Part shown: one piece after another, positions 1 to 64,000 of the stretch
Position numbering within the stretch: the first letter of the stretch is position 1
Layout of the letters: every line of letters begins with the position of its first letter
Source of the DNA: Pseudovirgaria hyperparasitica
Lineage: Eukaryota
Length of the DNA stretch: 64,000 nucleotides
Direction: 5' to 3' (one strand)
Assembly (NCBI GenBank): GCA_010093815.1
Contig: ML996570.1
The notes under the pieces: model-generated
Databases searched by the model: none
The model's input: only the letters and a program-made list of their open reading frames with translations
Told to the model about the DNA's origin: nothing
Made by a program: the position numbers and the translations under genes

Positions 1-459
1 ACAGGTACACTCACGACTCACGCACACACACACATAAAGCGGGGCCGTCACGTTTACGTTTCGTTTCGTCTTCTTCATCTTCATTTTTCTTTCCCACGCA
101 GGCCAGCTGGTTTCCGAATCGTTTCGAGAACGTGGGCTTCCCTCATCAATTACCCGCTTTGTTCGTCTGTCTCGGCCTGTTTCCCCACACATCACACCCG
201 CACATCCCAGCCTTGGGAGGATTAAAGCTTATAAGAGGAAAGAAATACGGGTGGTGGTATGTCACTGGTTTTGTAGGATGATGGATGGCTAGGATGGCGG
301 TGTTAGTTGGCCTTGCTTGAGCCACTGCTTGATACTGGACACTGGAAAGACGGCGTCTATGCTTGGTTGTGGACAATTTTTCCTTGGCAAAGGGCATGTG
401 CTGTGCATGAACGCTGGTATGGGCGTAACTTTGTTTTCTGTTGTGTCGTTGGGAGATGT

Positions 460-484
460 ACACACACACACACGCACACACACA
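460..484. repeat. (AC)n microsatellite
   Basis: ACACACACACACACGCACACACACA; a shorter similar run lies at about 17-35. Confidence 0.85.
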
Positions 485-1241
485 GTTTGGTTCTTGCTGA
501 ATCGCGGCTGTAGGAGAGTGGTGGGGAACTAATTAAACAGAGGCAGAGTCTCTCACAATACAGTATACAATTACCCACGCCACACTCCTACACCTATAGT
601 GTCGGCCATCTCTTTGATTTTTAGATGGACGTAATGGTAATGCTAGGAAACCCCGGGCGCTAGTGAGTGTAATGTCTACCGTCTGGTCTTGGCGGCCATG
701 TAAACACAAGTCTATAGCCCTGCCCTCACGCTCCCCCCTCTCCTCCTGCCCCTCCTCCCCAGGGGCTATAACCATCCCGATGCCCTCAGCCAACATTCCC
801 GACAACAACTGTATCACCTCTACAAACCGACCGTGATCCGGGAAAGACGATGCTCAATCCATCATCCGAGCGTCTGCACGCGCGCCCCGCCCAACCACGT
901 TTCAACACGATTCGTCTCCGCGACTAACCGCAATAGGCAAGTATAATACATCAACGTGAAACGGTGCGCCAACAGGGTGCTGCTATTGTTCAACCCTGGA
1001 TCCCCCGGGCGGACATGAGCGGCGGGCGCTTCACCATTGTTTCGTTTGCCAGGACGTCCCGGATGTGTGAAATAAGCAGGAGCGGCGGGATCCAGCAGGA
1101 TGCTGTTTGTGATCTGAGGCTTGGCTTGGTGTGATCGCAGGCGTATCTGCTCGTGTGGCACCCTCATAAATTCTGCTGCGGGAGGCGTTGCCGTTGGGCC
1201 TCCCGGCTTGGCCTGGCCTGGCTTGATGGAAGCTCTTATCG

Positions 1242-3779
1242 TCAAGCCGCTGATGCCATGATACATTGTCCAACCGACGACGGCCTCGATGACATCCACT
1301 GATGGCCGTTTTGACCGGAACGTGTCTCCCTTGCCAGATGTCCAAGCACCTGGATGTACGGCCAGGAGCAACCCCAGGAGGTCAAGGTCCGCAGAATTCG
1401 CTCTCCTCTCTCCGCAATCCGGATTGGACCTGTGGGCTCGCTTAGGTCGCCAACTCCAGTAAGGAATGCACGCATCGACTTCCCGTGCTTGACAAACGAC
1501 TGCACGAGCTCGTCGTCCGACGGTCGGTCTAGGTTGATGACGACTGGTCGTCCAGAGTCGGTATCAGACGACGAGTCGTCGCCGTTGGTCTCGGTACCCT
1601 GAGGCCATTGGAAAGTCGAGTACGACCAGAGCACCAGAGACGCTAGAAATATCGCGGCTGGCTCGTAGAAGCCGGCCGCCGAATATCTGCCAACGTGCCA
1701 GAACAATACTCCAGCATGTATCATGGCCAGTCTGGCCTTATACTGGTCATGTTGCAGCCACTTGTGGATCTCCCGGCGTGTCTTCGCCTCGTCTGTTGCA
1801 CTGCTGAAAGGCTGCAGACCTGCCCGGTGGAACGCAAGCTTCGAGATGCTCTCGTAGGGAGTCAGCAGCACGATTCGCGCCAGGTGGAGATGCAGAACCG
1901 TGGGATGTTCCATGCCCGACGCAGCCCCAATGACGCTGTTTGCACTCCAATGGAGGACATCTAGACAGTCGCATGCCGCGTTTCTCCAAGCCCCGAAAAG
2001 GGGTATCCCGGGCAGCCATCTTTCTGTACCGGACGGCGAATCTTGCATCCCATCTTGGCCGGAGAACGGAACGTAATGTGACAATGGCTGACGCACGTAT
2101 CTTTCAACATCCCATGTTCTCTGAAAAACTGCATGGATGAGTAACACTCGGCTGAACTCTCCTGCGGTCGGGTGAATGTACTTTTTGACATAGAGCGCTT
2201 CTGACGCTGCCACTAGAGTGGGCATTGGTGTCGACATCTTGTAAAGTTCTGACCATTCTGTAGCGGACTTTGCTTCAAAAACAACTTCTTGACATGGCAT
2301 CGCCACCGTCGCATGCTCAAGGGAGAGCAAGGGAGTCATGTCGAACTGGTATGCGAGCATTGCGTCAACCAGCCAAATCCCATAGCCCGTACGTCTCAAG
2401 GATTCTCGATGAGCCCACCGAGTCCAGAAACTTGGGTTGGCCTGGAGCTCAGAATTGTCTTCAGACGACGTCCAGGTCTCCTTACAGAAATCACATAACA
2501 CTGACCGTTCCTTCTTTGCTTCTCGTACAAAGCGTTTATTGCCAGAATACATCATGCATACGTGACCAAGAAGCCGTGCCTGTGTGAGCTCTAGCTCCTG
2601 AGGTGCGCAGCGATAGTAGAGATCTGGGTTTGACAACAGCAGGAGGCATCTTCGGAGAAATTCTTGGAATGAGATGGCCAGGGGACGCAGGTCCGAATTG
2701 GACGAAAACTGGGCTCCTGCTGTAGCTAATGCTAAGGGCAGGATCCAATGCGTATGGGACAATTGCATAGTCGGTACATGGAGGATGGGCATCAAAGGAT
2801 TAAAATGGTCAAAATATTGGTCGATCAGATAGTTGATGAGCTCCCGTGACGGCAGAATCTCGCTCTCAAATCGACTTTGGAACCAGCTGGACACACATGT
2901 GTCTTGGTAGCTCTGGCATAGTTGCATGTACATGTCATCGTTGATGAACGACTTCGCGGTGATTGGTGCAGGCATGTCTGGGAGCGCATAACGTTGATGG
3001 TCCTCGTTGAAGATATCAGCGGGCGGTGTATGCGATTCGTCCACGGTCAGTCTTCGTCTTTTCACACGGGATTGTCTGCTGCCACTGCCTTCGACATAGT
3101 ATCGAGCCGTGCGATCGTTGATGACCAAACTTGTGCTACCCACCGGAGTTCCCGAATCAAAGACAGACGTGTCGACATTGGGTGAAGCCGTTACATTCGG
3201 ACTTTGCAGATTATTGGGCGAGAGATAAAATTGGGCGCTCATGGTGGATGGTGCCACTGCCATTGGCGGCAGCGTAAAGTCCAAGTTCATTTGGTTGCTG
3301 TGAGCACCCTGACCTACATCCATCCAGCTGATCAGGTTTGGTGGAGACATATCGACCGGTTGTGAATCATGACTTTGAGCGTCGCGATGTTGGTCGTTTT
3401 CGCCAGACTCGCATTGGGCCTCATTCAAAGACCCTGGAGAAGCATAGTTGCAATCCAACGCCTTTCCATCGCATCTGCGACAAGGATGCTCTCCAGTACA
3501 TTTCGTCTTGGCAGCAACGCAGTGAACGCAGGCTTTTGGCACCTTGACGCCTCCCTGGCGCTGTGGGTCTTGATGGGTCAGGCTGTGTCGCTTCAAGGAG
3601 TCCAGTCGAGCAAAGCTTTTGTTGCATATAACGCATTGATGGGAGTGATCGCCTTGCACATGGCTTTGCTCATGCCGACGAAGGTGTGTTAGTCGCCCAA
3701 AAGCTTTGTCGCATTGCGCACAACCATAAGGCCGGTCGCGCTCTCGTGAAGGCTCTGAAGTGACAGAGCCCTCATCCAT
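1242..3779 (-). CDS. Transcription factor with two C2H2 fingers, a Zn2Cys6 cluster and a fungal TF middle-homology domain
   Basis: ORF 1242..3812 with first ATG at 3779. Motifs: CAQCDKAFGRLTHLRRHEQSH, CVICNKSFARLDSLKRHSLTH, ACVHCVAAKTKCTGEHPCRRCDGKALDC, and YFDHFNPLMPILHVPT. Confidence 0.9.
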   Translation of the reverse strand: MDEGSVTSEPSRERDRPYGCAQCDKAFGRLTHLRRHEQSHVQGDHSHQCVICNKSFARLDSLKRHSLTHQDPQRQGGVKVPKACVHCVAAKTKCTGEHPCRRCDGKALDCNYASPGSLNEAQCESGENDQHRDAQSHDSQPVDMSPPNLISWMDVGQGAHSNQMNLDFTLPPMAVAPSTMSAQFYLSPNNLQSPNVTASPNVDTSVFDSGTPVGSTSLVINDRTARYYVEGSGSRQSRVKRRRLTVDESHTPPADIFNEDHQRYALPDMPAPITAKSFINDDMYMQLCQSYQDTCVSSWFQSRFESEILPSRELINYLIDQYFDHFNPLMPILHVPTMQLSHTHWILPLALATAGAQFSSNSDLRPLAISFQEFLRRCLLLLSNPDLYYRCAPQELELTQARLLGHVCMMYSGNKRFVREAKKERSVLCDFCKETWTSSEDNSELQANPSFWTRWAHRESLRRTGYGIWLVDAMLAYQFDMTPLLSLEHATVAMPCQEVVFEAKSATEWSELYKMSTPMPTLVAASEALYVKKYIHPTAGEFSRVLLIHAVFQRTWDVERYVRQPLSHYVPFSGQDGMQDSPSGTERWLPGIPLFGAWRNAACDCLDVLHWSANSVIGAASGMEHPTVLHLHLARIVLLTPYESISKLAFHRAGLQPFSSATDEAKTRREIHKWLQHDQYKARLAMIHAGVLFWHVGRYSAAGFYEPAAIFLASLVLWSYSTFQWPQGTETNGDDSSSDTDSGRPVVINLDRPSDDELVQSFVKHGKSMRAFLTGVGDLSEPTGPIRIAERGERILRTLTSWGCSWPYIQVLGHLARETRSGQNGHQWMSSRPSSVGQCIMASAA

Positions 3780-4228
3780 CGTGGGCCCATGCGTCGTGTC
3801 GTGATAGATCACGACGCGCAGTCTGCTCGACGACTCGATGTATCAGAGACAAACTTGTGGAGAAAGTTTGCGGGGGATGCGGGAATTGCTGCCGATAATC
3901 CGGGGTGCAGGTGAAGCTGCAGCAGGAGTCCTGGGTAGGTAATTAAGTCAATAATGCTGGCGTCATGGTCCGGGCTTCACGTGCGCTAGTCAGTATTCAC
4001 GCCTGAGGCTGCTAGAAGTGACTTGATTGCATCAATACCAATATCAGTATCGATGTGGGTGCCCTCGTCGAGGCATTGATCCCCATCATTGCATTCCCAC
4101 AGATGACTATCCAATTCGAACAAGAGTTTTCACCTCTATCCTATTGTCCCTTTCTGCATTTTCGACTTTCAACTCGCGACTAATAACAGAAGTAGCTTCA
4201 GCATCACAGCTACTGTACCCTCCCACGC

Positions 4229-5017
4229 CTAGGACTTGCGCCTCCAGTGTGGCTTCTTTTCAAGGTTGTAATGCCTCTTGTATCCGACCTTCACAGGCCT
4301 TCCCTTGATCTGCGCCTCCCACGCCTGCTGGAGTTGTTCCCATATAAACTTGTGGCCTCTGTGGGCATCTTCCTTGCGGTACACATGGTCGAATTCGCGC
4401 ATATCCTCCTCCCAGTCCCACTTGCTGTAGTACTCTGAGCATGGCGTGATAAGGTGTGAGCAGGCTGTAAACATGCCTAGGCCCTTCTGCAAACTGACAG
4501 CATGAGCGCCATTGGCAAAGAAGTGCGGAAGAAAGTGTACATAGATCTGCGGAGCGGGACTGCGTATAGCGACGTCTTTACCCGGGAGTGGAGGATGTTT
4601 GATCTTTTCGGTGGCAGAAACGGCGAGAAATTTGGCAATGACCGGATGATCGTGCTGATAGCTGGACCAGTAGTAGATGTGCTGGTCAAATTCTTCGTAC
4701 GGAACCAAGGGTGCATATTTTGGTGTTGTTTTTGGTAGACTGTTTGGTTGGGACTTTTGGAGAGACTCGTGTGAGACCTTGAGTTTGACAATCTTGCCTT
4801 TAGTAACGTCGAAATCGATGTGCCTTATGCACTTGGGCTCCGGTTTGACCTTATCACAGTCGGGGCTTTCGCGCTTCAGCCGCGGAACGATTTGTTGTGT
4901 GGAGATCGGCTCGGATTCTGAGCTCTCAACGCCAGCGAGCTTCGCTCGCGTGACATTGGCCAGAATAGAGCTGCCCTCCTCGTCAAAATTCGGAATTCCG
5001 GCGTCCTGAGTTGCCAT
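4229..5017 (-). CDS. Hypothetical protein, 262 aa
   Basis: ATG-initiated ORF in good context (GCCATG on the plus strand) with protein-like composition; no recognised motif. Confidence 0.6.
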   Translation of the reverse strand: MATQDAGIPNFDEEGSSILANVTRAKLAGVESSESEPISTQQIVPRLKRESPDCDKVKPEPKCIRHIDFDVTKGKIVKLKVSHESLQKSQPNSLPKTTPKYAPLVPYEEFDQHIYYWSSYQHDHPVIAKFLAVSATEKIKHPPLPGKDVAIRSPAPQIYVHFLPHFFANGAHAVSLQKGLGMFTACSHLITPCSEYYSKWDWEEDMREFDHVYRKEDAHRGHKFIWEQLQQAWEAQIKGRPVKVGYKRHYNLEKKPHWRRKS

Positions 5018-5395
5018 GGAGATGATGGGATGGGACCGAAAGAACGGATGTCTTTCTGTTCAAAAGCGAGACGGTAGTAGAGAATTTGGACGGAGTTTAT
5101 GTGTAGATCTGTGCTCTAGCTCTTCACTGTAGAGTGACAACAGGAACCAGTTCACCACCGTCCTCACAGAGCCTTCACTGGGTCTTGTCTGGGCTTAAGC
5201 TTTGTTGTGCATTGTTCGCCGCGAGCGTGAACATAACAGCTCCATTGAGAAAACAATGTCTGCGTCACGTCTACCTGTAGCTCACCACAGCCCGCGCTTT
5301 TTCTACTGTCCATGATATTGACCAGTTACAGCCAGAATGTCCTGGATATGCAGCGGCAATGCTGCGTCATAGTAAAGAGAAACCTCGCAATCGTC

Positions 5396-5980
5396 TCATT
5401 CCACTTCAACCAGGCTGTTAGTTATGGGACCCATCCGCGAGAAGGGCCACCAGCAATAGATGACCTTGCCTTCAATGAGTGCCAACGGTATGGGACCAAA
5501 CAGTCGAGAATCGAGTGAAAACGCCAGATTGTCGCCGGCTACGAAACAATGGCCTGGAGGCACCTATTGGGATTCAGTCGATGGTCCGGTGGTAGACATG
5601 TAAGCTCCACGCACCTGTATCATTGCATCGCTGGGGCCATCTGGGGAGTTTAGCATGACAAAGTCGCCAGGCATACCGATGACCCTCTTTAGTGCGCCGT
5701 TGCGATATTTGACCGGGTGCTTGAACGTCACGACATCGCCAACCTTCACACCGTAGCCTTGTCTGTATCTTTTGGAGACTATGACACCGTCACCTTTGAA
5801 ATACAGCGTTGGAATCATGCTTGCACCCCATGGGTTACAGGGTGAGTAGCAGTAGGTAGTGAAGAAGTGACTGAACAGGAGAAGGTTCGTGGTGGTGATA
5901 CAGAGACCAAATGTTGTCCGACGACCATCAGATCTGCGTAGAGGGGGAACAGAGAATCTGAAGCGCTTTAGGAAAGACAT
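5396..5980 (-). CDS. IMP1: Mitochondrial inner membrane peptidase subunit (S26 family), two exons
   Basis: Exon 1 has GASMIPTL (catalytic Ser) and ALKRVIGMPGD (catalytic Lys). Intron 5614-5564 (GTGCGT..CTGAAT..TAG). Exon 2 reads VPPGHCFVAGDNLAFSLDSRLFGPIPLALIEGKV..stop at 5396. Confidence 0.88.
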
Positions 5981-6207
5981 TATGAAGACGGTCGATAGAT
6001 GTGAAGGATCTGAAGACCTAGAGTATCACATTGATCGAGCTTTGCAAACGTTCGAGCACGCCGAGACCGAGATTCTCCCTGCTCCCATACTGCTCCCTAC
6101 AAACTGATAACTCTACAATCAAGAGAACGACGGACGTGAAGCTACAGCACAGCAGAGCTCCAGAGCATGTCTATCAACGATACCCACAGCCTATCGCAGC
6201 CTCCAAC

Positions 6208-7384
6208 ATGAGCAACGATCCCCAGCTCCAGGAAAAATTGGCAGACGCTGTAAGAGGTTCTTCCGAACCACCACACACCCCGAAATCCCAATACTGACCC
6301 TGTTTCAACAGACCTCATAACCACCTACCATGAACTCAACCCAGACACCATCGACGAGCTGGTCGAAGAGCCGAGCCCACTAGAGTTCATGCGCTATGTC
6401 GCGCGCAACCGACCCTTTGTGATCCGCCGCGGCGCACAGGACTGGCCTGCATGCAAGAAATGGAACGCTCAATACCTGCGCGCCGCCATGGGTGAGCAGG
6501 AAGTAAACGTATCCTGTACACCACACGGGTGCGTCACCACAAGACAACTCTCTCCCCTCGAATCCTACCACGAGAGGTCTTCACTTGGAAGCAGCACGTC
6601 TTGTTAACACAGACCCCCAACACACAGCAACGCAGACGCCCCTCTCCACGACCCATCCTCCTCAGATGATCCCCTCTTCGTCAAACCCCACGAATACATC
6701 TCGCCCTTCTCGCGCGCAATCGCGGACATAACCGCACAATCGCACGCTCCCCAGTCCGCCTCATCCTCCACACATTTGACCCGCTACCTACAAACGCAGA
6801 ACAACAACCTCCCCAACGAATATGCGGCGCTAGCACCCGACATTCCAGCCTCAATCCCATTCGCGCACATCGCCCTCTCCAACCCGCCCGACGCGGTCAA
6901 TTTCTGGCTCGGCAACGCACACAGCGTGACGGCGCTGCACAAGGACAACTACGAGAACATATACGTCCAGGTCGTGGGTACAAAGTCGTTTGTGCTGCTG
7001 CCGCCTGTTGATGCGCCGTGTGTGAATGAGCGTGATTTGCCTGCTGCTACGTATACACCGTCTCCAGGAGCACCGTCAGAAACCCCCACTGCCCTCACAC
7101 CCACCCTCGATAGCCCACCATCGACAGTCCCAACAGCAACGTGGGACCCAGACACACCGACAGAGTACACAACACGCTTCTCGCACCTTGCACGGCCGAT
7201 GCGCGTGCGACTTGCGCCCGGGGACATACTATATCTGCCCGCGCTGTGGTACCATAAAGTCAGCCAGGAGTGTTCGGGTGAAGGGATCTGTGTGGCGGTA
7301 AATTACTGGTATGATATGGAGTTTGCGGGTGGGTTTTGGAGTATGTGTGGATTTGTGCGTGGATTCGTGAAGTCTTTAGGATGA
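6208..7384 (+). CDS. JmjC/cupin-like 2-oxoglutarate oxygenase (JMJD7-like), three exons
   Basis: ATG 6208; introns about 6257-6311 and 6529-6627. Motifs EPSPLEFMRYVARNRPFVIR, NFWLGNAHSVTALHKDNYEN (HxD) and LYLPALWYHKV. Confidence 0.88.
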
Positions 7385-7670
7385 GAGAGGAGTGGATGAT
7401 GGAGTGGCAGGGAAGGAAGGAAAGATGGGGTAGTACTGGCAGTGATATGTACGCATATCGGAGATGATGAATGAGATAACAGATGAAGAGTTCTGTGAAC
7501 GCGAAAAGTTTAAAAAAAAGTCTTGCGAGTCCACCTGCCCGTGTCCTGAAGGTGTCAGGCATGCGGTGTCTGGATCTATATCTAGGGTATCGTTACACCT
7601 CGCGTCCAGATTCAAGTGCCATACCCGGCTCAAACGCCATCCCAATGCAGTACCTCCTTTTTCCACCTCT

Positions 7671-9656
7671 CTACTTCTTATACCTGATCTTGACACCGGC
7701 CCCAGTCACACTCGCCCACACACTCTCCCCAACCCGGGTCGGCAACTTTCGCCCTTTAAGCCTCTGATCCACCAACCATAGGCCCACCACAAACTCTTCT
7801 TTCGTCAACCTGCCAACTTTTCTTGAATCTACCAGATCCCACACCTCTTCAAGCACGTGGTCCTGCAGCCGACTTCTGGCCCAAATGTCCCTGACCACGA
7901 GATCCAGGACGTCTGCCGATTCATCCCCAAAGCGTTTATGCGGCTCGATGGTCGCGGGACTGATAAGCAACCCTTTGTTGGCCGCCCATACACCTTCGTA
8001 GCGCTTGCGCTCGTGTATTGTAATGGCATCGCGCCAGCGCTTGCGCGCACCTTCGTGGTGCTTGTTTGGGTGTTTGCGCCGAAACATTCCCTTGCGCTTG
8101 TGATGATTATCGTCAGAGCTGGATTCCGAGCTCTCATCTTTGCGCATGGTCTGGCGCAGCTTTCCAGGTTGCTTGATGGGACTTGGCGTCCGCGACTTGT
8201 GACCAAAGAAGGTGTGGTGCATGTGGCCTGGCCTTTCGTGGCGACGGGGTAGAGGAGGTGCGGCGGCCCGGGCCGGGGAGATTTGGCGGGAGGGATTCTT
8301 CGATGATGCGAGGGCGGCGCCAACGATCGCGTTGGCGAGAGAGTCGCCGGTCATGTGGGCCGTGATACGTTGGAGATTTTCGCGGCCATAGGCAGAGTTT
8401 GGAACGGACGTTGGTCGCATGTATGGCTCGGCTGTCATTTGGCGCTGAAGGGAATTTTGTCTGTTCAATCTATGTGGCATGAGTTTCGATGGACTGACGG
8501 ACGTTGCTGTCCCTAGAGCGGTTTGTGACCGTCGTACCCTCCGCGGTGGACGAGGTTCTGGTTTTGACTTTGGTACGTGCGTTTCCTGGACCTCGTCGAC
8601 AGTCTCGGCGGCAGAAGCGTAAGATGAGACAGGCGATATCTGCTCCCCTCCATCTGTGGCAGGTCGAAGTGCTGATATATTTATTGGATTGGATTGGGGG
8701 ACGTGGCGCGTCGGTAGTACCTTTTTCTGCGAAGCTGCCTGTTTCTCACTGTTCATACTCTTTATCGACGACAGCCGCTGCGGCTTAGGGGCCGGGGCCG
8801 GGGCTGAACTACCCGTCATTGACTGGTTGACTTCTTTAGCTGCCTCGCGAACGCTCCTCTCATCTTCCACCTTCTTGATGGAGAATGTCCTTCGTGGAGT
8901 TGGCGAGAGTATCACTGGTTGAGGAACGGTGTTTTCCTCCGTACCTGGCGTATCAGACTTGGAACCATCAGAACCATTAGTCGATCTAGCTTGCTCGAAC
9001 ATTTTCACTAGCGCAGATGTTGGAGGTATAGATGTCTCGTCGGTGGGTTTCTCTTGTGGAGGCGGCGGCAAGGTGATGCTGCCTTGTGATGCGATTTCCT
9101 GCTGTCTGATGACATCGGAAGAACTCTTATGCGCTGCTGCCTTCTGTGCAGCGCTATGTGCGCCACGCATTGTATCCCTCATATCTTCGCCCGCACGGTG
9201 TGTCTGACTAGGTTTCTGTTGTAGCTTATGAACCATAGGAGTATGTCTGGCTGCTGCCAGCGTGGCCGCAATATTGGAAGGAGAAATGGTCCTACTGGCT
9301 GCCGGATCGACCGGGAGGTGTAGCATATCTGTTGACGAAGGATTTCGGGGTTGCCATCGCGACGGAGAGGGGCTTGCGGTTGAATGTCTTGTGCTGCTTC
9401 CTGTACTCTGTCGTGACAATGATCCCACGAATGAAGGGTTGTATGTAGGCGAGCTCTGTTGCGAACCGGCTTTTGTAGCAGCTATGAGTGCTCCATGGGC
9501 CCCCGCATAGTTCGGAAAGGTTGGCTTTGGTTTCAGTGGTGGCTTTGCAAAGGCCGTGGAGGCACCCTTTAGAGCAGCGCCAGGCGTGTTATGGGGGACT
9601 GTAGACCTTGAAGGGGACGTAGTCGTTGATGACGGCACACTGCTGATGCTCGTCAT
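7671..9656 (-). CDS. IRS4/TAX4-like protein with C-terminal EH domain
   Basis: 661-aa low-complexity ORF ending HHEGARKRWRDAITIHERKRYEGVWAANKG..VRDIWARSRL..LEEVWDLVD..LTKEEFVVGLWLVDQRLKGRKLP. Confidence 0.85.
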   Translation of the reverse strand: MTSISSVPSSTTTSPSRSTVPHNTPGAALKGASTAFAKPPLKPKPTFPNYAGAHGALIAATKAGSQQSSPTYNPSFVGSLSRQSTGSSTRHSTASPSPSRWQPRNPSSTDMLHLPVDPAASRTISPSNIAATLAAARHTPMVHKLQQKPSQTHRAGEDMRDTMRGAHSAAQKAAAHKSSSDVIRQQEIASQGSITLPPPPQEKPTDETSIPPTSALVKMFEQARSTNGSDGSKSDTPGTEENTVPQPVILSPTPRRTFSIKKVEDERSVREAAKEVNQSMTGSSAPAPAPKPQRLSSIKSMNSEKQAASQKKVLPTRHVPQSNPINISALRPATDGGEQISPVSSYASAAETVDEVQETHVPKSKPEPRPPRRVRRSQTALGTATSVSPSKLMPHRLNRQNSLQRQMTAEPYMRPTSVPNSAYGRENLQRITAHMTGDSLANAIVGAALASSKNPSRQISPARAAAPPLPRRHERPGHMHHTFFGHKSRTPSPIKQPGKLRQTMRKDESSESSSDDNHHKRKGMFRRKHPNKHHEGARKRWRDAITIHERKRYEGVWAANKGLLISPATIEPHKRFGDESADVLDLVVRDIWARSRLQDHVLEEVWDLVDSRKVGRLTKEEFVVGLWLVDQRLKGRKLPTRVGESVWASVTGAGVKIRYKK

Positions 9657-10215
9657 GAAGTCATTTGGTGGATGGGCGTCGGTAGGACAGAGGCAGCTTG
9701 ACTATGAGCCTATTGGCTTATGAGCTTGTGGGCTTATGAGCTTATTGCATTGACCTTTCTGTGTTGTGTTGCCGTATCTGTGAAGCGATACAGGTGTAGA
9801 GGGCGTAATCTACGCAAAGCGAGTGGATTGGAAGTGAGGTAAAGAGCGTGTGATCGAGTGGAATGTCGAAGTTAGCCCTGACCCTGAAGGTTACCTATAT
9901 TACATGCATGCATGCAGGTCCACGGGTGGGCGACAAGACGTAAGCAGCTGCGCATTCAGGGAGGCTTGACCTTTGTCTCGTGGCTCGTCTCGCCCAGCTG
10001 ATGAATGGATGCCTGAGGTTGGCACCAAGTCCCCTAGCGTGATCCACCCAGGCAGGTAATTAATAGTAATTATAATTAGGTGTTGGTCATTGTCATCACA
10101 TCATCCATGAGCGAATGTATGAACATTTTACGGCCCTAGACGAATCGTTCATATATAGTTGCAATCTAACCTATCAACCGTTCCTCCGTACGTACTACTC
10201 AAAGCCCAAACACAC

Positions 10216-11116
10216 TTAAGCCGGCTTCCCCTGCTTAATCAGCGTGCTCAGCGTCTCATTCTTCAGCGTATACGCCGCGAATTCTGGATACTTTGCAACC
10301 AGAAGATCGCTGACTAGCCTCGCAAACACCACGCCGCCATGTGCGTTTAGATGCGTGTTATCCGTCGCGTTTAGGTTGTATGCGTGCGCCGCGTCCGGAC
10401 CTAGCGCGTTGACATATGCCGTCGAGGCCTTGTTCAGATCGATCCAGCGGGCGCCCGTGTTGCTGGCGGCGATCTTGGTACGGTTGACAACGTTTGCGAG
10501 GTCTTCGATTACTGCTGGTGGGGTGGCAGATGTGAATGTGCGGCGCGTGAGAGATGTTACGAGGATCTGTTTGTGTCAGTGCGCTGTCCGTACGAGTATC
10601 ATCAACGCTGTAGTTTGCTAGAGGATACACGTACTGGGGTGGCTCCTGCTGAGACAACTTCCTTCACAAATGTTTCAAGGTTTGTCTGGAACTGGTCGAG
10701 TGTGACGCCCGAGGTTGACTTCTGGTCGTTGTGGCCGAACTGGATGGTCACGTAGACTTGGTAGCTGGCCTTCTGGCTTTTGATACTGGACAGGACGTTC
10801 GCCCAGTCGCCGCCGGCGCGGAAGGAAGCTGTCGTAGCGCCCTGGACACGGTGTCAGTGCTGGACAGTAGGAAAAGAGACACTAGAGGCCCCGTGGAAGT
10901 ACGCACGCTATGCCCATAATTCTTCCCAGCGGCTCCGTTGGAAAGCGTAGTGCTGAGGAAGCCATCGCCCCAGCCTCCCTTTGGTGCTGTGGTAGAGTCT
11001 CCTGCTAGCAACCAGTACGGTGGTAGTGCTCGTGCCTGCAAACTGTCTCGCGGACGAGCAGTAACCACAGAAGATGCAGCAAGCAGAGAAGAGAGGATGG
11101 AAGTAAAAGAAAGCAT
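10216..11116 (-). CDS. Secreted SGNH/GDSL esterase, rhamnogalacturonan acetylesterase-like (CE12), intron-containing
   Basis: Signal peptide MLSFTSILSSLLAASS. Block I LAGDSTTA..GGWG, then NYGHSG-ATT, VTIQFGHNDQK and DNTHLN in downstream exons; stop after LIKQGKPA at 10216. Confidence 0.85.
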
Positions 11117-11521
11117 TTTGTTTTCTTGTCAAAGGAGTTATAGGTATGATTAGTGTCTCTACGCTTGCGCGCCGTCTTTCTTTATACCAAGCATCTGTTA
11201 CGGGATAGGCATGGGCAAGAGCAGGTTCCTTTGTCTGTGACGGCCATCATATTCCGGGGAGGACGATCCGTCTTCCATCTAGCCCAGACGACCGACAGTG
11301 CTTCGAGATGGATACGAGGTAAAAAGCATCGTTAGTTCATTAACCCGAAACTCCGACTCTACTTCTGCACTATGTGTATATTAACATACGCACGGCGGAG
11401 GAATTTCGGTCGAAAGGAACGAAGCGATTAACAGCTGATACACATTTGTGAACAAGATGCAGCCCGACTTGGGTGCGATCTTGTCTATGCAAGTATCCGT
11501 GTGCTATATCATCCAGGGGTA

Positions 11522-14500
11522 TCATTGCGGGGTAAACCGTTCCTCGTCCAACAGCGTCTTCTCTGTCCAACATTCCTGAATCCATTCCGTAGTGACCATA
11601 CGGGGTACTTTCGTCTTGTGAGATATTTGCGACCGAATGTCTTTGAGCCGTGATCGGTCCTTGCCGATCACCACATGAGTGATGTTGCAGTCGTCAAGAT
11701 CGCCGCAAGTTCGTCCGCTACCGAATCTTACAATGTTCGTAGCGAGAAACATGCTTAATTTGTCCTCCTTCCCGGTGCTACAGACGTCTTCATCTTCCAT
11801 AACTGTATCACTCGAGCCGTTGTCGAAGTAGACCACAACGCCACGAAATACGCACCCTGGCAAGCCACCCATGTCGATCTCATCGCCTTCCGCGTCATCA
11901 ACATCCATGACTTCGTCGTCATCATCCTCTTCCTCCATCTTCGGCATTACTCTGAACAATTCTTTGAGACCGTCAGGTGTCAGATCTCGCGCATAGCTAT
12001 CACCATACTTGTCAATATTATTGTCGGCTGAAAGCTGGTCCTCTTCGATGCCGAACAATAAATGGCTAGGCTCATAGGGCAGGAGATATTTCGGCCGACT
12101 AGCATCAGCATTGCTTTGGGCGATGCAGTCAAATAACCATAATGGGCGTACGACAGACCGATCCTGTCGCTTTTCGATAGCTGCTACAGCCAAGGGTCGT
12201 CTATCAGCAATGCATATGATCTTCTCGTCTCTGGCATTCGCAATTATATTGCCGCCATTTGACTTGATCAGCTGCTCGAGCTCAGCCTTGTTCCTCTTTT
12301 GTGGTTTCAGAGCCTCAGTGAGAACGTGGAACGTCATGCCCTCGAAAACTCTGGTCTGTGGACCTGCGTATGGTGTTTCTACTCTCTCGTTGGTACCGGC
12401 AACAATTAAAGGTCTTTTCCTGGAGCGTGTCGATCGTTGCTTCCTGTTGGCCATCAGTTCAAATTTCTTTTCTTGTTGTTCCTGTTCCGCATTGTGCTTC
12501 AAGTCCAGAAAGCCTTGGTACGTGAGAGCAGATTCCCAATCCTTGTCCAGTCGTAACTTCTTGAAGCGGGGAAACCTGAGCGTGAACTGTGTTCGGAATT
12601 GATCCGTAGGCGTGACGGATGCTGCTTTAACGGAAACCACGAGAGAGTCTCGGGGGTTGATGTAGACGTCGGGCCTCTCATATTGTTTATCCAGGCCTCC
12701 AAGCTCGATGAGATGTTTTGGTGGCTTCTTGGGATCCCATGTGACCCATTTACCCTCGGTTCGTTCACGAATCTCTGCGTAATCCTGCGCCGCGAAGCCA
12801 CCTCCAACCTTGAAGAAAGAGTGAAAAACTTGTGTCGATAATGACTTTGGGCCACTATCAAATCGAAGTCCACACAAGAAGCTCGAGAGATTACCGCCTC
12901 GATGACCGGAACCATAATAGCCACCGATGACCACGCAATCAAGTTCTTCTCCAAACTCTGACATGTACTCAGGCTTGACCTTGACCCAGTCATCATTACG
13001 GCTATTCAGGCGATAGATAGACCGAGGATTCTTAATCACCAATCCTTCAGAGGAATCGGCCACAACCTTGCGAAGCTCTGTTTCGATTTCTTTTTTCGAG
13101 CTGGCTTGTTGGTAAGGATGAATTTCGAGGCGGTCTGGGACATTTTCAATACTTGATTCGAGGGCCCGTCTCCGATCGCGCAATGTATATTTGGTCAGCG
13201 GGGTATCGTTCAAGAATAGGCAGTCAAACACACGAAACACCGGTCGGTTCGTAAGGCCGTATGGGTTCTTTTGCTCGGACAATGCAGCGGTTTTCAAGGT
13301 ACCAAATGGCACTATAGCTTTTTGCTCCATACTCCATGTGATCATCTCGCCGTCCAGGATAATATTACGTACCCCGTCCTTGAAGGCTTTCCTGAGGTGC
13401 CTGGTCAAGGCGCTATTCTCATCCTGAAGTCCATTGCCATACAGATAAGTATAGTCCTTCGCCTTCCTTGACCAAAAGTTGAACCGCACACCACCAGCAA
13501 CAGATTCATCTTGAACCATGTGAAGCTGCATGCGCTCACCGTCTAGCTTTTCTTCGATCCAGAAAACGTTGTCATCTTCCGTAAGATGCATTTTGGACAA
13601 GACCTTGTCGAATGTGTGCTCTTGGAATTGTGCTAGCTGGGGTTGAAAGCATTGCATTAATGCAACACCAACTTCACTCCCTTGCAGGCGAAGGGTTGGA
13701 TCATACAGCTCCCAGCAAACTCGACGAAGGCTGGATGATATGTTGAATAGTTGCTCAGCATCCGGATGCCAGATATCAAAAAAGGTTTTCTCTGTTGCGC
13801 CTACTTTCATTTGCCGAAGAATGATTCGGATGAGCCAGGTCATCTCCTCTGCGTTCATGTGACTGTAGAATTGCTGAAACAAAGGAAGTTGTTCCTCTTC
13901 TTTCGATATGGCTGACAGGCGGTTCAGCATTTCGTTGACGTCGCCTATCGTGTAAAGCCCAGGACTGGATCTCATTTGTCGGCCTTTAAGAACTTCATAG
14001 CAGCGTCCGGCAAAATCGCCTGCGTTAGCTGTCGTAGAGTTGCGCCCTGGGAGTTTCCAGTTGAGCATGCCGTATGCGCCGTCCGAATTCCTGTCTATTC
14101 GAAGTACCTTGATCAATATCTTCGCGATGGCCTTCTCTTTCAAGCCATACATGGAGCGATCGCGATCTTTCTCTGGTACAATCAATCTAAATGCCGGATA
14201 TATGTCGTTGCCAACCTCATTTCTCCATCTCGAAATAAAGCGTTCAACGATGTTCCTTCTGACTTCATGCGGGCTTAAGTTGGCGGGGCCATGAGGTCCC
14301 TGTTTCCGCCTGGCCTGAACAGGACCTGTGGGCTTCTTCTTGTTTTCATTGAGGGGGTTGAACAGCGATGAGTATAACTCATGGAACGGCAAGGTCTTCG
14401 AGTGATTGTGAGGTCGGTTTGGGTAGCTAAAGGCAGTCAGACAGTCCGTCAAGATGCTGAGCGGCCAGCCTACTTTGTGTCAAGTTCTTTTAGATTCTCG

Positions 14501-14571
14501 CCAATATACTGTTTGCGTTCTTCTTCCGCAGCATCTGCGTCCTGCATCCGTATATCTCGGACTCGAGCCAT
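11522..14571 (-). CDS. LIG4: DNA ligase IV (NHEJ), with two BRCT domains
   Basis: Adenylation motif EEKLDGERMQLH, ILDGEM, SEGLVIK, WVKVKPEY, LRFPRF, and C-terminal BRCT repeats. Exon 1 from ATG 14571; intron 14473-14427. Confidence 0.95.
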
Positions 14572-15227
14572 TATGATATGAGGGTCGTGGTGGGGTACTC
14601 GGAGCGCTTATGGCGGCGAATTTGGGGACGCTGGCGTAGACTTCCAGGCGTGAACGTGCGCGCTCCTCACGTTGGGGCGGGAGTCTGTTAGCAGCAACAT
14701 CGTATCACTGGTGATATTGTATATATGTCATTTGGCTATATGAATAGGCATCCATACTCGGCATTCAGAAGGCACACGCGCCGAGTTAAACCTTGAGTCG
14801 CGTGGAAACCACGCTAGCACGTGTATCTTCCGCATGGATCCATTTGTCCAGGCACGAAGTCGGATCATATCATCAATAATTCCTGATATAATGTCGCATT
14901 TATAGCATGTATAAACTGCTTACTAAAACATCACATGCTCAACATCCCTTCCTGTAATATTCATATCCTGAGGCGCTGCGTCGAGCGTGTAGTAACGGCT
15001 CTTCACACAAAGCTGGGTATTGACTGCTGCACAAATGGAGTCGTTCTCACCCAGGTCTCACATATAGGAAGAGGATTGCTACTCAGCAGTGGCTGCTTTT
15101 TGACCCAACGCAGAAGCTCTCCCGTCTCTATGATGGTGAGAAGCCAGATATTAGAACTGGTAGCACCAGGTGTCGTTCATTCGTATAATGATTTGATATT
15201 GCGTGTTCTACAGTCCACGGCATAGTC

Positions 15228-16532
15228 TCACCTACCATAACCTCTGAGGAAGAGAGACAGGGCAGCGATACCGCCCACAGAGGCAACGAACATAGCCAGA
15301 CCTTCTTTCGTCGTCGTCAGATAAGCCAGAACCCCGACAACAACCTCATAACGTCTGAGTGCTTGGTAGCGGGACTGCCATTGCGGGTCTATGGAGAAAG
15401 GAGGGTTTAACCGAATGTCGTCTGCTTCCGGATCCGGATCCTGCCATGCTTCTAGTGGAGCCGTCACGGATAGCGCCACTGGTCTGTGGTCGGACGTGGG
15501 CTGCACAGCGAGACTTGTGTACTTCCTAAGTTGGAGCTGAGACGACTTCTTTGGAGGAGGGAGGTAAAGGCAGCGATCGCACCACGAAGGAAAACGATGT
15601 TTAGCCCATTGCCAGCTGCTATCTGCCCCAGTATTAGCCGCCATTGCTATGGGCGTGGCTTTATGCGATAGCTTGTAGGTCGGTGGGAATGTGATGGGCA
15701 GCTCCTCAAATCCATGACAAGTCCGGCCTGCCTTCATCTCACGAGTGAGCTGATCTTTGGCCAGGAGCTTTGCAAAGTGTACGGGGGAGGCCTCTGATTC
15801 CACGGCTTTTGGATAAGTCTGCCACGTCTCCGACTCGGGCGGAGCATCGCTTGTCCTGTAGTTCAGATCGCCGCAGAAAAATACATGCCCCCGAGCGTGA
15901 TAAATGGCTTTCGGATCGTCACCATCTCGAAGGATCGGACGCGATTCGATTCCCATCTGCACGCTCTTGCTCGGGGCTCCTAAGTCATCGTTCACGAAGA
16001 CTAGAGTGCGCACAATGGTCTTCCAATCCTCGTTCCGCCGCTGAACAGCTTCTTCCATAGGAGCCAAATGTGCAGCTATGAAGGTCAAATCTAGCTCTTG
16101 CGCGTCTGCTTCGTGCTTAAGGCCGAGTATAGCTCCGACAGCACCTTTGTTTCCCATATCCCAGAATCCAACTCCTGTCGCAGCCGACTGCACTCGAGTG
16201 ATTTGCGGGACAATATGTTCTTTCGCATACACAACGAGGGCGGTCATTCCCATGTTCCTCTGGAAAACAGACTCGTAGCGAACGGAATCGCCTCCAAGAT
16301 GATGAGCGGCAAGATGGACAGAGGTGTCGATTCGATCGAAGTAGGGGTTTAGGAATGATCCCCCAAGGAAGCTGTATGATATGGGCGCAATCTCTTGCAG
16401 TGAGATAGCAATAATATCGGGTAGCGCAGCATTCTTTGGTAAGGCATCAAAGAGATGCGGTGCAAAGGCCGATGGCTCCACTAAGGCTCGTCCACAATTG
16501 AACGTGATCAGGTATAGCTCGAGTGAAGACAT
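15228..16532 (-). CDS. Inositol polyphosphate 5-phosphatase with C-terminal membrane anchor (INP54-like)
   Basis: Motifs ITFNCG, GNKGAV, FIAAHLA, FFCGDLNYR, FPPTYK, PSWCDRCL and SDHRPV; hydrophobic C-terminus. Confidence 0.9.
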   Translation of the reverse strand: MSSLELYLITFNCGRALVEPSAFAPHLFDALPKNAALPDIIAISLQEIAPISYSFLGGSFLNPYFDRIDTSVHLAAHHLGGDSVRYESVFQRNMGMTALVVYAKEHIVPQITRVQSAATGVGFWDMGNKGAVGAILGLKHEADAQELDLTFIAAHLAPMEEAVQRRNEDWKTIVRTLVFVNDDLGAPSKSVQMGIESRPILRDGDDPKAIYHARGHVFFCGDLNYRTSDAPPESETWQTYPKAVESEASPVHFAKLLAKDQLTREMKAGRTCHGFEELPITFPPTYKLSHKATPIAMAANTGADSSWQWAKHRFPSWCDRCLYLPPPKKSSQLQLRKYTSLAVQPTSDHRPVALSVTAPLEAWQDPDPEADDIRLNPPFSIDPQWQSRYQALRRYEVVVGVLAYLTTTKEGLAMFVASVGGIAALSLFLRGYGR

Positions 16533-16949
16533 CTTTGGACAAAGATGCCGGGTATAGATGCGACCAGGGCAGGTCGTGTTGCAATCATGGCTGTCGTGGA
16601 TACAGGAGATGGATGCCAGTCTACCTAGTTATGGATACCAGTGACGTGTGTCCGGGTACTAAAATAGCGTACTAGGTACCTTAGTAGCTTGTTAGTGCTT
16701 CGGGAGACCCCACTTTTAACCTATTTCATAAATCAGTATTTCACGTCCAAAGGATTTCTATTCTTCTTTGACAGATGTTAGTATATGGATATTCTGGTAA
16801 AATGACAGAGTCTAGCTCAGATTTGTTCCACTGAACAATAATTCAATGAAATAATATTAGAATTGAAGGGGTATAGCTCCTTCCATCTAATATAGAGGAA
16901 GTTGAAGGGACAAAAATCGAATTAACATTTATGACGACGGGTATATATA

Positions 16950-19900
16950 CTATGCGAATTGCCTACGTCGCCCAAGGCTTACGTCGATCTGACTGGGAGT
17001 ACTATCTACAAGTACACGACTCCTCAAACTATTCGTTTCTCCCAAACTCAGATTATGAAGGTCTGGTAGACCGTACGAGGTTCTCTCCGACTGTTGTGGT
17101 ATTTTGATCCCGATTTCCTTCTCCGTTGGACTAGTCGATAATATGGACTCCACCATGCCTGGTAGGCGGATAGAGGTGGCTCCCAGAGTCCGCTTCATAT
17201 CTGCAAGGAGCACTTCCATCGGACAGATGTATGCGATTCTATTGCGCTCACAATACGCCAGTACATGACCACACACGCGCCCTGATTCATTATCAATGAC
17301 CCAGGCTCCTGAATCACCACCCTCTTGTAAAAAGTCAGTAATGGAGCTCAGTCGATCGAGAAAAAATCTTAGAACATACCCCCAAATTCTCCACCTACCA
17401 CTGACCAGCTTTTTGAGAAGGATCGTCTTTGGTATACACGCACCGAACTCATGACGTAGCCAGTCACTCCTCCCTTCAATCCGCTCGTCCGCCCAAAGCA
17501 GTGAACATTGAGACCTCCGATATCCTTCGACCCAGCAACCTCGCTCGGGTACTCGTCTTCTTCGGGTGTAAAGTTTCTCCGACAAACAGGATCCCGGAGC
17601 TGCGGACCGCCCTTTGTATCTCTCTTGGTGTAGTATCTACCACCTCCCTGAACAAGGTTGAAAGGCTGAAGTCGATCATCCTTGAGTTTCAGTAGCGCCC
17701 AGTCAATCTCGTGGACAATACCATTTTGAGTCCATCGTCGAACACCAGAGGAAGCGTGTACATGACCCAATGTAAAAGAGTCCAGGTGATCTTCAGGTGC
17801 GTCTTCATCATTGGGGAAGAAATCTTCATCGACATCTTGAAACGCTGGCTGTGTGATGTATAATTCATCTCCATCGCCAACGTCATACCCTTCAACATCT
17901 CCCTGTGTAGAGGCGGACGACAGTTGATCCGACTCCACATCAGTCTCATCATCAGACATATCTGAGCCAACTGAATCGTAACCAAGATCATCCTCCGAAT
18001 AGTCCTCGTCAGATATGTCAAAGGGATCGAGAGCATCTGGCACATTGAGTTGAGGCTGCAACCCCATCTGGATTAAGCAGGGATCGCTGGTAGACCGTGC
18101 ACTCGACCTTGTTATGTCTTCTGGACTTATTTCATCATCAGAATCACTCTCGTCGTCGTCAGACTGTGGATCTAGGAGATGGTGTACGGTCATGCCATAA
18201 GGTTCGTTGTCCACTATGACTACACCACCGAAAGAAACCGGAGGAAGGTGCTCATTGCCGACAAACGCACCAATAGAGGCGCCACATAGCGGACGTTCGT
18301 AGTAGTAAGGATTCTCAGGCTTTGATACATCATTGCCATTTGATCGTGAAACACTACGATTTGACTTCTGGGCGAGCTTTGAGCGGCGTATACGTCCCTT
18401 ACGGACCTTGAGATCGAAGATCTCATGGTTATATATGAGCTTTCTGGCTAGCACAGTCTTCACTTTCGATGTGCTTGTGCATGTCACAAAAATTGTCGGT
18501 TTTGCTTCCGCCGGCGTAGCTCCAATCGCCATAAGATCAATGCTTATGGTCTCTGGCGAGTCCTTTAATGCTCGTGAGATTATACGTTCCAGGCGAGGTA
18601 GTAGGGATTCGTGCCACTGATCTGTAACGCTCTGGGGGAATTTGATAGGGTGGATGCGTATCTTGGGCCTTACAGGTTTTTCGTATATCTGTATGCTCAT
18701 TGTTGTGGTGTCCATGGGTACTAGCTCTGGTTCTGGGGTAGGGTATGGTAGAGCGCTTCTGGACTCTGTATCTGAAGAGTCTTGCAGGCTAGTAGTCATT
18801 GACGCACTTTCTGATTGCATAGCGAGTTTTTGCTTCCAGCGTCGTTGTATGATGGTTACCTTGCGCTTGTATTCTTTGAACGATGATCTTTGCGTTTTTG
18901 TACGCCAGGCACGTTGAATGATGCTGGCCGCAGTAGAGAAGCTCTCTTTGTACAGCGAAGAGATTTCTGACAGGCTCTCTCTGCTAGGCGACTGAATATT
19001 GTTTCTTTGAGCGTCCCAAGTGGTAGGATCATCATCCCGTAAGGTAGGAGCTGTGGACAAGTCATGTAGCGTGACACTTTGCCGCGGTTGTAGACCAGAT
19101 GGCTCTGTGCCAACGGGAGCTTGTGCTGGAAAGAATGAAGATCCTTTTGACTGTTTTCGAGCGTCGGATATATGCGACTCTTTCTCTAGGCTCAGGCGTT
19201 TTACGATATGCGATGGGAAGGAGTCTTTTGGACTTCCAGCATTTTGATCTGACAATTGACGCTTTCTGATTCGGTTTGGTTCCTTGGCAGAAGCTTGAAG
19301 CGCAGCATCGTGTATTTCTTCCGAGGGTTCGTGTTCGTCTAATAAGCAGCATCTTTGCAACCTTGTGAGAACAAAACCGTATATTTGCGGGATACTTTGC
19401 GCGGTCTGCTTCTTAGAGATAATGCGGTCTGCGACCGTGAAGCATTCTCGAACAGCTTGCATATATGCAGACCCACATTTGGCGGACAGTTTGCGAATCC
19501 ATAGGTCTTCTAACCGAATTTTGAAGTCATCGAGTGAGTATTTTGCTTTGAACAGATCGGACAGGGGTAGCCAGAGACCTATTTCAAGTAGAACCAGAGC
19601 CAGGGAGTACATATCGAAATGTAGGCCGGCTATACTAGTGTTCTTTCCATTGTTACGGGGATCTTGAGGATGTCTGTAGATATCTTGATGAGGTGTTTGT
19701 GCTTTCACTTCAGTATTGTACTCCGAAAACAAGTCAAACGAGCAGAGAAGCGGCTGCCTAACATTGAAATCAGTAGCACCCATCCCTGGAGTTCGACCAG
19801 CCGGCAGCCTATTGCGAAAAAGGAGTATGTGGCTGCTTCGAATGTCTTTGTGTTCGAACTCGATTTCGTGAGATTTACTGACTGCTTTTGCAACACGAAA

Positions 19901-20974
19901 TGCTAGTCGAAATCGCTCTTCTAAAGGTGGCGGAAGTGTTGGATTGCCTTTTTGAGATGCTGAAGAGGCCTTCAACAATGTCGAGAGCGGTGTCGGCTGA
20001 ATAGACCTAGGCTCCAACGTATTGAGCTTCGCGAAGCTTGGGATCTCGTATACGAGACCAAAACGAGCATGTTTCGGGTCCTCGAAGAACCCTAGACACA
20101 CGAATGCCGCTGATGTAGACTCATCTGTTTGCAATTTAGTGAGTAACGCGAGTAAATGTTCTAGTCGGTCAAGGGGTGGTGCTACGCCCGTAGTACTGTA
20201 AGTAGGGTCGAAGTTGGCATATTCGACTAGGACTGGAATATGGACAGTTTTACTTCCACTTGTTTTCCAAGGATTCGTTGATGAATGTGATTGCGCCAAC
20301 GACCCAAGAACAAGGCAAGGGGGCGGGGCTTCGGTACTATCATAGGGCGGCGGATCCTCCTGTGCAAGCACCAACGAAGATATGTCAAGCTTCGGAGGTA
20401 GACCAGTATTGAAAGAAAGGTTTGGTAGATTCGGGTTCACAAGAGTTATCTCAGACGAGCTGTATGCTCCGGAGAACAATGCTGCTCTTGACTTGGATAG
20501 CGGTGCCAAAGCAGCAGCAGATTCTTTCCGAGGTGTTATTGAGCGCGAAAGATCATAAAGAATATCAATTGAAGTGGTAAGGTCTTTTGCTAGATCCTCA
20601 TACCGGGAGTGGTCAAAATTCGAATTCGTGTTGCTATCCTTGGGATTACTAGCATCGGTACCCGACTTTGTTGTCATCCGATCGGCCTCGTCGAGGATAT
20701 CCTTAATAGTGCCTAGAACACTCGTAACTGTCTCTGTCAAGCCCGCGCGAGCGACAGGCTCATCGATGTCGTCCTGCGACACAGCATCCTTGTCTCTCCA
20801 ATCGAGGCCCCAAGCAACGAGACGATCTTTTTGAATACGGTACTTTCGATGGAGAGCACCGAGCTCCGGATGGTTATCGATCTTGTTCGTTTGAATGACC
20901 GCCTGGCTGGAGTACTTCGTATCCGAATAAAGTTTTGATAGGCGCTGTGGGTAGGCGAAATGGACGTAGGACAT
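16950..20974 (-). CDS. HeLo/HET-s-N-like + kinase-like + IQ motifs + Ssy5-like (S64) serine protease fusion protein
   Basis: First ATG at 20974. [19 protein letters not shown] (HeLo-like); [12 protein letters not shown] and [15 protein letters not shown] (kinase-like); IIQRAWR and IIQRRWK (IQ-like). Triad candidates [15 protein letters not shown] and GGDSGAWV, the last created by splicing intron 17379-17324. Confidence 0.8.
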
Positions 20975-22112
20975 CTCGTGATGTCGCTGAAACCAACTCG
21001 TGACTTGGTCGCCGCTGGTGGTGATTTTGGTCAACAGCTATGGGCAGTAGATGCAATGCATAACTTTAGAAGTATTTGCTCCGAAATGCGCCAGCTAGTT
21101 ACGTGAGTAGTCGGGCAGTGGGCACCTTGAGTTCTTGAGGTTTGATAATGGACTAAAAAGCTGTTGCCTGCATGGCTTACGACTGGCATCGCAAACGGAT
21201 ATCTTGGCAGATCGCGCACGGATCACCCAGCTCTGTATTATGCTCAGCCTCACACCGGGCAAGATTGGTGGCGCCTGGCATGTGATGCACAGCCACATTT
21301 CCAGACGAAAATGCAAATAGGAATAATAGCCTGCGCCGCACGAATATTAGTATGCTTCTGGGAACTACAAGTTGCGCATTGAGCCACGTGTGTCACGTGC
21401 ATCATTGGTTTCCAAAGGTTGTAACATGCCGCCAACGGAGGCTGCGTGATTCTCAATCTGTCTAACACAGAGTTCCTATCAATCAGTCCAACTTCAATTC
21501 TACCTCTCTAGAATTGACTTAGTCTAGTTTAACTAAGGCCTCTTACTAAGGGTTAGATCTTTAGTCTAATTTAATTCTAGGGTAGGATTAAGTTACTAAT
21601 AGTTAAGTTAAACTAAAGTTATATATAGTATATATATATATATAGAGTAGTATTTTTAGGTATTAAGTTTAGGGGGCTATCTACTAAGGATAGTCCGTTA
21701 GCTAATAGTAACCTATACTAGTCTCTCTATATCTAGCCTATTCTAGCTATTATTCTAAGCCTTATATTTTTAAAGTATTTACTATCTCGACTTATAATCA
21801 TTATGTCTACTACCACGCGTTAATACTATTAATATAGCTTCTTAGCGCCTAGTTCGTGCGTCTAAAGTATACTCTCGTAATATATTTAAATAGTAATATT
21901 CCTAGATTAAGTATACATAGAGAATCGCGCGTCCTAGAAAGTCCTAGAATATATTATCTCTTAATAAAGATAATAAAGATAATAATAATAATATAACTAT
22001 CTATAGACTAATACTACTATCTCTACCTAGTACTAGCTTTATACTATACTAGTCTATACCCAAAGACCTATATAGCTACCTAGTATAAGAGAGAGAGGTA
22101 ATAGAGATAGAT

Positions 22113-22340
22113 TATAAGAATAGGGTTATTAGATAGTAGTATAGTTAGATAGAATAATAGGGTATATTCTATTATAGAACGAATTACTACTAAACCCTTT
22201 TAGTAGGAATCCGAGAGTATATATATAAAGGGACGCCGATCTATCTAGTACGTAACTATTTACCGCCCTTTATATTACCTTCTAACCCTATTAGCTAAAG
22301 TATATATAGATTAGGTTCTACCTAAGGCTAAGTCCTAATA
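22113..22340 (-). repeat. 3' LTR of Gypsy A
   Basis: Direct repeat of 59932-60159, same length; TATAAGAATAGGG...CTAATA ends are consistent with RIPed TG..CA. Confidence 0.9.
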
Positions 22341-22791
22341 ATTATTCCTTCTCTCTAGGAAGCTACCCTTAGCGACCTAGATTATTATCTATCTCTATAT
22401 CCCTATTCTAAGTCTTATAAGACCTTAGTCGTTCTCTATACTTTATCTTAGATACTTACTAATATTTACTAATCTAAGATTTATATAAGCGTTTTTCTAA
22501 TAAACTAGATTTTATCTATCTTAACTTCTTATATAGGTAAGATTACCTAATTAGGCCTAGCGTATCACATAATATAATTAGATAAGCCTAGGTGCTACCT
22601 ATATTAAAATCTTTTCTTAGAAATATTCCTTTCTTTAAAAAACTTCATTAGGAAAGATACAGCGCTCCTAAGTACTCCTAAGTACTCCCTAAGTATTCTT
22701 TCATCCCATTATATCTATCGGGCGGACCTACTTACTATCTATCCTAACGGGACGGCTTTATATAATTTATACTAAGTATTCCGTTTATACC

Positions 22792-23581
22792 NNNNNNNNN
22801 NNNNNNNNNNNNNNNNNNNNNNNNNNNNNNNNNNNNNNNNNNNNNNNNNNNNNNNNNNNNNNNNNNNNNNNNNNNNNNNNNNNNNNNNNNNNNNNNNNNN
22901 NNNNNNNNNNNNNNNNNNNNNNNNNNNNNNNNNNNNNNNNNNNNNNNNNNNNNNNNNNNNNNNNNNNNNNNNNNNNNNNNNNNNNNNNNNNNNNNNNNNN
23001 NNNNNNNNNNNNNNNNNNNNNNNNNNNNNNNNNNNNNNNNNNNNNNNNNNNNNNNNNNNNNNNNNNNNNNNNNNNNNNNNNNNNNNNNNNNNNNNNNNNN
23101 NNNNNNNNNNNNNNNNNNNNNNNNNNNNNNNNNNNNNNNNNNNNNNNNNNNNNNNNNNNNNNNNNNNNNNNNNNNNNNNNNNNNNNNNNNNNNNNNNNNN
23201 NNNNNNNNNNNNNNNNNNNNNNNNNNNNNNNNNNNNNNNNNNNNNNNNNNNNNNNNNNNNNNNNNNNNNNNNNNNNNNNNNNNNNNNNNNNNNNNNNNNN
23301 NNNNNNNNNNNNNNNNNNNNNNNNNNNNNNNNNNNNNNNNNNNNNNNNNNNNNNNNNNNNNNNNNNNNNNNNNNNNNNNNNNNNNNNNNNNNNNNNNNNN
23401 NNNNNNNNNNNNNNNNNNNNNNNNNNNNNNNNNNNNNNNNNNNNNNNNNNNNNNNNNNNNNNNNNNNNNNNNNNNNNNNNNNNNNNNNNNNNNNNNNNNN
23501 NNNNNNNNNNNNNNNNNNNNNNNNNNNNNNNNNNNNNNNNNNNNNNNNNNNNNNNNNNNNNNNNNNNNNNNNNNNNNNNNN
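22792..23581. other. Assembly gap (790 N)
   Basis: N run; a second gap of 70 N lies at 32929-32998. Confidence 1.
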
Positions 23582-25559
23582 AGTTAGTAATAGACTTATT
23601 TATACTACACGTATATATACTATCATTTACCGTTCCCGCGGTTACTTAGAGCGGGTCTATACTTAATACCCGAGATAGTATAATCTTATCCGTAGCTACT
23701 ACTAGTAGTATAGAACTCTCACCTATATCTAATAGCGCATAAGATAATTTAAGGCACTTATCCAACTGGTTTAGAGTATCTAACTTATCCTTTTTATAGT
23801 AGTTAGTATCTATATAGTCTCTATAACTTTAGTATATACTTATATTACCCGATAGCTTAGACTCCTCACTCTTATCTAAGTTATCCATATCTACTTTAGA
23901 GAAGTCATCTAGGTTATCTTTATATGGGTTTATATATATAGTATCCGGGTTAATTAGTGTTAGTACTATAAATACTAATACTATTAGCGATTTTTAAATG
24001 TAGTTAATACGGTAGGGCGCCTAGTTCGACCATGTTAGGCTTAGTACTTGCTATTCCTCTATATAATTTAGCACGCGATTAGATAAAGGTATATATATAT
24101 ACCTAGTATTAGTAGAGAGCGTGTGAATCTATAGCGACCGAAGGACGAGTTCGGCGCCCGCCCGCTACTATATTCATTAAGGGCATGCCTTATTATAATA
24201 TATATAATAGTAATTATAGATGGTGGAATCGGTCGGAATATACTACTATAGTACTCCTTCGATCTAAGGAATCTCGGGGACTATAGTAGAACTAACTTTA
24301 GAGCCTTAATTACTACTAGCCCTACGAATATTTTCTAAGTTACGCTAGTATTATACTAATAATTAGTAACACGTCTAACACGATGTAAGTAATATACCTT
24401 TACTTCTATATACGCGTTATTATATATTAGGTTACTTATACTAGCTTTTCTCTTCTTAGCTATCTCCTAGTCCTAGTATTTAGATACTATCTATCTAACT
24501 CTAGAGAGGAGTTAGTAACGGAAGTCTATTATATCTTTCTTTACTAGCGTAATAATATAGGCGGGAGGTGTGTTTTATAAATTATAATTAAGGTAGTAGC
24601 TACTAAGATTAATATCTCCGGCGGCTATCTAGGCCGATTATACTAGTATCCTAAAACTATCTAGGCTACTATCTAGCCATATATTAAGGCGATCGAATAC
24701 CGGTGGTAACCGGCCTAAAAACGTCATGGTAATCAAAATCTCTATTATCGTAAGGTACCGGTCTCGTTCGTAAGGCTAGAGACTATCTCTATAGGACCGC
24801 CTCTTTTCACGGATAGTTAGTTCCCTCTCTACTACTATTTCTCTATCTTCTTCTATTAAGCTAGATAGCTAATATAGTAGAGGAGAGGACGTAAGGCCGT
24901 TATATCCCTAGTTACTATTACGGTAGAATGTTACCGTGACGTCTAAGCTATATAGGGCGTTACTACTATATTCGCTACTAGTATACCTAGACTACTAGGT
25001 TATTAGTAGATAAACGAACGCGTCGAGATAAGCTAGGTGTATATATACACGTTTTTTATGTCGATGGCTATCGTGTAAGTCCCTATTATTAATACTAATA
25101 CGTGTCTACGTTATATCGTATCTTCGTTTATCTATTCTATTTAGTTTACTATGGTTACTAGATTATCTTCTATTAGTGTTACCGCCACGGTAGCTAGATA
25201 GTCCCTTAACTATCTTCCGTGTTAGAGGTTCTATAGAGAAGATATATAAGAGATTAGTAGATATTTTTATTAGTAATAGGTCGGTAATCTACTAGGTAAT
25301 AATATTAGATAGCGGGATAATAACTAGCTAGTAGATACGATAAAGGTTTGGGCGTAGACTAATATAGTATTTTTATAGACGCGTGATACTTATACGTTAT
25401 TATTAATAATTTTAAGCGAGCGTGTATAGAAATTAAGGGGCTAAGAGCCGGGTAGAAGTCGGGGGTTAGTAGGTATATATCGGGCTTTCGACGGGCTTAC
25501 ACCTAACTTCTTCTAGTATACGCCTAGAATATCCGCCGTATACCGTATTATTACTATCT

Positions 25560-28500
25560 ACTAATAATTATACTATAGTATTTTTCCTTTATAGTAACTA
25601 TACCTTAAGATACTACGGGCCGTAGTCTTCTACTAATACTATAGTAGAAAGATTAGTAGTATATACTATATAATCCGCAGGCACCATAACTCGGAACTAT
25701 ATAGACGAGTACGGCTTACCGCATCGCTATTATTATTATAACTATTAGGCCCGTGGCTACCACTATTAACCGGGTTACGGCGCGGCTTTAGTACTTATAG
25801 TTATATTAGTCGATAGAACTCTTTGGTTCGCTCTATTAGTATTTAGCCGTCGAGCATTAATTAGGAGTCCGAGCCTATGGAATTAGGTACTTCTACTACT
25901 AATATTACCCTATATAAAGATACTACTATTTTCCCTAATTCTATTTCGGACCTAGAATCTATAGACAGCGTTACTAGTAGCTATAGTACCGATTTAGTAT
26001 ATTAGTCTAATATATATAGTAGAAATACTATATCCATGGCGATAAGGGTGTCTAGTACTATATATTTAACGAAAACGTTCAAAGAGGAGAGCGGTATATA
26101 TATTATAGTAGACTAGAGTAGACGTGATAATCCGTCCGACGTGAGTATATATAGTCTAGATTTATAGTAGTAACTAATTTAGTAGGCCCGATTCGGTTAA
26201 TTCGATAGTAAGTTTATAGAGCGCCTTATAATATAGACGAATCGGTTCGGTATTTCGAATGTAGTATATAATAAATTAACTACTATCCTTAAATAGACTT
26301 CCGCTATACCCCCCGACCTTTTTATACTAAAATCTAATATTATACGTAAGTAGTTATTATACTACCCTAAAGGGATACCGCACGAAAGTTAGTAGCGTAG
26401 CTACGATATATTCGGTACTACTATAGTCGAATACTAGTATAGGGATCCGCTTACGTTAGTGGAATTCCTCCTTAGATACCGACCGTTCGCTAGTAAGCTC
26501 GTATTTAAGCTAGTATAATAATTTACTAGTTTAGGCGACCGGGTATATAGTAAAGCCTATATAGTAGATAGTTAGTAGGATATATATACTACTATTCCGG
26601 ATAGTGCCGTCGTCGTCCCTATTATTTTATCTTTAGATAAGACGAACCTTACTAACCATAGTAGTAATAGAGTAGTATAGCTAGTCTACCTATCTATTTA
26701 TAATCTACTACTAAACGTCCGCTTATCTAGGAGTCTACTATTATTTCTACTACTTACTCTATTACTAGTAGTTAAGCTAGAAACGGTAGCGAATCGCTTT
26801 ATGTTCTATTAGGTTATAAGTAAAGTTCTAGCCCGTATATCCGCCCATGATAGAGTCGTTAACTATACTAATTATTATATAGCGTTATAGGCTATATAGA
26901 GTACTAGAGTATTAGTATTATATACCGATGGTAGCTCGTGTAAGTGCTATCCGCATTTAGCTTTATATATTATAGATTTTCCGGAGTAGGTACTTATCAC
27001 GGGTGTATCCTATCGGTATATATATCTAATATATATAGTCCCTAGTAATAGACGATAGTATCTACGAGAAGCCATTACTAGTATATAGGAGTTCTATATA
27101 TACTCGTCGTTATAGAAATAGATTTACCGTGTATATCGCGAGTTAATAACTAATAGCTATAGTAGTAAGTATACTAGTAGTAAGATAGATAATAGAACGA
27201 GTATACCTAGTGTCTTATCGTTTTCATTAACGTCTTTCGCGCTAGTAGTATAGGGCTATTATATTCGCCAATCGGTTAAGAGTTAGTATTCTAGTAGGTA
27301 GATAGAGCCATTGGATAATTTCGCCTAGTTACTTACTAGAGTTAATATATACCGCGCGGTCGCTCCGGACATTCTATATTAACTATATAAGGGTATATTA
27401 GAATATACATTTAATTGGATAGTCTCGTATATTATTAATTAAGAGCGTACGGGATATAAGTTAAAGGGTATATTTACCGGTATACCCTCTATAGAACGAG
27501 TAAAGAAGGCGATCGATAAGCGATTCGCGTCTATTAGGGCATTTAGTCGTTATAACCTACTTACGTATATAACTTTAGTAATATAATAGATAGGGGCGAT
27601 GTTTAAGCGTATACTAGTAGTGTTCATAGTCGCGTTTAAACCGCTCCTATATTATAATCGACACTTCCTAAGCGTAGTACGGGCGGTTATTAATATATAC
27701 ATATTAGCGGCGTACTATACGCATGATACATAGATACTAGTATACTTAGAAGAGGCTATATTACGCTTAGACGACCTGAAATACTAGTTTACACCATATT
27801 ATGGAGATAAATCGGAGGATAATTATTTTAACTTTCCGAAGTTCCATGTATTATTACACCTAGTTAATGCCATTAAATACCATAGTTCGTTATATCTAAT
27901 ATTAGTAGAGCTACTAGAGCGATCTCATGTCGTAGTAAAGGAATTATATTAAGGTTTAAATAAGAGGGAGACGTTTCTATAGTAGATGCTAGTAGTAGAT
28001 ATACGCACGATAAATACTAAAATCTCTAGTAGTATAGAGGTGGCGGCTAGTACTAGTATATTAGTAGCCTCTAGCCTAGAGTAGCTTAATAATGCACGTA
28101 AGCTAGTCGGCTAGCGGCGTATTCTAAAGGAGCTACGCCGGAGTAAATATACACTCTACGTCTTATAGAGCTATAGACTATCTACGTCCTACTAGACTAC
28201 TATTAGCGACCTCTACGACGTGTATAGTAGTAGTTTTATATTACTTAATACGGTTATACCCTTTATACGTAACTATCGTAATCAGCTTATTAGGGATAAT
28301 ATATTAAAAGATACGAATATCGAATATATTAAAAAGGACCCTTCGTAGGCACGGGTCCTTTCTATCTATATATATAAGACCATACACGTGCCGATATAAC
28401 TAGATAGAGATATATCTATAGAGGCCTTCGACCTAATTCGGGTAAGGTATATCTATAACTAGTAAAAGAGTAGTAAGGCTAGAGAGGATTATATAATAGT

Positions 28501-28936
28501 ATAGAAGTTTAATAAGAGTAATAACCACCTTAACGGGAAGCGGGTTAGTAAAGTCTATATATTTCTAGAGGTATATAATACGGAGAGTATTAACGTAACT
28601 AGTAGTATAGCGGCGCGATTTCTAGATACGTTAGTTAAACTACTTAATAACTCGGATAGAGGTAATATTAATACCATTAGTAGCCTTATACCATTACGTA
28701 TAGCGGGTTAAAGGTCTAGTAATAAGACTTATATAATAGATAGGTTCCGTGTCTACGAGCTAGAGCATGTCCTACACCCTATATAGATTATATCGTGTCG
28801 GTTAGTTACGGATAGTTTATTCTAGTTAAATATATATAGTAATTAGGGGATCTATAACGAGGTATATAACCTAGACTTCTAGGCTATAAATAGACGAAAC
28901 GTGACCGTAGCGTTAAAACACGGGCGCGTATCGTAA
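25560..28936 (+). pseudogene. Plavaka transposase (RIP-mutated; start approximate)
   Basis: De-RIPed motifs in order: VVPIILSSDKTNLTNHGGDRVAWPVYLSI (~26612-26700), LASYIADFPEQVLITG (~26957-27004), APDILHQLHKGVL (~27362-27400), FNFPKFHALLH (~27827-27860), DLIRVRCIHNWQKSG..REDCVMV..NGKRVGKV (~28430-28555), and FWLNVYSDWGIYNEVYDPDF (~28820-28880); stop at 28934-28936. Confidence 0.85.
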
Positions 28937-31900
28937 GTCTATCGCTATCTACCGCCGCCTACCGTAGTATGCCGGCATATACCGGTATATACCGGAAGTT
29001 ATAGTTTATATATAGTAGTACTTAATAGTCGTATCCTATACTAGGATATCTCTAAGGAATAATCGTGGTTTATTATAATCGGTTCTATAAAAGGCTTATA
29101 TTTAATGACTATCTATAATTTTAGCTAAGGAGTATCTAGGGATGCACCTCCTTATTACCTAATGATTACTAGCTAGTATAAAAACTCCACGCCTCTAAAA
29201 GGGGCATATAGAACTTAAAGGATCCTTATTTACGGGTAGAACTAGACACGGATAGTATTAACCTAATATAGATAGATTATATATATTAATACCCTGAAAT
29301 CCGAACTATATCTCTAGGCCTACTAGACCTAGCTCGTATCTAATTCTAATGTTTTCGTTATTCGCGTTTATGCCTCGTTAGATACCGGGTATATAATAAG
29401 TCTATAGTTAAGTAAGTGTTAGGTACGTAACGAGTCTATTAATAAATAAGTGCCGGGTATATAACGAGTCTATGTAAATAAGTATGAATGAGTATATGCC
29501 GGGTATATAACGCTCTTACTAGGGAAACGTCTTCCTTAAGTATCTCCCCCTTCTAATGTTTCTCCTTCTCTTTCTTTATTCTTTCCCTAGCCTTATAAGT
29601 ATAGTTAGACTTATATCGCTATATTATTAATATATACGTTCTTATATAGACCGTTAGAAACTACGGTAACTAGATATACGTTCTTATAATAGATAAATAT
29701 ACTATACTAATGCGTCGTATTGTTCGTGTTTAATATAAGGGTTCGCTACTATAATCATTCGTTATTACGCTCGTCTATCTCTTCTTAACGATGGTACTAA
29801 TTAATAACGACCTATTATAGAGATAATAGTTAGTATTACGTACTTCTCTTGAATATTCGTATATTAATATTACATGAGTATATGCTTTACGGAGGTCCTC
29901 TATCCTTCCCTCGAGCTATCTAGACTATCCCCTAATTACTAAAAACTCTTATATCTAACTATTTCTACTATTTATTCCTCGGTTCTACTCGTTAGACTTT
30001 GAACGATAGCGAACCACGACGGGTTAGCGGTTATCTATATTTCGTGTACGCCGAGTTAGCATGCCTAAATATAATAGATAATAGTATATTTATAATAGTA
30101 TATACTAGATCTCATAGTATTCCTCTTTAGCGGTAGATCTATATGGTTATAAAGATAGTCTACTATTCTATCGTGCCTATATACTACGCTACTCTTTTAT
30201 CGTATATAGATGGTATTACCGGAGTAGGGCTATTACCCGGTAAACTTAACGTTGTATATAGAGTATTATATATTTAACGTCGTTATTTCACGTGCCCTAT
30301 ATTAGTGCGGGATCGGATACCGGCCGTATATTTCCCCGCCTCCATTAAATTAACGAGTTATTACTAATAACTATACGGACTACTTGCGTTAATATAGCCG
30401 TAACGTACGTGTTATACCTACGCCTATTATATAGTATATATGTCTCGTCTCTCTATTACCCTAGTAATATATACTATTCCCTATTCCGTCTACCTATAGC
30501 TACGTCTAGCCAGCCGCGAATAAATAGCCGAGTAGAAGCGAGTCTCGACCTACTTTATATATTTAGAGCGTCTAATAGGTAGAAACTTCGGGTATATATA
30601 GAAGAGTTAATTTAGAAGGAATTTACTAGTCTATTACTAAACCTATATAGTAAGGAAGTAAAGGACCACCATATAAAACGAGAGTGTTACCTATAGACGG
30701 TCGCGGATAAATATATATTTATTAACGGTAGTTATACTATTTCACGGGTAGATGCCATATATTAACTTAATACTATATTCTTAGTATTTACGCGTAACTA
30801 GCGGCGGTTAGCTAAATACTATTATATACGTTAAAACGATGCCCCGGGCTAGACGAGCCGTCGTGATATTATATATACTCTATAAACCCGCCTAATATAT
30901 CTAGCTAACCTAGTTATTCGACCGTCGGACTACTAGTATCTATATCTTCTAAGGTAGCCGTGCCGCCGTGTTATATATATATATCTATAGTCCTTATCCG
31001 CGATTATACTCGGGTCACCCTAGTACTAATGACGGCTATATAGAATAGTATAACGCCGTTAAATATTAAGGGTATAAAAATACGCGATATAGCAGGTCTT
31101 AGTATAAATAAACTATTAGAATTTATTAGCTTATCTATGGATATACTAGGGGACGTAGGCGGTTATAGGCATGGTCGCGTCTACCTAGAGTACCTAATTC
31201 TACTAAGCGAGTCGAGTAATATAATCCTTCGTAAGGATAGTTTAGACTAGGTATTATAGTAGGCTATTAAATAGGTACTAGGCTTAGGACTAGATCAGGT
31301 GGTTTTCCGCGTGGGCGATATAAATGGTATATTTAGAAGTCTACTATAACGTATTAACTATAATCTAACCATATAGGAACGTCGCGCTATAAGTATAGTA
31401 GTAGGATTTATCCGTCTAGCGCGCGTAGGTAAGCTCGAGATATATATACGCCGATAGATATCGGTATATATCGATATATTATAACTACTAAGCGGTGTAT
31501 ACTAATGTATGCCGGTATATCCGGTATATACTAGTATAATACTATCGCTCTTCCGTGGATATAATACTATTTATATATCTTAGGTTTTCGGTTATCGGTT
31601 ACGTATAGTATTATATATACGGCGGATACCTTACTAGATTTAGGTCTTTCGTTAATAGTATATAGGTACGCCCTAGTCTACTTAATATAGGCGTAGTCGA
31701 CGCTTTACCTACTTAAATAATAGACGTTAATAACGACGCGACTAGTATATTTATCTATTATATTATTAGCTAGCTAACGTTATATTAGGAGAGTCGAGCG
31801 CCGCTATCCCGCCTACTCTACCCGTTAATATTAACATGCTAGTAATTATAACCTAATCGCCTTACGAATCGATATATAATGCCGGTACACTCGAGAGTTC

Positions 31901-32773
31901 GAGCGAACGTGTAAAAGTCTAATATTATATACTATTTAGGGCCGGGGAGGAAGCGCCTACTAGCGTAGTGGTTATTAAGGCGATAGTAGAAGTCTATATA
32001 TAACTAGATATACTAAGTCCGCCTCCTTCTTATGTGGTCCCATCGCTAGATAATATTACCGGTTTCGATATTGCGGGAGAGGAGTTTATAGATACGAACC
32101 TATGAATATTAGTATAACATCGGCTCGATAGTACGTATTATAGCATAAGGTAAGTTATATTTAAGCGGTAGTTAGACACGTGCGCTAGTATACTAACGGA
32201 CATATAGTGTCTCTACTATGAATAGAATAGATAAGGCATAGCTAGTAATATCTTACTACCTAGAAGAGATAGTTACCGTAGAATTTAGGAGATAGGCTCG
32301 GCGTCTATAGCGTTAGTATATCGGACGGTTAAACTTTTATATAACACTATTTATTTATATCTATATTTACCTAAGCTCTAATTCGATAGCCTTCTATAAC
32401 GTACTATATACTTAGTCGGCGAGCTACTAGACTCATATAATAGTAGTATACTACCCCACTTTATATACTACTTAAGCTACTATTACTTTAGCCTACGTTA
32501 ATCTTAGCTTCCTTTAGTCGTCTCTATATTATAAAAGAAAACTTCTATAAACCTTTCCTCTACTTATCTTGGTTTTTAAACCTAAATCTTACCTTCTATA
32601 CTTTATTCCGTGTTAATTATAACTATATACGAACGCTACGTCGAACTCGACTCTATTAACCCTTAAGGTCCATTCTATATAATAGTTAACGAGGTTATAT
32701 TTATAGTTTATAATATAGATTAAGAACTCGTTACATTCGGTGATATTTAGGACTAGTCTACGCTCGACGTAAT

Positions 32774-33056
32774 TAAGCCTTATGTTTAAGCCGAGTCTTA
32801 CGTTTAAGTCGAGCCTTACGTTTAAGTCGAGCCTTATACTTAAGTTAAGCCTTACGTTTAAGCTAAGCCTTATGTTTAAGTCGAGCCTTACGCTTAAGCC
32901 GATCCTTACGTTTAAGCCGAGCCTTACGNNNNNNNNNNNNNNNNNNNNNNNNNNNNNNNNNNNNNNNNNNNNNNNNNNNNNNNNNNNNNNNNNNNNNNCC
33001 TTACGTTTAAGCCGAGCCTTACGTTTAAGCCGAGCCTTACGCTTAAGTCGAAGCTC
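32774..33056 (+). repeat. 18-bp tandem repeat (CCTTACGTTTAAGCCGAG)n spanning a 70-N gap
   Basis: At least 11 visible units. De-RIPs to CCT CAC GTT CAA GCC GAG (PHVQAE), probably a coding repeat upstream of the helicase core. Confidence 0.85.
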
Positions 33057-36000
33057 ACGATATAACTACCGTCTTAACCAATAATAAACCACTTATCTTT
33101 AGTATACTTACCGGTAACTACTGTCCTAACGACGAGTATGAACTTAAGAAGGTCTAAAGTAGTAAGGCTCCCGTTTCTACTTACGCTACCTATTAGATCT
33201 CTCTTATATATGGTAATCTATAGTTAATCTTTAGGAATGTCTATAGTATTAGTAGAGAAATAGATGGACTTAAGTAGGAATAAGCGAAAACTTAAGCCGA
33301 GCTTAAGCTAGTAGTATTTAAGGCTCGTAGTAAAGGTCACGGCTTCAAAGAGTCGATTAGTTATATATATAGATTCCTTGAATTCCCTAAGTACCGCTCT
33401 TAGATTAAGTTACGTACTCGCTTCTAATGGATTAATAAAGGGAAATCGGTATCCTTAATAAGCTTACTCCGCTTTAATCGTACTAATATCCTTCTATTAT
33501 CCGACTACCCTACGGTATAGATCTTTAAGGTTAAGTAAGTAGATAACTTTATTAAGTATTTTCCTAAACTTTCTAATCTTATTATAAGCGAAGCGGATAA
33601 AGCTAATATACTATATATTAATACCGGCCTCTACAAAGACCCTCGCGACTTTTAGATTATTAAACTTATAGCTAGCGAGCTTCTCGGTATAGGTTTTACT
33701 ATCCCGTTATATATTAGACCCGATATAATATATAAACGAGTAAAGCAATTCTTCGAAGATCTAGGTACTTATACTATAGTTTATATCTTGCTACCGCTAC
33801 GTGACCCTATAGATCTTACCAGCTTTAATAATAAGCTTAAACTAGAGAGCGATCTAATTAATTCATGGCATATAGAAGTTACTACTCCCTATATATAATA
33901 CGGTATAATAAGTAGACCGGATACTTAGCCCTAGATCTCTATTCCCTACCACGAGTCATTTAATAAGAAATTTAACTACCTAATATATATCGCTATAAGT
34001 ACCTTATAAGATAAATAGGCGGATCTTTAATTATCCTAATTCTAAGACGTTACCGTTAGGTATATCTAGCTCTTAGGTGTTACTCAGGCGCTCTTAGCTA
34101 TCGTCTATCCTATTAATGCGAAAGGATTCTATTATATAGAACTAGGTAGTCGTAGGTACCTTAAAGTAGATTTAAAGGATTATAATAACGACGCGTACCG
34201 CTTTAAAGTCCTTTAATTTCGCCTAGGTGTCCTTCTATTTAAATGCCTCGCTCTAAAAGTCTTTAATAAGGTTAGGCGTCCTCCTAAAGTACCTAAGGTA
34301 CCGATTATATTAATAGATGCGGTTACTAATGTAACTCGAGCTCGTCCTAAACATTTTATTTAGACTAGCGATACTAGTTTAAGTATAATCGGGTTATCCC
34401 TTACTACGCTCATAGCGTTCATAGATATTCCGGCTTTAGTTAGCGTATAAACCTACGATAAGCTTACTAAGTAACACATTAATACGTGCTAGAAACTAAC
34501 CCACCACGCTATATAAGCTCCTAGAGACGGCGGCGTAGACGACTACGCCGCTTAGGATGCGTTTAATATAATAGTCCTTAATGTTATCGTGGACTCGGTG
34601 TCTATATCTCTAATATATAGGTCCCCTAACTCTAACGACGAGATTCTAGATTATAGTACGGAGTCTTAGGATACCCTTATTACTCTTTCTAAATTATCTA
34701 TATCCCTAGATAATAATAAGGACGCGAATATAGAATATAGTTACGATGTTATTAGCGACGAAGGTTCTATTACTAGCCCCGTCGCCGATATATATATACT
34801 CCTAATATTATCTAAAGTCTACTCTAGTGTCCTATCCCCTTTACTACCCTCCGTATAGGACCTAATACTTAGTAATAACTACCTAAATCTTTAACCCGTC
34901 GACTACAACCGCTACGTTAAAGATTATAAAAGATTCTATAATCTCTAGAATATTATACGTTCGGAACTATCTCTCTAATAATAGTATACCTATATATAGG
35001 CGACGGACGCACTTAGGACTTAGTTCCTACTTCACGGCTATAGAGGAGCTAGAAAGAGCTATTTATAGCTTCGTCTACTACTAGCTATACTTCTAATTAA
35101 CGAAATGAATGGTACTTCTATTATCGCTTATACTACTAAGGTAGTCATCCTATCTAGTAATGTAATAGCGCACCTCCCTACGCTAGGTTCCACCTAAATA
35201 TATAGAATATATATATATGTTATTATCGGCCTAACCAACGAAACCTACGACGACGCTATAAGAAAAGCATATAAATATATAAGTAATATATTTACTTACT
35301 ATAAGTCTCTAAAGATACTAGTCGTTCTTTAAAGATGCCCCGAAGCCGTTAATCGAGAGGTTTTCTTTACTATAGCTAGACTATCTCGTCGCGGCGACCC
35401 TCTTATTAGGCCAACCTAGAACGATATAATAGGCGGTACCATCCTCGCGTAAGCCTAGGCCAACTATAGTAAATAACTATCGGAATATAGCACGGATCCC
35501 CGTGCTCGTCTATGGGAACTATATACCGGTTATATTATACTCGAGGTCGTCGGACTTATTAAATCTCGATACTAATATAAATGGATCTCTAAGAATTTCA
35601 AGAAAGAAACGGCTCGGCTATTACGTACTATCTATGAATATTACGCTTATAATAAGGATATGCCTAAGGAGGAGTATAATAGGATGAACGAGCTATACCT
35701 CGCTACCTAGGACCTAGTTACTATCTACGCCTAGATTTATATAGGGACCCTATATATTATAAATATCGCTAAGGTAGCCCATAATATATATCCGATTTTA
35801 GTTATAATAGAAGAGGCTACGTGTATCCTTAAAAGTAATACACTCGGGATTATTATTAATTATACTACTATGGAATAGTAACCGACATTTATTTACGTTG
35901 GTAACCCACGCTAGCTCGACACCTACCAGCGTAATAGTACTAATATATAGGCCGCGAACTAGAGGATCTCCTTTATAAAGCGCTAGATATAATATAGTTT

Positions 36001-37045
36001 CCCGACTACTCGCCTTACCGAGTTAGAATACTTAGTTCCTAGAATAATAAACATTATATTACTAATTACTTACTCGGGCGAGCTAACGACCTTACTCTAT
36101 ATAACGAATAATATTAATATACTACTCGCAGAGACCGCTCGATAAATATTTAGAATCCGTAGCTATTAATACGTCGTATACGCTAACGTTAACGGGGATT
36201 ACGCGTATACGGTAAATAACTTAATATATAATATAGACTTATTACGTTTCACTTAGTGGATTATTACCGAGCTCTTCTATTATAGCGTCGCACTCGATCA
36301 CGTGCTCTATATTTCTATATACGCCGCCTAACGTAATCTATTTAAAGGGATAGTTAGGAACTCGCTTCTAACTACACTTACTGTAGCGGATAAAGCTCGA
36401 TTTAATACCCTACCTAAGCCGGTATAGAAGCTTATCCAATGGCGTTCATGGGACGGTTCTTAGGGTTATAATAATAATATAGTCCTTATCGACCTAGTCT
36501 AAACTAATCACTTCGGCTTCCTCTTAGAAGTAAACCATAATATCGTTACTATTACGCGCGCTAAATAGATAATAGTTATTATCGCTAACTTCGTATCTCT
36601 TAAGAGGTAGAAAGTCCTAGACGGCGTACTCGGCGAGATATAGAATAAGTACTCTAAGATTCATGCGATATACACGTGCACGACCCCCGACCTAGATGGC
36701 CTCCCTCTACTCTCTAATATACCTAATCCCTAATATAGTCGCTCTATACTTAGTGTTAGAGAGAGGGGAGAACGAAGCGATTAATAAACTACCGATAGTA
36801 CTAAGCCCTATAAGCCGCTAGTCTACCGTAAATATAACGTCGAAGGATATAAGTCTATTAAGTATCTAAGAGGGTCGATACTTATATATAATAACTATTA
36901 GGACATCGGCCATAAAGCTAATGTTTACCCTAAACCTAAGACGCTTAAAGGTACGTTTTACTATAATTATAGAACTACCGGTTATACTCGGCGTTATTAT
37001 TCTAGCCGTACTAAATTACTAGCATGTATAAATAGTAATGATCTA

Positions 37046-37135
37046 GTTAATACTACTAGAGCTAATACTACTAGAGCTAATACTACTAGAACTAATACTA
37101 CTAGAACTAATGCTACTAGAGCTAATACTACTAAC
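37046..37135 (+). repeat. 15-bp tandem repeat (TAATACTACTAGAGC)n, about 6 units
   Basis: Directly visible; probably a coding repeat (NTAGA-like) after the zinc knuckles. Confidence 0.8.
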
Positions 37136-39949
37136 GAAGTAACTACTAGCGGCTAGGACGATAGAGACTACGAGGATGCCGACCGAGACGGCGGTGTTAT
37201 AATATATAAAGACATGGAAGTCAATTAGTAATAGTATATAATTAGACTTACGTGTTAGGGCTACTTAGTCACGGCTTCTTAGTAAGTATACCTCTATATC
37301 TATTTTAGATATAGTTATAATATCCTACTAGATAGATAGTTTAGCTCTATTAAAGACCTATTAAGGGTATTTCTATCACGTCTACTCTAGTATAGACGCG
37401 CTATTAGATAATACGGCGCCACTAGACACGTTAACTAGTACCCACCGATTAAGAAATAAACACGATTCTATATCTACTATAAGCCCCGGCCTAATAACGT
37501 AGGCTTCCTTTGGTTATCCCCTTTATACTTTTAAAACTACTTCTAGCCTTTATATCGGGAGATATTACTATCTAAAGAGAAAATATAAAAAAATATACGC
37601 CCTAATCAAAGCCTCTATCTTTAGACTTTAACCATGATATATACGGGATATAGTAAACCTAAATATCGTGTACTTTAAAAGCATGGAAGGATATAATACT
37701 TAAATACGACGAAATATAGGCTTACGATACTCGGAGAGTACCTAGGGATAAGTATATAAATATAAAATGGGATAAGACTAACGCGGCACCTTATATATGT
37801 GTAGCCATATACCGTCCTAGACGTAGTCGCCTATAATATAATATTACGAGATAAGAATCATAGCTATCTAATTCTATTAAGGGTATTAGACGACATGAAG
37901 TAAATAACCACACGTCTAACCACGCCACGCTAAGTCACGTGCGTGTTATAAACGCGTATTCGAGGAATAATAAGGATATAAACGAGGTTCACCTAGTAGG
38001 TGCCTCGTTATTCCAGCTTCTACCTCTATCGTCCGACCTATATCTCCGTCTTTCTCACGCCTATAATATACTATATATATACTATATAATTAGTCTATAA
38101 ATTATAAATACTATATTAACTATACACGTTAACTATATATGATTAATATATCGAATCCGATTCTATAATAAAGTAACCGTCCGAATATAGTAATTACTAT
38201 AGTACTACTTCGTATCTTAAGTCTAGATATATAAGTAAAGCGTAAAGCTATGGAGGCGTGTATAAGGTAGCTATATATAGAAGCATATACGGCTACTCTA
38301 CTTATAGACTATAGGCGTTAAACTAAGAATAAGCTTAGCGTAAAAAGAGCACGTAAGATTATTAATAAGGTAGCGGGCGAATTCCTAGTAGTATAGGAAA
38401 GAGTAGTAGAGTGCATAGAGATGAAGGCGCTATACTATATCTACGACTAGGTACGCACTATAGTATAGAAAACCGTATATTATAGAAAAACTATCTCCGA
38501 GTGTAAGAAGAGGCGCGTAATTATAGCCCTATATTCTATAACCTTATAACCCCCGTCTATCACGACCTTATAGCTCTCGTATACCACGACCTTATAGTCT
38601 ATACTCGCAGCGGTCCCACAGCCCACTAACGTATATACTATAAGAAAAATCAAATTTATGATTAGGTTCGAAGATAACGCATTCCTCGAAATACTAGTAC
38701 CTACGTCTAACTAGTAGAAAGACCATAGCGACGCTTCGTATATTAATTCGGTAGTATTTATACGGCGAATTAGAGTCTAATACGTAACGAAGACTAGGAG
38801 GGCACTTAACTAGAGCCGTGCTACCATGTATTCTATTATGCTAGTAGTCGAGTATACGATAAGTAAAACGGAACTAGAGATAGATATTAGATGGCTCCTA
38901 TAGTTAGTAATCGAATGTATCCTAGAATATAGTAATAGTGTAATACTCCTTAGCCTTAGATAGGATATAGATAGTATACCTAAAGTAAAACGAAATATAA
39001 ACCAGCGACTAACATATAATAGCATAGACGGCTATATATAGGTTACGCTTAAATAAATCCGCCCCTCCGTCCCTAATGCTATACTCACTATAATTAGTAT
39101 AATAATAGTAATAGAAAGCTACCGCCTATGACGGTAGAGATACCTATAGAGATAGTATTATAGGTAGTAGATAGCATTACCTAAACGACTTAACCCTTTC
39201 TCTAGCGATACTATATATACTACTATCGGCACTCGGGAAGTCGCGAGACCGATCTATAAGCTCTAAAGATAGTAACTTCGAAAGCCTTAAAAGTACCTTA
39301 GATATAGAGGATATAGATATCGCTTTTAAAGACTAATAGGATAATAAAAAGGGTGCTAGAGACAGTAAGAGTAGCGTGTATACTTAGCTAAGGCGATACA
39401 ATCTAACGTAAGACGGCTTCTACCTACTATATATTAGTATATACCCGATTCTACTAGCTATATAACTATAGTATATATATTCGGTTAAGACGTTACGATA
39501 CTAGTATAAGCCGGCGTCTACCTAGTTTACGTCGGGATACGCCCGGTCCTACTAGCTATATTATTACTACGACTATAATTATATAAGATCTACTCTAATA
39601 ATTAAACATTTACTTATATACTTTACTTCCTCCGTACTTATTAAAATTACGTTATAATTACTAAACGCGGCGACTTAACTTCTACCGCCTAAATCTAGTT
39701 TTTATATCTTGTCGCCATTAACGCCGTCTTACTATCTATAGCCTAAGTCATATATAGGAATAGATAGGTATAACGAGAGTCACGACTATCCTAGTTTAAC
39801 TACCAGCCATAGAATAGCTAACTATAACACGTATATACGACGTGCGGAGGCCTTAAGCGTTAGCGCCCTCCTACCTTACATCTAGTACCTCTAAGGCCTA
39901 TACCTAATACCCGAAATAAGTCATGATATATATAGGGCTACTATTATTA

Positions 39950-42900
39950 AGATAGTAAGTAAAGAAGTAGTAATAGAGCTTAAAACTAGTAGTATAGACA
40001 CTACTATACTCTATAGAATAGTTAAGGAAACTATTACTAGAGAATTCAATTGGCATATCGCGGCTATAAATAGTAAGTTAGTACCGACGGTTACGACCAT
40101 AGATATAATAGAGGCTAAACTAGACATAGACACTATAGGCATAGGTACGTAGATATAGTTACCGCTAGAATATAAGGAGAAAGATAATGTGGAAGATGCT
40201 AAAATGGAAGACGACGCAGCTAGTATACTTAGATACATATATACATACACGGTCCTAGATACTAATATTAGAGTAGTATCGAATATAGGCGCGGTTATAA
40301 CCACCGATATAGATAATCCATCTATAAATATCGTCGTGCCTAGCGAAGCTTATCTACGTATAAACACACTAGCTATAGAGACATAGTTATAGTTACCGTT
40401 AGAATATACGGAGAAAGAGAATATAGAAGATACTAAAATGGAAGACGACGTAGCTAGTATACTTAGACATATATATATATATATATAGTCCTAGATACTA
40501 ACATTAGAGTAGTATTGAAGATAGGTGCGGCTATAACTACCGATATAGATAATCTATCTATGAATATCGTCGTGCCTAGCGAAGCTTATCCACGCGTAAA
40601 CATACTAGCTATAGAGATATAGTTATAGTTACCGCCGGAATATACGGAGAAAGAGAACGTAGAAGATACTAAAATGGAAGACGACGTAGCTAGTATACTT
40701 AGACACATATATATATATATAGTCCTAGATACTAACATTAGAGTAGTATCGAAGATAGGTGCGGCTATAACCACCGACATAGATAATCCACCTATGAATG
40801 TCGTTGTACCTAGCGAAGCTTATCCACGCGCAAATATACTAGCTATAGAGATATAGTTATAGTTACCGTCGGAATATACGGAGAAAGAGAACGTAGAAGA
40901 TACTAAAATAGAAGACGACGCAGCTAGTATACTTAGATATATATATATATACATGGTCCTAGATGCTAACATTAGAGTAGTATCGAAGATAGGTACGCCT
41001 ATAATTACCAATATAGATAATTCCCCTATAAATGCCGTCGTGCCTCTAGATACTAGTAAGACTTATCTATAGCTACTAGAAATAAAGAGGACACTCTTAG
41101 ATAATATAGTAAACCTGGTCGATTCTCCGAAACGCCCAAAACTAGAATATATTATACTACTAGATGTCGACCGGTAGACACGTGAAAACCAGGAACTATT
41201 CGGGTTAGTAGATAATTTATATAGTAGATATATATCGGATAGTATATTAGCGAACGGCCTTAACTTTAAAATCCTTTCTATAGACGATGACTCTAACGGA
41301 GATAAAGCAAAGCTAGATATAGAGGACTTAATTCTAGTAGATAATGATGTTAGTACGAAACTATAGAAAGCGTAAGTTATACTAAGAAGTAAGTAGGAAT
41401 ATATACTACCATACTAATATACCTATAGAATATTCGCCGTTAATAACTCCGATAAAGTAGTCTAAGCTATCTCTTATTATATAGAAGAGATACGGTTACT
41501 TACTATAAGTATATTTAGGCTTACGCTAGACGACCTAATAAAGGAGTTTAGCTATACACCCACTCTATATCTAGCCTTTAGTATAAGTAGGTTATATAGG
41601 CCATGGGCCGGCTAGTTACTTACGGTAGTTACTATATTTAAGTAGCGGGCGGGTCCGTGGAAGTGCTAGATCTTAGTAGATAGTCTAGGGCTAGGAAAGA
41701 TAATTATGCTTATAACGTTCATCCGCCTCGCGTTTTATTAGAACTTTCTACGCGATAATATAGAACTTAATCTAGAAAATCACCTATAACCGACTTAAGA
41801 CTCGGGCATAGATAGAAAGTGCCCGATATAATCTCTATATCCGATTAAATGTCCGTGTAGCTAGACCGATAATTTCGTCTATATACCCCGCCTTCAAGGA
41901 CCATTTATACTATACTACCTAAGGTCCCTTCTAATAGCGTATTGGCCGTAGCGCTTTAAATAGATATATAATAATACGGATAGCATGTTCACCGATTAAA
42001 TTAATAAACGGAACCCGATAAAGATAATAGTACGGCTAGCGTACTTAAAAACCCTTACCGACGCCCCTAGTATCCAATAATTCTCGTATATAGACTAATA
42101 ATACTTAGCTAAGAGATGCCTACACCCCGAATGGGAATATAGCATCGATATTAGTAATACTACTAAATTCGAGACCAACGAGGAGTATATTATTAGGGCA
42201 TGGTTAATTCCCGTTAATAGGACCGCTACCACCGAATTTCCGTCGCGATACGCGAAGAACCATATAATCTATAGCACTATCTAGAGTATAGAACCCTAAT
42301 ATCTTAAATCTTTTAAGGGACGCGTAGTTATAAGAGTAAAGAGGGCGAAATAATTCGGTACTAAAAACACTTAAACTTGCAAAGTAGTATTCCTTAGTAT
42401 ATTAATAGTAGACGAGTTCTATTCCGTAAAGAACCCCGATATAAAACAGTATAAATATATGATATATAATACCCTTATATTTAGTATATGGGTTAGTATA
42501 ACGCCCCTCTCGAATAGTCTAGTAGATATTCTAGCGGCTATCGAGGCAGGTGCTCCGGATAAGTTACCCGACTATATTAACGATAATACTACTAAAAGGG
42601 TATTCGAGAGCCTATAGAATAAAACTATAAGGAAGATTATTATAACGTGGTTAAATAAACTCCTTAGTTTAATAAAAGGTAAGCCGGCGGACACGATAGC
42701 CGCGATAGTCCGTAGGGCATTAGAAACCATAGAAGGTAAGCGCACACTACGTATAGTAGCCGATTAGTATTTACTATTCATTCTATAACGGGGACTACTA
42801 ACTAAATAGTTTAACGGAGAGGCATGTCTATCCACGACATTAAAGCTAGTAGTAGAGTTTATATCTATCCCGGCTATAGAACTAGAGAAGATAATTATAT

Positions 42901-43900
42901 AGTCATACGAGAATAGAGGTAGATAGTTTAATAATCCATAGCCTAATAGAACGCCGCGGGACTCGTAGGTATAATCTACCGCCTAGAGTAAATTAAAAGG
43001 GGGTACCGGGTCCGGGCTTAACGCATACTACTATTAGGCTAGGCTAGCTACTACGTGTATACTACTTATATACCTTACTAATAAAAAGATAGAAGACGAG
43101 TAAATTAATATCACGCTTACGCGTCGGAGGGATAGTAATAATAGTATACTAAGTAAGATAATTACTAATCCCGTACGCGAAGCGCTTCTATAGCTAGATA
43201 AGGCTATATAAAAGAAGATAGTATCGCTAGCTAATAAACACGCTTCGAAGGTAAACTAGATCCGTAACTTTATTAATAATAATGTTTATAATAAAAGTAC
43301 TAGACACGCGCGATGAATATCCGCTAACTACCCGGAGAAAATCGTACTCGTATATACCGTACTAGTAAGCTTAATGTTTCTATACTTAGTAAGTGTTTAT
43401 ACTACCTACTAGTAACGTAATTTACTAATATATATAGGTACTACGTCCATATGCACAAGCGAAAATATTAGTATATTTACTAGCCGGCCTAAGTACGTCC
43501 GAATTAAATAAGGTATATAGATTATTTAGGTCGACCAAGTCGGATTCTCCGTGTATTCTACTAGTATTAGCTTTATAGGTCTACGAAGGATAAGACCTAA
43601 TAGTCGCCGGTTTTATAGTATTAGTAGACTAATGCTTACGTAAGGAGACGTGGCCGTAGGCAAGCATAAGATATTATCGCCATGAATAATATCGGCCTAT
43701 AGTATATGCGTATACTTTGATTTTAGACTATTTAGAGGTCGAGGCTAGACTCGCCGCGTTAGGTAAGGTAATCGAAAGCACGAGAATATAAGCCTTAGAC
43801 CTAGGAAAAGGAGATACAGCTACGGTAGAGATAGCCACACCTAACATGCTAGTAATAGGCGTACGCTTTAATCCCATAGAGATATAGTAGTATAGAAGTA
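39950..43900 (+). pseudogene. SNF2-like (SF2) ATPase/helicase (transposon cargo; limits approximate)
   Basis: De-RIPed motif I ILADGxGLGKT 41670-41702; Ia GPFMLCCPRSLL ~41899-41934; II VDEFHSVKNP ~42408-42437; III WVSATPLSNS ~42489-42518; V/VI EGQDLMVAGFVVLVD..QASIRYHRHEQ ~43585-43690. Intron GTAAGT..ACTAAT..TAG ~43388-43437. Confidence 0.78.
40156..41045 (+). repeat. 234-bp tandem repeat, about 3.8 units
   Basis: Units start TAGTTACCG at 40156, 40390, 40626 and 40860 (spacings 234, 236, 234). The ORF track shows repeated MEDD(A/V)ASIL..VLDTNIRVVS. Confidence 0.92.
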
Positions 43901-44029
43901 AGTAAGGTAGTCAGTCAATTAGCTTCTAAGAGACTAGATAGCATAGTAGTATAAATACGAACCGCTATTTACTCGTGATTACATGTCTATATATATCTAT
44001 ACGTGAAGAGAAATAAGATATTTATTCTA

Positions 44030-44560
44030 TACCGTTATATAGTAGAACGTTACTATATATACCGGCATATAACGGAATATTCTAACATACGCCGGTATAT
44101 TATAGGATATTCCTAGATACTCGAAGTATAGTCGTAGTATAAAGTAGCATTACTATTATATGCCGGCATATAGTAGGACGTTACTATATATGCCGGTATA
44201 TAACGGGATCATATTCCAATATACTATACGCCGCCGGTATATTATAGAATATTCCTAGATACTCGAAGTATAGTCGTAATATAAAGTAGTATCACTATAC
44301 TATGCCGGCATTTAGTAGGATATTACTATATATACCGGTATATAACGGGATTAAACGTTTTCTTAACGTTCGATAGAATAATTCTAAAAGAACCGGGACG
44401 GCTCTAGAAGAACTAGGACGACTCCGGGAGGACTAGGACGACTCTAGAAGGATTAGAATAACTCTAGAAGTACCAGGACGACTCTAGGAGGATTGGGATA
44501 ACTCTAGAAGTACCGGGACCCATTTGGGATAACTTTAGAAGTACCGGGAGACCTAGAAGC
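44030..44560. repeat. Subterminal repeat arrays of the Plavaka element
   Basis: A ~130-140 bp unit repeated about 2.3 times (44040, 44171, 44313), followed by at least six 20-bp units like GACTAGGACGACTCTAGAAG (44391-44520) next to the TIR. Confidence 0.85.
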
Positions 44561-47233
44561 ATTGGGAGCGCCGTATCTTTCCTAATGTTCTTAACTCTTT
44601 ATAGAGTTTTTTAGATTATTAGGTATATTATCTAATCCTTATAGATATAGATTTATATAGATTTACTATAATTTAGTACGATTTACGTAATTTACTAATT
44701 TTTATACTATCCTTAGCTAGTAATAATATAATTCGTAATAATCTATATAAATCGGTAATAATTATAATATGGTTTCCTAAAATCTTAACGCTCTAAAGTA
44801 ATTAGCGCGGAAATAGACGCCTTTAAATAATCCCTATCTTATATACGTTACTAATATATTAAAAGCTATTAATCTACTCTAATCTAAGCCAGGCTCTAAT
44901 AATCTAGCTATATATTATTATAGTTATCGCTTTCTATCGTATATTACTTACGGTAGTACGAAATCTATAATATATAGTACTTATATAACTAAGAAGCGTT
45001 ATTACTTATAAATATTTAAGTAAGTTTAAAGAACTTTACGTAGATTTACTTATATCGGTATAGATTACTACTAGGCCTCTAGTAACCTCTACTAATAAGA
45101 AATATAGTACTACTAATCGTAACGCCTTAGAGAAGGCTTTCTATAAGCTATATATCTAAGGTAAGAGTTACGCCTAGGAGTATGATTCTAATAAGATCCG
45201 TAAGGATTTATTAGAATCTACTATAGCTATTATTACCGCGATTACTAGATAATATCGTTTTTCTTAAATTATTATAGATTCTTACTAATATATATTAATC
45301 TCTATAATAGTACTAAAATCTCTACTATTTCGGACTTCTTTCTATATACTAGTAATATTAAAATTCCTAGAAAAGGTTCTAGTAAAAAGGCTAAGGTTCC
45401 TTCCTTATATATGCTAAAGAGCTATAAATTTAGGGAAGATAGCTCTAATCTAGAAGTTTCTATACTAAAGGTATATGGTTCTATACTAATCGTTAAATCT
45501 TTTTACTAATTTATATAATTCTTAGCGTGCCTACGCCGGTCCGTCCCTCTCTATTCTAGGTCCCGTCGCTCTATAGGTTTCTATAAAGGAGTTTATAGCT
45601 ATAAGGCACGCTATATAGAATTTATAGCGTCGGAACGAAAGGCTAGAGACTTATATTATAAAGCTCTATACTATACTAAATAAGAACTAGCGGAAGGAAT
45701 TAGATATAACTATTGCGGTAATTAGTACTTCTACTTCTACTCCGACTTAATTAGTTTAGATCTATACTAATTAGTACTAATATATTTCTTTTATCTAGCG
45801 TTTTTAGTTTTCAGTTTTAATTTTAAAGTAATCTTACTTCTTCTAGATAGATTAGTATAAATTTATATAGATCTATATAGATCTTTATATTTTCTTTTAG
45901 CTTTCTTAATTTTATCTTTCTTTAATAATAACTTCTTTAATCTCTTTAGTAATCTATACCGATCTATACCGATTAGCACCGATTTTTAATATCTATTTCT
46001 CTTAGTAAATTATTTTTCTAAGTCTCCTTTTTAGTTAAATTTTTTAAAGTTCTAAGTTTAAACTTTCTAAGGAAGTTCCTTAATTCCTTAGAATATTTTA
46101 AAGATCTATATCTCTTTTACCTTCTTCCTTTTAGGCGGCTATCCTTAGCGCCGAACTATACTAAAAAACGTTAAATCGCTATACTTTAGTATAATTCTCT
46201 ATAATTCTACGGCTTCCTTTATTAATCGCTACTTATATACTAATATCGCTACTTTACTAATATTTATTATAGGTTCCTAAGTATCTTCATTAGGATTATA
46301 TTCTTTCTAATAAATTTTATATAGCTATATACTATCTTCGGCGCGTTACTAGCTAAGTATCTACTTAACTTTATAGATATCTATATCTTCTTACGTAACT
46401 ACTTTATATAGTATCTATTTAGAATAATCTAGTAATAATAAGGCATGAAATAGCTCGAGAAGTATAATATAGAATATATTATATATCTTTAACGTAGGAG
46501 GGAGTTATAACTTATATATCTAGTTATTAATTATATAAGTAATCTTATATAGATCTATTATTATATAGTTAAGCTTCTTCTTTAGCCTAATACTATAAAT
46601 ATTCTTACTATTTAGTAAAACTTTATCTCTAATATTAAAGATTATAGGTTTTCTACCCTTATTATAGTGCGATTTACTATAATCCGTAGTATCTTATAGT
46701 AACTTTATAACACTTCTTTACGTTTAGAATAGTTCTATAGTAATTTCTATTACTTTAATATTAGGTTATTCTACTTTAAACTAAGTCCCTAAGAACTATA
46801 TATTATAGTTCTAACTAAAGTTTACTTTAAACGGACTTACGTAGATTAACGTATATCGGCTATTATTATATACGAATTCCGCGATATAGACTAACCTTAT
46901 CTAGTTATTCTACTTATAGTTATAATATACGCGTAAATACGCCTTAACTATCTAATTCTACCGCTCCGTCTATCTATCTATTTATAGATAGAATATAGTA
47001 CTAAGTTTCCACTTAATTTCTAGCGTATAGTAGAAATTCTTCTAAAATTTAGATATTATCTACGGATCTCTATCTAAAACTATACTATTTAGTATACTAT
47101 AGAGCCGAACTACGTTATAGAGTAGTATATCTATAAGATCTAGTACTTAGATCGTCTTTCTTATAGGGATATAGTATAATATCTTTATAAATCTATCTAG
47201 AACTACGAGTAAACTATTATAAATATACCTAGA

Positions 47234-47859
47234 TATTAGGCACGTAAGGAGCACGTGGCCTGCCAGTTGATTCTACATGTATGTAGTAGTCGTATATAAG
47301 TAGTATACTCCACCCTTAAAGTAGTAGCTTTAAGATTCGGTTCTTTTAGTATAGTTAGTTAGTGCGTGGAGCCCGCCTCCTTATATAATCTTAAAGCTAC
47401 TACGGGGTTACGGGTTTAACTCTCGGTCTAGTTAACTATTATTAAATTTCGTATAATTCCGTTTAGCTTACTATGTTACGTATACTTTATATACGTAACG
47501 GATAATATAGTAGTAACATTACTACGGTAAGTTAGCGTGTCTAGTACTAGAGGCGGTATTACGAATATCGATTATATGCATATAGTTTATGCTAGGCCTA
47601 GTGTGGCTAGCGCGTATACTAGGCCTATTATAGCTAGTTTAGTTTATCTTTTATAAGGTAGTATACCTATAATGCGTAAGGACACGCGCCTTTGAGAAGG
47701 GAGATAATGTTAGGTATATAAGGAGTACGTAGCCTACTAGTTAATTCTATATATATATAGTAGTCGTATATAAGTAGTGTACTCTACCCTTAAAGCAGTA
47801 GCTTTAAGATTCGGTCCTTTTGGTATAGTTGGTTGGTATATAGAGCCCGCCTCCTTATA
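47234..47859 (+). mobile_element. TRIM (miniature non-autonomous LTR retrotransposon), 626 bp
   Basis: 152-bp LTRs at 47234-47385 and 47708-47859; TSD CTAGA at 47229-47233 and 47860-47864; PPT GAGAAGGGAGATAA before the 3' LTR; 322-bp non-coding interior. Confidence 0.92.
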
Positions 47860-48040
47860 CTAGAATACTTACTTAGAGATAGATCTATAATAAAATCTAT
47901 TAATAATTCCTTCCATGCCTCCTTTAGTATAGGTAATAGCCTTAATTTACTATATAGTAAGTATCTATATACTTTCGTATACTAGTAAACGTTATACGTT
48001 TTTACGTAGTCTTTTATATATTTATAAAGACCCGGCTAGT

Positions 48041-48278
48041 TGTTAGGACGGGAACCATAATAGACCTATATGGACCATTCTAATCCATGCAGCCACGTAG
48101 TGGCCAGAGCTAGGTTAAGTCAGCTAAGTTAAGCGAGGTTACTATATAAGTGGACCGCATAAACCGATTCCTACTCGTTAGGAATCAACCTCGTATAAGA
48201 GTGAGATTGCTCTATAAATATATTCCTATGTCTCTCTATAAACTATTAGACTACTATCCCACGTCTTCACTCTTTATA
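48041..48278 (+). repeat. 5' LTR of Gypsy B
   Basis: Direct repeat of 55887-56124; TATA box TATATAAG at 48143. Confidence 0.93.
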
Positions 48279-51200
48279 TTTTAATTCCTCTCTATATAGC
48301 ATGACGGTAGCTTATAGAGATAGCTCCTACTACGCGCTATAATACCCGTGGCACTACCTTATATAAGAGACTCTCTCTAAATCTAAACGAAGAGAATAGT
48401 CTCCCTACGACCACCTCCATCGATAAGTATACCCTATAGGCTATCGCACTAATAACTAGTACGGCATTCCGTATAACCGTGGAAGATTACCTAGATAATA
48501 AGAAAGGAGTCTATTATACTCCATCGCGGTCTAGTTTATACTATACTAGACCTATCCTTACTATAAGACTAGACCCTATTAACGTTAACGAATTAATTCG
48601 TTAGAACCGACTAACATTAACCACGCCTTACGATAATATATATACTAAGCTACACGCAGAGAGGTAGCGTTAGGCTTAGCTTAAGTAGTAACTTCGCGAA
48701 CTTAATAAAGCGTAAGGATAAACCGCTAGACTCGAAGCCGTACTACGCGCTTTAGTACTAGTAGTAACTAACCTATACTAATATAGACTAACTTAAGCCG
48801 AAACAGTCTAACTAAGTCTATTACTATCCTAGTTACCTCGGCCTAAGAAACTACCTTACTTCGACGGTAAAACCAGGAGGAGCTTTCACAAATGGGCTTA
48901 CTAGTATAGCCGATTCTTCCACCTATTCACGAACGATAGTAATAAGATTAGGTTTATATAGAACTACCTAGACCCAACGCTATCTAAACGTTAGATAGTA
49001 TATCGAATTAAACACCCTAAGGATGCGTATAACTAGGACATGTTTACTAAATTCCTTCTTTAATGCTTTGGCGATAGAGCCGAGCGACGCGAATAGGCTT
49101 AGAGCTATATCTTTAAGACTTAATAGCGAGAGAGATAATCCCCGTTATAACTCCTCGAATACCTCTAACCTCTTTAGAAAGAAGCTAAGGAAGATCGCAT
49201 GGTTCGATAATGCGACGACTTTAAAAGGTCCCTTAACCCGAGCGTAAAGGAATACATCGACCTTATAACGTCTATCTCTACCGACCTTTAGGCACTCGCG
49301 AATCTCGTAGAACGACATTAGTATATAATGAATAACTAACGTCGTATAGGCGCACGACTATCCCCATTAATCTAATCCGATATAAAATCGTCTAAAGAGG
49401 ACCGGTTTAGTAACAGATCGCGCGGAACACCTTATGGGCGCTACCACTCCACGAACTCGAGAAGACGAGGCCCGTACCGCGGATCCTTCTACTAGTCGAT
49501 ATATTAAGACGCGAGAAACGACTTATATAAACGACCTAAAGTTACCTACTACATCTATAGTAGGATAGGCTACATAGCACCCGAGTGCCGCTTAGAGAAA
49601 CCACCGAATACTAATATAGATACTAAGTTAGTTACATACTATAAGTGCTAGTAGCTAGGATATATCGCGCCTAACTACCCGGTATATAATATAAAAAACT
49701 AACTACCTACGAGGAACCCTCGCGACTTATAGATATAACTAAAATAGAGGGATAACTAGCTAACTAGTATATCGAACTATAGGCTAGGCCTATCAAGGTC
49801 TCTCGTGGATAACATTAGACCGTAATACTCGATAGCGGTTTAGCTACTAACGTTATATCGACTTAACGAGCACGAGAACTTAACGTTAATATTTAAGTAC
49901 TAATAGATACTACCTTCTATAGTATCGATGGTCCTATTAAATCGTAGGGTACCTATACTATTAAATACGGTATCTAGGACAGCGGGGGGAAGTGGAAACC
50001 CTACTACTCAACCTTTATCGTGGTAGATAGTCCCTTTAATATAATCCTCGGTATACCGTGGCTCGAAAAACATAACCCGAAACTAGACTTTATCTAGAAA
50101 ACAGCTAGCTAGCGCATGTACCTACTATAATGGAACCTAGTATAGCTAGTCAACGACAAATAATTCTAGAAGGACTATAAAAAGGTAATCTCCGCTATCT
50201 ACATCCTCTTACTTACTTAAAATAGAGAGCTTAGTATTAAAGTAGACGAAAACCTACTATATTAGTATAAAATATACTAACATATCGTATTAGCGATCGA
50301 CTCGTCTAAATTACCTTAATACTAACCTACTAACCTTACTATTAACCTCGAAGACGGTTAATAACCCCTATACGGACCTATATACCCTCTATTAGAACCC
50401 GAGCTATAGGTCCTCCGAGAATATATCGAAAAGAACCTTACGCGAGGATAGATTAGGCCTAGTATATCTCTAGCCGGAGCTCTAATCCTCTTTATAAAGA
50501 AGAAGGATAGGAGTCTCCGTCTATATATCGACTACCATAGCCTAAATAATATTACGTAAAAGAATTATTACCTACTACCTCTTATCTCCGAGTCTATTAA
50601 GAGACTAGGGCGCGCGAAGATCTTTACTAAGCTCGATCTATATAACGCCTACTACCGCCTACGTATTAAGAAGGGCGATAAGTAGAAAACGGCGTTTAGG
50701 ACCCGTTATAGACACTTCGAGTATATAGTGGTCCCTTTTAGACTAACTAACGCGCTAGGAACCTTCTAAGCGTATATTAATAACGCGCTAGTAGACCTAC
50801 TCGACACGACGTGCATTATATACCTTAATAACATCCTTATCTTCTCTAATAATAAAGAAGAACATATCTAGCACGTACGCGTAGTCCTAGATAGGCTAGA
50901 AAAACATAAGCTATATATTAAGCTATCTAAATACGAGTTCCACTAGGACTACGTTAACTTCCTTGGCTTCGTTATTACTAATTAAGATATAACTATAGAA
51001 AGGGATAGAGTCGCTACTATCGTGGACTAGCCTAAACCAAAATCGGTTTAAGATATACGTGTCTTTATTAGATTCGCTAATTACTACCGAAAATTCGTTA
51101 AGTATTTCTCCTGGCTAGTAGTACCGCTTAACGCGTGCACTACTACTATAGATTCGTCTATTACGGTCCGCGGTAGATAGAAATAGTATAATATTAAATC

Positions 51201-53949
51201 GTAGCCTATAGAATTATCGGAAGGCGAAAGGGCCTCCTTCGAGAAAATCAAAGAGGCATTTATAACTGTCCTATTGCTAGTGTACTTCGACCTAACTAAA
51301 CCTATCTACGTCGAAACCGACGCGTTAGAATTTATAATCTTAGGTATTCTCTCCTAGCCTAGACTAACTAAGTCTAAAAAGGTCTAATGGTATCTAGTTA
51401 CGTTCTTCTCACGTAAAATAGTCGATATTAAGACTAGATATACTATCTATGACTAAGAGCTACTAGTAATAGTAGAGTCGTTTAAATAGTGGCGATATTA
51501 TCTTAAAGGTGCCATGTATAACGTCGAGTTACTAACTAATTACTATAACTTAAAGGGGTTTATAAGCACGACGGTTTTAAACCGTCGATAGATCTAATGG
51601 GCTAAGTGGCTTACGAACTTTCACTTTATAATCTACTATTAACCTAGAAGTATAAACCTAGCTAATAGGATGTTAAGAAGACCTAACTATGAAGAAGGCG
51701 CCTAGGATTATAGTAGCTATAGGGTCCTAGAGTAGCTATAGACCCAACTCTTAAGGACGAGGTTGGATTTTAAGTTATTAGGCGATTAGCGAGATGCTAA
51801 CGTTAATGCCGGTAATCAAATCTCTAAGACCGAAGCCGGTAACTAAAGACGCGGTACCGAAGTCCCTAGTAGGCCGTTTATTAGCGCTATCGGGAAGGGC
51901 GATAATACCCGGCGTGAATATCTAATTAACCTCACCTAGTTAATCGTAGATCTATAGAAAATAGACCCGATAGTTTTAAAGTTATATAAAATATAGTAAG
52001 ATAGGTTATTATAGACTAAAGTAGACTATAAGTAGACCTTTATAGACGGCTTACTTTACTATAATAGAAAGTACTATATACTAACGGGTAACACGCGATT
52101 TAACGTAGTTAGCTAATACCATAACGCTAACCTAGTAGAATACTTTAGGTATATACGTACCCTAAGCTTAATTCGTTAGTACTATTTTTAGGAAGATATA
52201 CCTAAGTACATCGAAGAATAGATAGCTACTTATCCGATTTATTAAAGAATAAAGGCCCCTAGGCATAAGCTATATAGGAATTTATAGCCTCTTTCAGCCC
52301 CCCTCTTTATATAGGAAGACGTTACTATAGACTTTATAGTTAACTTACCTCTAAGCGAGATGCTTAGAATAAGTTATAATTCTATTCTTATTATTATAGA
52401 TAGACTTATAAAGATATCTAGGTATATCCCGGTGTAGAAGACGATTATATCTAAAGAACTAGCGTAGATGTTCTAGAACGAGATTATTAAGGTCCATAGT
52501 ATACTAAAAAGGATTATTACGGACCGAGGAAGTACCTTCACGTCTAAATTCTAGACGTTATTCTATAAAATAGTAAGTATAAATAGAAATATATCTATAG
52601 TATTTTATCCTTAGACGGATGGCTAGACAGAGCGATAGAACTAGACGCTTAAGGCCTATCTACGTGTATTCTATAATTTCGAGTAGGACGACTAGGCCTC
52701 CCTACTAAGTATAGTAGAGTTCGTATATAATAATAGTCGTTATAGTATAATAGGTATTACACCTTTCTAGGCGAACCTCAGACGCAGTCTAAGGATAGGT
52801 TTTAAGCCTTAGACGGTCTAATTTAATCGAATAATAGACGTGAACGTCCACGCTTAGGAATTGGCGATTAAAATCTTCGAAACCGTACGTAACTATCGCG
52901 CTATAATCTAATAAGTAAACGACTCGTATACGAAGTACTATAATAGGTTAGCTAAGGATTAGACGTACGAGGAGGGCGACGAGGTCCTTCTTAATATCCG
53001 TAATATATGAATATCGCGAGTAAATAAGAAGCTCGATTATAAAATAGCTGGTCCCTTCCGAATTAAACGTCGCATTAGTATAAGAGTCTATAAGCTCGAC
53101 TTAGAAAGCGATATAAGAATCTATAACGTGTTCCACGTCTTACTACTCGAAAGATTTTAACCTAACGTATATAGCCGCACGAACGTGTAGTTACACTCTA
53201 TTATACCCTAAGATAGACTAGACGTGTTCGAAGTAGACTATATTATCGAACATAGAATCGATAAAGACGGTGTTTAGAAATATAGAATCCGGTAGAAGGA
53301 CTACACTAAGGACGAGGACATCTAGGAACTAGCGGTATATATCTTAAGTTCTATAATGGCTACGTATAAGTAAAAGATATAGAATAGCGTATTATTAACG
53401 TAAGTATAGCGACGTCGCGGTCGTCGTAAAAAGAAGAAGGATACCGTAGAGAACGAAGTGCTAAACTAGGAAATCCAGACGCGCACTAGGAAAACTCTAT
53501 ATAGCAGCCCTATAATTTAAGCGTCGCACGGTTACTAGACGCGAAGAAAGCGTAAATAACCATTTTAGGAACGCGACGCGATATACCATAATAGAATAAT
53601 ATAGAAGAGTCTAGAATAGACTAATATAGACTATTATACACGAGAAAAATATAGGACTAAGAACCTAAAAAAAAGGTACCCTACCATAGAATTAAACTCT
53701 TAACACGAAATATAAAAGGTTAGAGTACCTAAACTAATAACTACTAGGCCACTAGTTCGGGTACTCTAATGGAATTCATAGAGATAAACTAATTTATATA
53801 CGGTGCCCATACTTAGGTAACTTAAGGAAAATTAGAATATAGAAACCGATAGTCATAAGCTAAGCAAGCGCATACATAATATCGTTAAGTTAAGAATTAA
53901 ATTACTAGAAACTGGCTAACGGGTATCTAAACGGTCTAAAAAGGACTAA

Positions 53950-55600
53950 AACGGATAGAAGCTAGGTAAATAGAGCCGGCGCGCACTACCTATAGTAGAT
54001 CTAGAATATATAGAGCTAGGCATAGAGCTAATATATAGAGCTAGACCATAGAGCTAACACATAGAGCTAAACCTATAGAGCTAGAACTATAGAGCTACTC
54101 CTCTATCTTATTATCTATCCTAACCTCTAGCGTAGTCCTCTCTAACCGCACGATATAGTAGTAGAGGATAACGACCTTAGCCTCTAGAGTAATAACCCGA
54201 TCCGTTAGAGCCTAGAGGGAAGAGCCTTAAGCGCCGGAGCGTAGCGACTAGGTCTAAAGTTAGCTAATATAATCTAGAATAATCTAGAAGGGAATATATA
54301 CCCTCTTACGAGGCGACTTAGAGGGAGAAATAGTAGACCTCTTATAAGATCCGTTAGTAGCGTAAGACGGATAGGGGGGGATAGAGCGAATCCTCTCTAC
54401 GGCCTCTATAGCTAGGATAGACTCCCTAGAATAGGTAGCCTAGGCGCTAGGGATCTTGCGGCGGCTAGAAAAATCAATAGGTGTTAAAAACAATTAACGT
54501 GCTCGTAACTTATACTTTAATAACCTCTAGGAAGAGCTTATAGCGCTCCCTAAACTCCCTCTATATAGTAGGCAGGCGGCTATAAGGACCCCTAAGGGTC
54601 TCGCGGACGCGAAGATCGTTATATACATCTTATATACGCATAGGAACCTAAGAATATATTAGCGCGGACTACTTTAGATTACACTAGATTAAGATAGCCT
54701 ATTATACTCACCTATAGATAAGTCTTACTAGTTACGGTATAGCGGCGGTAGCGGGTAGGTAGAGTAAAGATAGGGTATATAGGCCCGTCGCGGTTAGTAG
54801 AGTAGTAGCTAATACTAGAGTTAGAGCGAAAGAGATATTTAGAGCCGGCCGCATGGCCCTTAATACACTTATAGTATATCGAACCGTAGTTCGCCGTTTT
54901 CCTATGGCGTAACCCGCGACTACGTTTAGTATCCTCGGCGACCTAGGCCTTATTATTAGTAGGCTAGGGTTTAGAGCGAATATTAAGGTCCTAAAAGGAC
55001 CTAGAGCGACTAAATTAGTCTATGTTAGACCGGAAGGAAGAGCGGCGAGGCGGCGGCATAGGTGAGCGTAAGGGCTCGCGATTATCGTCTATGACGAGAT
55101 CTTCTTTATCCTCTAGAGGAGGTAGAGTAGGCGGCGTACGCTTTAGAGCGAGAGGGGAACCTATAACCACTTCATCTATAAGTTTAGTACTAGGATTACC
55201 TAGATTAGAGCGACTAGTAGCTATATTAGTGGTAGAGGCAGTAGTAGTAGTAGCCCTAGCTACTCTCTTCTCCGACTTAGAGCGCGCCTTCGTACTACCG
55301 CGATAGATAGGCTTCTTAGCCGGCGTGGCCGGGGAGGAGGTAATACCTTTAGAGCGAGTCTTACGAGAGGAGGAGGCAGGCTTAGAGATAGAACTAGTAT
55401 TAGATATCTATATATATATATTAGCTAGAGATCTAAGGAAGGAATATTTATCTACCCTTAACGGCGATTAACGAAGCTAAATTAGTAACTATAATAACGC
55501 GAATAGGTTACATTAGACCGGTTCTAATAAGAATAGACCACTATAGACCCTTCTAAACCTAAACTAGGAAAGATAGTATATAAATTAACGACTTACCTTA
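53950..55600 (-). pseudogene. Spliced antisense accessory gene inside Gypsy B (Cys-rich + coiled-coil; limits approximate)
   Basis: Minus-strand introns with donor/branch/acceptor signals, e.g. GTGAGT(54711)..GCTAAT..TTAG(54648), plus ones near 55455-55408 and 54515-54465. De-RIPed peptides CKCIKGH..C..CC..RCRRCTVTGKTC and LTDRVITLEAKVV. Confidence 0.55.
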
Positions 55601-55886
55601 AGAGCGAGGTAGATATACTAGAGAATAAAATTAAAGGCGAGCGGAGCTAAATATATACTTAACTAAAGTAGCGATTATATATTCTAGGTAGTAGCCACGA
55701 AGTAAGGGATAAGCGCGTGCATAAACTAGTAAAAGTGAACTAGAATCTCGAGTTCACCTATATTAAGGATAGTTATAACGTTATAGGAACTTAGTTATAG
55801 ATATATAGGTACACGATAGATTATAGAGACTTAGGATTATATATACTTAAGTGCTTCGGGGCGAAGCATAAAAAGAAGAAGGATAT

Positions 55887-56124
55887 TATTAGAACGGGAA
55901 CGATAATAGACCTATATAGACTATTCTAATCCATGTAGCCACGTAGTGGCTAGAGCTAGATTAAGTTAGCTAAGTTAAGCGAGGTCACTATATAAGTAGA
56001 CCGCATAAACCGATTCCTACTCGTTAGGAATCAACCTCGTATAAGAGTAAGATTACTCTATAAATACATTCCTATATCTCTCTATAAACTATTAGACTAC
56101 TATCCTACGTCTTCACTCTTTACA
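55887..56124 (+). repeat. 3' LTR of Gypsy B
   Basis: Direct repeat of 48041-48278, ends TTTACA followed by TSD CTAGT. Confidence 0.93.
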
Positions 56125-59100
56125 CTAGTTATATATCCTTCGGATTAAATTAACTATCCTTATAATACTAAAGTACTCTACTAACGCGTAATTATACTAT
56201 TCCCTTAAAATATTAATTTATAAGCCGCCTTCTAGCACATAGAGTCAGCCTTAGAAGTAGATCACATCTAATCATCATTTCTACCTTAATAACTACAGCA
56301 GATCTATAGCACTTCCTTTTATACTTATAACTTTCTTTACTAATATATTAGAATTCTAGATAGATTTAATTAAGTCTTTAAGGGTTTTCTTAGTTTCTTA
56401 GACGTTTATTTAGATTACTTAATACCTACTCTAATTCCCGCGGAGAATCGCCGAAAGTATTCTAGCTTCTAGTATTCTATTAGATAACTAGTCTTATAGT
56501 ATCTAAAGTATAGTATAGTCTAACTTATACCGACTATCTACGTCATTCTATAATAATTTCTTATAATCTTTACGCCGCGATAGAGGATTAGCTTTATTCT
56601 CTCTTCTAGCTTTATATAAGATTTTAAAGTTAAATATTAATATCTACTTAGCCTAACGTACTTATTAGTAATTAAGAACCTTAGTTAATATAAAGTAATA
56701 TAGATTTACGTAATCTAATAATAATTTAATCTAATATATAGAGCCTTCTAAATAATATCGCTATTACTTAAAACTCTTAATAATTATAAGTAGTTTCTAG
56801 TCGTACGTGTTATAACGCGTCTCTATATCTACTATTTTATAGAAAAAGAAAGCGACCGGGTACTATTACACCTTATCTTTCGTGTCTTTATATAGTTAAC
56901 TAATAATTCTAGTAATTATAAATTCTAACGCGTTAGTTTCGACCTAAATATACTTCTTAGAATTAAAATACCTAAGAATCGGTATAGTTATAAAGTAATT
57001 CTTTAATGATCGGAACGTATCTCGCGCTTCCGGTATTAACTATATCTTAACCGACTTAGCTTTATACTATACTCGCCTATCTATAGAGATTTTACCGCTA
57101 TTCTCTATAAGTTTATTAAGCGGCGCCGTAATTCGTAAGAAGCCTATAATAAATTTATAATAATAGTTTACGAAACCTATAAATATTCTAATTTAACGTA
57201 TAGTAGTAGGTTCTAGCCATTCTATAATAGTCTTTATACGCTCCGGCTCTATTTTTAGGCCGCTATATATTATAATAAAGCTAAGAAACCTAACTTCTTA
57301 TTAGTAAAACTCGTATTTAGATAATTTTATATAGAGTTTATACTACCTTAGATGATTTAGTACTAATTTTATATATTCTTTATAATTCTATATACTATTA
57401 GAGTAAATTAGTATATTATTAAGATAAACTACGTAAATCACGTTAAGTAATCCTATGAGTATAGTATTAATATATCCTTAAAACGCTCCTAGCGCATTTA
57501 TTAGCCCGAATAGTATAATAGTATACTTAAAATAACTATATCTAGTCCGAAATGTAGTTTTCTACTTATCTCTACGACGAATTTAAAGCCGGTAATATAT
57601 ATCTCGTAAATCTAGCTTTATAAAGTACTTTACCTTTATTAATTAGTCTAAAGATTTACTAACTAGCGGTAATAGATAACGATTCTTCTTAGTTACCGTA
57701 TTTAGTACCTAATAGTCGACGTATAGATATAAACTTCCGTCTTTCTTCTTTATAAAGAGAATAGGTATACTAGCCGATAACGTACTATAATATATCTAGT
57801 CTCTTCTAAGGTATTCTTCGATATATTTATAAAGAACTTTAAGTTCTAGTCTTAAAAGTAGATAAAGTAGGCTATAAGGGACGTCTACTCTCTCTTTAAG
57901 CTTAATCTTTAGCTTATACGGCCCGTAATTAGGGAGAAGTAATATATCTTCTACCGAAAACACATCTATATACTATAAATATATATCGGGTAGCGTGTCT
58001 TCGCTCTAATTATTACTATTATCCTCGTCTTTATTAATAATTAATAAGGATATAAGATAGATTAGTAACGATTAGGTCCGTACGGCGAGGTTCTATGCCT
58101 CCTTACTAATAGTTATAATTTACTAGTATAATTTACTATAGTATTATTAGAATATTAATATCTCCTTCTAAAAATTAAGAATAGAGTTTAGGTATCTAAG
58201 CTAAGGTATCCCTAGAATCATATTCTATTAGCTAATATTAGCCACGATAAATTTATTAGACATCTACTATTTTATTATCTTTAAGTTATGAACTTCGTAA
58301 TTCGTTATAGCTTTACCTAAAGTTCTAACTTTATATCTATTAACTATAATAGTTCGGCCAACTTTACTAAGATCGTATAATAATCTATACTCCTTTATAA
58401 GAATTAATAAAATATAGTTATCTTCTATACTAGTATCTATGAGAGCCTATATAGTTTTATTACTATTTACTATAGATAATAATACTTTTAGTAATATTAG
58501 ATCTTTACTCGCCGGAAGGCGCTATAGCTCCTCCTAAGTATATATAATTTAGCTAAGAACGTGGTTAGATCTCGTGTACTAGTCTATTCTTTTTTCGGAT
58601 TCTTATAGTTAGGTAAAATATATTCTATTTCTCTATACTTATAGTAACGAAGTACGCTATAATTCTACTATTTTATAATAGGTATTATATTTAAGCCTAT
58701 ATCTTATTCTTTTCCGCGTTAAGAAGTACTACCTTAATTATTTTAGTATCCTCTTAACGCGTTTCTACCCTAATTTATACTCTTCTAGCGCTAATCGCGG
58801 TAAGGTTACTCTTAATTAAACGTATTTAATTAACCTCGTTTCTAACCCGTATAGGGTTCGTTAGTTTTACCTAGAGAGCCGCGTTTCTTAAGGATATAGT
58901 AGTATTTATTAGCTTTCTTCTCTAATTTATATAGATAGTTAAAACTTAATAATACTATTTCTAGTCTTTTGCGGATTAACGGAAGTAGTACTTTACGAAA
59001 CTAGAATATATAAATATTTTCCTATAGTATAGGGATATTATTCTATAGGTTTTAGAGGTATTATAGTAGTTAAGTAGATATCTAGTTCGGTTATTATACC

Positions 59101-59931
59101 ACGCTTCTTAACTTAGATAGTACCTTTCTTTTACGTTCTCTATCCGTTCCGAGGGTATTTAGTATAAATATAGCTAAATATTCCTAGGTTATCGTAGATA
59201 GTAGCTATACTTCTTTCTATCTATTCTATTAATTATAGGATTATAAGCCTAGATATTATTCTCTAAATAAAATATATTATACTTTAGTAGAAAAGAGTAG
59301 AGGGTTATTTAGGAAGTACTTTTCGTAGTCTCTCTTCTAGTCTTTCTACTCCTTTTAGTTCTTCTCTATAAATATAGTCGGGTCTTTAGATTTTAGTATA
59401 CCTAGAGAAGGAGTAGGGTAAATCGGTAATGAAGCGGCTAGGTATATAGTAGATTATTATAACTCTAATAGTAGGTAAACTAATTCCGCCTAAATTAGTA
59501 TAGAGAGTCGTCTATCTACTATCGTTTAGCGTAGTTCTTTAAGAGACTCCTTAAGTTCTCGTCTCTTTATAAGGAGTTTTACGCGTTCTATCTATTCTTT
59601 AAGGGTTTAAATCTCTTAAGCCTAATTTATAACGTATTCCTAAAGTTTAGTAATAGTTTATTATAATACCTTACGTGGCTCCGCCACGACTCGTTATCCG
59701 GCTTTATATTATTAGAAGTTACTTAGCGTATCTACTATTTCTTTATCTAAAAGCTCCGTGATTTAGTCTAATATTTCTACTTCTTAGTTAGAAATAGCTA
59801 GAATTAATACTAATTATAGAGGATCCCTATTATTTAATATAGTATTACTTATCTCTATAGTAGATCATATCGACCTTCTTAGTTCTAGTTAGACTATCTT
59901 AACTATAGTACTATATAGAGAGTAATTCGAA

Positions 59932-60159
59932 TATAAGAATAGGGTTATTAGATAGTAGTATAGTTAGATAGAATAATAGGGTATATTCTATTATAGAATA
60001 AATTACTACCGAACTCTTTTAGTAGAAATCTAAGAGTATATATATAAAGAGACGCCGATCTATCTAGTACGTAACTATTTACCGCCCTTCCCGCTACCTT
60101 CTAACCCTATTAGCTAAGGTACGTGCGGATTAGGTTATACCTAAGGCTAAGTTCTAATA
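59932..60159 (-). repeat. 5' LTR of Gypsy A
   Basis: Direct repeat of 22113-22340. Confidence 0.9.
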
Positions 60160-60408
60160 GATAGGCTATATAGATATATAGACGTAGACATAGTAAAATT
60201 TAATATATTAACTTAAATAGGCGAAAATCGAGTATATATATAATCTTATCACGGACGGCGTGCTTACGTAAGGCTAATATAAAAGTATACTCGTGAGTTT
60301 CTCTACGGATTCGAACGATTTAGCTAATATAGAGATAGGCTATATAGATATATAGACGTGGATATGGTAAAATTTAATATATTAACTTAAATGGGCGAAA
60401 ATCGAGTA
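60160..60408. repeat. 75-bp direct repeat (60160-60234 and 60334-60408) within the hAT remnant
   Basis: GATAGGCTATATAGATATATAGACGT..GGCGAAAATCGAGTA occurs twice, 174 bp apart. Confidence 0.85.
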
Positions 60409-61004
60409 AATTATACCTATTTTTAAGACTTTTAGCCACTTCTACGGATATACTTTAGTCTAGTCTAGTTTAACTTTAATTCTACTACTAGGATTAATAG
60501 TTTAATCTAATTCTACGACGGCTAGGATTAAAGTACTTTAGTCTAGTTTAACTAGAGGCCCAAAGTTGAACTGAACTAATTGATAGGAAGTCTAGTCTAA
60601 CATTCTCGAATAAAAATCGTACCTTACTGGGACGAATACCGTTCTAGTCGCTGCTGATCTAGGCTAAGTTATCTGGGGACCTGTATCAAGCAACTGAACC
60701 GAAAAAAGGGGCTGTGCATGATACTGAAAAACAACAAATCATAGATCACCTCAAGAACATCGCCTTTGCACCCTGTTAAGAAATTGAGATATACTAAAAG
60801 ATTCTGTAATAGTCTTCTGTATGTTGTTCCATTGTTATTGCTGGGCATAGATGGGGACCTGATCACCCCTGAGTCTGAAATCTTCGCTTGTCCGCCCTCG
60901 AGAAGTTCACCCAGGTACTAAGTTGTCATGGACAAGGAAGTATTTCCCACAAGCGATACAGAAAATGTTTGGTCTTGTATCAAATTCTGGTATATAGCTG
61001 AATG

Positions 61005-61765
61005 CTACAGCGCAGCCAGGCATCTGACTTTGCTTTGGAGGCGACTTCTCAACTCGTTGTTGGTTCTAGCCAAGCTGTTTACAAGCTCGACGTCAAAATC
61101 ACCCGTGTCACGCATCACTTGGCTGAATTGGCCATCTTTTGCTAGAATCGTGTCGATATTGCGCGTAACAATGTCCAAGACGATGTCGCGCAGTGCGCGA
61201 TGATGTGCGGGTGTAGAAGTGTACACGAAGCGTACAGATTCGACAAAGGACGGCGAATTCCATATCTTACTGGCGAGAGACTGGAAATTTGTAGTTGCGA
61301 GCAGACATAATTCCCCAATGGAGTATTTGGTTGCAACTGCGAAGACGGAAATATGAAGGAAGGATGCGGCAGGTGATGACATATCAAACGTATAGGTCAT
61401 AGAGTAGAAGAACTCCAGCAAGGCCTGAATAGCGAGCGGATCGTCATTCGGGAGGTCGATCTCGTCAGAGACATACTAGGTAAAAATTTCGATCAGTAAA
61501 ATGATACTATGGAGCTCCGAGATGATTACCGCCTGCACCCAGTCTTACCTCGACATTGGCCAAGCAGAGGTCCGCAAAGTCTTGACATTGACTGCATACG
61601 ATAACCTTGTGTACGTTGAAGATTTTGTTCTTACAACGGATAGTCAGATCTGAATACTGCCCAGTCGTGAATGTCCTGTTGATAGAGTCTCAGCTTCGTG
61701 ATCGCAAGACGTGGAGTCTGAAGAGTTGGTGCATACGTGCTGATCTGTGCAAAGCCATGATCCAT
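61005..61765 (-). CDS. BTB/POZ domain protein, three exons
   Basis: Spliced reading MDHGFAQISTTFTTGQYSDLTIRCKNKIFNVHKVIVCSQC..IDLPNDDPLAIQALLEFFYSMTY..VFAVATKYSIGELCLLA; canonical GT..AG introns. Confidence 0.82.
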
Positions 61766-62331
61766 AGGACTGCCTTGCTGCATAATCTCAGAGCCGACCA
61801 GTCAAAGGGAACTCCGTAATGATCGAGTGATGGAGATAGGATATCGGGGCCGTACAAGAATGTTTCGGAGCATACGTCGATCAGGGCAATATGTCGTCAG
61901 ACCCAACCTGTATCGATAGCCTGATGCCTGGCAATGTGGGCGGCCCGAAAAAAATTCCCTTTGGCGCAACGACAGATGATTGCAGCGATGTGAAGCGAGG
62001 GCAGCGATCGTAGGGTGGTCGTACACGATGTGATTCGACCTGAGTATCAGAGCTAGTCTCACCGGGGCGCAGGTATAGTGTGAGTGATTTGGGAACGAGG
62101 ACGTCGTAACCTGAATGGTGGACATCCGGTAGCAGTGGCGACATGTTCCAGAGAACGGGTAAGGGACGGGTCCTATTTCAGCCAGGCTCCATAAATACAG
62201 CGCGTCTTGCCCTGCGTCTTGGCTGGAGATTTGGTCCGGCTGTACAATTCGTGCTTGAGTGGGAGAAGCATAAGCCGGATGTGACAGCGGAATCTTTGAA
62301 AGTACTGAGTTCGACATAACGATTTGATGCT

Positions 62332-62379
62332 CGAGAGAACTAGATTACATGACCACGAGAGAACTAGATTACATGACCA
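62332..62379. repeat. 24-bp exact tandem duplication
   Basis: CGAGAGAACTAGATTACATGACCA x2. Confidence 0.9.
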
Positions 62380-64000
62380 CGATGTCGGACACGGAATTCC
62401 TGATTGACCTGTATATCCATTGTGAGTGGCAAATATCATATGGCACCGTGGATCATGCAGTAACTTACGCAAATAGTAATCGTGTGCGAGGAATTCAGCA
62501 CGCAGCAGCATTGAAATACTGGACCTGGAAAAGGTACGAGGCGCACATTTCAACAAGAATGAGGTATGACCGGTGGTGTTAGTTACGGTATTCTTTAGTC
62601 GTGACGTTCATATACGGCTTCTGGTCGCAAATGAGCAGCTACGAGACATGCGAGAGGCCCCTGAATGAAGTCTAGACTTTAGATGGCAGGCCTTGAAAGT
62701 CAGTCGAGGTAAGGTGTAAGGTAAGTTGTAGCAACATCGTAGCAAGCAGGTTTATAGACAGTGCTCATAGCGACGTCGAGATATTGTCATAGGCATAGCA
62801 TGGTGGATCCACATGGGGATTCGAGCGTATGAATAGCTGTCGGAGATGACTCCAGGGGAACACAAGCATGGAACACAAGCATGGAAGTAAGACAGCTATG
62901 ACCTGCAATGAGGGGCATATGAGGGCACTTTGCATGAATTTTGCGGAATGGATCGCTTGGACACATGTAGAGACCCCAGCTATTCCTCGAGTTCTGTCTT
63001 GCAGGAGCGGAGACATGAAGGCTTGTTGACAGCCGTTGCAAGTCTTGCGCAAAAGTCGTAGTGGAGCAACATACCTGTCAAAGTTCACGAGCTTTCGCGT
63101 CGCAACACGACGGAAGGGGAACCCTCGCACGTCAATACTATATCACATACTCGATGCATGATTTCGAAAGTGCTGACTACGCATCATGATAGGAAGGAAT
63201 ACTTCCAACGATATAATTGAATGCACGGGAAGGTTGTTTGTATAGTTTGAGTTGGTAGACAAAATAGACAGAAGACTCGAAGATTGTAGAAATATGAGAT
63301 GTAGCATGAGTATAGTTGGCACTTCGAGTGGAGTGGGATGCACATGTATTTTGATACTCAATGGTGGAGATAGTGTGTAGTAGGATGAAAGAACAGGTAG
63401 ACTTACCACAGTAGCTGAGGCGACGGCCTGAATACATGAATGTGGTGTGGCTTTCGAAAGAGTCTAAGACAAGAAGATGGCATTATGTTGTGGGTGTCGA
63501 GACGTACATAGTGCTAACTGGAAGTGTGTATGCCCCCAGGGTTGGACGTATTAGACGGAGTGAGCGTGTAATAATGTTTTGTTTGCTGGAAGACGAAAAA
63601 GATCAGAGGAGTAGCGTTAGCGTGCACGTGCATTTCGCTTCACGTGCAAAAGCAACATACAGTGACGCTGCGGTAAGGTGCACGGATGGAGCTCACCAGA
63701 CACTAGACTGGAAGAGGAAAAGACTGTGTCTGACGTCACTTTGGCGTCAGCACTCTGGTACATGAAAGTGATGACTAACTACTCTAGTATGCATGTTTAG
63801 AGATAGTAACGAAGCGTACAGAATGCTTTGTCAAGTGTAGCCTACGTCATATAATGGGAGAAAGGACAGCATTGTGCCTTCATTGCCCAGTAGCCCGACA
63901 GAGCACAAAGTTGTTTCGTATATTGACATTGTTTGTTAACGACGTGGAGCAGAGCAGAAAACAGACACAAAGGAGCAGAAATCGAAAAGGCATCATCACG

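Follow-up and report, generated by a model that had tools for sequence, protein, structure and literature searches.

Results

Organization of the locus

Within the window, that is the entire 64-kb stretch of DNA that was analyzed, positions 22646-44587 are occupied by a DNA transposon of about 22 kb. It combines a Plavaka-type transposase and a DUF6532 gene with long frames of an SF1 helicase and a SNF2-like ATPase, all in decayed form (Table 1). The transposon sits in a Ty3/Gypsy LTR retrotransposon, Gypsy A, as the initial annotation had proposed, and a strand, the minus, can now be assigned to this host element. Gypsy A retains a pair of LTRs (22110-22340 and 59929-60159, 90%), RT and RNase H domains in 56123-59928 and a Tf2-type SH3 domain in 44588-48039, and is broken twice, once by the Plavaka element and once by another LTR element, at 48040-56122. 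A DNA ligase 4 encoded in the flank shares 100% identity with a protein of the Dothideomycete Pseudovirgaria hyperparasitica, which together with the signature of repeat-induced point mutation (RIP) supports an ascomycete host. This fungus has been described as parasitizing rust sori (PMC3317363), and its genome size is reported as 35.44 Mbp (PMC12910237).

Table 1. Features of the Plavaka element and its host retrotransposon (window coordinates)
Feature	Position	Strand	Basis
Host Ty3/Gypsy LTR retrotransposon (Gypsy A)	22110-60159	-	LTR pair and domain searches
Target site duplication, left copy (TT)	22644-22645		Empty host sites with one TT
Left TIR, begins CATTA	22646-22671	+	Inverted-pair search (pair I11, 26 nt, 92%), direct reading
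Left subterminal 10-bp array, CTCCTAAGTA x3	22665-22695	+	Repeat search
790-N scaffold gap, 146 bp inside left end	22792-23581		N count
DUF6532 gene remnant, RIP-degraded, divergent from transposase gene	23900-24901	-	PF20149 match
Plavaka DDE transposase frame, RIP-degraded	25601-28600	+	PF18759 profile match, motifs
4.2 kb spacer	28601-32775		RIP indices and depth match those of genes
18-bp tandem array, spans 70-N gap, abuts helicase frame start	32776-33059	+	Repeat search
70-N gap	32929-32998		N count
SF1 (UPF1-like, AAA_11/AAA_12) helicase frame, RIP-degraded	33050-37198	+	Profile match, HMMER hits, motifs
2.9 kb spacer, without recognizable domain	37199-40125		Domain searches
Tandem repeat, 3.8 units of 234 bp (78 codons), in frame with downstream SNF2-like frame	40126-41045	+	Repeat search
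SNF2-like ATPase frame, RIP-degraded	41100-43799	+	Motifs, sub-cut-off profile match
Right subterminal arrays (142-bp unit 44023-44351; 20/40-bp unit 44374-44519)	44023-44519		Repeat search
Right TIR, ends TAATG	44562-44587	-	Inverted-pair search, direct reading
Target site duplication, right copy (TT)	44588-44589		Direct reading, empty host sites with one TT

Ends of the element and its insertion site

The left TIR reads CATTAGGAAAGATACAGCGCTCCTAA from 22646 and has its inverted counterpart at 44562-44587, with 24 of 26 positions complementary and both mismatches being transitions. This is the highest complementarity among the 25 listed out of 269 inverted pairs. A 15-mer from these ends, CATTAGGAAAGATAC, occurs twice in the 64-kb window, exclusively at the two TIRs and in opposite orientation, and reached a count of at least two in none of 100 shuffles. 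Four contigs of the same organism (from run X2 of the contig comparison described below) fit the window from 44588 onward and are preceded by AGAAATATTCCTTTCTTTAAAAAAC, which is window 22619-22643. These uninterrupted host copies read ..AAAAAAC-TT-CTTAAC.., with a single TT, and hence the 2-bp target duplication is real. Moreover, the host sequence immediately outside the left TIR is the same as that found ahead of 44588 in the intact copies, and both TIRs therefore bound one insertion at one site. The 26-bp TIRs starting with CATTA and the TT duplication of the initial annotation are thus borne out, and the check it proposed, contiguity of Gypsy A across the site in uninterrupted copies, gave the expected outcome. 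Inside the element we found neither an LTR pair nor a convincing TIR pair, the inverted pairs there being AT-rich ones of 70-81% complementarity.

The subterminal tandem arrays noted earlier are likewise present at both ends. A motif, GTACTYCTARR, is seen once within the left array (22672-22682, plus strand) and in three inverted copies on the right (44463-44544, minus strand). All four matches in the window lie less than 130 bp from the ends of the element; the motif was derived from these same ends, and its count relative to shuffles is therefore inflated. Of the internal arrays, the 18-bp one is bridged by a contig of run X1 that joins 32808 to 33000, and the 234-bp repeat differs in copy number among copies of the element (a joint of 40129 to 40834; summed depth of 39.7k in its bin).

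Transposase and DUF6532 genes

With stops read as X, the transposase frame matches the Plavaka profile PF18759 at 92.1 bits (cut-off 26.3, E 5e-26) over 26420-27013, confirming the transposase that had been recognized from its motifs. These are SLDKT (26624), DFPE (26966), PDIL (27362) and FNFPKFHVLLH (27821). Read by eye, the sequence after DFPE continues with YLIY (TAT..TAT), which could be a decayed C-x2-C, and then with HVLLH (27845 region) and LVELLE. Word-based searches with this frame gave no scored relative. Upstream, a DUF6532 domain overlooked in the initial annotation is encoded on the minus strand at 24140-24562 (PF20149, 31.9 bits against a cut-off of 24, E 4.6e-6). The earlier description of the cargo as same-strand consequently holds for the helicase and SNF2-like frames, which lie on the plus strand, but not for the DUF6532 gene. 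In the six frames of 23582-44587 we found no domain of another transposase, of an RT or of an integrase, and in those of the 4.2 kb spacer (28601-32775) no recognizable domain.

Helicase and SNF2-like frames

The helicase frame spans 1,383 codons with 68 stops. Its AAA_12 domain (36164-36589) scores 25.6 bits (E 1e-5), slightly below the Pfam cut-off of 27, and all six HMMER hits obtained with the frame carry both AAA_11 and AAA_12, which supports the earlier assignment to SF1. A Walker A remnant is discernible at 35027-35065 as G-Y-R-G-A-R-K-S, where AGA is readable as a decayed GGA, and the C-terminal end holds two decayed CCHC knuckles (36881-37006). The matches are ordinary AAA_11/AAA_12 helicases and include a protein named for Aspergillus multicolor. 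The best shows 26% identity across some 240 residues; none among 1.84 billion representatives reaches E 1e-10 in a homology search whose sensitivity is lowered by RIP decay.

For the SNF2-like ATPase, the translation displays motif I (LGLGK, 41670-41708), motif II (DEFY(H), 42402-42437) and motif III (42486-42521), followed by a Helicase-C-like part from about 43330 that the Helicase_C profile does not match in this frame. The SNF2-rel_dom profile yields 17.2 bits against a cut-off of 24.9 (E 0.0028), and the best PDB match is CHD1L (E 0.25), aligned on motifs II-III. These features are suggestive of the SNF2-like ATPase that had been claimed, and we retain the assignment tentatively.

RIP across the element

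RIP makes CpA-to-TpA changes. The five gene and spacer segments of 23582-40125 and the SNF2 segment have an index (CA+TG)/(AC+GT) of 0.20-0.28 and a GC of 0.35-0.37. The index is 0.27-0.42 in the short left end, the tandem repeat and the right subterminal segments, and in the host Gypsy element it is 0.11-0.14 with GC of 0.28-0.29. Each plus-strand frame of the three has roughly 5 stops per 100 codons (transposase, 5.6 over 25850-28549; helicase, 4.9; SNF2-like, 5.4). Both indices and stop densities agree with the uniformly heavy RIP across the cargo seen previously. The copy at 22646-44587 is not functional, every reading frame having been destroyed by RIP.

Other copies in the same organism

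Contigs of the same organism were compared in two runs, X1 and X2, at a likeness of at least 80%, covering 24888-44887 and thereby all of the element except its left 2.2 kb (22646-24887). This region was matched by 17,879 contig pieces in X1 and 9,221 in X2. The differing places in X1 comprise 415 C>T, 418 G>A, 253 T>C and 224 A>G changes, with at most three of each transversion type and no indels listed. Summed depth, which is not copy number, ranges from 14.3k to 29.2k in all but one of the 29 bins that lie inside the element, the exception being the tandem-repeat bin, and is 113k in the final bin, which extends into the host Gypsy. Variants at single places in X1 are carried by 10-25 distinct contigs each: 13 at 25678 in the transposase, 19 at 28992 in the spacer, 25 at 34502 and 19 at 36138 in the helicase, and 17 at 42144 in the SNF2 frame. 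The sequence from 24888 to the right end hence occurs many times in this organism, and the near-pure transition differences along with the flat depth over transposase, cargo and spacers indicate that the whole unit is a multicopy family. What had been a guess in the initial annotation is now directly supported by contigs.

A break shared by four contigs at 31894 (among 12 of 613 loose-end rows listed) and a 143-bp skip (33917-34061) found in both runs point to structural variants among the copies. No second copy with both ends and cargo joined was seen, as no contig spans 24888-44887, the listed pieces being of 140-212 bp. The unity of the element is supported by the flat depth, by the uniformity of RIP and by the lack of ends in the interior.

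Discussion

Relationship to known elements

The element shares with CACTA/En-Spm transposons a related DDE transposase clade, subterminal repeat arrays and a two-gene core; these differ in having CACTA termini, 3-bp target duplications and Transposase_21/23/24 rather than the Plavaka Pfam family. Giant cargo elements of Pezizomycotina are usually discussed as Starships, which are mobilized by a tyrosine recombinase (DUF3435), are far larger than the present element and are usually low-copy. No DUF3435 'captain' is present in the six frames of 23582-44587, and we rejected an identity as a Starship.

Among Plavaka elements, target duplications are given as 2 bp for PlavakaA and as 2 or 3 bp for PlavakaB of Agaricomycotina, the latter with termini CATCA..TGATG (Kojima 2025, PMC12730594). 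PlavakaB resembles the element in its Plavaka transposase, 2-bp duplication, TIRs beginning with CAT and genes between the TIRs, and, judging from the start of one supplement sequence, in its short T-rich subterminal repeats (PMC12730594). Its termini differ from CATTA..TAATG by one CpA-to-TpA, i.e. RIP-type, change per end. The ancestral ends may have been CATCA, although the second CpA would then have changed at both ends and the first at neither. Further, PlavakaB carries a TET/JBP dioxygenase in Agaricomycotina (PMC12730594), as opposed to an SF1 helicase with CCHC knuckles and a SNF2-like ATPase in a Dothideomycete with RIP. Plavaka elements of Tuber are also from an ascomycete, with a 2-bp duplication and TIRs starting with CAT (5'-CATAC-3'), but from Pezizomycetes rather than Dothideomycetes (PMC12581995). 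Giant Plavaka elements of 17.4-19.1 kb with accessory genes are described from the red alga Bostrychia; these are similar in their transposase, in having several accessory genes, one of them with tandem repeats alongside, and in being high-copy and mostly degenerate (bioRxiv 10.1101/2025.02.11.637652). Their accessory genes are different, namely PAG1 (unknown), PAG2 (N6-adenine methylase and SET) and PAG3 (ParB-like N-terminal domain and 2OG-dependent oxygenase domain), (same preprint), and their host belongs to a different kingdom, with RIP being absent. Plavaka elements with a 2-bp duplication and CAT termini, as well as giant cargo-bearing ones, are therefore already known, and the earlier suggestion of a possibly undescribed family stands with respect to the Dothideomycete host lineage and the helicase and SNF2 cargo, which are new, but not to the kind of element. 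We found no description in the literature of helicase-type cargo in the Plavaka group.

Origin of the element and of its cargo

We consider it very probable that 22646-44587 represents a single copy, inactivated by RIP, of a family of about 22 kb that is of Plavaka lineage, is present in high copy number and carries an SF1 helicase and a SNF2-family ATPase. The Plavaka match, the TIRs and the 2-bp duplication support the earlier view of a DDE-driven element with defined ends and carried genes, and the evidence suggests a placement among the CACTA/EnSpm-related DDE transposases, with an end structure closest to PlavakaB. The transposase would have recognized the TIRs and subterminal motifs, excised the element and inserted it where the target had been cut with a 2-bp stagger. 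The product of the DUF6532 gene, which is transcribed divergently, may have assisted, an idea drawn from the second protein encoded by CACTA elements. A family master copy would have carried, between its TIRs, the helicase with its two zinc knuckles and the ATPase as passengers. The family would then have expanded to tens of copies before RIP destroyed all reading frames. Rather than adaptive cargo for the host, the two proteins may have been accessory to the element. They might have acted on chromatin at the ends of the element, by remodeling or unwinding it, or have opposed silencing by the host.

A different origin of the cargo, in which ends and family are as above but the element picked up the helicase and SNF2 genes from its host, as transduplicated passengers with no role in its own life, is possible though on balance unlikely. 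DNA transposons do capture host genes, and the helicase matches are of the ordinary kind. The distance of the best match nevertheless leaves no host parent visible, with the caveat of lowered sensitivity under RIP, both frames are long, whole-looking and on the transposase strand, and Plavaka elements are known to carry accessory genes that modify chromatin or DNA (PMC12730594; bioRxiv 10.1101/2025.02.11.637652).

It is also conceivable that the locus is a composite of a smaller Plavaka element (TIRs, DUF6532, transposase) and unrelated inserted mobile elements bearing the helicase and SNF2 frames, amplified never as a whole or only after nesting. We regard this as improbable. The 7.1 kb of interior without a recognizable domain, the structural variants at 31894 and 33917-34061 and the inability of short contigs to prove contiguity in other copies would fit it. 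Against this, depth varies no more than twofold across 28 of 29 bins, variant contigs are about as numerous in the transposase as in the spacers, the helicase and the SNF2 frame, the RIP indices, like the stop densities, are uniform, and internal ends or a second set of mobility domains are lacking; had nesting preceded amplification, the unit would still have acted as one giant element. Highly unlikely is a scaffolding artefact, by which the left end of 146 bp and the body of 21 kb stem from different copies or loci joined over the 790-N gap, so that the 21.9-kb length and the content adjoining the left end would be unreal here. The gap lies close inside the left TIR, a multicopy family invites misjoins and the contig comparison started only at 24888. 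Yet the host element is coherent across the insertion, its two LTRs pairing with each other, and the letters left of the left TIR recur before 44588 in uninterrupted host copies, so that an artefact would concern just the length and content of the gap.

Biological implications

The single-family reading preferred here puts a 22-kb DDE cargo element, reaching tens of copies, in a Dothideomycete, in contrast to the tyrosine-recombinase Starships. As the copy is dead, its value is comparative rather than functional, for transposon classification, RIP dynamics and the annotation of AT-rich blocks. Its helicase and SNF2-like module extends the short list of chromatin- or DNA-modifying Plavaka cargo, which so far consists of TET/JBP in mushrooms and methylase/SET and ParB-like/2OG-oxygenase proteins in red algae (PMC12730594; bioRxiv 10.1101/2025.02.11.637652). 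Plavaka transposase and DUF6532 families have been reported from basidiomycetes, and rusts hold CACTA-superfamily elements (PMC12210899). A bolder and rather unlikely scenario is that of an undescribed giant Plavaka lineage with the helicase and SNF2 proteins as an anti-silencing or self-mobilization kit, acquired horizontally from the basidiomycete host, multiplied to tens of copies and then silenced by RIP. The life of this fungus on rusts makes such transfer across phyla directly testable, given a consensus of the family.

The AT-rich block and its nested elements

The window consists of GC-normal, gene-bearing parts (1-21 kb and from 60.4 kb) and an intervening AT-rich block of 39 kb. RIP indices in this block are strong, with TpA/ApT at 1.5-1.9 versus 0.46-0.84 in the gene-bearing bins and (CA+TG)/(AC+GT) at 0.08-0.36 versus 1.04-1.41. 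The indices shift sharply near 21 kb and near 60.4 kb, and 21000-60400 comprises three nested mobile elements flanked by the GC-normal gene regions. An intact minus-strand gene for DNA ligase 4 (11522-14479) is 100% identical to a Pseudovirgaria hyperparasitica protein, its next-best matches being from other Dothideomycetes and allies (57-63% identity). This identity and the RIP signature confirm that the organism is an ascomycete. P. hyperparasitica is, according to PMC3317363, a mycoparasite of rust sori, and its reported genome is 35.44 Mbp (PMC12910237).

Self-comparison of the window recovered 20 matches, two of which are direct pairs of the LTR type. The pair framing Gypsy A (22110-60159), along with minus-strand Pfam matches to RVT_1 (E 7e-16), RT_RNaseH_2 (E 6e-12) and, at some distance from these, an integrase SH3 domain of the Tf2 type (E 2e-6, 28 bits versus a cut-off of 30), identifies the host element as a minus-strand Ty3/Gypsy retrotransposon; no Pfam match was found in its plus-strand frames. 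It is interrupted by the Plavaka element (22646-44587) and by a second LTR element (48040-56122). With GC 0.39 and (CA+TG)/(AC+GT) 0.25, the nested LTR element is less RIP-worn than the host Gypsy (GC 0.28-0.29, index 0.11-0.14), which is the most mutated of the three layers and thus fits being the oldest. Two further sets of direct repeats occur, one inside the host Gypsy (47233-47385/47707-47859, 153 bp, 85%) and one just beyond it (60159-60242/60333-60415, 84 bp, 93%).

Features of the Plavaka element and the surrounding LTR elements (window positions)
Feature	Position	Strand	Details
Direct pair, host Gypsy	22110-22340 with 59929-60159		90%
Direct pair, second LTR element	48040-48276 with 55886-56122		237 bp, 93%
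Tandem array adjoining left end	22665-22695		
N run	22792-23581		790 N, just 146 bp inside left end
DUF6532	24140-24562	-	PF20149, 31.9 bits (cut-off 24)
Transposase frame	about 25.6 to 28.6 kb	+	
Plavaka transposase domain	26420-27013	+	PF18759, E 5e-26, 92 bits
Internal tandem array	32776-33059		18-bp unit
N run	32929-32998		70 N
SF1 helicase frame	33050-37198	+	1,383 codons; AAA_12, E 1e-5, 25.6 bits (cut-off 27)
Internal tandem array	40126-41045		234-bp unit x3.8
SNF2-like ATPase frame	41100-43799	+	
Tandem array adjoining right end	44023-44351		
Tandem array adjoining right end	44374-44519		

Termini and the empty site

The element begins at 22646 with CATTAGGAAAGATACAGCGCTCCTAA and finishes at 44587 as its reverse complement. 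The 26-nt TIRs are 92% complementary, both mismatches being transitions, and they rank top among the best 25 of 269 inverted pairs, the rest of these 25 being AT-rich and 70-88% complementary. The first 15 TIR bases have exactly two occurrences in the 64 kb, one per end and inverted relative to each other, a count reached in none of 100 shuffles. The ends proposed in the initial annotation are hence real, and the subterminal tandem arrays it described are present at both. The motif GTACTYCTARR has four matches in the window, none farther than 130 bp from the termini: one on the plus strand at the left end and three on the minus strand at the right end; four matches were reached in 0 of 100 shuffles, though this count is flattered by derivation of the motif from these same ends. 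A metagenome scan with a degenerate 20-mer of the TIR gave eight loci (GC 0.45-0.64), none sharing more with the element by BLASTN; these were rejected, also as being near chance by a rough estimate, given the degenerate pattern and large collection.

TT adjoins the element at either end. In one of two DNA runs compared with the window (X2), four contigs match from 44588 onward and are directly preceded by AGAAATATTCCTTTCTTTAAAAAAC, the 25 letters of window 22619-22643 that adjoin the left TT on its outer side. Gypsy A therefore reads ..AAAAAAC TT CTTAAC.. in other copies, with a single TT and no insertion. Thus, the host is contiguous over the junction, and the TT that had been read as a 2-bp duplication is a true target site duplication.

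Gene content

All six reading frames, with stop codons written as X, were compared with Pfam. The Plavaka transposase of the initial annotation is borne out by a strong domain match, and the SF1 helicase by an AAA_12 match just below its cut-off and by the profile matches described below. The proposed arrangement of all genes on the same strand does not hold, as a minus-strand DUF6532 domain, divergently oriented to the transposase, had been overlooked. CACTA elements are two-protein systems, and by analogy the second transposition factor here could be the DUF6532 protein. DUF6532, Plavaka and KDZ domains are listed together as present in two Ganoderma species, which is mere co-listing (PMC8955403).

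The Walker A remnant of the helicase reads G-Y-R-G-A-R-K-S, both of its AGA codons being one G-to-A step from GGA. Likewise, its C-terminus has two C-x2-C-x4-H-x4-C knuckles in which cysteine positions read TAT/TAC, one step from TGT/TGC. A 15-bp tandem array (37048-37133, x5.7) lies in frame in the C-terminal tail, giving TRANT-like pentapeptide repeats. A HMMER search with residues 200-1383 against 1.84 billion representative proteins returned six matches with E of at most 0.001, none of which reached E 1e-10, the best having E 1.4e-6 and 26% identity over about 240 residues. All six, one of them named for Aspergillus multicolor, carry AAA_11 and AAA_12, which confirms the superfamily of this predicted helicase; the alignment to one match (P0007) is confined to the AAA_12 part. 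No close intact relative, nor any intact copy from this genome's proteome, was present in that library; a relative about 50% identical before RIP would be expected to score far better, even with RIP lowering identity. Word-based protein searches with the RIP-damaged transposase and helicase each scored 0 of 7,999 candidates, which is uninformative since RIP leaves few exact 5-residue words intact.

In the frame of the claimed SNF2-like ATPase, motifs I (LGLGK), II (LIVDEFY-VKNP) and III (TPLSNSL) are visible, but SNF2-rel_dom reaches just 17.2 bits against a cut-off of 24.9, and the best solved-structure match, CHD1L, has E 0.25, albeit aligned exactly on motifs II-III. Taken together, this is moderate evidence that the frame encodes a SNF2-like protein. 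Six-frame Pfam scans of the element found no recognizable domain in about 7.1 kb (28.6-32.8 and 37.2-40.1 kb), no TET/JBP domain, and no reverse transcriptase, integrase, second transposase or tyrosine recombinase. Divergent 'PE-type' dioxygenases are reported to have been found solely by HHpred (PMC12730594), so one such protein may hide in the domain-less sequence. A zf-SCNM1 match (E 0.084, 13 bits) was rejected as noise.

Copies of the element

The initial annotation had taken the whole unit to be multicopy, and contigs of two DNA runs, X1 and X2, provide the strongest evidence for one unit. Both come from one sample (organism A), contain the right-hand 10 kb of the element and are possibly the source data of the window's assembly. 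The comparison covered 24888-44887 at a likeness of at least 80%, the left 2.2 kb of the element lying outside. Matching pieces numbered 17,879 in X1 and 9,221 in X2; among those of X1, 6,042 were at least 99% alike, 5,111 were at 95-99%, 5,242 at 90-95% and 1,484 below 90%. Differing places are almost all transitions (in X1, C>T 415, G>A 418, T>C 253, A>G 224; each transversion type at most 3), and no indels were among the differences listed, a pattern resembling many RIP-diverged copies of one family. Distinct X1 contigs carry variants in the transposase (25678, 13 contigs), the spacer (28992, 19), the helicase (34502, 25; 36138, 19) and the SNF2 part (42144, 17). Inside the element, 28 of 29 bins have a summed depth of 14.3k-29.2k, and the bin with the tandem repeat reaches 39.7k. 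Depth leaps to 113k in the last bin (44231-44887), which extends into the Gypsy flank, about five times the Plavaka family's roughly 20k in X1; the host Gypsy family is probably a dominant repeat of the genome.

Composition agrees with one multicopy unit: (CA+TG)/(AC+GT) is 0.20-0.28 and GC 0.35-0.37 in five gene and spacer segments (23582-40125) and in the SNF2 segment, with indices of 0.27-0.42 in the short left end, the tandem repeat and the right subterminal segment, and stop density in the three plus-strand frames is 5.6, 4.9 and 5.4 per 100 codons. Inside the element, self-comparison and the inverted-pair search revealed neither paired LTRs nor a credible pair of TIRs. As summed depth is itself no copy number, we divided it by the 160-320 of single divergent contigs; with the contig counts, this gives a rough figure of tens of copies. 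Structural variants exist among these copies: at 31894, four X1 contigs have different preceding letters (a break among the 12 of 613 loose ends listed), and one contig in each run skips 33917-34061 (143 bp). Given these breaks, the stretch compared and the listed piece lengths of 140-212 bp, none of which spans 24888-44887, no other single copy was seen with both ends and all cargo.

Relationship to known Plavaka elements and possible roles of the cargo

PlavakaA and PlavakaB families, reconstructed from Agaricomycotina, are described with a 2-bp TSD and TGT..ACA termini and with a 2-3-bp TSD and CATCA..TGATG termini, respectively, and some carry TET/JBP genes (Kojima 2025, PMC12730594); in that paper 'helicase' occurs once, with reference to Helitrons. 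The termini of our element, CATTA..TAATG, differ from those of PlavakaB by one CpA-to-TpA change per end. RIP would make such a change, and the ancestral terminus may have been CATCA, but the first CpA is intact at both ends. The Plavaka elements reported from a Tuber genome have TSDs of 2 bp and 5'-CATAC-3' TIRs (PMC12581995), and giant Plavaka described from a red alga are 17.4-19.1 kb long and carry three accessory genes with adjoining tandem repeats (bioRxiv 10.1101/2025.02.11.637652). Hence, both ascomycete Plavaka and giant cargo-bearing Plavaka are already published; Plavaka is also given as a major repeat class in a Marasmius paper. In the sources covered by a limited literature search, we found no description of Plavaka in Dothideomycetes or of one with an SF1 helicase or SNF2 ATPase.

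The original observation is confirmed, and its interpretation as a DDE (Plavaka) cargo element is supported: the element is one copy, inactivated by RIP, of a multicopy DNA transposon of the Plavaka lineage that is roughly 22 kb long and has a 2-bp TSD. Besides the transposase and DUF6532, its gene set comprises an SF1 helicase bearing CCHC knuckles and a SNF2-like ATPase. The TIRs, inverted subterminal repeats, DDE transposase and small TSD make cut-and-paste transposition, as for the family, the natural mechanism by which it would have moved. Its arrival by horizontal transfer from a rust host, bringing a self-serving chromatin module, appears improbable. The helicase and SNF2 genes might be captured host genes; since Plavaka elsewhere carry genes acting on DNA or chromatin, we favor their being accessory genes that serve the element, and they may have remodelled its own ends or countered silencing.
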